A stretch of DNA of 64,000 nucleotides from Torpedo marmorata (GCA_977017645.1 OZ360230.1:31558001-31622000), one strand, 5' to 3'. Shown: positions 1 through 64,000, counted from the stretch's first letter. Numbers and translations are program-made. The notes: generated by a model from the letters alone, not told the origin.

Positions 1-147
1 CTCTCCCCACTACAACTTCAATTTCGACGACACCAATCACTACGGAGACAACGAGCACAACAACCACACAGAGCTCCACTCCTCCAGGAACAACTGACAC
101 TACGACAACTTCAACAACTGATGTCAGCTCCACATCAACAGGAATTT
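1..147 (+). CDS. PTS exon A1 (5' end outside window)
   Basis: ...TTDVSSTSTGI then GTAAGT donor at 148. Confidence 0.8.
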
Positions 148-718
148 GTAAGTTGCAAATACTCTGTCCATGAAAAATTGAATTCATCCTCTGTTAACAA
201 ATAAAGTAACACAGAAAACTTGATTGAAACAAAATTAGTCAGTGATGGAAAAAGGTGCCGAGTAAATTGTACTTTGTCTTTTGTATTGTCACTTTCTCAA
301 AAGAAAAAGGAACAACTTGATTGAATTTCAGGTTCGATTCTGTTTGTGAATCAACTTGAAAATCATTTGCGACCAAATGATCTACTCTAGCGCCATGTAT
401 TCCATTTTCAATCATTTTTGTCACAACTAATCCAGCTGCAAGCATTCCTATTGATCTTCTCTTGTTTCAAATAATGCTGATGCAAGTCGGAACATTTCAG
501 TTCCGTCACTTTTAAACTACACCCACTGTGAATACATCTGATGCAAGCACACTTGTTTGGAACCCCAAATGTATAAATATGTCTGAAGACATCTTTATAG
601 AATGGGTTTTTGCCCAGACACTTCATCTGTGTATCAATTGCTAACTTGTTTTGAGTGAGTAAGAAAAAAAAAATCATTTCATGGATTATCAATCATGAGT
701 AACTATGTTTCATTGCAG

Positions 719-892
719 CTTCAACAACCCCTCCTACGACAACTACATCCCCTGCTACAACTTCAACATCCATGACACCATTCACTTCGGAGACACCGAG
801 CACAACAACATCGCAGAGCTCCACTCCTCCCCCAACAAGTGAAACTACCATGTCTACAACAACTGATGTCAGTTCAACAACAACAGTAATTT
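719..892 (+). CDS. PTS exon B1 (174 bp)
   Basis: TTGCAG acceptor, GTAAGT donor, open frame STTPPTTTTSPA...DVSSTTTVI. Confidence 0.8.
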
Positions 893-1362
893 GTAAGTTG
901 GTAACGCTATGTCCATGAACAAAAGAGTATCACTCTCAGTAACTAAATAAATAACACAGATCAACTGGATTGACTGACATGAGCTATTGAGACTGTTAAT
1001 TATTATCAATGTCAGAAAATGCTAAATAGTCCACTCCGGTTATCACTGTCCCTTTTTCTATCATATGTGTCACAACTCGTTCCAATGCAAATGTCCTGAA
1101 GATTAACTAAAGTTGTACACAATTTTCATGTTTCCGCAATCCCGTTTCAAATACTCATATTACCGCTCCTATACAGGTGAGCATGATTCAGTCGCTCTAA
1201 CCTCAAACACACAACATTAATAACATGTAAAGCCTTGATTACATAAGGTACAGTCAACCTGGAAATTTGCACTCTGTATCACGAGCATACATGCTGTAAA
1301 ATAACAACAAAATCATTTAATTTCATATGATATTCCAAGCTGAATATCTATGTTTAATGCAA

Positions 1363-1533
1363 TTATAACTTCTCCAGCTTCAACTACTCTCCCCACAACA
1401 ATTTCATCATCTACTGCACCAATCACTATGGAGAGAACGAGCACAACAACCACACAGAGCTCCGCTCCTCCAAGAACAACTGACACTCCGACATCTACAA
1501 CAACTGATGTCAGTTCCACAACAACAGGAATTT
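1363..1533 (+). pseudogene. Exon-like copy C1 with both splice sites mutated
   Basis: Paralog of exon A but acceptor GCAA (not GCAG) and donor ATGAGT (not GT). Confidence 0.7.
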
Positions 1534-2121
1534 ATGAGTTGCAAATGCTCTGTCCATGAAAAATTGAATTCATCCTCTGTTTATAAATAAAGTAACACAG
1601 ATAAACTTGATTGAAATAAAATTAGTAAGTGGAGGTTACAGGTGATGAGTGAATAGTTCATTGTCTTTTGTCTTGACACTTTCAAGAAAGATAATGAATA
1701 ACTTGATTGAATTTCAGGATCGATTCTGATCGTGAATTATCTTGAAAATCAATTGCATTCAAATGATCAACTCTTGCTCCAAGTATTCCGTTTTCAATCA
1801 ATTTTGTCACAATTAATCCAGCTGCAAGCATTCCTATTGAATTTCTCACGTTGCAAATTATGCTGATGAAAATCAGTGTTTCACTTCCATCACTTTTGAC
1901 TACTCATATTTCAACTCTTCCCACTAAGACACAAGTACAGGTGATACAAGCACACTTGCTTCAAAGCCCAATTGTATAAATATGTCTATACACAGCTTTA
2001 TAGAATATGGTGTTACCCAGACACTTCGATCATGTTTCAGTTGCTAAATTGTTTTGAGTTAATAAGAGAGAAATAATCATTTCATGCAATAACTATATTG
2101 TGTATCCATGTTTCAATGCAG

Positions 2122-2295
2122 CTACAACAAACACTGCTACGACAAGTACACCCACTGCTCCAACTTCAACATCCACGACACCATTCACTTCGGAGACCAT
2201 GAGCACAATAACAACATCGCAGAGCTCGACTCCTTCATCAACAAGTCAAACTACCACGTCTACAACAACTGATGTCAGTTCCACAACAGAAATTT
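2122..2295 (+). CDS. PTS exon D1 (174 bp)
   Basis: AATGCAG acceptor, GTAAGT donor, TTNTATTSTP...DVSSTTEI. Confidence 0.8.
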
Positions 2296-2372
2296 GTAAG
2301 TAGTAAACGCAATATCCATTAACTATAGAGGATCACTCTCAGAAAGCATATAAAGTAACACAGACCAACTGG

Positions 2373-4053
2373 CTCATCGGGCTGTGATGGCTCAGCTCAT
2401 CAGGCTGTTATGCTTCACTACCCGATGAGCTGAACAACTTCTATGCCCGCTTTGAGAAGAAGAACCAAACAGTGCCTACTAGAATCCCTGAAAAGGCTGA
2501 GGTCCCTGTGATATCTGTCTCTGAGGGCGACGTCAGAACATCATTCAAGAGGGTGAACCCTCGCAAGGCGTCAGGCCCTGACGGCGTACCTGGCATGGTA
2601 CTGAAAATCTGCGCCACCCAACTAGCCGTTGTGTTCGCGGACATTTTCAACCTCTCATTGCGGCAGTCAGAGGTTCCCACCTGCTTCAAAAGGGCATCAA
2701 TCATCCTTGTTCCCAAGAAGAGTAATGTGAGCTGCCTCAACGACTACCTCCCAGTAACATTAACTTCTACTGTGATGAAATGCTTTGAGAGGCTGTTCAT
2801 GGCCAGAAATAAAACATACCTAAACAAAGATCTGGACCCACTGCAACTCGCCTATCGTCACAATCACTCCACAGCAGATGCAATATCGCTGGCTCTCCAC
2901 TCAGCTCTGGATCACCTCGAAAACAGCAATTCATACCTACGACTGCTCTTCATCGACTACAGCTCGGCGTTCAATACCATTATTCACTCAGTGCTGGTCA
3001 AGAAGCTACTAGCTCGAGGCCTCTGTACCTTTCTCTGCAACTGGATCCTTGACTTTCTCATCGGAAGATCACAGTCAGTACGAATTGGAAACAACATCTC
3101 CTCCTCACTGATTATCAACACAGGAGCACCCAAAGGATGCATGCTTAGCCCACTGCTCTACTCGTTATACAACCATGAATGTGTGACTAGGCACAATTCC
3201 AATGCCATCTACATGTTTGCCGATGACACCACAGTTGTCGGCAGATTCACAAACGGCAATGAGGAAGCATACTGGAGGGAGACAGATCAGCTCATTGAAT
3301 GGTGTAACGACAACAACCTTGCATCATCAAAACCAAGGATATGATTGTGGACTTCAGGAGAAAGTCAGGGGAACACGACCCAATCCTCATTGAGGGTTGA
3401 GTAGTGGAGAGGGTCAAGAACTTCAAATTCCTGGGTGTCAACATCTCCGAGGATCTGTCCTGGAGCCTACACTTTGATGCAATCAGAAAGAAGGCTCGTC
3501 AGCGGCTATACTTTATGAGGTGTCTGAGGAGATTCAGTATGTCACCGAAGACTCTCGTAAACTTCTACAGGTGTACCGTGGAGAGCATTTTGGCTGGTTG
3601 CATCACTGCCTGGTATGAAGGTGCCAACTCTCAGGACAAGAGAAAACTGCAGAGGGTTGTTAACTCAGCCTTTGACATCACAGGCCCAAGACTTCACTCC
3701 ATCGAGGACATCTCCATGAGGCGCTGTCTTAAAAAAGCAGCCTCCATCCACAAGGACCCCCACCACCCAGGCCATGCCCTCTTCACTCTGCTACCATCGG
3801 GAAAAAGGTACAGGAGCCTAAAAACGAGCACTCAACGGCACAAGGACAGCTTCTAACCCGCTGCCATCAGATTCCTGAATAATCAATGAACCAAAGACTG
3901 CCTTACTTTTCGTGCACTATTATTTATATATATATATTTTCTTTTATATAGTAATATCGTAAGATAGTTATAATGTGAATGCTTGCACTATGATGCTACC
4001 GCAAAACACTGAATTTCATGACTTGTTCATGACAATAAATTCTGATTCTGATT
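2373..4053 (+). mobile_element. 5'-truncated Rex1/Babar-type LINE (RT pseudogene), copy 1
   Basis: Motifs KASGPDG, FIDYSSAFNTI, GAPKGC, FADDT, FKFLGV, KDPHHP; frameshift and stops; (TTCTGA)n tail. Confidence 0.88.
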
Positions 4054-4159
4054 CTGGTTTGACTCTCATGAGCAATTGAGACTGTGAACCATTATGAAAG
4101 TCAAAAACTGGTAAATAGTCTACTATGGTTGTCACTGCCCGTTTTCTAACATACGTATC

Positions 4160-5043
4160 TGTTGTGTTGAGAAAGAGTATCTGGTTTGGTGGGTTCACAG
4201 AGAGACAATTCTGGACACAAGGGTTTGCAAATCACATGTAACTTTTATTAACACACAACAATTTATAGAAGATTGTGGGAAATCGTAATGGGAATAAAAC
4301 ACACCCGCACACAATTTATAAAAGAGCTTGGCAAAATCGTAACGGGAATAAAACACACACGAGCACAATTTATAAAAGAGTGTGGGAAAATCGTAACGGG
4401 AATAAAACACACACACACACAATTTATAAAAGAGCATGGTAAAATCGTAACGGGAAACAAACAAAGTGGAGAACGTTAAAGAGTACACAATTTCTAATTC
4501 ACACAGGCAATGCAGACATTCACACACTATAAGCAGGGGTTCTACACACGTTCCCGGATCCCTGATCATTGGAAGGTGGCCCTAATACACACTACACACA
4601 GGGGTGTACACATGCTCCCGGACCCCTGATCGTTGGGAGTGACGGATCAACTGTACATATTGATCGATAGCAATTTGATCTATAGCAACACTACGGCTCA
4701 GCTTCAGTGCAGTGCACACCTTACCTGCGACCCTTCCAAGCGACGTCCATAGTAGCGACCTGGTATGGAGCAGTATCCGGGGCTCAGAGCATGAGTGAGA
4801 GAGAGTGAAATGTTCGCTGTGCTGGCGCTAAATACAGTACTAATCTGTGTGTCTAGCCTATAGTGACGCTGAGTGATTTGAATTAGCCAACAGAAAGGTG
4901 TGCACTAATTAGTGGCCGGTGTCCAACCTTGACTGACAGGTGATATGAATTCCGAATAAGTTCCATACGGGGAAGACACGTGACCACTCGCAATACACAC
5001 ATTCCAGACAAGAAGGGAGGCCACATCTCCTCCACACACAACA
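4160..5043 (-). mobile_element. Solo LTR, copy 1 (884 bp)
   Basis: TGTTGTGT...ACACAACA inverted ends; GTATC duplicated at 4155-4159 and 5044-5048; interrupts sequence contiguous in the paralogous B-C intron; strand inferred only from AATAAA on the minus strand near 4245. Confidence 0.8.
4258..4460. repeat. 54 bp minisatellite inside the solo LTR (recurs in every unit; one copy fewer in units 7-8)
   Basis: ACAATTTATAAAAGAG...AAAATCGTAACGGGAATAAAACACAC repeats at 4311, 4365, 4419. Confidence 0.9.
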
Positions 5044-5354
5044 GTATCACAACAAGTTCCTATGCAAATGTCCTGACGATCAACTCCAGTTGTACGCAAT
5101 TTTCACGTATCTTCATATGTTTCCCCCACTCCAGTTTCAATGGTTCATACTACAACTACTATCACAGGTGAACCTGATTCTATCACTCTTGCTTCAAACA
5201 CCCAACTTTAATAACATGTAAAGCCTTGATTACACAAGGCCTCGTCAACTTGGAACTTTCTGCTTTTAATCACGAGCATACATGTTGTGAGTTAACAACT
5301 AAGTCATTACATTTCACATGATATTCAATGCTCAATTTCTATGCTTAAATGCAG

Positions 5355-5525
5355 TGACAACCTCTCCAGCTACAACTACTCTCCCCACTACAACTTCAAT
5401 TTCGACGACACCAATCACTACGGAGACAACAAGCACAACAACCACACAGAGCTCCACTCCTCCAGGAACAACTGACACTACGACAACTTCAACAACTGAT
5501 GTCAGCTCCACATCAACAGGAATTT
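5355..5525 (+). CDS. PTS exon A2 (171 bp)
   Basis: AAATGCAG / GTAAGT, open frame. Confidence 0.8.
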
Positions 5526-6096
5526 GTAAGTTGCAAATACTCTGTCCATGAAAAATTGAATTCATCCTCTGTTAAAAAATAAAGTAACACAGAAAACTTG
5601 ATTGAAACAAAATTAGTCAATGAAGGAAAAAGGTGCCGAGTAAATTGTACTTTGTCTTTTGTATTGTCACTTTCTCAAAAGAAAAAGGAACAACTTGATT
5701 GAATTTCAGGTTCGATTCTGTTTGTGAATCAACTTGAAAATCATTTGCGACCAAATGATCTACTCTAGCGCCATGTATTCCATTTTCAATCATTTTTGTC
5801 ACAACTAATCCAGCTGCAAGCATTCCTATTGATCTTCTCTTGTTTCAAATAATGCTGATGCAAGTCGGAACATTTCAGTTCCGTCACTTTTAAACTACAC
5901 CCACTGTGAATACATCTGATGCAAGCACACTTGTTTGGAACCCCAAATGTATAAATATGTCTGAAGACATCTTTATAGAATGGGTTTTTGCCCAGACACT
6001 TCATCTGTGTATCAATTGCTAACTTGTTTTGAGTGAGTAAGAAAAAAAAAATCATTTCATGGATTATCAATCATGAGTAACTATGTTTCATTGCAG

Positions 6097-6270
6097 CTTC
6101 AAAAACCCCTCCTACGACAACTACATCCCCTGCTACAACTTCAACATCCATGACACCATTCACTTCGGAGACACCGAGCACAACAACATCGCAGAGCTCC
6201 ACTCCTCCCCCAACAAGTGAAACTACCATGTCTACAACAACTGATGTCAGTTCAACAACAACAGTAATTT
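6097..6270 (+). CDS. PTS exon B2
   Basis: As B1. Confidence 0.8.
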
Positions 6271-6740
6271 GTAAGTTGGTAACGCTATGTCCATGAACAA
6301 AAGAGTATCAATCTCCGTAACTAAATAAATAAAACAGATCAACTGGATTGACTGACATGAGCTATTGAGACTGTTAATTATTATCAATGTCAGAAAATGG
6401 TAAATAGTCCACTCCGGTTATCACTGTCCCTTTTTCTATCATATGTGTCACAACTCGTTCCAATGCAAATGTCCTGAAGATTAACTAAAGTTGTACACAA
6501 TTTTCATGTTTCCGCAATCCCGTTTCAAATACTCATATTACCGCTCCTATACAGGTGAGCATGATTCAGTCGCTCTAACCTCAAACACACAACATTAATA
6601 ACATGTAAAGCCTTGATTACATAAGGTACAGTCAACCTGGAAATTTGCACTCTGTATCACGAGCATACATGCTGTAAAATAACAACAAAATCATTTAATT
6701 TCATATGATATTCCAAGCTGAATATCTATGTTTAATGCAA

Positions 6741-6911
6741 TTATAACTTCTCCAGCTTCAACTACTCTCCCCACAACAATTTCATCATCTACTGCACCAA
6801 TCACTATGGAGAGAACGAGCACAACAACCACACAGAGCTCCGCTCCTCCAAGAACAACTGACACTCCGACATCTACAACAACTGATGTCAGTTCCACAAC
6901 AACAGGAATTT
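6741..6911 (+). pseudogene. Exon-like copy C2
   Basis: GCAA / ATGAGT boundaries. Confidence 0.7.
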
Positions 6912-7499
6912 ATGAGTTGCAAATGCTCTGTCCATAAAAAATTGAATTCATCCTCTGTTTATAAATAAAGTAACACAGATAAACTTGATTGAAATAAAAT
7001 TAGTAAGTGGAGGTTACAGGTGATGAGTGAATAGTTCATTGTCTTTTGTCTTGACACTTTCAAGAAAGATAATGAATAACTTGATTGAATTTCAGGATCG
7101 ATTCTGATCGTGAATTATCTTGAAAATCAATTGCATTCAAATGATCAACTCTTGCTCCAAGTATTCCGTTTTCAATCAATTTTGTCACAATTAATCCAGC
7201 TGCAAGCATTCCTATTGAATTTCTCATGTTGCAAATTATGCTGATGAAAATCAGTGTTTCACTTCCATCACTTTTGACTACTCATATTTCAACTCTTCCC
7301 ACTAAGACACAAGTACAGGTGATACAAGCACACTTGCTTCAAAGCCCAATTGTATAAATATGTCTATACACAGCTTTATAGAATATGGTGTTACCCAGAC
7401 ACTTCGATCATGTTTCAGTTGCTAAATTGTTTTGAGTTAATAAGAGAGAAATAATCATTTCATGCAATAACTATATTGTGTATCCATGTTTCAATGCAG

Positions 7500-7673
7500 C
7501 TACAACAAACACTGCTACGACAAGTACACCCACTGCTCCAACTTCAACATCCACGACACCATTCACTTCGGAGACCATGAGCACAATAACAACATCGCAG
7601 AGCTCGACTCCTTCATCAACAAGTCAAACTACCACGTCTACAACAACTGATGTCAGTTCCACAACAGAAATTT
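7500..7673 (+). CDS. PTS exon D2
   Basis: As D1. Confidence 0.8.
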
Positions 7674-7750
7674 GTAAGTAGTAAACGCAATATCCATTAA
7701 CTATAGAGGATCACTCTCAGAAAGCATATAAAGTAACACAGACCAACTGG

Positions 7751-9306
7751 CTCATCGGGCTGTGATGGCTCAGCTCATCAGGCTGTTATGCTTCACTACC
7801 CGATGAGCTGAACAACTTCTATGCCCGCTTTGAGAAGAAGAACCAAACAGTGCCTACTAGAATCCCTGAAAAGGCTGAGGTCCCTGTGATATCTGTCTCT
7901 GAGGGCGACGTCAGAACATCATTCAAGAGGGTGAACCCTCGCAAGGTGTCAGGCCCTGACGGCGTACCTGGCATGGTACTGAAAATCTGCGCCACCCAAC
8001 TAGACGTTGTGTTCGCGGACATTTTCAACCTCTCATTGCGGCAGTCAGAGGTTCCCACCTGCTTCAAAAGGGCATCAATCATCCTTGTTCCCAAGAAGAG
8101 TAATGTGAGCTGCCTCAACGACTACCTCCCAGTAGCATTAACTTCTACTGTGATGAAATGCTTTGAGAGGCTGTTCATGGCCAGAAATAAAACATACCTA
8201 AGCAAAGATCTGGACCCACTGCAACTCGCCTATCGTCACAATCACTCCACAGCAGATGCAATATCGCTGGCTCTCCACTCAGCTCTGGATCACCTCGAAA
8301 ACAGCAATTCATACCTACGACTGCTCTTCATCGACTACAGCTCGGCGTTCAATACCATTATTCACTCAGTGCTGGTCAAGAAGCTACTAGCTCGAGGCCT
8401 CTGTACCTTTCTCTGCAACTGGATCCTTGACTTTCTCATCGGAAGATCACAGTCAGTACGAATTGGAAACAACATCTCCTCCTCACTGATTATCAACACA
8501 GGAGCACCCAAAGGATGCATGTTTAGCCCACTGCTCTACTCGTTATACAACCATGAATGTGTGACTAGGCACAATTCCAATGCCATCTACATGTTTGCCG
8601 ATGACACCACAGTTGTCGGCAGATTCACAAACGGCAATGAGGAAGCATACTGGAGGGAGACAGATCAGCTCATTGAATGGTGTAACGACAACAACCTTGC
8701 ATCATCAAAACCAAGGATATGATTGTGGACTTCAGGAGAAAGTCATGGGAACACGACCCAATCCTCATTGAGGGCTGAGTAGTGGAGAGGGTCAAGAACT
8801 TCAAATTCCTGGGTGTCAACATCTCCGAGGATCTGTCCTGGAGCCTACACTTTGATGCAATCAGAAAGAAGGCTCGTCAGCGGCTATACTTTATGAGGTG
8901 TCTGAGGAGATTCAGTATGTCACCGAAGACTCTCGTAAACTTCTACAGGTGTACCGTGGAGAGCATTTTGGCTGGTTGCATCACTGCCTGGTATGAAGGT
9001 GCCAACTCTCAGGACAAGAGAAAACTGCAGAGGGTTGTTAACTCAGCCTTTGACATCACAGGCCCAAGACTTCACTCCATCGAGGACATCTCCATGAGGC
9101 GCTGTCTTAAAAAAGCAGCCTCCATCCACAAGGACCCCCACCACCCAGGCCATGCCCTCTTCACTCTGCTACCATCGGGAAAAAGGTACAGGAGCCTAAA
9201 AACGAGCACTCAACGGCACAAGGACAGCTTCTAACCCGCTGCCATCAGATTCCTGAATAATCAATGAACCAAAGACACTGCCTTACTTTTCGTGCACTAT
9301 TATTTA

Positions 9307-9337
<31 letters not shown>

Positions 9338-9456
9338 TTCTTTTTTTTTCTTTTATATAGTAATATCGTAAGATGGTTATAATGTGAATGCTTGCACTAT
9401 GATGCTACCGCAAAACACTGAATTTCATGACTTGTTCATGACAATAAATTCTGATT
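7751..9456 (+). mobile_element. Rex1/Babar-type LINE fragment, copy 2
   Basis: ORFs 7850..8722 and 8782..9234. Confidence 0.88.
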
Positions 9457-9562
9457 CTGGTTTGACTCTCATGAGCAATTGAGACTGTGAACCATTATGA
9501 AAGTCAAAAACTGGTAAATAGTCTACTATGGTTGTCACTGCCCGTTTTCTAACATACGTATC

Positions 9563-10446
9563 TGTTGTGTTGAGAAAGAGTATCTGGTTTGGTGGGTTCA
9601 CAGAGAGACAATTCTGGACACAAGGGTTTGCAAATCACATGTAACTTTTATTAACACACAACAATTTATAGAAGATTGTGGGAAATCGTAATGGGAATAA
9701 AACACACCCGCACACAATTTATAAAAGAGCTTGGCAAAATCGTAACGGGAATAAAACACACACGAGCACAATTTATAAAAGAGTGTGGGAAAATCGTAAC
9801 GGGAATAAAACACACACACACACAATTTATAAAAGAGCATGGTAAAATCGTAACGGGAAACAAACAAAGTGGAGAACGTTAAAGAGTACACAATTTCTAA
9901 TTCACACAGGCAATGCAGACATTCACACACTATAAGCAGGGGTTCTACACACGTTCCCGGATCCCTGATCATTGGAAGGTGGCCCTAATACACACTACAC
10001 ACAGGGGTGTACACATGCTCCCGGACCCCTGATCGTTGGGAGTGACGGATCAACTGTAAATATTGATCGATAGCAATTTGATCTATAGCAACACTACGGC
10101 TCAGCTTCAGTGCAGTGCACACCTTACCTGCGACCCTTCCAAGCGACGTCCATAGTAGCGACCTGGTATGGAGCAGTATCCGGGGCTCAGAGCATGAGTG
10201 AGAGAGAGTGAAATGTTCGCTGTGCTGGCGCTAAATACAGTACTAATCTGTGTGTCTAGCCTATAGTGACGCTGAGTGATTTGAATTAGCCAACAGAAAG
10301 GTGTGCACTAATTAGTGGCCGGTGTCCAACCTTGACTGACAGGTGATATGAATTCCGAATAAGTTCCATACGGGGAAGACACGTGACCACTCGCAATGCA
10401 CACATTCCAGACAAGAAGGGAGGCCACATCTCCTCCACACACAACA
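9563..10446 (-). mobile_element. Solo LTR, copy 2
   Basis: Same ends and GTATC TSD. Confidence 0.8.
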
Positions 10447-10757
10447 GTATCACAACAAGTTCCTATGCAAATGTCCTGACGATCAACTCCAGTTGTACGC
10501 AATTTTCACGTATCTTCATATGTTTCCCCCACTCCAGTTTCAATGGTTCATACTACAACTACTATCACAGGTGAACCTGATTCTATCACTCTTGCTTCAA
10601 ACACCCAACTTTAATAACATGTAAAGCCTTGATTACACAAGGCCTCGTCAACTTGGAACTTTCTGCTTTTAATCACGAGCATACATGTTGTGAGTTAACA
10701 ACTAAGTCATTACATTTCACATGATATTCAATGCTCAAATTCTATGCTTAAATGCAG

Positions 10758-10925
10758 TGACAACCTCTCCAGCTACAACTACTCTCCCCACTACAACTTC
10801 AATTTCGACGACACCAATCACTACGGAGACAACAAGCACAACAACCACACAGAGCTCCACTCCTCCAGGAACAACTGACACGACAACTTCAACAACTGAT
10901 GTCAGCTCCACATCAACAGGAATTT
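10758..10925 (+). CDS. PTS exon A3 (168 bp, one-codon deletion)
   Basis: Splice sites intact; 3 bp shorter than A2. Confidence 0.8.
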
Positions 10926-11496
10926 GTAAGTTGCAAATACTCTGTCCATGAAAAATTGAATTCATCCTCTGTTAAAAAATAAAGTAACACAGAAAACTTG
11001 ATTGAAACAAAATTAGTCAGTGGAGGAAAAAGGTGCCGAGTAAATTGTACTTTGTCTTTTGTATTGTCACTTTCTCAAAAGAAAAAGGAACAACTTGATT
11101 GAATTTCAGGTTCGATTCTGTTTGTGAATCAACTTGAAAATCATTTGCGACCAAATGATCTACTCTAGCGCCATGTATTCCATTTTCAATCATTTTTGTC
11201 ACAACTAATCCAGCTGCAAGCATTCCTATTGATCTTCTCTTGTTTCAAATAATGCTGATGCAAGTCGGAACATTTCAGTTCCGTCACTTTTAAACTACAC
11301 CCACTGTGAATACATCTGATGCAAGCACACTTGTTTGGAACCCCAAATGTATAAATATGTCTGAAGACATCTTTATAGAATGGGTTTTTGCCCAGACACT
11401 TCATCTGTGTATCAATTGCTAACTTGTTTTGAGTGAGTAAGAAAAAAAAAATCATTTCATGGATTATCAATCATGAGTAACTATGTTTCATTGCAG

Positions 11497-11670
11497 CTTC
11501 AACAACCCCTCCTATGACAACTACATCCCCTGCTACAACTTCAACATCCATGACACCATTCACTTCGGAGACACCGAGCACAACAACATCGCAGAGCTCC
11601 ACTCCTCCCCCAACAAGTGAAACTACCATGTCTACAACAACTGATGTCAGTTCAACAACAACAGTAATTT
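11497..11670 (+). CDS. PTS exon B3
   Basis: As B1. Confidence 0.8.
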
Positions 11671-12140
11671 GTAAGTTGGTAACGCTATGTCCATGAACAA
11701 AAGAGTATCAATCTCCGTAACTAAATAAATAAAACAGATCAACTGGATTGACTGACATGAGCTATTGAGACTGTTAATTATTATCAATGTCAGAAAATGG
11801 TAAATAGTCCACTCCGGTTATCACTGTCCCTTTTTCTATCATATGTGTCACAACTCGTTCCAATGCAAATGTCCTGAAGATTAACTAAAGTTGTACACAA
11901 TTTTCATGTTTCCGCAATCCCGTTTCAAATACTCATATTACCGCTCCTATACAGGTGAGCATGATTCAGTCGCTCTAACCTCAAACACACAACATTAATA
12001 ACATGTAAAGCCTTGATTACATAAGGTACAGTCAACCTGGAAATTTGCACTCTGTATCACGAGCATACATGCTGTAAAATAACAACAAAATCATTTAATT
12101 TCATATGATATTCCAAGCTGAATATCTATGTTTAATGCAA

Positions 12141-12311
12141 TTATAACTTCTCCAGCTTCAACTACTCTCCCCACAACAATTTCATCATCTACTGCACCAA
12201 TCACTATGGAGAGAACGAGCACAACAACCACACAGAGCTCCGCTCCTCCAGGAACAACTGACACTCCGACATCTACAACAACTGATGTCAGTTCCACAAC
12301 AACAGGAATTT
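12141..12311 (+). pseudogene. Exon-like copy C3
   Basis: GCAA / ATGAGT boundaries. Confidence 0.7.
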
Positions 12312-12899
12312 ATGAGTTGCAAATGCTCTGTCCATGAAAAATTGAATTCATCCTCTGTTTATAAATAAAGTAACACAGATAAACTTGATTGAAATAAAAT
12401 TAGTAAGTGGAGGTTACAGGTGATGAGTGAATAGTTCATTGTCTTTTGTCTTGACACTTTCAAGAAAGATAATGAATAACTTGATTGAATTTCAGGATCG
12501 ATTCTGATCGTGAATTATCTTGAAAATCAATTGCATTCAAATGATCAACTCTTGCTCCAAGTATTCCGTTTTCAATCAATTTTGTCACAATTAATCCAGC
12601 TGCAAGCATTCCTATTGAATTTCTCACGTTGCAAATTATGCTGATGCAAATCAGTGTTTCACTTCCATCACTTTTGACTACTCATATTTCAACTCTTCCC
12701 ACTAAGACACAAGTACAGGTGATACAAGCACACTTGCTTCAAAGCCCAATTGTATAAATATGTCTATACACAGCTTTATAGAATATGGTGTTACCCAGAC
12801 ACTTCGATCATGTTTCAGTTGCTAAATTGTTTTGAGTTAATAATAGAGAAATAATCATTTCATGCAATAACTATATTGTGTATCCATGTTTCAATGCAG

Positions 12900-13073
12900 C
12901 TACAACAAACACTGCTACGACAAGTACACCCACTGCTCCAACTTCAACATCCACGACACCATTCACTTCGGAGACCATGAGCACAATAACAACATCGCAG
13001 AGCTCGACTCCTTCATCAACAAGTCAAACTACCACGTCTACAACAACTGATGTCAGTTCCACAACAGAAATTT
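12900..13073 (+). CDS. PTS exon D3
   Basis: As D1. Confidence 0.8.
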
Positions 13074-13150
13074 GTAAGTAGTAAACGCAATATCCATTAA
13101 CTATAGAGGATCACTCTCAGAAACCACATAAAGTAACACAGACCAACTGG

Positions 13151-14699
13151 CTCATCGGGCTGTGATGGCTCATCTCATCGGGCTGTTATGCTTCACTACC
13201 CGATGAGCTGAACAACTTCTATGCCCGCTTTGAGAAGAAGAACCAAACAGTGCCTACTAGAATCCCTGAAAAGGCTGAGGTCCCTGTGATATCTGTCTCT
13301 GAGGGCGACGTCAGAACATCATTCAAGAGGGTGAACCCTCGCAAGGCGTCAGGCCCTGACGGCGTACCTGGCAGTGTACTTAAAATCTGCGCCAACCAAC
13401 TAGCCGGAGTGTTCACGGACATTTTCAACCTCTCATTGCGGCAGTCAGAGGTTCCCACCTGCATCAAAAGGGAATCAATCATCCTAGTACCCAAGAAGAG
13501 TAGTGTGAGCTGCCTCAACGACTACCGCCCAGTAGCATTAACTTCTACTGTGATGAAATGCTTTGAGAGGCTGTTCATGGCCAGAAATAAAACATACCTA
13601 AGCAAAGATCTGGACCCACTGCAACTCGCCTATCGTCACAATCACTCCACAGCAGATGCAATATCGCTGGCTCTCCACTCAGCTCTGGATCACCTCGAAA
13701 ACAGCAATTCATACCTACGACTGCTCTTCATCGACTACAGCTCGGCGTTCAATACCATTATTCACTCAGTGCTGGTCAAGAAGCTACTAGCTCGAGGCCT
13801 CTGTACCTTTCTCTGCAACTGGATCCTTGACTTTCTCATCGGAAGATCACAGTCAGTACGAATTGGAAACAACATCTCCTCCTCACTAATTATCAACACA
13901 GGAGCACCCAAAGGATGCATGCTTAGCCCACTGCTCTACTCGTTATACAACCATGAATGTGTGACTAGGCACAATTCCAATGCCATCTACATGTTTGCCG
14001 ATGACACCACAGTTGTCGGCAGATTCACAAACGGCAATGAGGAAGCATACTGGAGGGAGACAGATCAGCTCATTGAATGGTGTAACGACAACAACCTTGC
14101 ATCATCAAAACCAAGGATATGATTGTGGACTTCAGGAGAAAGTCAGGGGAACACGACCCAATCCTCATTGAGGGCTGAGTAGTGGAGAGGGTCAAGAACT
14201 TCAAATTCCTGGGTGTCAACATCTCCGAGGATCTGTCCTGGAGCCTACACTTTGATGCAATCAGAAAGAAGGCTCGTCAGCGGCTATACTTTATGAGGTG
14301 TCTGAGGAGATTCAGTATGTCACCGAAGACTCTCGTAAACTTCTACAGGTGTACCGTGGAGAGCATTTTGGCTGGTTGCATCACTGCCTGGTATGAAGGT
14401 ACCAACTCTCAGGACAAGAGAAAACTGCAGAGGGTTGTTAACTCAGCCTTTGACATCACAGGCCCAAGACTTCACTCCATCGAGGACATCTCCATGAGGC
14501 GCTGTCTTAAAAAAGCAGCCTCCATCCACAAGGACCCCCACCACCCAGGCCATGCCCTCTTCACTCTGCTACCATCGGGAAAAAGGTACAGGAGCCTAAA
14601 AACGAGCACTCAACGGCACAAGGACAGCTTCTAACCCGCTGCCATCAGATTCCTGAATAATCAATGAACCAAAGACACTGCCTTACTTTTCGTGCACTA

Positions 14700-14751
<52 letters not shown>

Positions 14752-14866
14752 TTCTTTTATATAGTAATATCGTAAGATGGTTATAATGTGAATGCTTGCA
14801 CTATGATGCTACCGCAAAACACTGAATTTCATGACTTGTTCATGACAATAAATTCTGATTCTGATT
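13151..14866 (+). mobile_element. Rex1/Babar-type LINE fragment, copy 3
   Basis: ORFs 13250..14122 and 14182..14634. Confidence 0.88.
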
Positions 14867-14972
14867 CTGGTTTGACTCTCATGAGCAATTGAGACTGTGA
14901 ACCATTATGAAAGTCAAAAACTGGTAAATAGTCTACTATGGTTGTCACTGCCCGTTTTCTAACATACGTATC

Positions 14973-15856
14973 TGTTGTGTTGAGAAAGAGTATCTGGTTT
15001 GGTGGGTTCACAGAGAGACAATTCTGGACACAAGGGTTTGCAAATCACATGTAACTTTTATTAACACACAACAATTTATAGAAGATTGTGGGAAATCGTA
15101 ATGGGAATAAAACACACCCGCACACAATTTATAAAAGAGCTTGGCAAAATCGTAACGGGAATAAAACACACACGAGCACAATTTATAAAAGAGTGTGGGA
15201 AAATCGTAACGGGAATAAAATACACACACACACAATTTATAAAAGAGCATGGTAAAATCGTAACGGGAAACAAACAAAGTGGAGAACGTTAAAGAGTACA
15301 CAATTTCTAATTCACACAGGCAATGCAGACATTCACACACTATAAGCAGGGGTTCTACACACGTTCCCGGATCCCTGATCATTGGAAGGTGGCCCTAATA
15401 CACACTACACACAGGGGTGTACACATGCTCCCGGACCCCTGATCGTTGGGAGTGACGGATCAACTGTAAATATTGATCGATAGCAATTTGATCTATAGCA
15501 ACACTACGGCTCAGCTTCAGTGCAGTGCACACCTTACCTGCGACCCTTCCAAGCGACGTCCATAGTAGCGACCTGGTATGGAGCAGTATCCGGGGCTCAG
15601 AGCATGAGTGAGAGAGAGTGAAATGTTCGCTGTGCTGGCGCTAAATACAGTACTAATCTGTGTGTCTAGCCTATAGTGACACTGAGTGATTTGAATTAGC
15701 CAACAGAAAGGTGTGCACTAATTAGTGGCCGGTGTCCAACCTTGACTGACAGGTGATATGAATTCCGAATAAGTTCCATACGGGGAAGACACGTGACCAC
15801 TCGCAATACACACATTCCAGACAAGAAGGGAGGCCACATCTCCTCCACACACAACA
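14973..15856 (-). mobile_element. Solo LTR, copy 3
   Basis: Same ends and TSD. Confidence 0.8.
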
Positions 15857-16167
15857 GTATCACAACAAGTTCCTATGCAAATGTCCTGACGATCAACTCC
15901 AGTTGTACGCAATTTTCACGTATCTTCATATGTTTCCCCCACTCCAGTTTCAATGGTTCATACTACAACTACTATCACAGGTGAACCTGATTCTATCACT
16001 CTTGCTTCAAACACCCAACTTTAATAACATGTAAAGCCTTGATTACACAAGGCCTCGTCAACTTGGAACTTTCTGCTTTTAATCACGAGCATACATGTTG
16101 TGAGTTAACAACTAAGTCATTACATTTCACATGATATTCAATGCTCAATTTCTATGCTTAAATGCAG

Positions 16168-16338
16168 TGACAACCTCTCCAGCTACAACTACTCTCCCCA
16201 CTACAACTTCAATTTCGACGACACCAATCACTACGGAGACAACAAGCACAACAACCACACAGAGCTCCACTCCTCCAGGAACAACTGACACTACGACAAC
16301 TTCAACAACTGATGTCAGCTCCACATCAACAGGAATTT
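16168..16338 (+). CDS. PTS exon A4
   Basis: As A2. Confidence 0.8.
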
Positions 16339-16909
16339 GTAAGTTGCAAATACTCTGTCCATGAAAAATTGAATTCATCCTCTGTTAAAAAATAAAGTAA
16401 CACAGAAAACTTGATTGAAACAAAATTAGTCAGTGAAGGAAAAAGGTGCCGAGTAAATTGTACTTTGTCTTTTGTATTGTCACTTTCTCAAAAGAAAAAG
16501 GAACAACTTGATTGAATTTCAGGTTCGATTCTGTTTGTGAATCAACTTGAAAATCATTTGCGACCAAATGATCTACTCTAGCGCCATGTATTCCATTTTC
16601 AATCATTTTTGTCACAACTAATCCAGCTGCAAGCATTCCTATTGATCTTCTCTTGTTTCAAATAATGCTGATGCAAGTCGGAACATTTCAGTTCCGTCAC
16701 TTTTAAACTACACCCACTGTGAATACATTTGATGCAAGCACACTTGTTTGGAACCCCAAATGTATAAATATGTCTGAAGACATCTTTATAGAATGGGTTT
16801 TTGCCCAGACACTTCATCTGTGTATCAATTGCTAACTTGTTTTGAGTGAGTAAGAAAAAAAAAATCATTTCATGGATTATCAATCATGAGTAACTATGTT
16901 TCATTGCAG

Positions 16910-17083
16910 CTTCAACAACCCCTCCTACGACAACTACATCCCCTGCTACAACTTCAACATCCATGACACCATTCACTTCGGAGACACCGAGCACAACAAC
17001 ATCGCAGAGCTCCACTCCTCCCCCAACAAGTGAAACTACCATGTCTACAACAACTGATGTCAGTTCAACAACAACAGTAATTT
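16910..17083 (+). CDS. PTS exon B4
   Basis: As B1. Confidence 0.8.
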
Positions 17084-17553
17084 GTAAGTTGGTAACGCTA
17101 TGTCCATGAACAAAAGAGTATCACTCTCAGTAACTAAATAAATAACACAGATCAACTGGATTGACTGACATGAGCTATTGAGACTGTTAATTATTATCAA
17201 TGTCAGAAAATGCTAAATAGTCCACTCCGGTTATCACTGTCCCTTTTTCTATCATATGTGTCACAACTCGTTCCAATGCAAATGTCCTGAAGATTAACTA
17301 AAGTTGTACACAATTTTCATGTTTCCGCAATCCCGTTTCAAATACTCATATTACCGCTCCTATACAGGTGAGCATGATTCAGTCGCTCTAACCTCAAACA
17401 CACAACATTAATAACATGTAAAGCCTTGATTACATAAGGTACAGTCAACCTGGAAATTTGCACTCTGTATCACGAGCATACATGCTGTAAAATAACAACA
17501 AAATCATTTAATTTCATATGATATTCCAAGCTGAATATCTATGTTTAATGCAA

Positions 17554-17724
17554 TTATAACTTCTCCAGCTTCAACTACTCTCCCCACAACAATTTCATCA
17601 TCTACTGCACCAATCACTATGGAGAGAACGAGCACAACAACCACACAGAGCTCCGCTCCTCCAAGAACAACTGACACTCCGACATCTACAACAACTGATG
17701 TCAGTTCCACAACAACAGGAATTT
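17554..17724 (+). pseudogene. Exon-like copy C4
   Basis: GCAA / ATGAGT boundaries. Confidence 0.7.
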
Positions 17725-18312
17725 ATGAGTTGCAAATGCTCTGTCCATGAAAAATTGAATTCATCCTCTGTTTATAAATAAAGTAACACAGATAAACTTG
17801 ATTGAAATAAAATTAGTAAGTGGAGGTTACAGGTGATGAGTGAATAGTTCATTGTCTTTTGTCTTGACACTTTCAAGAAAGATAATGAATAACTTGATTG
17901 AATTTCAGGATCGATTCTGATCGTGAATTATCTTGAAAATCAATTGCATTCAAATGATCAACTCTTGCTCCAAGTATTCCGTTTTCAATCAATTTTGTCA
18001 CAATTAATCCAGCTGCAAGCATTCCTATTGAATTTCTCACGTTGCAAATTATGCTGATGAAAATCAGTGTTTCACTTCCATCACTTTTGACTACTCATAT
18101 TTCAACTCTTCCCACTAAGACACAAGTACAGGTGATACAAGCACACTTGCTTCAAAGCCCAATTGTATAAATATGTCTATACACAGCTTTATAGAATATG
18201 GTGTTACCCAGACACTTCGATCATGTTTCAGTTGCTAAATTGTTTTGAGTTAATAAGAGAGAAATAATCATTTCATGCAATAACTATATTGTGTATCCAT
18301 GTTTCAATGCAG

Positions 18313-18486
18313 CTACAACAAACACTGCTATGACAAGTACACCCACTGCTCCAACTTCAACATCCACGACACCATTCACTTCGGAGACCATGAGCACAAT
18401 AACAACATCGCAGAGCTCGACTCCTTCATCAACAAGTCAAACTACCACGTCTACAACAACTGATGTCAGTTCCACAACAGAAATTT
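18313..18486 (+). CDS. PTS exon D4
   Basis: As D1 (one T>M change). Confidence 0.8.
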
Positions 18487-18563
18487 GTAAGTAGTAAACG
18501 CAATATCCATTAACTATAGAGGATCACTCTCAGAAACCACATAAAGTAACACAGACCAACTGG

Positions 18564-20112
18564 CTCATCGGGCTGTGATGGCTCATCTCATCGGGCTGTT
18601 ATGCTTCACTACCCGATGAGCTGAACAACTTCTATGCCCGCTTTGAGAAGAAGAACCAAACAGTGCCTACTAGAATCCCTGAAAAGGCTGAGGTCCCTGT
18701 GATATCTGTCTCTGAGGGCGACGTCAGAACATCATTCAAGAGGGTGAACCCTCGCAAGGCGTCAGGCCCTGACGGCGTACCTGGCAGTGTACTTAAAATC
18801 TGCGCCAACCAACTAGCCGGAGTGTTCACGGACATTTTCAACCTCTCATTGCGGCAGTCAGAGGTTCCCACCTGCATCAAAAGGGAATCAATCATCCTAG
18901 TACCCAAGAAGAGTAGTGTGAGCTGCCTCAACGACTACCGCCCAGTAGCATTAACTTCTACTGTGATGAAATGCTTTGAGAGGCTGTTCATGGCCAGAAA
19001 TAAAACATACCTAAGCAAAGATCTGGACCCACTGCAACTCGCCTATCGTCACAATCACTCCACAGCAGATGCAATATCGCTGGCTCTCCACTCAGCTCTG
19101 GATCACCTCGAAAACAGCAATTCATACCTACGACTGCTCTTCATCGACTACAGCTCGGCGTTCAATACCATTATTCACTCAGTGCTGGTCAAGAAGCTAC
19201 TAGCTCGAGGCCTCTGTACCTTTCTCTGCAACTGGATCCTTGACTTTCTCATCGGAAGATCACAGTCAGTACGAATTGGAAACAACATCTCCTCCTCACT
19301 AATTATCAACACAGGAGCACCCAAAGGATGCATGCTTAGCCCACTGCTCTACTCGTTATACAACCATGAATGTGTGACTAGGCACAATTCCAATGCCATC
19401 TACATGTTTGCCGATGACACCACAGTTGTCGGCAGATTCACAAACGGCAATGAGGAAGCATACTGGAGGGAGACAGATCAGCTCATTGAATGGTGTAACG
19501 ACAACAACCTTGCATCATCAAAACCAAGGATATGATTGTGGACTTCAGGAGAAAGTCAGGGGAACACGACCCAATCCTCATTGAGGGCTGAGTAGTGGAG
19601 AGGGTCAAGAACTTCAAATTCCTGGGTGTCAACATCTCCGAGGATCTGTCCTGGAGCCTACACTTTGATGCAATCAGAAAGAAGGCTCGTCAGCGGCTAT
19701 ACTTTATGAGGTGTCTGAGGAGATTCAGTATGTCACCGAAGACTCTCGTAAACTTCTACAGGTGTACCGTGGAGAGCATTTTGGCTGGTTGCATCACTGC
19801 CTGGTATGAAGGTACCAACTCTCAGGACAAGAGAAAACTGCAGAGGGTTGTTAACTCAGCCTTTGACATCACAGGCCCAAGACTTCACTCCATCGAGGAC
19901 ATCTCCATGAGGCGCTGTCTTAAAAAAGCAGCCTCCATCCACAAGGACCCCCACCACCCAGGCCATGCCCTCTTCACTCTGCTACCATCGGGAAAAAGGT
20001 ACAGGAGCCTAAAAACGAGCACTCAACGGCACAAGGACAGCTTCTAACCCGCTGCCATCAGATTCCTGAATAATCAATGAACCAAAGACACTGCCTTACT
20101 TTTCGTGCACTA

Positions 20113-20164
<52 letters not shown>

Positions 20165-20280
20165 TTTCTTTTATATAGTAATATCGTAAGATGGTTATAA
20201 TGTGAATGCTTGCACTATGATGCTACCGCAAAACACTGAATTTCATGACTTGTTCATGACAATAAATTCTGATTCTGATT
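18564..20280 (+). mobile_element. Rex1/Babar-type LINE fragment, copy 4
   Basis: ORFs 18663..19535 and 19595..20047. Confidence 0.88.
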
Positions 20281-20386
20281 CTGGTTTGACTCTCATGAGC
20301 AATTGAGACTGTGAACCATTATGAAAGTCAAAAACTGGTAAATAGTCTACTATGGTTGTCACTGCCCGTTTTCTAACATACGTATC

Positions 20387-21270
20387 TGTTGTGTTGAGAA
20401 AGAGTATCTGGTTTGGTGGGTTCACAGAGAGACAATTCTGGACACAAGGGTTTGCAAATCACATGTAACTTTTATTAACACACAACAATTTATAGAAGAT
20501 TGTGGGAAATCGTAATGGGAATAAAACACACCCGCACACAATTTATAAAAGAGCTTGGCAAAATCGTAACGGGAATAAAACACACACGAGCACAATTTAT
20601 AAAAGAGTGTGGGAAAATCGTAACGGGAATAAAATACACACACACACAATTTATAAAAGAGCATGGTAAAATCGTAACGGGAAACAAACAAAGTGGAGAA
20701 CGTTAAAGAGTACACAATTTCTAATTCACACAGGCAATGCAGACATTCACACACTATAAGCAGGGGTTCTACACACGTTCCCGGATCCCTGATCATTGGA
20801 AGGTGGCCCTAATACACACTACACACAGGGGTGTACACATGCTCCCGGACCCCTGATCGTTGGGAGTGACGGATCAACTGTAAATATTGATCGATAGCAA
20901 TTTGATCTATAGCAACACTACGGCTCAGCTTCAGTGCAGTGCACACCTTACCTGCGACCCTTCCAAGCGACGTCCATAGTAGCGACCTGGTATGGAGCAG
21001 TATCCGGGGCTCAGAGCATGAGTGAGAGAGAGTGAAATGTTCGCTGTGCTGGCGCTAAATACAGTACTAATCTGTGTGTCTAGCCTATAGTGACACTGAG
21101 TGATTTGAATTAGCCAACAGAAAGGTGTGCACTAATTAGTGGCCGGTGTCCAACCTTGACTGACAGGTGATATGAATTCCGAATAAGTTCCATACGGGGA
21201 AGACACGTGACCACTCGCAATACACACATTCCAGACAAGAAGGGAGGCCACATCTCCTCCACACACAACA
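20387..21270 (-). mobile_element. Solo LTR, copy 4
   Basis: Same ends and TSD. Confidence 0.8.
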
Positions 21271-21581
21271 GTATCACAACAAGTTCCTATGCAAATGTCC
21301 TGACGATCAACTCCAGTTGTACGCAATTTTCACGTATCTTCATATGTTTCCCCCACTCCAGTTTCAATGGTTCATACTACAACTACTATCACAGGTGAAC
21401 CTGATTCTATCACTCTTGCTTCAAACACCCAACTTTAATAACATGTAAAGCCTTGATTACACAAGGCCTCGTCAACTTGGAACTTTCTGCTTTTAATCAC
21501 GAGCATACATGTTGTGAGTTAACAACTAAGTCATTACATTTCACATGATATTCAATGCTCAATTTCTATGCTTAAATGCAG

Positions 21582-21752
21582 TGACAACCTCTCCAGCTAC
21601 AACTACTCTCCCCACTACAACTTCAATTTCGACGACACCAATCACTACGGAGACAACAAGCACAACAACCACACAGAGCTCCACTCCTCCAGGAACAACT
21701 GACACTACGACAACTTCAACAACTGATGTCAGCTCCACATCAACAGGAATTT
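21582..21752 (+). CDS. PTS exon A5
   Basis: As A2. Confidence 0.8.
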
Positions 21753-22323
21753 GTAAGTTGCAAATACTCTGTCCATGAAAAATTGAATTCATCCTCTGTT
21801 AAAAAATAAAGTAACACAGAAAACTTGATTGAAACAAAATTAGTCAGTGAAGGAAAAAGGTGCCGAGTAAATTGTACTTTGTCTTTTGTATTGTCACTTT
21901 CTCAAAAGAAAAAGGAACAACTTGATTGAATTTCAGGTTCGATTCTGTTTGTGAATCAACTTGAAAATCATTTGCGACCAAATGATCTACTCTAGCGCCA
22001 TGTATTCCATTTTCAATCATTTTTGTCACAACTAATCCAGCTGCAAGCATTCCTATTGATCTTCTCTTGTTTCAAATAATGCTGATGCAAGTCGGAACAT
22101 TTCAGTTCCGTCACTTTTAAACTACACCCACTGTGAATACATTTGATGCAAGCACACTTGTTTGGAACCCCAAATGTATAAATATGTCTGAAGACATCTT
22201 TATAGAATGGGTTTTTGCCCAGACACTTCATCTGTGTATCAATTGCTAACTTGTTTTGAGTGAGTAAGAAAAAAAAAATCATTTCATGGATTATCAATCA
22301 TGAGTAACTATGTTTCATTGCAG

Positions 22324-22497
22324 CTTCAACAACCCCTCCTACGACAACTACATCCCCTGCTACAACTTCAACATCCATGACACCATTCACTTCGGAGACA
22401 CCGAGCACAACAACATCGCAGAGCTCCACTCCTCCCCCAACAAGTGAAACTACCATGTCTACAACAACTGATGTCAGTTCAACAACAACAGTAATTT
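22324..22497 (+). CDS. PTS exon B5
   Basis: As B1. Confidence 0.8.
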
Positions 22498-22967
22498 GTA
22501 AGTTGGTAACGCTATGTCCATGAACAAAAGAGTATCACTCTCAGTAACTAAATAAATAACACAGATCAACTGGATTGACTGACATGAGCTATTGAGACTG
22601 TTAATTATTATCAATGTCAGAAAATGCTAAATAGTCCACTCCGGTTATCACTGTCCCTTTTTCTATCATATGTGTCACAACTCGTTCCAATGCAAATGTC
22701 CTGAAGATTAACTAAAGTTGTACACAATTTTCATGTTTCCGCAATCCCGTTTCAAATACTCATATTACCGCTCCTATACAGGTGAGCATGATTCAGTCGC
22801 TCTAACCTCAAACACACAACATTAATAACATGTAAAGCCTTGATTACATAAGGTACAGTCAACCTGGAAATTTGCACTCTGTATCACGAGCATACATGCT
22901 GTAAAATAACAACAAAATCATTTAATTTCATATGATATTCCAAGCTGAATATCTATGTTTAATGCAA

Positions 22968-23138
22968 TTATAACTTCTCCAGCTTCAACTACTCTCCCCA
23001 CAACAATTTCATCATCTACTGCACCAATCACTATGGAGAGAACGAGCACAACAACCACACAGAGCTCCGCTCCTCCAAGAACAACTGACACTCCGACATC
23101 TACAACAACTGATGTCAGTTCCACAACAACAGGAATTT
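22968..23138 (+). pseudogene. Exon-like copy C5
   Basis: GCAA / ATGAGT boundaries. Confidence 0.7.
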
Positions 23139-23726
23139 ATGAGTTGCAAATGCTCTGTCCATGAAAAATTGAATTCATCCTCTGTTTATAAATAAAGTAA
23201 CACAGATAAACTTGATTGAAATAAAATTAGTAAGTGGAGGTTACAGGTGATGAGTGAATAGTTCATTGTCTTTTGTCTTGACACTTTCAAGAAAGATAAT
23301 GAATAACTTGATTGAATTTCAGGATCGATTCTGATCGTGAATTATCTTGAAAATCAATTGCATTCAAATGATCAACTCTTGCTCCAAGTATTCCGTTTTC
23401 AATCAATTTTGTCACAATTAATCCAGCTGCAAGCATTCCTATTGAATTTCTCACGTTGCAAATTATGCTGATGAAAATCAGTGTTTCACTTCCATCACTT
23501 TTGACTACTCATATTTCAACTCTTCCCACTAAGACACAAGTACAGGTGATACAAGCACACTTGCTTCAAAGCCCAATTGTATAAATATGTCTATACACAG
23601 CTTTATAGAATATGGTGTTACCCAGACACTTCGATCATGTTTCAGTTGCTAAATTGTTTTGAGTTAATAAGAGAGAAATAATCATTTCATGCAATAACTA
23701 TATTGTGTATCCATGTTTCAATGCAG

Positions 23727-23900
23727 CTACAACAAACACTGCTACGACAAGTACACCCACTGCTCCAACTTCAACATCCACGACACCATTCACTTCGGAG
23801 ACCATGAGCACAATAACAACATCGCAGAGCTCGACTCCTTCATCAACAAGTCAAACTACCACGTCTACAACAACTGATGTCAGTTCCACAACAGAAATTT
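23727..23900 (+). CDS. PTS exon D5
   Basis: As D1. Confidence 0.8.
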
Positions 23901-23977
23901 GTAAGTAGTAAACGCAATATCCATTAACTATAGAGGATCACTCTCAGAAAGCATATAAAGTAACACAGACCAACTGG

Positions 23978-25658
23978 CTCATCGGGCTGTGATGGCTCAG
24001 CTCATCAGGCTGTTATGCTTCACTACCCGATGAGCTGAACAACTTCTATGCCCGCTTTGAGAAGAAGAACCAAACAGTGCCTACTAGAATCCCTGAAAAG
24101 GCTGAGGTCCCTGTGATATCTGTCTCTGAGGGCGACGTCAGAACATCATTCAAGAGGGTGAACCCTCGCAAGGCGTCAGGCCCTGACGGCGTACCTGGCA
24201 TGGTACTGAAAATCTGCGCCACCCAACTAGCCGTTGTGTTCGCGGACATTTTCAACCTCTCATTGCGGCAGTCAGAGGTTCCCACCTGCTTCAAAAGGGC
24301 ATCAATCATCCTTGTTCCCAAGAAGAGTAATGTGAGCTGCCTCAACGACTACCTCCCAGTAACATTAACTTCTACTGTGATGAAATGCTTTGAGAGGCTG
24401 TTCATGGCCAGAAATAAAACATACCTAAACAAAGATCTGGACCCACTGCAACTCGCCTATCGTCACAATCACTCCACAGCAGATGCAATATCGCTGGCTC
24501 TCCACTCAGCTCTGGATCACCTCGAAAACAGCAATTCATACCTACGACTGCTCTTCATCGACTACAGCTCGGCGTTCAATACCATTATTCACTCAGTGCT
24601 GGTCAAGAAGCTACTAGCTCGAGGCCTCTGTACCTTTCTCTGCAACTGGATCCTTGACTTTCTCATCGGAAGATCACAGTCAGTACGAATTGGAAACAAC
24701 ATCTCCTCCTCACTGATTATCAACACAGGAGCACCCAAAGGATGCATGCTTAGCCCACTGCTCTACTCGTTATACAACCATGAATGTGTGACTAGGCACA
24801 ATTCCAATGCCATCTACATGTTTGCCGATGACACCACAGTTGTCGGCAGATTCACAAACGGCAATGAGGAAGCATACTGGAGGGAGACAGATCAGCTCAT
24901 TGAATGGTGTAACGACAACAACCTTGCATCATCAAAACCAAGGATATGATTGTGGACTTCAGGAGAAAGTCAGGGGAACACGACCCAATCCTCATTGAGG
25001 GTTGAGTAGTGGAGAGGGTCAAGAACTTCAAATTCCTGGGTGTCAACATCTCCGAGGATCTGTCCTGGAGCCTACACTTTGATGCAATCAGAAAGAAGGC
25101 TCGTCAGCGGCTATACTTTATGAGGTGTCTGAGGAGATTCAGTATGTCACCGAAGACTCTCGTAAACTTCTACAGGTGTACCGTGGAGAGCATTTTGGCT
25201 GGTTGCATCACTGCCTGGTATGAAGGTGCCAACTCTCAGGACAAGAGAAAACTGCAGAGGGTTGTTAACTCAGCCTTTGACATCACAGGCCCAAGACTTC
25301 ACTCCATCGAGGACATCTCCATGAGGCGCTGTCTTAAAAAAGCAGCCTCCATCCACAAGGACCCCCACCACCCAGGCCATGCCCTCTTCACTCTGCTACC
25401 ATCGGGAAAAAGGTACAGGAGCCTAAAAACGAGCACTCAACGGCACAAGGACAGCTTCTAACCCGCTGCCATCAGATTCCTGAATAATCAATGAACCAAA
25501 GACTGCCTTACTTTTCGTGCACTATTATTTATATATATATATTTTCTTTTATATAGTAATATCGTAAGATAGTTATAATGTGAATGCTTGCACTATGATG
25601 CTACCGCAAAACACTGAATTTCATGACTTGTTCATGACAATAAATTCTGATTCTGATT
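23978..25658 (+). mobile_element. Rex1/Babar-type LINE fragment, copy 5
   Basis: ORFs 24077..24949 and 25009..25461. Confidence 0.88.
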
Positions 25659-25764
25659 CTGGTTTGACTCTCATGAGCAATTGAGACTGTGAACCATTAT
25701 GAAAGTCAAAAACTGGTAAATAGTCTACTATGGTTGTCACTGCCCGTTTTCTAACATACGTATC

Positions 25765-26648
25765 TGTTGTGTTGAGAAAGAGTATCTGGTTTGGTGGGTT
25801 CACAGAGAGACAATTCTGGACACAAGGGTTTGCAAATCACATGTAACTTTTATTAACACACAACAATTTATAGAAGATTGTGGGAAATCGTAATGGGAAT
25901 AAAACACACCCGCACACAATTTATAAAAGAGCTTGGCAAAATCGTAACGGGAATAAAACACACACGAGCACAATTTATAAAAGAGTGTGGGAAAATCGTA
26001 ACGGGAATAAAACACACACACACACAATTTATAAAAGAGCATGGTAAAATCGTAACGGGAAACAAACAAAGTGGAGAACGTTAAAGAGTACACAATTTCT
26101 AATTCACACAGGCAATGCAGACATTCACACACTATAAGCAGGGGTTCTACACACGTTCCCGGATCCCTGATCATTGGAAGGTGGCCCTAATACACACTAC
26201 ACACAGGGGTGTACACATGCTCCCGGACCCCTGATCGTTGGGAGTGACGGATCAACTGTACATATTGATCGATAGCAATTTGATCTATAGCAACACTACG
26301 GCTCAGCTTCAGTGCAGTGCACACCTTACCTGCGACCCTTCCAAGCGACGTCCATAGTAGCGACCTGGTATGGAGCAGTATCCGGGGCTCAGAGCATGAG
26401 TGAGAGAGAGTGAAATGTTCGCTGTGCTGGCGCTAAATACAGTACTAATCTGTGTGTCTAGCCTATAGTGACGCTGAGTGATTTGAATTAGCCAACAGAA
26501 AGGTGTGCACTAATTAGTGGCCGGTGTCCAACCTTGACTGACAGGTGATATGAATTCCGAATAAGTTCCATACGGGGAAGACACGTGACCACTCGCAATA
26601 CACACATTCCAGACAAGAAGGGAGGCCACATCTCCTCCACACACAACA
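25765..26648 (-). mobile_element. Solo LTR, copy 5
   Basis: Same ends and TSD. Confidence 0.8.
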
Positions 26649-26959
26649 GTATCACAACAAGTTCCTATGCAAATGTCCTGACGATCAACTCCAGTTGTAC
26701 GCAATTTTCACGTATCTTCATATGTTTCCCCCACTCCAGTTTCAATGGTTCATACTACAACTACTATCACAGGTGAACCTGATTCTATCACTCTTGCTTC
26801 AAACACCCAACTTTAATAACATGTAAAGCCTTGATTACACAAGGCCTCGTCAACTTGGAACTTTCTGCTTTTAATCACGAGCATACATGTTGTGAGTTAA
26901 CAACTAAGTCATTACATTTCACATGATATTCAATGCTCAATTTCTATGCTTAAATGCAG

Positions 26960-27130
26960 TGACAACCTCTCCAGCTACAACTACTCTCCCCACTACAACT
27001 TCAATTTCGACGACACCAATCACTACGGAGACAACAAGCACAACAACCACACAGAGCTCCACTCCTCCAGGAACAACTGACACTACGACAACTTCAACAA
27101 CTGATGTCAGCTCCACATCAACAGGAATTT
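26960..27130 (+). CDS. PTS exon A6
   Basis: As A2. Confidence 0.8.
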
Positions 27131-27701
27131 GTAAGTTGCAAATACTCTGTCCATGAAAAATTGAATTCATCCTCTGTTAAAAAATAAAGTAACACAGAAA
27201 ACTTGATTGAAACAAAATTAGTCAATGAAGGAAAAAGGTGCCGAGTAAATTGTACTTTGTCTTTTGTATTGTCACTTTCTCAAAAGAAAAAGGAACAACT
27301 TGATTGAATTTCAGGTTCGATTCTGTTTGTGAATCAACTTGAAAATCATTTGCGACCAAATGATCTACTCTAGCGCCATGTATTCCATTTTCAATCATTT
27401 TTGTCACAACTAATCCAGCTGCAAGCATTCCTATTGATCTTCTCTTGTTTCAAATAATGCTGATGCAAGTCGGAACATTTCAGTTCCGTCACTTTTAAAC
27501 TACACCCACTGTGAATACATCTGATGCAAGCACACTTGTTTGGAACCCCAAATGTATAAATATGTCTGAAGACATCTTTATAGAATGGGTTTTTGCCCAG
27601 ACACTTCATCTGTGTATCAATTGCTAACTTGTTTTGAGTGAGTAAGAAAAAAAAAATCATTTCATGGATTATCAATCATGAGTAACTATGTTTCATTGCA
27701 G

Positions 27702-27875
27702 CTTCAAAAACCCCTCCTACGACAACTACATCCCCTGCTACAACTTCAACATCCATGACACCATTCACTTCGGAGACACCGAGCACAACAACATCGCAGA
27801 GCTCCACTCCTCCCCCAACAAGTGAAACTACCATGTCTACAACAACTGATGTCAGTTCAACAACAACAGTAATTT
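27702..27875 (+). CDS. PTS exon B6
   Basis: As B2. Confidence 0.8.
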
Positions 27876-28345
27876 GTAAGTTGGTAACGCTATGTCCATG
27901 AACAAAAGAGTATCAATCTCCGTAACTAAATAAATAAAACAGATCAACTGGATTGACTGACATGAGCTATTGAGACTGTTAATTATTATCAATGTCAGAA
28001 AATGGTAAATAGTCCACTCCGGTTATCACTGTCCCTTTTTCTATCATATGTGTCACAACTCGTTCCAATGCAAATGTCCTGAAGATTAACTAAAGTTGTA
28101 CACAATTTTCATGTTTCCGCAATCCCGTTTCAAATACTCATATTACCGCTCCTATACAGGTGAGCATGATTCAGTCGCTCTAACCTCAAACACACAACAT
28201 TAATAACATGTAAAGCCTTGATTACATAAGGTACAGTCAACCTGGAAATTTGCACTCTGTATCACGAGCATACATGCTGTAAAATAACAACAAAATCATT
28301 TAATTTCATATGATATTCCAAGCTGAATATCTATGTTTAATGCAA

Positions 28346-28516
28346 TTATAACTTCTCCAGCTTCAACTACTCTCCCCACAACAATTTCATCATCTACTGC
28401 ACCAATCACTATGGAGAGAACGAGCACAACAACCACACAGAGCTCCGCTCCTCCAAGAACAACTGACACTCCGACATCTACAACAACTGATGTCAGTTCC
28501 ACAACAACAGGAATTT
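28346..28516 (+). pseudogene. Exon-like copy C6
   Basis: GCAA / ATGAGT boundaries. Confidence 0.7.
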
Positions 28517-29104
28517 ATGAGTTGCAAATGCTCTGTCCATAAAAAATTGAATTCATCCTCTGTTTATAAATAAAGTAACACAGATAAACTTGATTGAAAT
28601 AAAATTAGTAAGTGGAGGTTACAGGTGATGAGTGAATAGTTCATTGTCTTTTGTCTTGACACTTTCAAGAAAGATAATGAATAACTTGATTGAATTTCAG
28701 GATCGATTCTGATCGTGAATTATCTTGAAAATCAATTGCATTCAAATGATCAACTCTTGCTCCAAGTATTCCGTTTTCAATCAATTTTGTCACAATTAAT
28801 CCAGCTGCAAGCATTCCTATTGAATTTCTCATGTTGCAAATTATGCTGATGAAAATCAGTGTTTCACTTCCATCACTTTTGACTACTCATATTTCAACTC
28901 TTCCCACTAAGACACAAGTACAGGTGATACAAGCACACTTGCTTCAAAGCCCAATTGTATAAATATGTCTATACACAGCTTTATAGAATATGGTGTTACC
29001 CAGACACTTCGATCATGTTTCAGTTGCTAAATTGTTTTGAGTTAATAAGAGAGAAATAATCATTTCATGCAATAACTATATTGTGTATCCATGTTTCAAT
29101 GCAG

Positions 29105-29278
29105 CTACAACAAACACTGCTACGACAAGTACACCCACTGCTCCAACTTCAACATCCACGACACCATTCACTTCGGAGACCATGAGCACAATAACAACAT
29201 CGCAGAGCTCGACTCCTTCATCAACAAGTCAAACTACCACGTCTACAACAACTGATGTCAGTTCCACAACAGAAATTT
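29105..29278 (+). CDS. PTS exon D6
   Basis: As D1. Confidence 0.8.
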
Positions 29279-29355
29279 GTAAGTAGTAAACGCAATATCC
29301 ATTAACTATAGAGGATCACTCTCAGAAAGCATATAAAGTAACACAGACCAACTGG

Positions 29356-30904
29356 CTCATCGGGCTGTGATGGCTCAGCTCATCAGGCTGTTATGCTTCA
29401 CTACCCGATGAGCTGAACAACTTCTATGCCCGCTTTGAGAAGAAGAACCAAACAGTGCCTACTAGAATCCCTGAAAAGGCTGAGGTCCCTGTGATATCTG
29501 TCTCTGAGGGCGACGTCAGAACATCATTCAAGAGGGTGAACCCTCGCAAGGTGTCAGGCCCTGACGGCGTACCTGGCATGGTACTGAAAATCTGCGCCAC
29601 CCAACTAGACGTTGTGTTCGCGGACATTTTCAACCTCTCATTGCGGCAGTCAGAGGTTCCCACCTGCTTCAAAAGGGCATCAATCATCCTTGTTCCCAAG
29701 AAGAGTAATGTGAGCTGCCTCAACGACTACCTCCCAGTAGCATTAACTTCTACTGTGATGAAATGCTTTGAGAGGCTGTTCATGGCCAGAAATAAAACAT
29801 ACCTAAGCAAAGATCTGGACCCACTGCAACTCGCCTATCGTCACAATCACTCCACAGCAGATGCAATATCGCTGGCTCTCCACTCAGCTCTGGATCACCT
29901 CGAAAACAGCAATTCATACCTACGACTGCTCTTCATCGACTACAGCTCGGCGTTCAATACCATTATTCACTCAGTGCTGGTCAAGAAGCTACTAGCTCGA
30001 GGCCTCTGTACCTTTCTCTGCAACTGGATCCTTGACTTTCTCATCGGAAGATCACAGTCAGTACGAATTGGAAACAACATCTCCTCCTCACTGATTATCA
30101 ACACAGGAGCACCCAAAGGATGCATGTTTAGCCCACTGCTCTACTCGTTATACAACCATGAATGTGTGACTAGGCACAATTCCAATGCCATCTACATGTT
30201 TGCCGATGACACCACAGTTGTCGGCAGATTCACAAACGGCAATGAGGAAGCATACTGGAGGGAGACAGATCAGCTCATTGAATGGTGTAACGACAACAAC
30301 CTTGCATCATCAAAACCAAGGATATGATTGTGGACTTCAGGAGAAAGTCATGGGAACACGACCCAATCCTCATTGAGGGCTGAGTAGTGGAGAGGGTCAA
30401 GAACTTCAAATTCCTGGGTGTCAACATCTCCGAGGATCTGTCCTGGAGCCTACACTTTGATGCAATCAGAAAGAAGGCTCGTCAGCGGCTATACTTTATG
30501 AGGGGTCTGAGGAGATTCAGTATGTCACCGAAGACTCTCGTAAACTTCTACAGGTGTACCGTGGAGAGCATTTTGGCTGGTTGCATCACTGCCTGGTATG
30601 AAGGTGCCAACTCTCAGGACAAGAGAAAACTGCAGAGGGTTGTTAACTCAGCCTTTGACATCACAGGCCCAAGACTTCACTCCATCGAGGACATCTCCAT
30701 GAGGCGCTGTCTTAAAAAAGCAGCCTCCATCCACAAGGACCCCCACCACCCAGGCCATGCCCTCTTCACTCTGCTACCATCGGGAAAAAGGTACAGGAGC
30801 CTAAAAACGAGCACTCAACGGCACAAGGACAGCTTCTAACCCGCTGCCATCAGATTCCTGAATAATCAATGAACCAAAGACACTGCCTTACTTTTCGTGC
30901 ACTA

Positions 30905-30943
<39 letters not shown>

Positions 30944-31056
30944 CTTTTATATAGTAATATCGTAAGATGGTTATAATGTGAATGCTTGCACTATGATGCT
31001 ACCGCAAAACACTGAATTTCATGACTTGTTCATGACAATAAATTCTGATTCTGATT
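29356..31056 (+). mobile_element. Rex1/Babar-type LINE fragment, copy 6
   Basis: ORFs 29455..30327 and 30387..30839. Confidence 0.88.
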
Positions 31057-31685
31057 CTGGTTTGACTCTCATGAGCAATTGAGACTGTGAACCATTATGA
31101 AAGTCAAAAACTGGTAAATAGTCTACTATGGTTGTCACTGCCCGTTTTCTAACATACGTATCTGTTGTGTTGAGAAAGAGTATCTGGTTTGGTGGGTTCA
31201 CAGAGAGACAAGTCTGGACACAAGGGTTTGCAAATCACATGTAACTTTTATTAACACACAACAATTTATAGAAGATTGTGGGAAATCGTAATGGGAATAA
31301 AACACACCCGCACACAATTTATAAAAGAGCTTGGCAAAATCGTAACGGGAATAAAACACACACGAGCACAATTTATAAAAGAGTGTGGGAAAATCGTAAC
31401 GGGAATAAAACACACACACACACAATTTATAAAAGAGCATGGTAAAATCGTAACCGGAAACAAACAAAGTGGAGAACGTTAAAGAGTACACAATTTCTAA
31501 TTCACAATGGCAATGCAGACATTCACACACTATAAGCAGGGGTTCTACACACGTTCCCGGATCCCTGATCATTGGAAGGTGGCCCTAATACACACTACAC
31601 ACAGGGGTGTACACATGCTCCCGGACCCCTGATCGTTGGGAGTGCCGGTCAACTGTAAATATTGATCGATAGCAATTTGATCTAT

Positions 31686-31927
31686 TGTGGTAAACCACTG
31701 TTTGTGTATTGTATGTACTGCTGTCTGTCCCGACGACTCCTCTCCCCTCCTTTGGGTCTCCAGGTAATCCCTCCCCTTTTCTCTCTTGAATAAAGGCTTG
31801 TGTGCTAGGGCTCCGCCCTCAGTCCGGGAGATCTGTAGGTCCACTGCAGGTCTGTTTTATGTATATTAAAGCCTATGGTACGTTAACCCTCTCATAGTCT
31901 CTTGAGTGCTAATTGATAGGCATATCA
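31686..31927 (+). repeat. Gypsy 5' LTR
   Basis: TGTGGTAAAC...GCATATCA; two mismatches to the 3' LTR. Confidence 0.95.
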
Positions 31928-31950
31928 ATTTAATATACATAAGAAAAATT

Positions 31951-34560
31951 ATGGAAGGCGCCCTCCGACCGGACCGACTGGACATCGACCCTTTGGCTCC
32001 TGATGCTGGCCATGCATTCGAACACTGGCTACGCTGCCTCCGATCGTTCTCAAAGGAGGTCAAGGCCGAAAGCGACGAGCAGAAACTAGAGGTCCTAGTA
32101 TCTAGGGTAAGCCCTCGGTTGTATTCAACCATCTGGAAATGCGGGACGTACAACGAGGCGATGGAGGCACTGAAAAAGATCTATGTGACCCCAGTTAATG
32201 AGGTCTACGCGAGATATAGACTATCGTTAAGAAAACAGCGGGCCGGGGAGTCAATAGTGGACTTTGTCAGGGACATCCAGTCCCTAGTGCGAGCGTGCGC
32301 CTGTAAAGCGCTGACTGAAGAACAACATGTCGATCTGCTGGAGAGGGACACCTTTATTATGGGGATGAGGTCAGTATACGTACGCCAGCGGCTGCTGGAG
32401 CACTCTGACCTCGATCTCCGTTCTGCGGTGGCGATGGCTCGCACGCTGGAGTCCGCGCTGCAGAACTCCGACGCGATGCAGACGCGGGACCCCCAAGCTA
32501 ATGCGTGGATCGCCCCGTTCCCCAGCCCCACCGATCCAACTGTGGCCGCTGTGGCCCGCGACCCGATTGCTGCCGCCGCTACCCGCGACCCGACCGCTAC
32601 TGACGCTACTCTCACCGCCGCAGCTGTTAATCGCGAGCCCGAGAAGTGCTACTTCTGCGGGCTCGACAAGCATCCGAGGAAGCGCTGCCCGGCCCGCGAC
32701 GCGACTTGTTCCAACTGCGGCAAGAAAGGCCACTTCGCGAAGGCCTGCCGCTCCAAGCCGCGCGCGGGCCCGAGTAGTGCCGCGTGCGAGAGATGGGAGC
32801 GGCCATCTTGCAGACTGGCACTTCCGGCGCCGACCGCGTGTGAGGAGTGGAAGCGGCCATCTTTCATGCTGGCACTTCCGGCGCCGCCATCTCAGAGCCA
32901 TACATCGTTACTTCCGGCACTTCCGGCGCCGCCATTTTGTGCAGAGACCTCTAGCGACACGTGCAACCCACGGGAGCGGCCATTTTTAAAGACCTCGGAT
33001 CAAGACGACTTCACCCCAACTTTGGCATCCATCACCCTCGACCAGAACGTTCCCCACCAGCTGACAAGATCCATGATGGACATACTAGTCGAGGGACACA
33101 AGATAACTTGTTTATTTGACACTGGAAGCACTGAGAGCTTTATCCACCCGGATACTGTTCAACGCTGTGGCCTAACGACCGTACCGGTAAGCCAGAGGGT
33201 GGCCATGGCGTCCGGGTCCCACACAACCGACATCCGGGGGGCGTGTGTGGCGAACATTGTGGTACAAGGGGCAGAGTACCGGCAATCTTCCTTGTTTGTC
33301 ATGAACCGTTTGTGTGCGCCGGTATTACTGGGTTTGGATTTTCAGAGCCATTTGCAGAGCGTTACAATGCGGTATGACGGTCCTCTCCCCGCGATCACTG
33401 TAGCCAACCACCAGTTTCTGGATAGCACGCCCGAAACCACCTGTGGTCTTTCCACCCTTAAGATCTCGCCTCCGTCGTTGTTTGCGAACCTGACCCCGGA
33501 CTGTAGGCCTGTGGCAACTAAAAGCAGGCGTTACAGTGCCGAGGACAGAGCATTCATCAAGACGGAGGTACAGAGATTGCAACAGGAAGGGATTATAGAG
33601 AAGAGCAATAGTCCCTGGAGAGCCCAGGTGGTCATTGTAAAAGGGGCCAAGAACAGAATGGTGGTGGACTACAGCCAAACCATTAACAGGTTTACGCTAC
33701 TAGATGCATACCCGCTACCACGGATAGCGGAGATGGTGAACCAAATTGCCCAATACCGTCTCTTTTCCACCATCGACTTGAAATCGGCATATCACCAGCT
33801 CCCTATCCGTCGGGAGGACCGTTCATACACCGCGTTCGAGGCAGATGGCAGGCTGTTCCAATTCTTGCGCCTTCCATTTGGTGTTACTAATGGTGTTTCT
33901 GTTTTTCAGCGGGAGATGGACAGGATTGTGGACCATTACAAACTTAAAGCCACTTTCCCATACCTTGACGACATTACCATCTGTGGTTATGATCGTCAGG
34001 ACCATGACAACAACCTCCGGAGGTTCCTGCAGGCGGCAAAAGCTCTAAACCTCACGTATAACAAAGAAAAATGCGTGTTTGGTACCACTCGCCTCGCTAT
34101 TTTGGGGTATGTGGTCGAGAACGGGGTAATTGGACCAGACCCCGAACGCATGCGGCCCCTGCTGGAACTTCCGCTCCCCGCCAATCCCAGATCCCTTAAA
34201 CGATGCCTCGGGTTCTTTTACTATTATGCCCAATGGGTCCCAAATTATGCGGATAAGGCCCGACCCCTTGTGAAATCCACTGCATTTCCCCTTGCTTCGG
34301 AGGCACGTAAGGCGTTCGACCTTATAAAAGGGGACATTGCGCGAGCAACAATGCACGCAGTGGATGAGCAGACACCTTTCCAGGTGGAGAGTGACGCATC
34401 GGACTTCGCGCTGGCTGCTACCCTCAACCAGGCGGGAAGGCCGGTGGCATTTTTCTCTCGAACCCTCCAGGGCCCCGAGATTCGGCACTCAGCGGTGGAG
34501 AAGGAAGCCCAGGCCATTGTGGAAGCCATCAGGCATTGGAGGCACTCTTCTCGCCGGTAA
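31951..34560 (+). CDS. Gypsy gag-pol, N-terminal part (Gag, protease, RT, most of RNase H), ended by a frameshift
   Basis: CYFCGLDKH/CSNCGKKGHFAKAC knuckles, LFDTGS protease, IDLKSAYHQL, YLDD, VESDAS, VEKEA. Confidence 0.9.
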   Translation: MEGALRPDRLDIDPLAPDAGHAFEHWLRCLRSFSKEVKAESDEQKLEVLVSRVSPRLYSTIWKCGTYNEAMEALKKIYVTPVNEVYARYRLSLRKQRAGESIVDFVRDIQSLVRACACKALTEEQHVDLLERDTFIMGMRSVYVRQRLLEHSDLDLRSAVAMARTLESALQNSDAMQTRDPQANAWIAPFPSPTDPTVAAVARDPIAAAATRDPTATDATLTAAAVNREPEKCYFCGLDKHPRKRCPARDATCSNCGKKGHFAKACRSKPRAGPSSAACERWERPSCRLALPAPTACEEWKRPSFMLALPAPPSQSHTSLLPALPAPPFCAETSSDTCNPRERPFLKTSDQDDFTPTLASITLDQNVPHQLTRSMMDILVEGHKITCLFDTGSTESFIHPDTVQRCGLTTVPVSQRVAMASGSHTTDIRGACVANIVVQGAEYRQSSLFVMNRLCAPVLLGLDFQSHLQSVTMRYDGPLPAITVANHQFLDSTPETTCGLSTLKISPPSLFANLTPDCRPVATKSRRYSAEDRAFIKTEVQRLQQEGIIEKSNSPWRAQVVIVKGAKNRMVVDYSQTINRFTLLDAYPLPRIAEMVNQIAQYRLFSTIDLKSAYHQLPIRREDRSYTAFEADGRLFQFLRLPFGVTNGVSVFQREMDRIVDHYKLKATFPYLDDITICGYDRQDHDNNLRRFLQAAKALNLTYNKEKCVFGTTRLAILGYVVENGVIGPDPERMRPLLELPLPANPRSLKRCLGFFYYYAQWVPNYADKARPLVKSTAFPLASEARKAFDLIKGDIARATMHAVDEQTPFQVESDASDFALAATLNQAGRPVAFFSRTLQGPEIRHSAVEKEAQAIVEAIRHWRHSSRR

Positions 34561-35887
34561 GCATTTTACCCTGCTCACAGATCAACGCTCTGTGGCATTC
34601 ATGTTCAACATTCAGCAGCGGGGTAAGATCAAAAATGACAAGATCATGAGGTGGAGGATAGAGCTCTCCACCTACAATTACGACATCATGTACCGGCCCG
34701 GGAAGCTCAATGAGCCCTCCGATGCTCTATCCCGGGGATCGTGCGCTAGCGCGCAGGTCGACCGATTACACGCCCTACATAACGACCTATGCCACCCAGG
34801 AATTACCAGGCTCTTTCACTTCGTGAAGTCACAGAACCTGCCATACTCCCTGGAAGAGGTCAGGACAATGTTCAGCAGTTGCCGGGTTTGCGCGGAGTGC
34901 AAACCCCAGTTTTACCGCCCCGACAAGGCACAGCTGATCAAAGCCACTCGCCCCTTTGAACGTCTCAGCATTGACTTCAAGGGTCCCCTTCCCTCCACGA
35001 ACCGCAATGTGTACTTTCTGAACATTATTGACGAGTACTCGCTGTTCCCCTTCGCCATTCCCTGCCCCGACACTTCGGCTGCCTCAACCATAAAAGCTCT
35101 TCGCCAGGTATTTACGCTGTTCGGCTTCCCGAACTACATTCATAGCGACCGGGGATCAGCTTTTATGAGTGAGGAGCTGCGCCAGTTCCTGCTGACCCGG
35201 GGCATCGCCACTAGTAGGACCACCGCATACAACCCCCGAGGTAATGGACAGGTGGAAAGGGAGAACGCCACTGTCTGGAAGGCGGCGCTCCTGGCTCTCA
35301 AGTCCAGGGGACTGCCGGTTTCCCGCTGGCAAGATGTTCTCCCCGAAGCCCTCCATTCGATACGGTCCTTACTGTGCACAGCCACCAATGTAACGCCTCA
35401 TGAGAGATTTTTCTCCTTCTCCAGGAGGTCGAACACCGGGACCGCCCTGCCTGCCTGGCTGACGTCTCCGGGGCCGGTGCTGCTCCGCAACCACCTCCGG
35501 AGCAGCAAATATGAGCCCGCGGTCCAGAGGGTGCAGTTAGCGCACGCTAACCCGCAGTACGCCTACGTGGTCTTCCCGGATGGGAGAGAGGACACGGTCT
35601 CAATTCGGGACCTGGCGCCCGCGGGAGCGCCGGAGGAACCTCTCGATGGGCAAGACCACTCGCTGCGGCCCCTCCCTATTCCCTCTTCTACAACGTCAGA
35701 CCAGGCACCCGCGATGGAACCCACAATCCTGCCATCTCACCCAGCACCACAGGAGGAGGCGACGGCCTTGCCATCTTCCCCTGCACCACAACCCGCACCC
35801 AGGGTACCCCCTGCACCACAACCCGCACCCAGGGTACTGCGCAGGTCACAGAGGCGAGCCAAACCACCGGACCGCCTTGACCTGTAG
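34550..35887 (+). CDS. Gypsy pol C-terminal part (end of RNase H, integrase)
   Basis: LTDQ, DALSR, HHCC (HNDLCHPG...CRVC), IDFKGP, SDRGSAF, NGQVER. Confidence 0.9.
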   Translation, partial: LAGKHFTLLTDQRSVAFMFNIQQRGKIKNDKIMRWRIELSTYNYDIMYRPGKLNEPSDALSRGSCASAQVDRLHALHNDLCHPGITRLFHFVKSQNLPYSLEEVRTMFSSCRVCAECKPQFYRPDKAQLIKATRPFERLSIDFKGPLPSTNRNVYFLNIIDEYSLFPFAIPCPDTSAASTIKALRQVFTLFGFPNYIHSDRGSAFMSEELRQFLLTRGIATSRTTAYNPRGNGQVERENATVWKAALLALKSRGLPVSRWQDVLPEALHSIRSLLCTATNVTPHERFFSFSRRSNTGTALPAWLTSPGPVLLRNHLRSSKYEPAVQRVQLAHANPQYAYVVFPDGREDTVSIRDLAPAGAPEEPLDGQDHSLRPLPIPSSTTSDQAPAMEPTILPSHPAPQEEATALPSSPAPQPAPRVPPAPQPAPRVLRRSQRRAKPPDRLDL

Positions 35888-35962
35888 ATTATGACTGTAA
35901 ATACTTTGAGATTGTATTGTGGCCACTTCACCCCGCTGGACTCTTTTCAAAGGAGGGGTGAA

Positions 35963-36204
35963 TGTGGTAAACCACTGTTTGTGTATTGTATGTACTGCTG
36001 TCTGTCCCGACGACTCCTCTCCCCTCCTTTGGGTCTCCAGGTAATCCCTCCCCTATTCTCTCTTGAATAAAGGCTTGTGTGCTAGGGCTCCGCCCTCAGT
36101 ACGGGAGATCTGTAGGTCCACTGCAGGTCTGTTTTATGTATATTAAAGCCTATGGTACGTTAACCCTCTCATAGTCTCTTGAGTGCTAATTGATAGGCAT
36201 ATCA
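35963..36204 (+). repeat. Gypsy 3' LTR
   Basis: Direct repeat of 31686-31927 following the PPT. Confidence 0.95.
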
Positions 36205-36877
36205 TCTATAGCAACACTACGGCTCAGCTTCAGTGCAGTGCACACCTTACCTGTGACCCTTCCAAGCGACGTCCATAGTAGCGACCTGGTATGGAGCAGT
36301 ATCCGGGGCTCAGAGCATGAGTGAGAGAGAGTGAAATGTTCGCTGTGCTGGCGCTAAATACAGTACTAATCTGTGTGTCTAGCCTATAGTGACGCTGAGT
36401 GATTTGAATTAGCCAACAGAAAGGTGTGCACTAATTAGTGGCCGGTGTCCAACCTTGACTGACAGGTGATATGAATTCCGAATAAGTTCCATACGGGGAA
36501 GACACGTGACCACTCGCAATACACACATTCCAGACAAGAAGGGAGGCCACATCTCCTCCACACACAACAGTATCACAACAAGTTCCTATGCAAATGTCCT
36601 GACGATCAACTCCAGTTGTACGCAATTTTCACGTATCATATGTTTCCCCCACTCCAGTTTCAATGGTTCATACTACAACTACTATCACAGGTGAACCTGA
36701 TTCTATCACTCTTGCTTCAAACACCCAACTTTAATAACATGTAAAGCCTTGATTACACAAGGCCTCGTCAACTTGGAACTTTCTGCTTTTAATCACGAGC
36801 ATACATGTTGTGAGTTAACAACTAAGTCATTACATTTCACATGATATTCAATGCTCAATTTCTATGCTTAAATGCAG

Positions 36878-37048
36878 TGACAACCTCTCCAGCTACAACT
36901 ACTCTCCCCACTACAACTTCAATTTCGACGACACCAATCACTACGGAGACAACAAGCACAACAACCACACAGAGCTCCACTCCTCCAGGAACAACTGACA
37001 CTACGACAACTTCAACAACTGATGTCAGCTCCACATCAACAGGAATTT
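36878..37048 (+). CDS. PTS exon A7
   Basis: As A2. Confidence 0.8.
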
Positions 37049-37619
37049 GTAAGTTGCAAATACTCTGTCCATGAAAAATTGAATTCATCCTCTGTTAAAA
37101 AATAAAGTAACACAGAAAACTTGATCGAAACAAAATTAGTCAGTGAAGGAAAAAGGTGCCGAGTAAATTATACTTTGTCTTTTGTATTGTCACTTTCTCA
37201 AAAGAAAAAGGAACAACTTGATTGAATTTCAGGTTCGATTCTGTTTGTGAATCAACTTGAAAATCATTTGCGACCAAATGATCTACTCTAGCGCCATGTA
37301 TTCCATTTTCAATCATTTTTGTCACAACTAATCCAGCTGCAAGCATTCCTATTGATCTTCTCTTGTTTCAAATAATGCTGATGCAAGTCGGAACATTTCA
37401 GTTCCGTCACTTTTAAACTACACCCACTGTGAATACATCTGATGCAAGCACACTTGTTTGGAACCCCAAATGTATAAATATGTCTGAAGACATCTTTATA
37501 GAATGGGTTTTTGCCCAGACACTTCATCTGTGTATCAATTGCTAACTTGTTTTGAGTGAGTAAGAAAAAAAAAATCATTTCATGGATTATCAATCATGAG
37601 TAACTATGTTTCATTGCAG

Positions 37620-37793
37620 CTTCAACAACCCCTCCTACGACAACTACATCCCCTGCTACAACTTCAACATCCATGACACCATTCACTTCGGAGACACCGA
37701 GCACAACAACATCGCAGAGCTCCACTCCTCTCCCAACAAGTGAAACTACCATGTCTACAACAACTGATGTCAGTTCAACAACAACAGTAATTT
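37620..37793 (+). CDS. PTS exon B7
   Basis: As B1. Confidence 0.8.
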
Positions 37794-38263
37794 GTAAGTT
37801 GGTAACGCTATGTCCATGAACAAAAGAGTATCACTCTCAGTAACTAAATAAATAACACAGATCAACTGGATTGACTGACATGAGCTATTGAGACTGTTAA
37901 TTATTATCAATGTCAGAAAATGCTAAATAGTCCACTCCGGTTATCACTGTCCCTTTTTCTATCATATGTGTCACAACTCGTTCCAATGCAAATGTCCTGA
38001 AGATTAACTAAAGTTGTACACAATTTTCATGTTTCCGCAATCCCGTTTCAAATACTCATATTACCGCTCCTATACAGGTGAGCATGATTCAGTCGCTCTA
38101 ACCTCAAACACACAACATTAATAACATGTAAAGCCTTGATTACATAAGGTACAGTCAACCTGGAAATTTGCACTCTGTATCACGAGCATACATGCTGTAA
38201 AATAACAACAAAATCATTTAATTTCATATGATATTCCAAGCTGAATATCTATGTTTAATGCAA

Positions 38264-38434
38264 TTATAATTTCTCCAGCTTCAACTACTCTCCCCACAAC
38301 AATTTCATCATCTACTGCACCAATCACTATGGAGAGAACGAGCACAACAACCACACAGAGCTCCGCTCCTCCAAGAACAACTGACACTCCGACATCTACA
38401 ACAACTGATGTCAGTTCCACAACAACAGGAATTT
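38264..38434 (+). pseudogene. Exon-like copy C7
   Basis: GCAA / ATGAGT boundaries. Confidence 0.7.
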
Positions 38435-39022
38435 ATGAGTTGCAAATGCTCTGTCCATGAAAAATTGAATTCATCCTCTGTTTATAAATAAAGTAACACA
38501 GATAAACTTGATTGAAATAAAATTAGTAAGTGGAGGTTACAGGTGATGAGTGAATAGTTCATTGTCTTTTGTCTTGACACTTTCAAGAAAGATAATGAAT
38601 AACTTGATTGAATTTCAGGATCGATTCTGATCGTGAATTATCTTGAAAATCAATTGCATTCAAATGATCAACTCTTGCTCCAAGTATTCCGTTTTCAATC
38701 AATTTTGTCACAATTAATCCAGCTGCAAGCATTCCTATTGAATTTCTCACGTTGCAAATTATGCTGATGCAAATCAGTGTTTCACTTCCATCACTTTTGA
38801 CTACTCATATTTCAACTCTTCCCACTAAGACACAAGTACAGGTGATACAAGCACACTTGCTTCAAAGCCCAATTGTATAAATATGTCTATACACAGCTTT
38901 ATAGAATATGGTGTTACCCAGACACTTCGATCATGTTTCAGTTGCTAAATTGTTTTGAGTTAATAAGAGAGAAATAATCATTTCATGCAATAACTATATT
39001 GTGTATCCATGTTTCAATGCAG

Positions 39023-39196
39023 CTACAACAAACACTGCTACGACAAGTACACCCACTGCTCCAACTTCAACATCCACGACACCATTCACTTCGGAGACCA
39101 TGAGCACAATAACAACATCGCAGAGCTCGACTCCTTCATCAACAAGTCAAACTACCACGTCTACAACAACTGATGTCAGTTCCACAACAGAAATTT
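39023..39196 (+). CDS. PTS exon D7
   Basis: As D1. Confidence 0.8.
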
Positions 39197-39273
39197 GTAA
39201 GTAGTAAACGCAATAACCATTAACTATAGAGGATCACTCTGAGAAACCACATAAAGTAACACAGACCAACTGG

Positions 39274-40966
39274 CACATCGGGCTGTGATGGCTCAGCTCA
39301 TCGGGCTGTTATGCTTCACTACCTGATGAGCTGAACAACTTCTATGCCCGCTTTGAGAAGAAGAACCAAACAGTGCCTACTAGAATCCCTGAAAAGGCTG
39401 AGGTCCCTATGATATCTGTCTCTGAGGGCGACGTCAGAACATCATTCAAGAGGGTGAACCCTCGCAAGGCGTCAGGCCCTGACAGCGTACCTGGCAGGGT
39501 ACTGAAAATCTGCGCCAACCAACTAGCCAGAGTGTTCACGGACATTTTCAACCTCTCATTGCGGCAGTCAGAAGTTCCCACCTGCTTCAAAAGGGCATCA
39601 ATCATCCGAGTACCCAAGAAGAGTAGTGTGAGCTGCCTCAACGACGATCGCCCAGTAGCATTAACTTCTACTGTGATGAAATGCTTTGAGAGGCTGTTCA
39701 TGGCCAGAAATAAAACGTACCTAAGCAAAGATCTGGACCCACTGCAACTCGCCTATCGTCACAATCGTTCCACAGCAGATGCAATATCGCTGGCTCTCCA
39801 CTCAGCTCTGGATCACCTCGAAAACAGCAATTCATACATACGACTGCTCTTCATCGACTACAGCTCGGCCTTCAATACCATTATTCTCTCAGTGCTGGTC
39901 AAGAAGCTACAAGCTCGAGGCCTCTGTACCCCTCTCTGCAACTAGATCCTTGACTTTCTCATTGGAAGACCACAGTCAGTACGAATTGGAAACAACATCT
40001 CCTCCTCACTGATTATCAACACAGGCGCACCCCAAGGATGCGTGCTTAGTCCACTGCTCTACTCGTTATACACCCATGACTGTGTGACCAGGCACAATTC
40101 CAATGCCATCTACAAGTTTGCCGATGACACCTCAGATGTCGGCAGAATCACAAAATGCAATGAGGAAGCGTACTGGAGGGAGACAGATCAGCTCGTTGAA
40201 TGATGTAACAGCAACAACCATGAGGTCAAATTCAGCAAAACCAAGGAGATGATTGTGGACTTCAGGAGAATGTCAGGGGAACACGATCCAGTCCTCATTG
40301 AGGGCTGAGTAGTGGAGAGGGTCAAGAAATTCAAATTCCTGGGTTTCAACATCTCCGAGGATCTGTCCTGGAGCCTCCACGTTGATGCAATCAGAAAGAA
40401 GGCTCGCCAGCAGCTATACTTTATGAGGTGTCTGAGGAGATTCGGTATGTCACCGAAGACTCTCGTAAACTTATACAGGTGTACCGTGGAGAGCATTCTG
40501 GCTGATTGCATCACTGCCTGGTATGGAGGCGCCAACTCTCAGGACAAGAATAAGCTCCAGAGGGTTGTTAAATCAGCCTGTGACATCACAGGCACCAGAC
40601 GTCACTCCATCGAGTACATTTACATGAGGCGGTGTCTTAAAAAAGCAGCCTCTATCCTCAAAGACCCCCACTACCCAGGCCATGCCCTCTTCACTCTTCT
40701 ACCATCAGGAAAAAGATACAGGAGCCTAAAAACGAGCACTCAACGGCACAAGGACAGCTTCTTCCCCGCTGCCATCAGATTCCTGAATAATCAATGAACC
40801 AAAGACACTGCCTTATTTTCGTGCACTATTATTTATATATATATATTTTTTTTTATCGTAATGTTTTAAGATGGTTATAATATGAATGTTTGCACTATGA
40901 TGCTGCTGCAAAACACCGAATTTCATGACTTGTTCATGACAATAAATTCTGATTCTGATTCTGATT
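39274..40966 (+). mobile_element. Rex1/Babar-type LINE fragment, copy 7 (diverged lineage)
   Basis: ORFs 39373..39945 and 40312..40797; intact C-terminus DSFFPAAIRFLN. Confidence 0.88.
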
Positions 40967-41072
40967 CTGTTTTGACTCTCATGAGCAATTGAGACTGTGA
41001 ACCATTATGAAAGTCAATAACTGGTAAATAATCCACTCTTGTTGTCACTGCCCATTTTCTAACATATGTATC

Positions 41073-42657
41073 TGTTGTGTTGAGAAAGAATATCATGTTC
41101 GGTGGGTTCACAGAGAGACAAGTCTGGACACAAGGGTTTGCAATCACATGTAACTTTTATTAACACACAACAATTTATAGAAGATTGTGGGAAATCGAAA
41201 TGGGAATAAAACACACACGCACACAATTTATAAAAGCGTGTGGGAAAATCGTAACGGGAATAAAACACACACGCACACAATTTATAAAAGAGCATGGTAA
41301 AATCGTAACGGGAAACAAACAGTGGAGAACGTTAAAGAGTACACAATTTCTAATTCACACAGGCAATGCAGACATTCACACACAATAAGCAGGGGTTCTA
41401 CACACGTTCCCGGATCCCTGATCATTGGAAGGTGGCCCTAATACACACTACACACAGGGGTGTACACATGCTCCCGGACCCCTAATCGTTGGGAGCGGCG
41501 GCTCAACTGTAAATATTGATCTTTAGCAATTTGATCTATAGCAACACTACGGCTCAGCTTCAGTGCAGTGCACACCTTACCTGCGACCCTTCCAAGCGAC
41601 GTCCATAGTAGCGACCTGGCATGGAGCAGTGTCCAGAGCTCAGAGCATGATTGAGAGAGAGCGAAATGTGCGCTGTGCTGGTGCTAAATACAGTACTAAT
41701 CTGTGTGTCTAGCCAATAGTGACGCTGAGTGATTTGAATTAGTCAACAGAAAGGTGTGCCCTACAAAAACTAAAGAAATTTAATCCAACATTATCAGGTT
41801 TATGTTTTAGATGTAATAAAGAAGAAGGTTTTTTTGTACATTCTGCATGGTTTTGTCCACAAGTTTATGATTTTTGGTTGAAAGTTAAAAATTCTTTAGA
41901 TAAAGTATTCAAGATTACATTTCCAATGGATCCTATGATATTTTTGTTTGGAGATATTAGAAAATTTAGTAGTAAGATGAAATTAAATATATATCAAATA
42001 GAATTTTTGTGAATTGCCTTAGCTGTTTCAAAGAAATGTTGCTATCACTTGGAAATCTGATCTAGATTTAGGATTAGAAAGATGGCATGCAGAACTTCGC
42101 TCGTGTATACCACTTGAAAAAAATTACTTTTAATTTACGTAATAAATATCATTTAAAAAAAAAAAATTTGGAGCCCATATATGAAAGTTGTTGGTTTAAG
42201 GATTTAACATCTCTGGATATCGGATCTACTGGCATACCTGACCTCCACAATAGAATTAGTTTATAGATGTATGTTTTTTAGATTGGCATTCTTCTTACTC
42301 TATCTTTTTCTTTCTTTCTTTTTCTTTCTCTATTTTTATTTTTTATTTTATATTTTTCTTTTTCTTAGATGAGTGGGGTTGGGAGGGTTGGGGAGGGGCG
42401 GGATGAGAGGGGGGGTGAAAATGTATCACAAATATTTTGATAATTTCATATTTTATTTTATGTATTCTGTGATTTAAAATTTTAAATAAAATATTTTTAA
42501 AAAAAAGAAAGGTGTGCACTAATTAGTGGCCGGTGTCAAACCTTGACTGACAGGTGATATGAATTCCGAATAAGTTCCATACGGGGAAGACACGTGACCA
42601 CTCGCAATACACACATTCCAGACAAGAAGGGAGGCCACATCTCCTCCACACACAACA
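41073..42657 (-). mobile_element. Solo LTR, copy 7, split by an L1 fragment
   Basis: Same ends and TSD; interrupted at 41760-42505. Confidence 0.8.
41760..42505 (+). mobile_element. 5'-truncated L1-clade LINE 3' end
   Basis: AT-rich; CFRC zinc-knuckle remnant, G-rich 3' UTR, A tail; TSD AGAAAGGTGTGC (41748-41759, 42506-42517); same family as 44712-46742. Confidence 0.85.
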
Positions 42658-42968
42658 GTATCACAACAAGTTCCTATGCAAATGTCCTGACGATCAACTC
42701 CAGTTGTACGCAATTTTCACGTATCTTCATATGTTTCCCCCACTCCAGTTTCAATGGTTCATACTACAACTACTATCACAGGTGAACCTGATTCTATCAC
42801 TCTTGCTTCAAACACCCAACTTTAATAACATGTAAAGCCTTGATTACACAAGGCCTCGTCAACTTGGAACTTTCTGCTTTTAATCACGAGCATACATGTT
42901 GTGAGTTAACAACTAAGTCATTACATTTCACATGATATTCAATGCTCAATTTCTATGCTTAAATGCAG

Positions 42969-43139
42969 TGACAACCTCTCCAGCTACAACTACTCTCCCC
43001 ACTACAACTTCAATTTCGACGACACCAATCACTACGGAGACAACGAGCACAACAACCACACAGAGCTCCACTCCTCCAGGAACAACTGACACTACGACAA
43101 CTTCAACAACTGATGTCAGTTCCACATCAACAGAAATTT
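42969..43139 (+). CDS. PTS exon A8
   Basis: AAATGCAG / GTAAGT, 171 bp. Confidence 0.8.
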
Positions 43140-43708
43140 GTAAGTTGTAAATACTCTGTCCATGAAAATTGAATTCATCCTCTGTTAAAAATTAAAGTAA
43201 CACAGAAAACATGATTGAAACAAAATTAGTCAGTGGAGGAAAAAGGTGCCGAGTAAATTGTACTTTGTCTTTTGTATTGTCACTTTCTCAAAAGAAAAAG
43301 GAACAACTTGATTGAATTTCAGGTTCGATTCTGTTTGTGAATCAACTTGAAAATCAATTGCGACCAAATGATCTACTCTTGCGCCATGTATTCCGTTTTC
43401 AATCATTTTTGTCACAACTAATCCAGCTGCAAGCATTCCTATTGATCTTCTCTTGTTTCAAATAATGCTGATACAAGTCGGAACATTTCAGTTCCGTCAC
43501 TTTTAAACTACACCCACTGTGAATACATCTGATGCAAGCACACTTGTTTGGAACCCCAAATGTATAAATATGTCTGAAGACATCTTTATAGAATGGGTTT
43601 TTGCCCAGACACTTCATCTGTGTATCAATTGCTAACTTGTTGTGAGTGAGTAATAAAAAAAAATCATTTCATGGATTATCAATCATGAGTAACCGTGTTT
43701 CATTGCAG

Positions 43709-43885
43709 CTTCAACAACCCCTCCTACGACAACTACACCCCCTGCTCCAACTTCAACATCCATGACACCATTCACTTCGGAGACACCGAGCACAACAACA
43801 ACATCGCAGAGCTCCACTCCTCCCCCAACAAGTGAAACTACCACGTTTAAAACAACTGATGTCAGTTCAACAACAACAGTAATTT
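43709..43885 (+). CDS. PTS exon B8 (177 bp)
   Basis: Splice sites intact; one extra Thr codon. Confidence 0.8.
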
Positions 43886-44368
43886 GTAAGTTGGTAACGC
43901 TATGTCCATGAACAAAAGAGTATCACTCTCAGTAACTAAATAAATAACACAGATCAACTGAATTGACTGACATGAGCTATTGAGACTGTTATTTATTATC
44001 AATGTCAGAAAATGGTAAATAGTCCACTCCGGTTATCACTGTCCATTTTTCTATCATATCTGTCACAACTAGTTCCAATGCAAATGTCCTGACGATTAAC
44101 TAAAGTTGTACACAATTTTCATGTATCTTCCTATGTTTCCCCCAATCCCGTTTCAAATACTCATATTCCCGCTCCTATACAGGTGAGCATGATTCAGTCG
44201 CTCTAACCTCAAACATACAACATTAATAACATGTAAAGCCTTGATTACAGAAGGTGCAGTCAACCTGGAAATTTGCACTCTGTATCACGAGCTTACATGT
44301 TGTAAAATAACAACAAAATCATTTAATTTCATATGATATTCCAAGCTGAATATCTATGTTTAATGCAA

Positions 44369-44539
44369 TTATAACTTCTCCAGCTTCAACTACTCTCCCC
44401 ACAACAATTTCATCATCTACTGCACCAATCACTACGGAGAGAACGAGCACAACAACCACACAGAGCTCCGCTCCTCCAAGAACAACTGACACTACGACAT
44501 CTACAACAACTGATGTCAGTTCCACAACAACAGGAATTT
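44369..44539 (+). pseudogene. Exon-like copy C8
   Basis: GCAA / ATGAGT boundaries. Confidence 0.7.
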
Positions 44540-44711
44540 ATGAGTTGCAAATGCTCTGTCCATGAAAAATTGAATTCATCCTCTGTTAATAAATAAAGTA
44601 ACACAGATAAACTTGATTGAAATAAAATTAGTAAGTGGAGGTTACAGGTGATGAGTGAATAGTTCATTGTCTTTTGTCTTGACACTTTCAAAAAAGATAA
44701 TGAATAACTTG

Positions 44712-46742
44712 GAGATATTTTATTTAAAATTTTTAAATCACAAAATACATAAAATAAAATATTAAATTATCAAAGTATTTGCAATACATTTTCACCCCTC
44801 CTCCCCCCTCCCCTCCCCAACCCTCCCAACCCCACTAATCTAATAAAAATAAAAATATAAAATAAAAATAGAAAAAAAAAGAAGAAAAAAGAAAGAAAAA
44901 GATAGAGTAAGGAGAATACCAATCTATATACTAATTCTATTATGGAGGTCAAGTATGCCAGTAGATCCGATATCCAGAGATCTTCAAATCCTTAAACCAA
45001 CAACTTTCATATATGGGCTCCAAATTTTTAGAAAGAAATGATATTTATTACGTAAATTATAAGTAATTTTTTCAAGTGGTATACACGAACGAAGTTCTGC
45101 ATGCCATCTTTCTAATCCAAAATCTAAATCAGATTTCCAAGTAATAGCAATACATTTCTTTGTAACAGCTAAAGCAATTTGCAAAAATTCTATTTGATAC
45201 ATATTTAATTTCATCTTAATACTAAATTATCTAATATCTCCAAACAAAAATATCATAGGATCCATTGGAAATGTAATCTTAAATACTTTATCTAAAAATC
45301 TTTTAACTTTCAACCAAAAATCATAAAACTTTTGGATAAAACCATGTAGAATGTACAAAAGACCCTTCCTCTTTATTACATCTAAAACATAAACCTGATA
45401 ATGTCCGATTAAATTTCTTTAGTTTTTTAGGTGTTAAATATAATTGATGAAAAAAATTGTATTGTACTAATCTATATCTAACATACTTCGTCATACTTAA
45501 TTTACATAATTCTTTCCAATGATTTTCATCTATTCTTACATTCAAATCTAATTCCCATTTTAATCTTGATTTATGAATTCCTACTTTAGGCATTTTCCTC
45601 TGAAACAATTTATACATTTGAGAAATAAATTTATTGACATCTCCTTTAGTAACTAATAATTCTAATTCATTCTGTCTTGGTAAAATCAAAGCATAACCTA
45701 ATTTCTCAATCAGAAAAGCTCTAATTTGATAATAAGCAATAAGTGTATTATCTAATATATTAAATTTATCTTTCATTCTTTGAAAAGTAATACATTTCCC
45801 AGCTTCAAAGCAATCATTAATTTTTAAATTCCTTTTTGAAACCAAATGTTAAATAATTGATTATTAATAGTAAATGGAATAAGTCCATTTTGATATAAAG
45901 GCATCCTTGAAGAAATCAATCCTTTTCCTCCTATTTCCTTATCCGTCTTATTCCATATTTCTAAAAAATGTTTAAAAATAGGTGAATTTTTCTTTCTTGT
46001 TGATATTAATTTAGAATCCCATTTATAAATAACTTCTTCTTTGGAATCTTCTCCTATATTATTTAATTCTATTTTAATCCAAGCAGAAGATTTAGTTGAA
46101 TCAAAAAATTCATTAACAAATTTTAGTTGAGCTTCTTTATAATAATTTTGGAAATTAGGAAGTTGTAAACCCCCATTTCATAATTCCAAGTTAATTTTTC
46201 CATACCTACTCTTGCTAACATTCTTTTCCATAAAAATTTTCTAATAATTGAATTTAAATCTTTAAAACATTTTTGAGGAATTTCATAAGGAATAGATTGC
46301 AAAAGATATATAATTCTTGGAATAACATTCATTTTAATACAATTTACTCTTCCCATTAAAGTTATAGGTAATTCTTTCCAATTTTCTAAATCTTTCTTTA
46401 TTTTCACAAATAATGGTAAATAATTTAATTTGTATAAATTAGCCATTTTTGTGTCAACCCTTATTCCCAAATATTTAATTCCTTCCTTTGCCCATTTAAA
46501 TTGTGTAATTTCTTTACATCTACTATAATCTCCTTGTGATAATGCCATAATTTCACTTTTATCAGAATTAAATTTATATCCAGATATTTCCCCATATTCT
46601 CTCACTAACACAGACAATTGTACTAAGGATGTAGTAGATTTTGTCATATATATCAATACATCATCTGCAAATAAACTAATTTTATGTTCTTCCATTCCAA
46701 CTTTAATACCAACTATTTTAGGATCTTTTCTAACTAATTCTT
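44712..46742 (-). mobile_element. 5'-truncated L1-clade LINE (ORF2 RT C-terminal half and 3' UTR), frameshifted
   Basis: SLFADDVL, IKYLGI, GRVNCIKMN, CFRC; 17 bp TSD AGATAATGAATAACTTG (44695-44711, 46743-46759). Confidence 0.9.
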
Positions 46743-47174
46743 AGATAATGAATAACTTGATTGAATTTCAGGATTGATTCTGATCGTGAATTATCTTGAA
46801 AATCAATTGCATTCAAATGATCAACTCTTGCTCCAAGTATTCCGTTTTCAATCAATTTTGTCACAATTAATCCAGCTGCAAGCATTCCTATTGAATTTCT
46901 CACGTTGCAAATTATGCTGATGCAAATCAGTGTTTCACTTCCATCACTTTTGACTACTCAATTTTCAACTCTTCCCACTAAGACACAAGTAGAGGTGATA
47001 CAAGCACACTTGTTTCAAAGCCCAATTGTATAAATATGTCTATACACATCTTTATAAATATGGTGTTTCCCAGACACTTCGATCATGTTTCAGTTGCTAA
47101 ATTGTTTTGAGTTAATAAGAGAGAAATAATCATTTCATGCAATAACTATATTGTGTATCCATGTTTCAATGCAG

Positions 47175-47348
47175 CTACAACAAACACTGCTACGACAAGT
47201 ACACCCACTGCTCCAACTTCAACATCCACGACACCATTCACTTCGGAGACCATGAGCACAATAACAACATCGCAGAGCTCGACTCCTTCATCAACAAGTC
47301 AAACTACCACGTCTACAACAACTGATGTCAGTTCCACAACAGAAATTT
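47175..47348 (+). CDS. PTS exon D8
   Basis: As D1. Confidence 0.8.
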
Positions 47349-47425
47349 GTAAGTAGTAAACACAATATCCATTAACTATAGAGGATCACTCTCAGAAACC
47401 ACATAAAGTAACACAGACCAACTGG

Positions 47426-49116
47426 CTCATCGGGCTGTGATGGCTCAGCTCATCGGGCTGTTATGCTTCACTACCTGATGAGCTGAACAACTTCTATGCC
47501 CGCTTTGAGAAGAAGAACCAAACAGTGCCTACTAAAATCCCTGAAAAGGCTGAGGTCCCTGTGATATCTGTCTCTGAGGGCGACGTCAGAACATCATTCA
47601 AGAGGGTGAACCCTCGCAAGGCGTCAGGCCCTGACGGCGTACCTGGCAGGGTACTGAAAATCTGCGCCAACCAACTAGCCAGAGTGTTCACTTACATTTT
47701 CAACCTCTCATTGCGGCAGTCAGAAGTGCCCACCTGCTTCAAAAGGGCATCAATCATCCGAGTACCCAAGAAGAGTAGTGTGAGCTGCCTCAACGACTAC
47801 CGCCCAGTAGCACTAACTTCTACTGTGATGAAATGCTTTGAGAGGCTGTTCAGGGCCAGAAATAAAACGTACCTAAGCAAAGATCTGGACCCACTGCAAC
47901 TCGCCTATTGTCACAATCACTCCACAGCAGATGCAATATCGCTGGCTCTCCACTCAGCTCTGGATCACCTCGAAAACAGCAATTCATACATACGACTGCT
48001 CTTCATCGACTACAGCTCGGCCTTCAATACCATTATTCTCTCAGTGCTGGTCAAGAAGCTACAAGCTCGAGGCCTCTGTACCCCTCTCTGCAACTAGATC
48101 CTTGACTTTCTCATTGGAAGACCACAGTCAGTACGAATTGGAAACAACATCTCCTCCTCACTGATTATCAACACAGGAGCACCCCAAGGATGCGTGCTTA
48201 ACCCATTGCTCTACTCGTTATACACCCATGACTGTGTGACCAGGCACAATTCCAATGCCATCTACAAGTTTGCCGATGACACCATAGTTGTCGGCAGAAT
48301 CACAAACGGCAATGAGGAAGCATACTGGAGGGAGACAGATCAGCTCGTTGAATGGTGTAATGGCAACAACCTTGAGCTCAACATCAGCAAAACCAAGGAG
48401 ATGATTGTGGACTTCAGGAGAATGTCAGGGGAACACGATCCAGTCCTCATCGAGGGCTGAGTAGTGGAGAGGGTCAAGAAATTCAAATTCCTGGGTGTCA
48501 ACATCTCCGAGGATCTGTCCTGGAGCCTCCACGTTGATGCAATCAGAAAGAAGGCTCGCCAGCGGCTATACTTTATGAGGTGTCTGAGGAGATTCGGTAT
48601 GTCACTGAAGACTCTCGTAAACTTATACAGGTGTACCATGGAGAGCATTCTGTCTGGTTGCATCACTGCCTGGTATGGAGGTGCCAACTCTCAGGACAAG
48701 AATAAGCTCCAGAGGGTTGTTAAATCGGCCTGTGATATCACAGGCACCAGACGTCGCTCCATCGAGTACATCTACATGAGGCGGTGTCTTAAAAAAGCAG
48801 CCTCTATCCTCAAAGACCCCCACCACCCAGGCCATGCCCTCTTCACTCTTCTACCATCAGGAAAAAGATACAAGAGCCTAAAGACGAGCACTCAATGGCA
48901 CAAGGACAGCTTCTTCCCCGCTGCCATCAGATTCCTGAATAATCAATGAACCAAAGACACTGCCTTATTTTCGAGCACTATTATTTATATATATATATTT
49001 TTTTATCGTAATGTTTTAAGATGGTTATAATATGAATGTTTGCACTATGATGCTGCTGCAAAACAACGAATTTCATGACTTGTTCATGACAATAAATTCT
49101 GATTCTGATTCTGATT
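47426..49116 (+). mobile_element. Rex1/Babar-type LINE fragment, copy 8 (diverged lineage)
   Basis: ORFs 47525..48097, 48194..48460, 48464..48949 in one frame broken only by stops. Confidence 0.88.
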
Positions 49117-49222
49117 CTGTTTTGACTCTCATGAGCAATTGAGACTGTAAACCATTATGAAAGTCAAAAACTGGTAAATAGAACACTCTGGTTATCACTG
49201 CCCATTTTCTAACATATGTATC

Positions 49223-49982
49223 TGTTGTGTTGAGAAAGAATATCATGTTCGGTGGGTTCACAGAGAGACAAGTCTGGACACAAGGGTTTGCAATCACATG
49301 TAACTTTTATTAACCACAACAATTTATAGAAGATTGTGGGAAATCGTAATGGGAATAAAACACACACGCACACAATTTATAAAAGCGTGTGGGAAAATCG
49401 TAACAGGAATAAAACACACACGCACACAATTTATAAAAGAGCGTGGGAAAATCGTAATGGGAAACAAACAGGGGAGAACGTTAAAGAGTACACAATTACT
49501 AATTCACACAGGTGATGCAGCTATTCACACACTATACACAGGGGTGTACACACGCTCCGGGACCCCTGATCGTTGGGAGCGGCGGCTCTGCTGTAAGTAT
49601 TGAACTATAGCAATTTTATCTATAGCAATACTACGGCTCACTTCAGTGCAGTGCACACATTACCTGCGACCCTTCCAAGCGACGTCCATACTAGCAACCT
49701 GGCATGGAACAGTGTCCGGGGCTCAGAGCACGAGGCAGAGAGAGCGAAATGTGCTCTGTGCTGGTGCTAAATACAGTACTAATCTGTGTGTCTTGACAAT
49801 AGTGACGCTGAGTGATTTGAATTAGCCAACGGCAAGGTGTACACTATTTTGTGGCTGGAGCCAAACCTTGACTTACAGGTGATATGAATTCCGAATAAGT
49901 TCCAGACTGGGAGGACACGTGACAACCCGCAATACACACATTCCAGACAGGCAGGGAGGATACATCTCCTCCACGCACAACA
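49223..49982 (-). mobile_element. Solo LTR, copy 8 (shorter, more diverged)
   Basis: TGTTGTG...CACAACA ends, GTATC TSD; fewer internal repeats. Confidence 0.78.
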
Positions 49983-50293
49983 GTATCACAACAAGTTCCT
50001 ATGTGAATGTCCTGATGATCAATTCCAGTTGTCCGCAATTTTCACGTATCTTCATATGTTTCCCCTACTACAGTTTCAATGCCTCATACTACAAATACTA
50101 TCACAGGTGAGCCTGATTCGGTCACTCTTACTTCAAACACCTAACTTTAATAACATGTAAAGCCTTGATTACAGAAGGCCTTGTCAACTTGGAACTTTCT
50201 GCTTTTAATCACGAGCATACATGTTGTGAGTTAACAACTAAGTCATTTAATTTCACATGATATTCGATGCTAAATTTCTATGCTTAAATGCAG

Positions 50294-50464
50294 TGACAAC
50301 ATCTCCAGCTACAACTACACTCCCCACTACAACTTCAATATCTACGACACCAATCACTACGGAGACAACGAGCACAACAACCACACAGAGCTCCACTCCT
50401 CCAGGAACAACTGACACTACGACAACTTCAACAACTGATGTCAGTTCCACAACAACAGGTATTT
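50294..50464 (+). CDS. PTS exon A9
   Basis: AAATGCAG / GTAAGT, 171 bp open. Confidence 0.78.
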
Positions 50465-51050
50465 GTAAGTTGCAAATACACTGTCCTTGAAAAATTGAAT
50501 TCATCCTCTGTTAATAAATAAAGTAACTCAGAAAACTTGATTGAAACAAAATTAATCAGTGGAGGAAGGTGCCGAGTAAATTGTACTTTGTCTTTTGTAT
50601 TGTCACTTTTACAAAAAAGAAAAGAACATCTTGATTGAATTTCATTATCAAATCTGATTTTGAATTATCTTTAAAATCAATTGCTGCCAAATAATTACTC
50701 TCGTTAAATTTATTCCATTTTCAATAATTTTTGTCACAACTAATTCAGCTGCAATCATTCCTATTGATCTTCTCTTGTTGCAAATAATGTTGATGCAAAT
50801 CGGATCGTTTCAGTTCCGTCACTTTTGATGACTCATATTTTAACTACTCCCAGTAAGACTACAGCTGATATAAGCACCCTTGCTTAGCACCTCAAATACT
50901 GATTGTCAATATGTGTGAAGAGATCTTTACAGATTATGATGTTACCCAGAAATTTCTTCTCTGTATCACTTGCCAACATATTTTGAGTGAATAAGAGAAA
51001 TAAAAACAGTTTATGTAACATCTATGCTGAGTATCCATGTTTCATTGCAG

Positions 51051-51227
51051 CTACAACAAACTCTCCTACGACAACTACACCCCCTGCTCCAACTTCAACA
51101 TCCATGACACCATTCATTTCGGAGACAACGAGCACAACAACAACATCGCAGAGCTCCACTCCTCCCCCAACAAGTGAAACTACCACGTCTACAACAACTG
51201 ATGTCAGTTCAACAACAACAGTAATTT
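51051..51227 (+). CDS. PTS exon, B/D type (177 bp)
   Basis: TTGCAG / GTAAGT, TTNSPTTTTPPAP...DVSSTTTVI. Confidence 0.78.
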
Positions 51228-51308
51228 GTAAGTAGATAACGCTATCCATGAATAATAGAGTATCACTCTCAGTAACTTAATAAAGTAACGCAGATTAAGT
51301 GGGTTGAC

Positions 51309-51570
51309 AAACAAACTATGCAAATACAGAAGTATAAATATTCAGTAATAAATGATGAGTAAAGTATGAGTCCTTAAATAAGTCTCTGAATGTGTCTGTT
51401 GATCAGGAGAAGTCTGATGGATGAAAGGTAGCAACTTTTCCTGAACCTGGAGGTATGAGTCTTTCCTGATGACAGCAGTGAGAACAGAACATGTTCTGGG
51501 TGATGTGGATCCTTGCTGATTGCTGCTGCTCTCCGGTGGCAGCGTTCCATGTAGATTTTTTTGATGGTTG
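51309..51570 (-). mobile_element. Degenerate 3' fragment of a Rex1/Babar-like LINE
   Basis: Minus strand encodes KDPHHP near 51497-51515; shares sequence with 55490-55751. Confidence 0.6.
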
Positions 51571-52425
51571 TGTTACAAAATCAAACCAGCAACGACAGAA
51601 GACGCAATGCAAAAGGGGTAAAATTGAAATTATTATTTATTAAACACAAGTAAACATATAATTTCACAACAATTAACCCCACTATAAACGTCTATACTCT
51701 ATTCTTATCTAAAAGGTGTATGTGTGTGTGTGTAAAGCCCAGACCATTACAGTCTGTGCCCAACCCTTATGTAAAAATGGAAAATCTTTCCCCAAAAACC
51801 CCAGGTCAGTCATAAAAAACAAGTCAGTCAAAAAAAAGATAAACAGTCTACAAATTTACTCTCTAAGTTCAGGCTTCAACTTTTTCTCTGTGTCTGGTAG
51901 AAGTACTTCTGAATGAACGTTGGAGAGAGACAATGACTGTTTATGCTTACAAATACTTGTTTTCTTCTCTGATGACGTCCCCTTCTTGTAGGTTCATAAG
52001 GATTGCAAGTTCCAGATCAGTATACCACTGATTTAGGCGTGTGCTTGAATCTCACAGCTCGTCTCGCTGATCTCACGCCTGTTCTCCACAGAAGTTGCTT
52101 TTCCTCAGAATTTCTCTGAGACAGGAGGCCATGTGCTCTTCTGCCAGTGATTTTCTCTGGCTGTGCACACAAGCCTGGATCTGGCTGTGTGCAGTAGCCT
52201 TTGCAACTCACAACTGTGTGCTTTGCAGAGATCTGCCCCTGATTTTTGCAAAAGTGCAACAATGTATCTATTCCACAGTCTGTCTCTCTCTGCTCTCTCT
52301 CTCTGGGTACACCAAGTCCTGGGGAAGTTAACTTTTTCAGTACCTGGCCCCAGTGTGTACACCAAAAGACTTCATCCTTCCTGCTGACCGTCCGCAGTCC
52401 AAATGGTCAGTCATGGTCCATAACA
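51571..52425 (-). repeat. 3' LTR of the Gmr1-type element (855 bp)
   Basis: TGTTA...TAACA inverted ends, abuts the PPT. Confidence 0.8.
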
Positions 52426-52970
52426 CCTCCCAACCTCAAAGGAAATTTTGGTCTGCAAGAACAAAATTTAGGAAAGTAAGTGAGGTGTCAGAATATAAAC
52501 AAAATCTACAATGTTCATCCACAAATACAAAATATGAACTATTTTCATTGATAAAGTTTAACATCTAGAAAGACAATCAGCAATTACATTATCTCTCCCT
52601 TTTATATGAGTGATTACCAAATTATATTCTTGCAAAATTAGACTCCAATTCAACAACCGTCGATTCTTATTTTTCATTTTACAAAGAAAAACCAATGGAT
52701 TATGGTCAGTATACACTATGAGTGGTTTTTGAGCTGTACAGATATACACATCAAAATGTTGTAGAGCCAACACAAGAGCCAACAACTCTTTCCCTATAGT
52801 TGAATAATTCCTTTGATGATCATTGAACTTCTTCGAGAAGTAGGATACCGGATGGTCAATGTCCTCTTCGTTCTTCTTCTGTAACAGCACCGCACCCACA
52901 GCTTCATCGCTCACATCCACGGCTAAAGAAAACGACTGTTCTAAATCAGGTGACTTAAGCACAGGCTCCT

Positions 52971-53140
52971 TTGTTCGGACGTCTGCCGGCATTTTCTCAT
53001 ACTTTGAAGAAGGGCTCAAGCCTGAAACGTCGGTTATGTATTTCTACCTTTGCTACATAAAAGACACTGTTTGACCTGCTGAGTTCTCCAGCTTTTGTGT
53101 TTTTTACTCTAACCACGGTGTCTACAGATTTTCGTGTTTA
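52971..53140 (+). mobile_element. Short Penelope-derived 3'-tail insertion splitting the Gmr1 pol
   Basis: Interrupts MLCHQ / PVLKSP; homologous to the minus-strand tail at 56556-56662 plus 57046-57070. Confidence 0.65.
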
Positions 53141-55346
53141 CTTTTGGTGGCATAACATGGCTTTCAATTTGACAAATGCTTCCTGACAACCTGTTGACCA
53201 TACAAATTTCTCTTTCTTTCTAAGCAAATTTGTGAGAGGGAGCGCAAGATCAGCAAAGTTTTTACAGAACTTGCGGTAGTAGCCAATCATTCCCAGGAAC
53301 CTCCTCAGAGTTTTCTTACCAGTTGGAACAGGGAACTCGGAAATAGCGACAACCTTTGCCTCTACTGGCGCCAACTTCCCCTGTCCTACTACATAACCCC
53401 GAGAATTAACAGTCCTATGACCCTCTCTGAATCTGGTTTCATCTGTCTCCTCCTTACCCCTGTCAATAACCAGCACCTCTGGTACATTTTCAGTCCCTTT
53501 GTGTGGCACCTATTCAAAATACGGCTTAATCATATTCACATGACAGACCTGTGTGTCTCGTCTGCGATTAGGTGTTTCTATGACATAGGTGACATAATTA
53601 ATTTTTGACTTAACTCTATAGGGTCCTGAAAATCTAGCCCTAAGATGATTTGAATGGATGGGAAACAGAACTAATACGTTCTCACCAGGTTTAAAAGTTC
53701 TCATCTTCGCCTTTCGATCATACCAAACCTTCATTCTCTGTTGAGTGGCCTTTAAATTCTCCTTTGCCATCTCACAAGCCCTATGCAATCGATCCTTAAA
53801 TTTGGAAACATAATCTAACAGATTTAAATGCACATCACGATTAATCCACTGTTCTTTTAATAATCTTAAAGGACCTCTCACCTCATGTCCGAAAACTAAC
53901 TCGAATGGACTAAAACCAAGTGAGTCTTGGACAGACTCCCTCGCTGCAAATAACAACAAATGAACCCCCTCATCCCAATCCTTTTCCTTCTCACAACAAT
54001 AGGTTCTAATCATGGTTTTCAAAGTCGAATGGAACCTCTCCAAGGCCCCTTGACTTTCTGGATGGTACGCAGAGGATACAATCTGTTTAACTCCTAGTCC
54101 ATCAACCACTTGTTGGAAAACACCTGACATGAAATTACTGCCCTGATCTGATTGAATTTCCCTTGGCAAACCTACCAAGGTGAAAAACTTTACCATAGCC
54201 TTTACAATGGACTTTGCTTTTATGTTTCTCAGAGGAATGGCCTCTGGAAATCTGGTGGCTGCACAAATAATTGTTAACAAATATTCATTCCCCGCTTTGG
54301 TTTTGGCCAATGGGCCAACACAGTCCACAATTACTCTCGAGAAAGGCTTACTGAAAGCAGGGATAGGTTGCAAGCGTGCCACCGGGGGACCCTGATTAGG
54401 TTTACCCCCCCCCTGACAAGTGTGACAGGCCCGGCAAAAGCTTACAACCTCCCTTCTTAAACTGGGCCAATAAAATTGTTTCATTATCTTCCGTATAGTT
54501 TTCTTCACCCCAAGATGACCACCTAAGGGTGTACTATGAGCCAAAGTTATTATTTCATCCCTATATACTTTAGGGATCACAACCTGCTGCACTACTGCCC
54601 ATTCTTCATTGGCTGGAACATCACGTGGTCTCCACTTTCTCATCAACACCCCATCTTTTTCATAATAACCTACTGGCACCTTTTTAATCTCCTCTTCAGA
54701 GAGAACCTTATCCCTCACCTCAACAAGATCAGGATCGTCCTTTTGCCTTGCTATTAACTCCTGTCGGGATAGTGACAAATCTGTGCCTTTAGGTGTCTTA
54801 TCAGTGGATGGGTGTAACATAGGAGATTGCTCAACCTTTTCCAGGTTTTCTTGATTATCAGTTTCTTTTTCTTTTACCAAGTTATTTTCCACTGCCTTCT
54901 CTACAGTCATCTTCACAAAAGAAAACAGATCAACTTGATTGAATTTCAGGATCAATTCTGAATGTAAATTGTCTTGAAAATCAATTACTGACAAATAATC
55001 TACACCTCTTCCATGTATTCCGTTTTCAATTATTTTTGTCAAAACTAATCCATCTAAGTGTTCCAGTTGATCTTCTCATGTTGTAAATAATCCTGATGCA
55101 AATCCAAAATTTCCACTTCCTTCAGATTCACCTCCATATATTTCAACTTCTCCCACAACAAGCTGCAACTGGAACAAGCACTCTTAATTGAGCCCCACAT
55201 GTATGAATATGTTCAAAAACCTTTTTCACACAATTTGGTATTACTTAGCTACATCTAATGTGTATCGCTTGCAAACATCTTATGTGTGAACAATAAAGAA
55301 CTAACCACATGTAATATCACTGCTGCCTATCCATGTTTAAATACAG

Positions 55347-55783
55347 CTGCAACAACCTCTCAAACTACAATGACTCCCCCTGCGACACATTCAAAATCAA
55401 TACTGTTCACTTCAGAGACAACGAGCACACCAACAACAAAGCAGAGCTCCACTCCTCCACCAACAAGTGAAACTACCACGTCTGCAACAGATTTCAGATT
55501 TATTGTCAGAGTACATACATGACATCACATACAATGCTGAGATTCTTTTTCCTGTGGGCCAGGAAGAATTAGCACTTATTGGTAGTGCAAAAAAAAACTA
55601 CACAACGTACACATGTAAACAAATAAAGAAATGTAAACAGACTGTGCAACACAGAGCGGAGAAAATAAATCAATAAAGTGCAAAAGTAAGAGTCCTTAAA
55701 TGATTCCCTGATTGAGTTTGTTGTTGAGGACTCTGATGGTGGAGGGGTAGGAACTGATGTCAGTTCCACAACAACAGGAATTT
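55347..55783 (+). pseudogene. PTS exon disrupted by a ~260 bp insertion
   Basis: ATACAG acceptor; exon breaks at 55489, resumes ACTGATGTCAGTTCC at ~55753; GTAAGT donor at 55784; in-frame stop at 55520-55522. Confidence 0.75.
55490..55751 (-). mobile_element. LINE 3' tail fragment (Rex1/Babar-like) inside the exon
   Basis: Minus strand ends GACAATAAATCTGAAATC, like the Rex tail; similar to 51360-51430. Confidence 0.6.
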
Positions 55784-56240
55784 GTAAGTAGATAATGCTA
55801 TGTCGATGAACAATAGGGTATCAATCTCAGTAACTAAATAAAGTAACACAGATGAACTGGGATGACTCTCATGGGCCATTGAGACAGGGATTCTTGTAAC
55901 TCGTCCACTGTGGTTAGAACTGTTCCGTTTTCTCTCATTGGTCTTACAACTAGTTCCTTTGCAAATGTTCTGATGATCTAATCTATTTGGACACAATCCT
56001 CATGCACCTTCATATGTTTCCCCTACTCCAGTTTCAATTACTCATGCTACAACTACTATCACAGGTGAGCCTGATTCAGTCACTCTTGCTTCAACCACCT
56101 AACTGGAACAATATCTAAATCCTTGATTATAGAAGGTGTTGTCAACGTGGAAATTTCCACTCTATATCACGAGCATACATGTTGTGAGTTAACAACAAAG
56201 ACATTTGATTTCCATGCTGAGTATCTATGTTTATATGCAG

Positions 56241-56402
56241 CTACATCATCTTCTCCTATACCCACTATAATGTCAACATCTACCACACCAATCACCAGGG
56301 AGCTAATGAACAGAACAACGACACAGAGCTCCACTCCTTCGCGAACAAGTGAAACTGATACATCGACAACAACTGATGTCAGTTCCTCAACAACAGCAAT
56401 TT
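56241..56402 (+). CDS. Diverged PTS exon, A/C type (162 bp)
   Basis: ATGCAG acceptor, GTGAGT donor, open frame. Confidence 0.68.
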
Positions 56403-56553
56403 GTGAGTATATTATCCTCTGTCCATGAAAAATAGAGTATAATTCTCTGTTACTAAATAAAGTAACACAGATAAACTGGATTGATACAAAATTTTAAGGC
56501 AGTATCTGTGGTATTGTCATTCTCATAAAATAAAACTTATCAACTTGATTGAA

Positions 56554-59500
56554 GTGAAACACGAAAGTCTGCAGACACTGTGATTATAGTAAAAACACAA
56601 AAATGCAGGACGAACTCAGCAGGTCTCGCAGCGTCCATAAAAGGTAAAGATATATAACCAACCATAGCACCATAAAACATTACAGCACAGAAAACAGGTC
56701 ATTCGGCCCTTCTAGTCTGTGCCGAACTATTATTCTGCCTAGTCCCACTGACCTGCACCCATTCCATATCCCTCCATACCCCTCCCATCCATGTTCTGTC
56801 CAAATTTTTCTTAAACGTTAAAATAGAGCCCACATTCACCACTTCAGCTGGCAGTTCTTTCCACACTCCCACCACTCTCTGTGTGAAGAAATTCCCTCTA
56901 ATGTTTCCCCTAAACTTCTCCCCTTTCACCTTTAATCCATGTCCTCTGGTTTGTATCTCACTTAACCTCAGTGGAAAAAGCCTTCTTGCATTTATGCTAT
57001 CTATACCTATCATAATTTTGTATATCTCTATCAAATCTCACCTTTGTTTCGGGCCTGAGCCCTTCTTCAATGCTCGAGCAATAAACAGGCAGGCACCTGA
57101 ATAAAAAAGGCTGGGGGAATGGGAAAAAAGGACAGGGGGAGGAGCACAGGACAACGGACATAAGGTGATAATTAGACATGCATAGGATGACAGGAGATGA
57201 AAGGTGAGTATTGATCGGGGGGAGGGGGTTGCTCTGTGAATAGGAGACAGAGGGAAAGGAAAAGAGAGATAGAGCTAGAGGAAATAAAAAAATAAGGATA
57301 GGGGAAGGGAAGAGATGGGGGTGGGGTGGGGGAGGAGGCAACAAAAACCAGAGAAGTCGATGTCAATGCCATCTTGTTGGAGAGCGCCCAGTTGGAATAT
57401 GAGGTGTTGTTCCTCCAAATTGTGAGCGGCCCCAGTTCGGCAGCGCTTGAGACCATGGACAGACATGTCGGTATGGGAATGCAGCGTGGAATTGAAATGG
57501 GTTGCCACTGGGAGATCTCCGTCACTGCGGTAGGCAGAGCTGAGGTGCCGAATGAAGCGATCTCCCAGTCTGCATCCAGTCCCTTCGATGCAGAGGAGAT
57601 CACAATGGGTGCACCAGATGCAGGAGATGACAACCGCAGATCCAAAGTGAAGTGTTGCTTCTCCCAGAAGGACTGCCCGGGGCCCCGAATGGTGGTGAGG
57701 GAGGGGGCGCAGGCGCAAGTTCAACACCTCCTGCGGTTACAGGGGCAGGCTCCAAGGTGTCGACTGGTGGGAAGGGTGGAGTGGACGAGGGAGTCACGGA
57801 GGGAGGGGTTCTTGCGAAAGACAGAGAGGGGAAGATGTGTCTGATGGTGGGATCACACAGTAGGTGGCAGAAATGCCAGAGGATAATGTCGCGGTCGCGT
57901 ACTTACCTGCTTCGGGAGAAGTGCCTGTCGCCACTGATAACTTATCCAGGGCAATGCGTAGGAGTAGTAGCCACATGCGCGGGTCGGAACGGGGGGGGCT
58001 GCGTACACTGTGACAGATCTTGGACACAGGAGGAGGAGATTGAGCGCGTTGAGATCACCCGTGTGGCGGAGAGCCAATGAAAAGGTCAGGTGGGTTTGGC
58101 TGGGTGATGTTTTGTGCGATGAAGAATTTATTGTTGTGGCTGAGAAGAATAAAGAGGGTCAACTCCATTTTGTACTGAAAAATGAGTGAGTGTATTCTTT
58201 TTATTGTGTGTATACCGGGTAAATTATAGCTGCCACAATGATATGTTGGATGCAGAGGCTGGTGGGGTGGTAGGTGAGGACAAGGGGAATCCCATCCTTA
58301 CTGCGCGTGGCAGCGGATTGAGACAGGGTAAATGCGTGGGTAATGGGGGATATGTGGGCGAGGGTTGAGCCAATGGCAGCAGAGGGGAAGCCACGTTTTT
58401 TGAAGAAGGAGGACATCTACCATGGAAGACTTCGTCCTGGGAGCAGATGCGACAGAGTCAGAGGAATTGCGAGAAAGAATACAATCTTTACAGGAGACAG
58501 GGTGTGAAGAGGTGTCGTCAAGGTAGCTGTGGGAGTTGGTGGGTTTGTAGAAAATGTCTGTCGAGAGTTTGTCTCCCGAGATGAAGACAGAGAGATCGAG
58601 AATGGGGAGAATGTTGCTCGAGATGGACCAAGTGAATTTGAGGTTGGTGTAGGAGTTGGCAGCAAAGATGATAAAGTGAACAAGCACATCATGGGTGCAT
58701 GAGGCAGCACCAAAGCAGTCATTAATGAAGTGGAGGAAGAGTTGAAGAGCCTTGCCTGTGTAGGCTTGGAGGATGGATTGCTCCACATAGCCAACAAAAA
58801 AGCAGGCATAGCAGGGACCCATGCAGGTACCCATGGCTACCCCTATGACTTGGAGAAAGTGGGATAAGTTAAAGGTGAAGTTATTGAGGGTGAGGACAAG
58901 TTCTGCCTGCAGGAGGAGGGTGGTGGTGAAGGGGTACTGGTTGGGTCTGTTGTCGAGGAAGAAAGGAAGGGCTTTGAGGCTTTCATATAGGGGTGGAGGT
59001 CTATAGTGATTGGATGTTCATGGTGAAGATGAGGCGGTCGGGTTCAGGGAACTGGAAGTAGTCGAACTGATGGAGGGCATGTGTAGGTGGGGAGGGACTG
59101 GTCCAGGGGGAACAAAACGGATTTGAAGTAAGCGGATACCAGTTCGGTGGGACAGGAGCACGCGGAAACAATGTGTCTACCGGGACAATTGGGCTTGTGG
59201 ATCTTGGGTAGGAGGTAGAACTGGGAGGTGCGGGGTTGAGAAACAATAAGGTTGGACGCCGTGGAAGGGAGATGACAAGAAGTGATAAGATCAGAGATAG
59301 TTCATGAGAAGGTGATTTGATGGGTTTTGGTGGGGTCCTTTTGGAGGGGTAAGTAAGAGGAGGTGTATAACAGTTGTCTTCTGGCTTCGGCTAGAGAGAG
59401 GTCACTGTGCCAGACCACAACAGCGGCACCCTTGTCAGCAGGTTTGATAATGAAGTTGGGATTGGTGCGGAGAGAGTGGAGGGCAGAGTGTTCCAAGGGT

Positions 59501-60602
59501 GTGAGATTAGAATACGTGAGAGGAGTGGTGAATTCGAGATGGTTAATGTCTCGGCGGCATTTGGAAATATGAAGGTCCAAAGTGGGCAGAAGGCCAGAAC
59601 GAGGTGTCCTGGAGGAGGAAGAAGGTTTAAGGCGGGAGAAGGGGTCTGTAGTGTGGGGTGGAGAATCCTGGTGAACCTAGTGAGCACGGAGATGGAGCTG
59701 ATGGAAAGTCTGGCATCATGATGTGCGCGGAATCGTTGAGGTGTGAGTGAAGGAGGACAATGGTGAGGCCTCTACTGAGGACAGATCATTCCGACTGTGA
59801 GAGGGGAAGGTCAAAGGGGATGGTAAAGAACAGGCAAGGGTTGGAGTGAGGGTCAATGGGGTGGAGGGTGATGGGGGAGGAGGATGTGGTGGATCAGGAG
59901 GTGGAGGGTCAGAGGGATCCAAGGGAGGAAGGGGAGGTCAGAGGGGGGAAGGAGAGGATGAGAAGGGCCAGGGTAAGAGTTCGCAATAGAGGCTTGGTCC
60001 TGTAGGCCGCCAGGGCCGAGGTGGAGACCTGCATCGGAGATCGGAGAGGCTGCAGCCTTCTGGGAGGCGAGTTTTCGATCCTTGATGGACACCAGGCAAG
60101 TACAGAACCGACAGTTGAACAGGTGGATCTGGTGGAGGAAGAGGTGTACGAGAGGTCCGTGGCAGGTTGTGGTATGAGGTTTGGAGCTGTGGTAGTGAGA
60201 GAGCGAGGGTTCACTGGTATCAACACATGGAGGCGAGTGTGGACCGTAGGATACAGTGAGAGAAGCAAAGTCAGCAATAGTCAATGTAGTATAGGTAGCT
60301 GAGATCCTTGATGGGACCAAACTGGGAGACCTGGAACCGGAGCTGAAAGCCACGTGGCACAAGATGGCAGCGGAGACAAGTAGCCAGGATAGACAAGTGG
60401 CTGTGGAAGCGAGTCTGGGTAAGTACATGGTCGTAGAGCTTGAGAGCAGCAGGGAGTGCAGATGGGGAGCAGTGAGAGAGGCTCTCACAGAACTCCTTTT
60501 GAAGAGAGGAGAACTTCTTCAGGGTAGGCAACCCTCAAAGAGGTGCCGCAGTGGAGCCACCTAATGGATTAAAACACGAAAGCCTGCAGGCGCTATGTTT
60601 GA
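56554..60602 (-). mobile_element. Degenerate Penelope-like retroelement (RT plus GIY-YIG endonuclease)
   Basis: IKPADKG, MGTCMGPCYA, FINDCFG, TDIFYKPTNSHSYL, IPLVLTYHP, GIY-YIG remnant (VISCIWC...GCRLGDRFIRHL); flanked by TTGATTGAA at 56545-56553 and 60603-60611. Confidence 0.85.
56663..57045 (-). mobile_element. CR1 LINE 3' fragment nested in the Penelope tail
   Basis: IEIYKIM...TRGHGLK...FFTQRVVGVW...LP, CR1-type tail. Confidence 0.85.
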
Positions 60603-60997
60603 TTGATTGAATTTCATGATCGTTCTTGATTGTAAATTGTCTTGAAATCAATTGCTGCCAAATAATCTACTCCTGTTACAACGATTCCGTTTTCCATCAT
60701 TAATCCAGCTGTTAGTATTCTGGTTGATCTTCTCCTGTTGCAAAAATCCTGATGCAAATCCGAATATTTCATTTTCTTCAGATTCACCTACTTATATTTA
60801 AACTACTCCCACAACAAGCTGCAGTTGAAACAAGAACTGTTGCTTGAACCCCACATGTATGTCTCAAGTCATTTTTACAGAGTGTGGTGTTGCCAACAAC
60901 CTTCTTCTATGTATCACTTGCCAACATGTTGCGAGTGAACAAGAGAAAACATTAATTTTGTGTTATATTCATGCTGAATATCCATGTTTAAATGCAG

Positions 60998-61168
60998 CTC
61001 CAACAACCTCTCCAATTACAACAACTCCCCCTGCTCCAACTTCAACATCCATGACAACATTCACTTCGGAGACAACGAGCACAACATCGCAGAGCTCCAC
61101 TCCTCCACCAACAAGTGAAACTACCACGTCTACAACAACTGATGTCAGTTCCACAACAACAGGAATTT
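60998..61168 (+). CDS. PTS exon, B/D type (171 bp)
   Basis: AATGCAG / GTAAGT, PTTSPITTTPPAP...DVSSTTTGI. Confidence 0.75.
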
Positions 61169-61324
61169 GTAAGTGGATAATGCTATGAAAAATAAAGTTT
61201 CATTGTCAGTAACTAAACAAAATAACACAGATCAACTGGTTTGTATCTCATGAGCCATTGAGACTGTGGATCATTATTTGAGTCAAAAACTAGTAAATAG
61301 TCCACTCCACTGTCCGGAAGCCAC

Positions 61325-61525
61325 TGTATCCCTCTCCTTGTCCTATTGGATTCCATCTGCCATCATCCTCTCTTCATTTGGTTCACCTATCACCTGCCAG
61401 CACTTGCCTATCTCACTTCTATTTCTCTCAGTTCTGATTCACGGACTCAACCCAATACATCGACCATTTCTCTGCCTGCACAGATGCTGCCTCACCTGCT
61501 GAGTTCCTCGAGCATATTAGATTTT
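61325..61525 (+). mobile_element. Degenerate Penelope-derived tail fragment
   Basis: GATGCTGCCTCACCTGCTGAGTTCCTC motif shared with the 53070-53095 region. Confidence 0.5.
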
Positions 61526-62061
61526 GATCATGGAACAATGAGTTGGCTGGAAACTCAAGATATTCAAGAATCAAGATTCCTTTATTGTCATGTAATAATA
61601 CACAAAATGAAATAACGCACAAAATTTGACAACTTTTTCTTGCCATAAAGACTCACAGAGAGGCACCATTAGCATAGCATAGCCAGTGCTCCCAACAATA
61701 AGGAAAAGAGAAACAAAATAGAGTCTCTTCAGATACCGAGTACTCCCCCAACTGCTGCATCTGCTCTTGCATACTTCACAACAAAATAATTATTATAAAG
61801 ACAAAATAATTTAAGCTTATGTGACATTCCAGCTGAGTATCCATGGCTATGTGCCATAACAACTCCAATTATTCCTGCTGGTTCATCTTTTACATCCATT
61901 CTATCATAAACCATATCCTTTTCGAGACAAAAAGCGCAGCAATTTCAACACTCAAACATTAACAAGATTTATTTCAATTTCACAACTTAATAAACAGCAG
62001 AGAAGATCTTCAACAACTGTTTCTGGTCATGAAAAGAATGCCATCCATGTCATACTTTATT

Positions 62062-63302
62062 AGAACCATCGAACACTACAACACAGAAACAGGCCCTTTG
62101 ACCCATCTAGTCGATGCCAAAAGTTGTTCTACCTAGTACCATCGACCTGCACCCGAACCACAACTCTCCATACCCCTTCAATCCACGTACCTATCCACTC
62201 GAACCACAACCCTCCATACCCCTTCAATCCACGTACCTATCCAAATTTCTCTTAAATGTTGAAATCGAACCTGCATCCACCACCTCCACTGGCAGCTCAT
62301 TCCATACTCTTACCACTGTCTAGTGAAGAAGTTCCCCCTAATGTTCTTATTAAATATTTCACCTTTCACCCTTAACCCAAATCCTCTAGTTCTTGTCTCA
62401 CCCGACCTCAGTGGAAAAAGCCTGCTTGCATTTACCCTGTCTATACCCTCATAATTTTGTATACCTCTATTAACTCTCCTCTCATTCTTCAATAATCCAT
62501 GGAGTAAAGTCCTAATCTATTCAACCTTTCCCTACAACTCAGCACCTCATGTCCAGGCAACATCCTTGTAAATTTTCTTTCACTCTTTCAATCTTACTAA
62601 TATCTTTGCTGTCAGTAGGTGAACAAAACTGCACACAATTTTTCAAAATTGGTCAATCCAATGTCTTTTACAACTTTAACCTAACATCCCAGTTCCTGTA
62701 CTCAAAACTTTGATTTATGAAGGCCAACATGCCAAAAGCTCTCTTTACCACCCTATCTACCTGTGACACCATTTTCAAGGAATTATTTCTCTGTATTCCC
62801 AGATCCCTCTGTTCCACTGCACTCCACACTCAATCTTAGTGTCATCTGTAAATTTACTGATCCAATTTACCACATTATCATCCACATTGTTGATATAGGT
62901 GACAAACAACAATGATCCCTGAGGCACACCATCAGTCACATGCCTCCAGTCAGGGAGGCAATCCTCTACTACCACTTCTTGGCTTCCCTGCAAAGCCAAT
63001 GTCCAATGCAATTTACTACCTCATCCTGGATACCAAGTGACTGAACTTTCTTGACTAACCTCTCATGCAGGACCTTGTAGAAGCCTTTACTAAAGTCCAT
63101 GTCGACAATGTCCACTGCCTTTCCTTCATCAACTTTCCTGGTAACCTCCACAAAAAAGCTCTATAAAATTGGTTAGTAATGACTTACCATGCTCAAAGCC
63201 GAGTTGACTATCCCTAATCTATCGAAATATTTATATATTCGGTATCTTAGAATACCTTCCAATAACTTATCCACTACTGACGTCAGGTTTACTGTCCTGT
63301 AA
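62062..63302 (-). mobile_element. CR1 LINE fragment (RT to 3' end), degenerate
   Basis: VDEGKAVDIVDMDFSK, GVPQGS, KFTDDTK, TRG...FFTR; CR1 tail near 62062-62100. Confidence 0.85.
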
Positions 63303-63483
63303 ATGTTAAGTTGCTGAGGAAGTGAATTTTAGTCAGTGTAATATTATACAATACAGGACATACTTTCATTCTCTGTCAATCTTTACTATGGTGATAATAT
63401 TATCAAAAAGTGAATTGTTGAAATAGACTTCTTCTCAAAACAATATTTTAGAGAAAGTTATCATAATTTCCTGTGAAACAAGA

Positions 63484-64000
63484 ATGTCTGCAGGACTCTT
63501 TGTTTTCGCTATTGAGCCCCTAGTCGAAGCAATTAGACAGGATCCTGATATAAAGGGATTCAAAGTAGATCAGACAAATCATAAAATTAACCTCCTGGCA
63601 GATGATGTAATTTTGTACTTAACAGACCCTGCTAACTCCCTCACCAAATTACAGACTCTATTAAGCGCTTATGGTGTTATTTCAGGATATAAGGTGAACT
63701 GGGAAAAAAGTGAAATTATTCCACTAACGAGTTTTGATTACACTGAGTATCAGTGAACAAGCCCATTTAAGTGGCTTCCGAATGGTATAAAATATCTTGG
63801 AATAACTGTAGATAACGACCTTAAAAATTTGTACAAACTTAATTACCTCAGTAGAATTGAAGATGATCTACGTAGGTGGATGAGTTTGCCCATTACTCTA
63901 ATTGGCAGAGTCAACTGTGTGAAAATGAACATATTACCAAGGTTACAGTATCTTTTCCAGTCCTTGCCCAGTCCACTACCCCAAACTTTCTTTAAAACCC
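63484..64000 (+). mobile_element. L1-clade LINE ORF2 fragment running off the window
   Basis: LFVFAIEPL, LLADDVILYL, SGYKVNWEKSE, IKYLGI, GRVNCVKMN; internal stop. Confidence 0.85.

Follow-up and report, generated by a model that had tools for sequence, protein, structure and literature searches.

We consider it probable, judging from the DNA sequence, that the window (the whole 64,000-nt stretch of the Torpedo marmorata genome analyzed here, GCA_977017645.1 OZ360230.1:31558001-31622000) lies inside one large plus-strand gene and carries a live, multi-exon, O-glycosylated mucin-type PTS domain with one repeat per exon. Splicing would join the A, B, and D exons within each repeated unit and skip a fourth module, C, and each unit would add 173 residues of heavily O-glycosylated, Cys-free, extended chain, amounting to at least 1,553 residues in the window. 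The array would expand and shrink by unequal crossing-over and be homogenized by gene conversion, with selection preserving P/T/S composition, reading frame, and splice sites rather than the precise sequence. Because skipping is frame-neutral, the death of single exons (C, E, H, and an older relic within the introns) could be harmless.

A predicted array of phase-1 cassette exons

Scanning the window for the motif shared by the exon ends gave 38 matches, 37 of which have a module anchor: 9 A, 9 B, 8 C, and 8 D modules plus single E, F, and G modules. We presume that 28 of these are live, namely F, G, and all modules of the A, B, and D classes. The sequence-only reading had proposed about 28 phase-1 modules with shared boundaries and lengths of 162-177 bp, and this count was reproduced as 27 complete T/S/P-rich modules plus A1, which is cut by the window start so that its acceptor falls outside and only positions 1-147 are seen. 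All 27 complete modules follow a TGCAG acceptor, end in ATTT before a GT(A/G)AGT donor, measure 162, 168, 171, 174, or 177 bp (54-59 codons), are of phase 1-1, and hold a single open, P/T/S-rich frame that lacks Cys and stops. A repeat-per-exon, frame-symmetric design with canonical splice sites was thus found in 27 of 27. A blind rule requiring an acceptor, 150-183 nt in threes, an open frame of at least 60% P/T/S, and a donor returned 27 exons on the plus strand, none on the minus strand, and none in 50 local 500-nt shuffles.

The nine A-type exons (plus strand, positions 1-50464) end at 147, 5525, 10925, 16338, 21752, 27130, 37048, 43139, and 50464. They are 171 bp long, apart from the truncated A1 and the 168-bp A3, and contain a second in-frame acceptor 15 nt inside. 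A9 also offers another in-frame donor, placed 6 nt before its normal one (window positions 50294-50458). The nine B-type exons (plus strand, 719-51227) are 174 bp long, or 177 bp in B8 and B9, and end at 892, 6270, 11670, 17083, 22497, 27875, 37793, 43885, and 51227. The eight D-type exons (plus strand, 2122-47348; 174 bp) end at 2295, 7673, 13073, 18486, 23900, 29278, 39196, and 47348. Also on the plus strand are exon F (56241-56402, 162 bp), the most diverged intact module at 66% P/T/S, and exon G (60998-61168, 171 bp), the last intact module in the window.

Concatenated as they occur along the strand, the 27 modules yield 1,553 residues without a stop or Cys, of which 78% are P/T/S (T 45%, S 22%, P 10%), with one N-glycosylation sequon. 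If the exons are indeed joined, this is a long P/T/S-rich tandem-repeat domain, as expected of a mucin in the broad sense. The Cys residues of the raw ORFs arise where the final T of an exon runs into the intronic GT and from the intron itself, and predicted splicing removes them, as the earlier reading had held. Its figure of 173 residues per unit also stands, since A, B, and D sum to 519 nt, but its description of them as pure PTS does not, given the 78% share. It had further claimed that any subset of exons can be skipped in frame, and all 25 class-to-class junctions tested do keep the frame, yielding Ser or Leu. Regulated exon skipping would be possible.

Array architecture and probable growth and exon turnover

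Self-alignment revealed a 5.4-kb tandem unit over 1-51 kb with an internal period of 1.39 kb. Eight units of 5.3-5.4 kb (719-51050, plus strand) share the order B-C-D-LINE-LTR-like-A. Units U1-U6 are 99.2-100% identical, compared to about 97% for U7 and about 94% for U8. A four-unit super-period of 21.6 kb is 99.7% identical over 10 kb: U1 equals U5 at all aligned sites, U2 pairs with U6, and U3 pairs with U4. The recurrence of U1-U2 as U5-U6 (window positions 1-31685) reflects either a very recent duplication or an assembly duplication. Variants are shared between units in blocks (U3/U4, U2/U6), as expected from conversion or unequal exchange. In the 5' part of their LINEs (about 13100-13550 and 18500-18960), U3 and U4 have in common ~17 closely spaced variants that are absent from U1, U2, U5, and U6, and this block was probably acquired by gene conversion from a copy that had diverged further.

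The upstream introns fall into two types, type I before A, C, and F and type II before B, D, E, and G. The types are 31-43% different and still homologous, with alignment scores of 142-236 vs. about 80 for shuffles, so that the base unit is a ~0.7-kb exon-plus-intron monomer in two alternating types. The 3' edge of the array holds the older monomers that have diverged (A9, B9, E, F, G, H), and unequal crossing-over would be predicted to leave them there. The best reading is that the array grew by this process from a 0.7-kb monomer to a 1.4-kb dimer, a 5.4-kb transposon-carrying unit, and a 21.6-kb super-repeat.

Each unit carries one 5'-truncated LINE (2370-4050, plus strand) with RVT_1 and PF09004 domains and a GATTCT tail. 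It is broken, with 7, 20, and 20 stops in the three frames of the unit-2 copy, in keeping with the earlier statement that neighboring transposable elements are disrupted. Among the matches listed, relatives of the unit-7 LINE ORF were mostly fish RT proteins at 44-75% identity. Each unit also holds a TG...CA element (4158-5043, no strand assigned) with a 5-bp flanking duplication, which is solo-LTR-like and presumably of that class. In unit 6, this element is interrupted by a private Gypsy-type LTR retrotransposon (31686-36204, plus strand), sense to the exons, which encodes gag, protease, RT, RNase H, and integrase over two overlapping ORFs; its LTRs are 99.2% identical (2 mismatches in 242) and it has a 5-bp target-site duplication, marking it as young. 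Two private L1-like, AT-rich insertions (about 41762-42507 and 44712-46753, minus strand) have target-site duplications, and a second Gypsy-type fragment (51320-54905, minus strand) separates B9 from E. A 4-kb G-rich insertion between F and G (56553-60598) has similar short sequences at both ends, and its four tested ORFs had no Pfam match. The 2.8 kb that follow exon G in the window are mostly decayed module H and transposons, and the window end (62070-64000) is filled by LINE-like fragments, classed by eye.

Several modules appear to be dead exons of different ages. The eight C modules (plus strand, 1363-44539; ends at 1533, 6911, 12311, 17724, 23138, 28516, 38434, and 44539) are 171 bp long with an open frame, and we presume them to be pseudo-exons: both splice sites were lost before amplification (CAG to CAA, GT to AT). 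An internal CAG acceptor is kept, and the five donor-like sites nearby all give an out-of-frame or stop-containing exon, so that clean skipping of C is an assumption. Module E (55347-55783, plus strand) is a 174-bp exon (142 + 32) split by a 263-bp insertion; its splice sites persist, and unspliced it spans 437 nt and is out of frame. Module H (61801-62030, plus strand) has decayed, with its acceptor lost and in-frame stops, and is recognized by a monomer profile at 61801-61942 (E 2.6e-6).

An older layer may lie within the introns. A candidate mini-exon of 33 nt (5135-5167, plus strand; phase 1, Thr-rich), overlooked in the sequence-only reading, follows a CAG and ends in CAG before GTGA. It is intact in nine places, before A2-A9 and F, whereas its eight counterparts before C are 32 nt long and have no AG acceptor. 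That three lineages retain its splice sites could be due to chance, and wherever A2, A9, and F differ in it, the change is non-synonymous. The mini-exon sits within a decayed PTS-like relic of ~174 nt (5044-5217), and homologous intron stretches are alike. This relic has the size of a live exon and ends at a donor-like site in A/C-type introns, and its similarity to live exons is not significant. It may represent a class of exons that died earlier.

In eight of the nine module types examined, the donor is followed by an AATAAA at a distance of 23-54 nt (e.g., at 5578). This signal was inherited from one ancestor and has been lost or moved in D and G, so it need not be under selection. Reading through the A, B1/B8, or F donors would add a short Cys-x5-Cys-Pro tail followed by a stop, and intronic polyadenylation at these sites is possible.

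Tests for selection on the modules and alternative explanations

Because all copies share one ancestor, the diverged module types are the informative comparison. Across 7 module types, 94 of 153 exon columns were invariant compared to 113 of 306 in the flanking introns (Fisher p 9e-7), and tree length was 0.79 for exons vs. 1.53 for introns. The acceptor CAG and five of six donor bases were invariant across the 8 aligned non-C modules, and conservation rises at the AG and GT limits of the modules. A comparison of exon and intron indel spectra, proposed with the sequence-only reading, gave the expected contrast: all six short exonic indels were in frame compared to 6 of 34 intronic ones (p 2e-4, or 1e-3 if the E insertion is counted). 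The accompanying claim that every exonic indel preserves frame holds for the short indels and fails for that insertion. In three disjoint pairs, 11 of 23 non-synonymous differences exchanged one P/T/S residue for another, compared to 23% expected under a symmetric null that follows the substitution spectrum of the introns (P 0.004). Finally, across the 8 units, the 516 columns of the A, B, and D exons contain 18 extra states, while the 4,542 columns outside exons contain 393 (p 1e-5).

Other measures speak less for selection on the protein. The dN/dS check that had been suggested lends weak support: A2 and A9 differ by 7 synonymous changes and 1 non-synonymous change (P 0.003), but most pairwise values fall between 0.5 and 1.7 (near 1). 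The differences among B1, B8, and B9 are all non-synonymous. Codon positions vary alike (26/23/28, p 0.47), the absence of stops is not significant by itself (P 0.19-0.45), and exon F is more diverged than its intron. Fourfold sites are conserved as much as the whole exon (18 of 28), so that conversion or splicing enhancers, rather than protein selection, may partly explain the conservation. Dead module C is conserved like the live exons across the 8 units (4 extra states in 171 columns), and with 4 of 12 changes being P/T/S-to-P/T/S, it does not fall clearly short of single pairs of live exons. Moreover, exons contain 10-19 trinucleotide doublets each compared to 9 in a 571-nt intron, which would favor 3-nt slips even without selection.

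Selection on PTS domains is expected to act on composition rather than exact sequence. The pattern fits selection of this kind, on composition, frame, and splice sites, although current expression is not provable from it. Overall, the comparisons support the modules being present or recent spliced phase-1 exons of an O-glycosylated mucin-type domain.

The alternative that survives best, which we still regard as unlikely, is a recently dead gene or abandoned segment, in which exons shaped by past selection were later amplified neutrally as a macrosatellite-like 5.4-kb unit, after expression ceased or the segment fell outside the transcript. The selection signals do stem from old divergences between module types, and in the six youngest units, exons were not significantly less variable than other sequence (3 extra states in 516 columns vs. 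52 in 4,678, p 0.36). The five A/B/D exon variants in the youngest units are four missense changes and one 3-nt deletion. In addition, young transposons occupy the introns, including the sense-oriented Gypsy with its poly(A) signals, and two modules at the 3' edge, E and H, are broken. However, none of the 27 complete exons has a stop, frameshift, or splice-site loss, even in U7, U8, and A9/B9 at 3-7% divergence. The synonymous excess between A2 and A9 and the location of all transposons but one in introns likewise favor a segment in use.

It is rather improbable that the array belongs to an expressed protein outside the mucin family, such as a sialomucin, receptor stalk, egg-coat, or adhesive protein, with amplified phase-1 O-glycosylated stalk or spacer exons. 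Receptor stalks (e.g., those of CD45 and CD44) are commonly encoded by phase-1 cassette exons rich in Ser/Thr. This reading would agree with our finding no VWD, CysD, CK, or SEA exon among the modules or unique sequence, and with the lack of Pfam matches for the two tested exon peptides. Yet typical stalks are far shorter than a tandem PTS repeat of at least 1,553 residues, and such a protein would be a mucin by the working definition anyway.

Under the preferred reading of a live mucin-type domain, copy number is likely the main source of length variation. Unit identity of 99.2-100% in the single haplotype analyzed makes it likely that unit number differs between haplotypes, as in KIV-2. We are doubtful of a more elaborate scheme, in which length would be set jointly by unit copy number, in-frame skipping among at least 28 exons (with the 33-nt mini-exon and the 15-nt acceptor), and intronic polyadenylation. 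Were it true, each exon with a read-through tail could be terminal, giving a ladder of secreted, disulfide-capable chains, and the locus would be a vertebrate case of alternating homogenized introns like those of Argiope MaSp2 and would still show several layers of exon death.

Least probable is a non-coding A/C-rich macrosatellite that owes its PTS frame and splice-like sites to one chance ancestor, or a copy number that is partly an assembly artifact: the 27 copies, sharing one ancestor, do not count as independent, most dN/dS values are near 1, and no aligned site distinguishes U1 from U5, but the rise in conservation at exon limits, the indel spectrum, and the P/T/S bias set the modules apart from introns, and block-shared variants with private insertions distinguish the units, so that several copies at least are real.

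Gene identity and comparison with known systems

Human MUC19 reportedly has a many-exon repeat region. Within our window, we recognized no signal, VWD, CysD, CK, SEA, EGF, or TM exon; neither VWD-C8-TIL nor a cystine knot was seen there, and the termini of a gel-forming mucin would lie beyond it. The 5' end of the gene and its terminal exons, which would tell a secreted from a membrane-bound protein, fall outside the window. The aligned and translated introns showed no Cys-rich exon between modules, i.e., no CysD interspersion of the Muc2/Muc5 type, which argues against a typical Muc2/Muc5 layout. A scan beyond 51200 also found no Cys-rich exon, at limited sensitivity given that its strict donor filter missed the main exons as well. 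The remaining candidates may be a Muc19-, Muc6-, or Muc13-like mucin or an orphan mucin.

Homology searches were equally sparing. Neither exon B (E<=10) nor a 9-exon profile had a protein relative among the 8,000 candidates scored for each. A control for the profile recovered a 30%-mutated array and missed a 50%-mutated one, so distant relatives would escape. Scanning 1.84 billion representatives gave two matches, a tick repeat protein and an archaeal DUF11 protein, which we rejected as repeat artifacts. The top ESM Atlas match (score 0.76) was uninformative, and the exon-end pattern had no match in metagenome contigs.

The locus was undescribed in the literature searched, a body that omits most subscription papers. 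In mucin genes, the PTS domain usually goes without assembly or annotation, and little study has been devoted to the mucins of sharks (PMC10707392). Still, the suggestion that this is an undescribed system did not hold up, as both repeat-per-exon PTS domains and the idea of length control by splicing appear in published work (PMC1552070, PMC5789918, PMC7177656). Length control by splicing is thus an older hypothesis that can be tested at this locus, where A, B, and D exons differ by 14-22% and long reads could tell them apart, and no new mechanism is demonstrated. What appears new is scale and architecture: larger and more numerous exons, turnover of exons that can be seen in the sequence, and a nested repeat carrying transposons. 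The array would display the growth and turnover of a multi-exon PTS domain from monomer through dimer, unit, and super-repeat, with dead exons of different ages, and it lends support to an old vertebrate origin of the repeat-per-exon design, as suggested in PMC1552070.

In the chicken Muc13 PTS domain, each of at least 12 exons encodes one near-identical 20-residue repeat; its authors proposed in 2006 that length varies by recombination and by splicing (section 8), and the zebrafish homologue is also multi-exonic (PMC1552070). Our array shares the one-repeat-per-exon design, but its repeats are 54-59 residues long, number at least 28, fall into three live classes, and sit in a transposon-carrying higher-order repeat. 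The SEA and TM exons of Muc13 were not seen within this window. The central mucin domain of Xenopus tropicalis Otogl/MucXS, a skin mucin, is multi-exonic with 34 PTS repeats, and it interleaves 39 Cys-rich repeats, in contrast to the Cys-free spliced product predicted here (PMC5789918). Both are multi-exonic mucin domains of aquatic vertebrates. Xenopus laevis FIM-B.1 reportedly follows a cassette model. The related FIM-C.1 is described as highly polymorphic through alternative splicing, which in our array is a possibility, and FIM-B.1 and FIM-C.1 carry TFF, vWD, or SCR modules, none of which was found here (PMC7177656).

With respect to amplification, the KIV-2 unit of human LPA spans 5.6 kb, contains exons of 160 and 182 bp, and is present in 1 to >40 copies, and its copy number sets protein length (PMC6314250). 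Here, too, a unit is repeated together with its introns. However, KIV-2 encodes folded kringles with an obligate exon pair, while the unit here has three separately skippable low-complexity exons and a dead one. Argiope MaSp2 has hierarchical repeats bounded by homogenized introns of two alternating types, and its authors knew of no other eukaryotic example of such alternation (PMC9779670). Two monomer/intron types alternate in our array as well, but MaSp2 is a silk with small introns, and this is a vertebrate PTS array with ancient monomer types and kilobases of transposon per unit. As predicted from its sequence, the locus resembles Muc13 and the FIM genes in exon design and KIV-2 in amplification.
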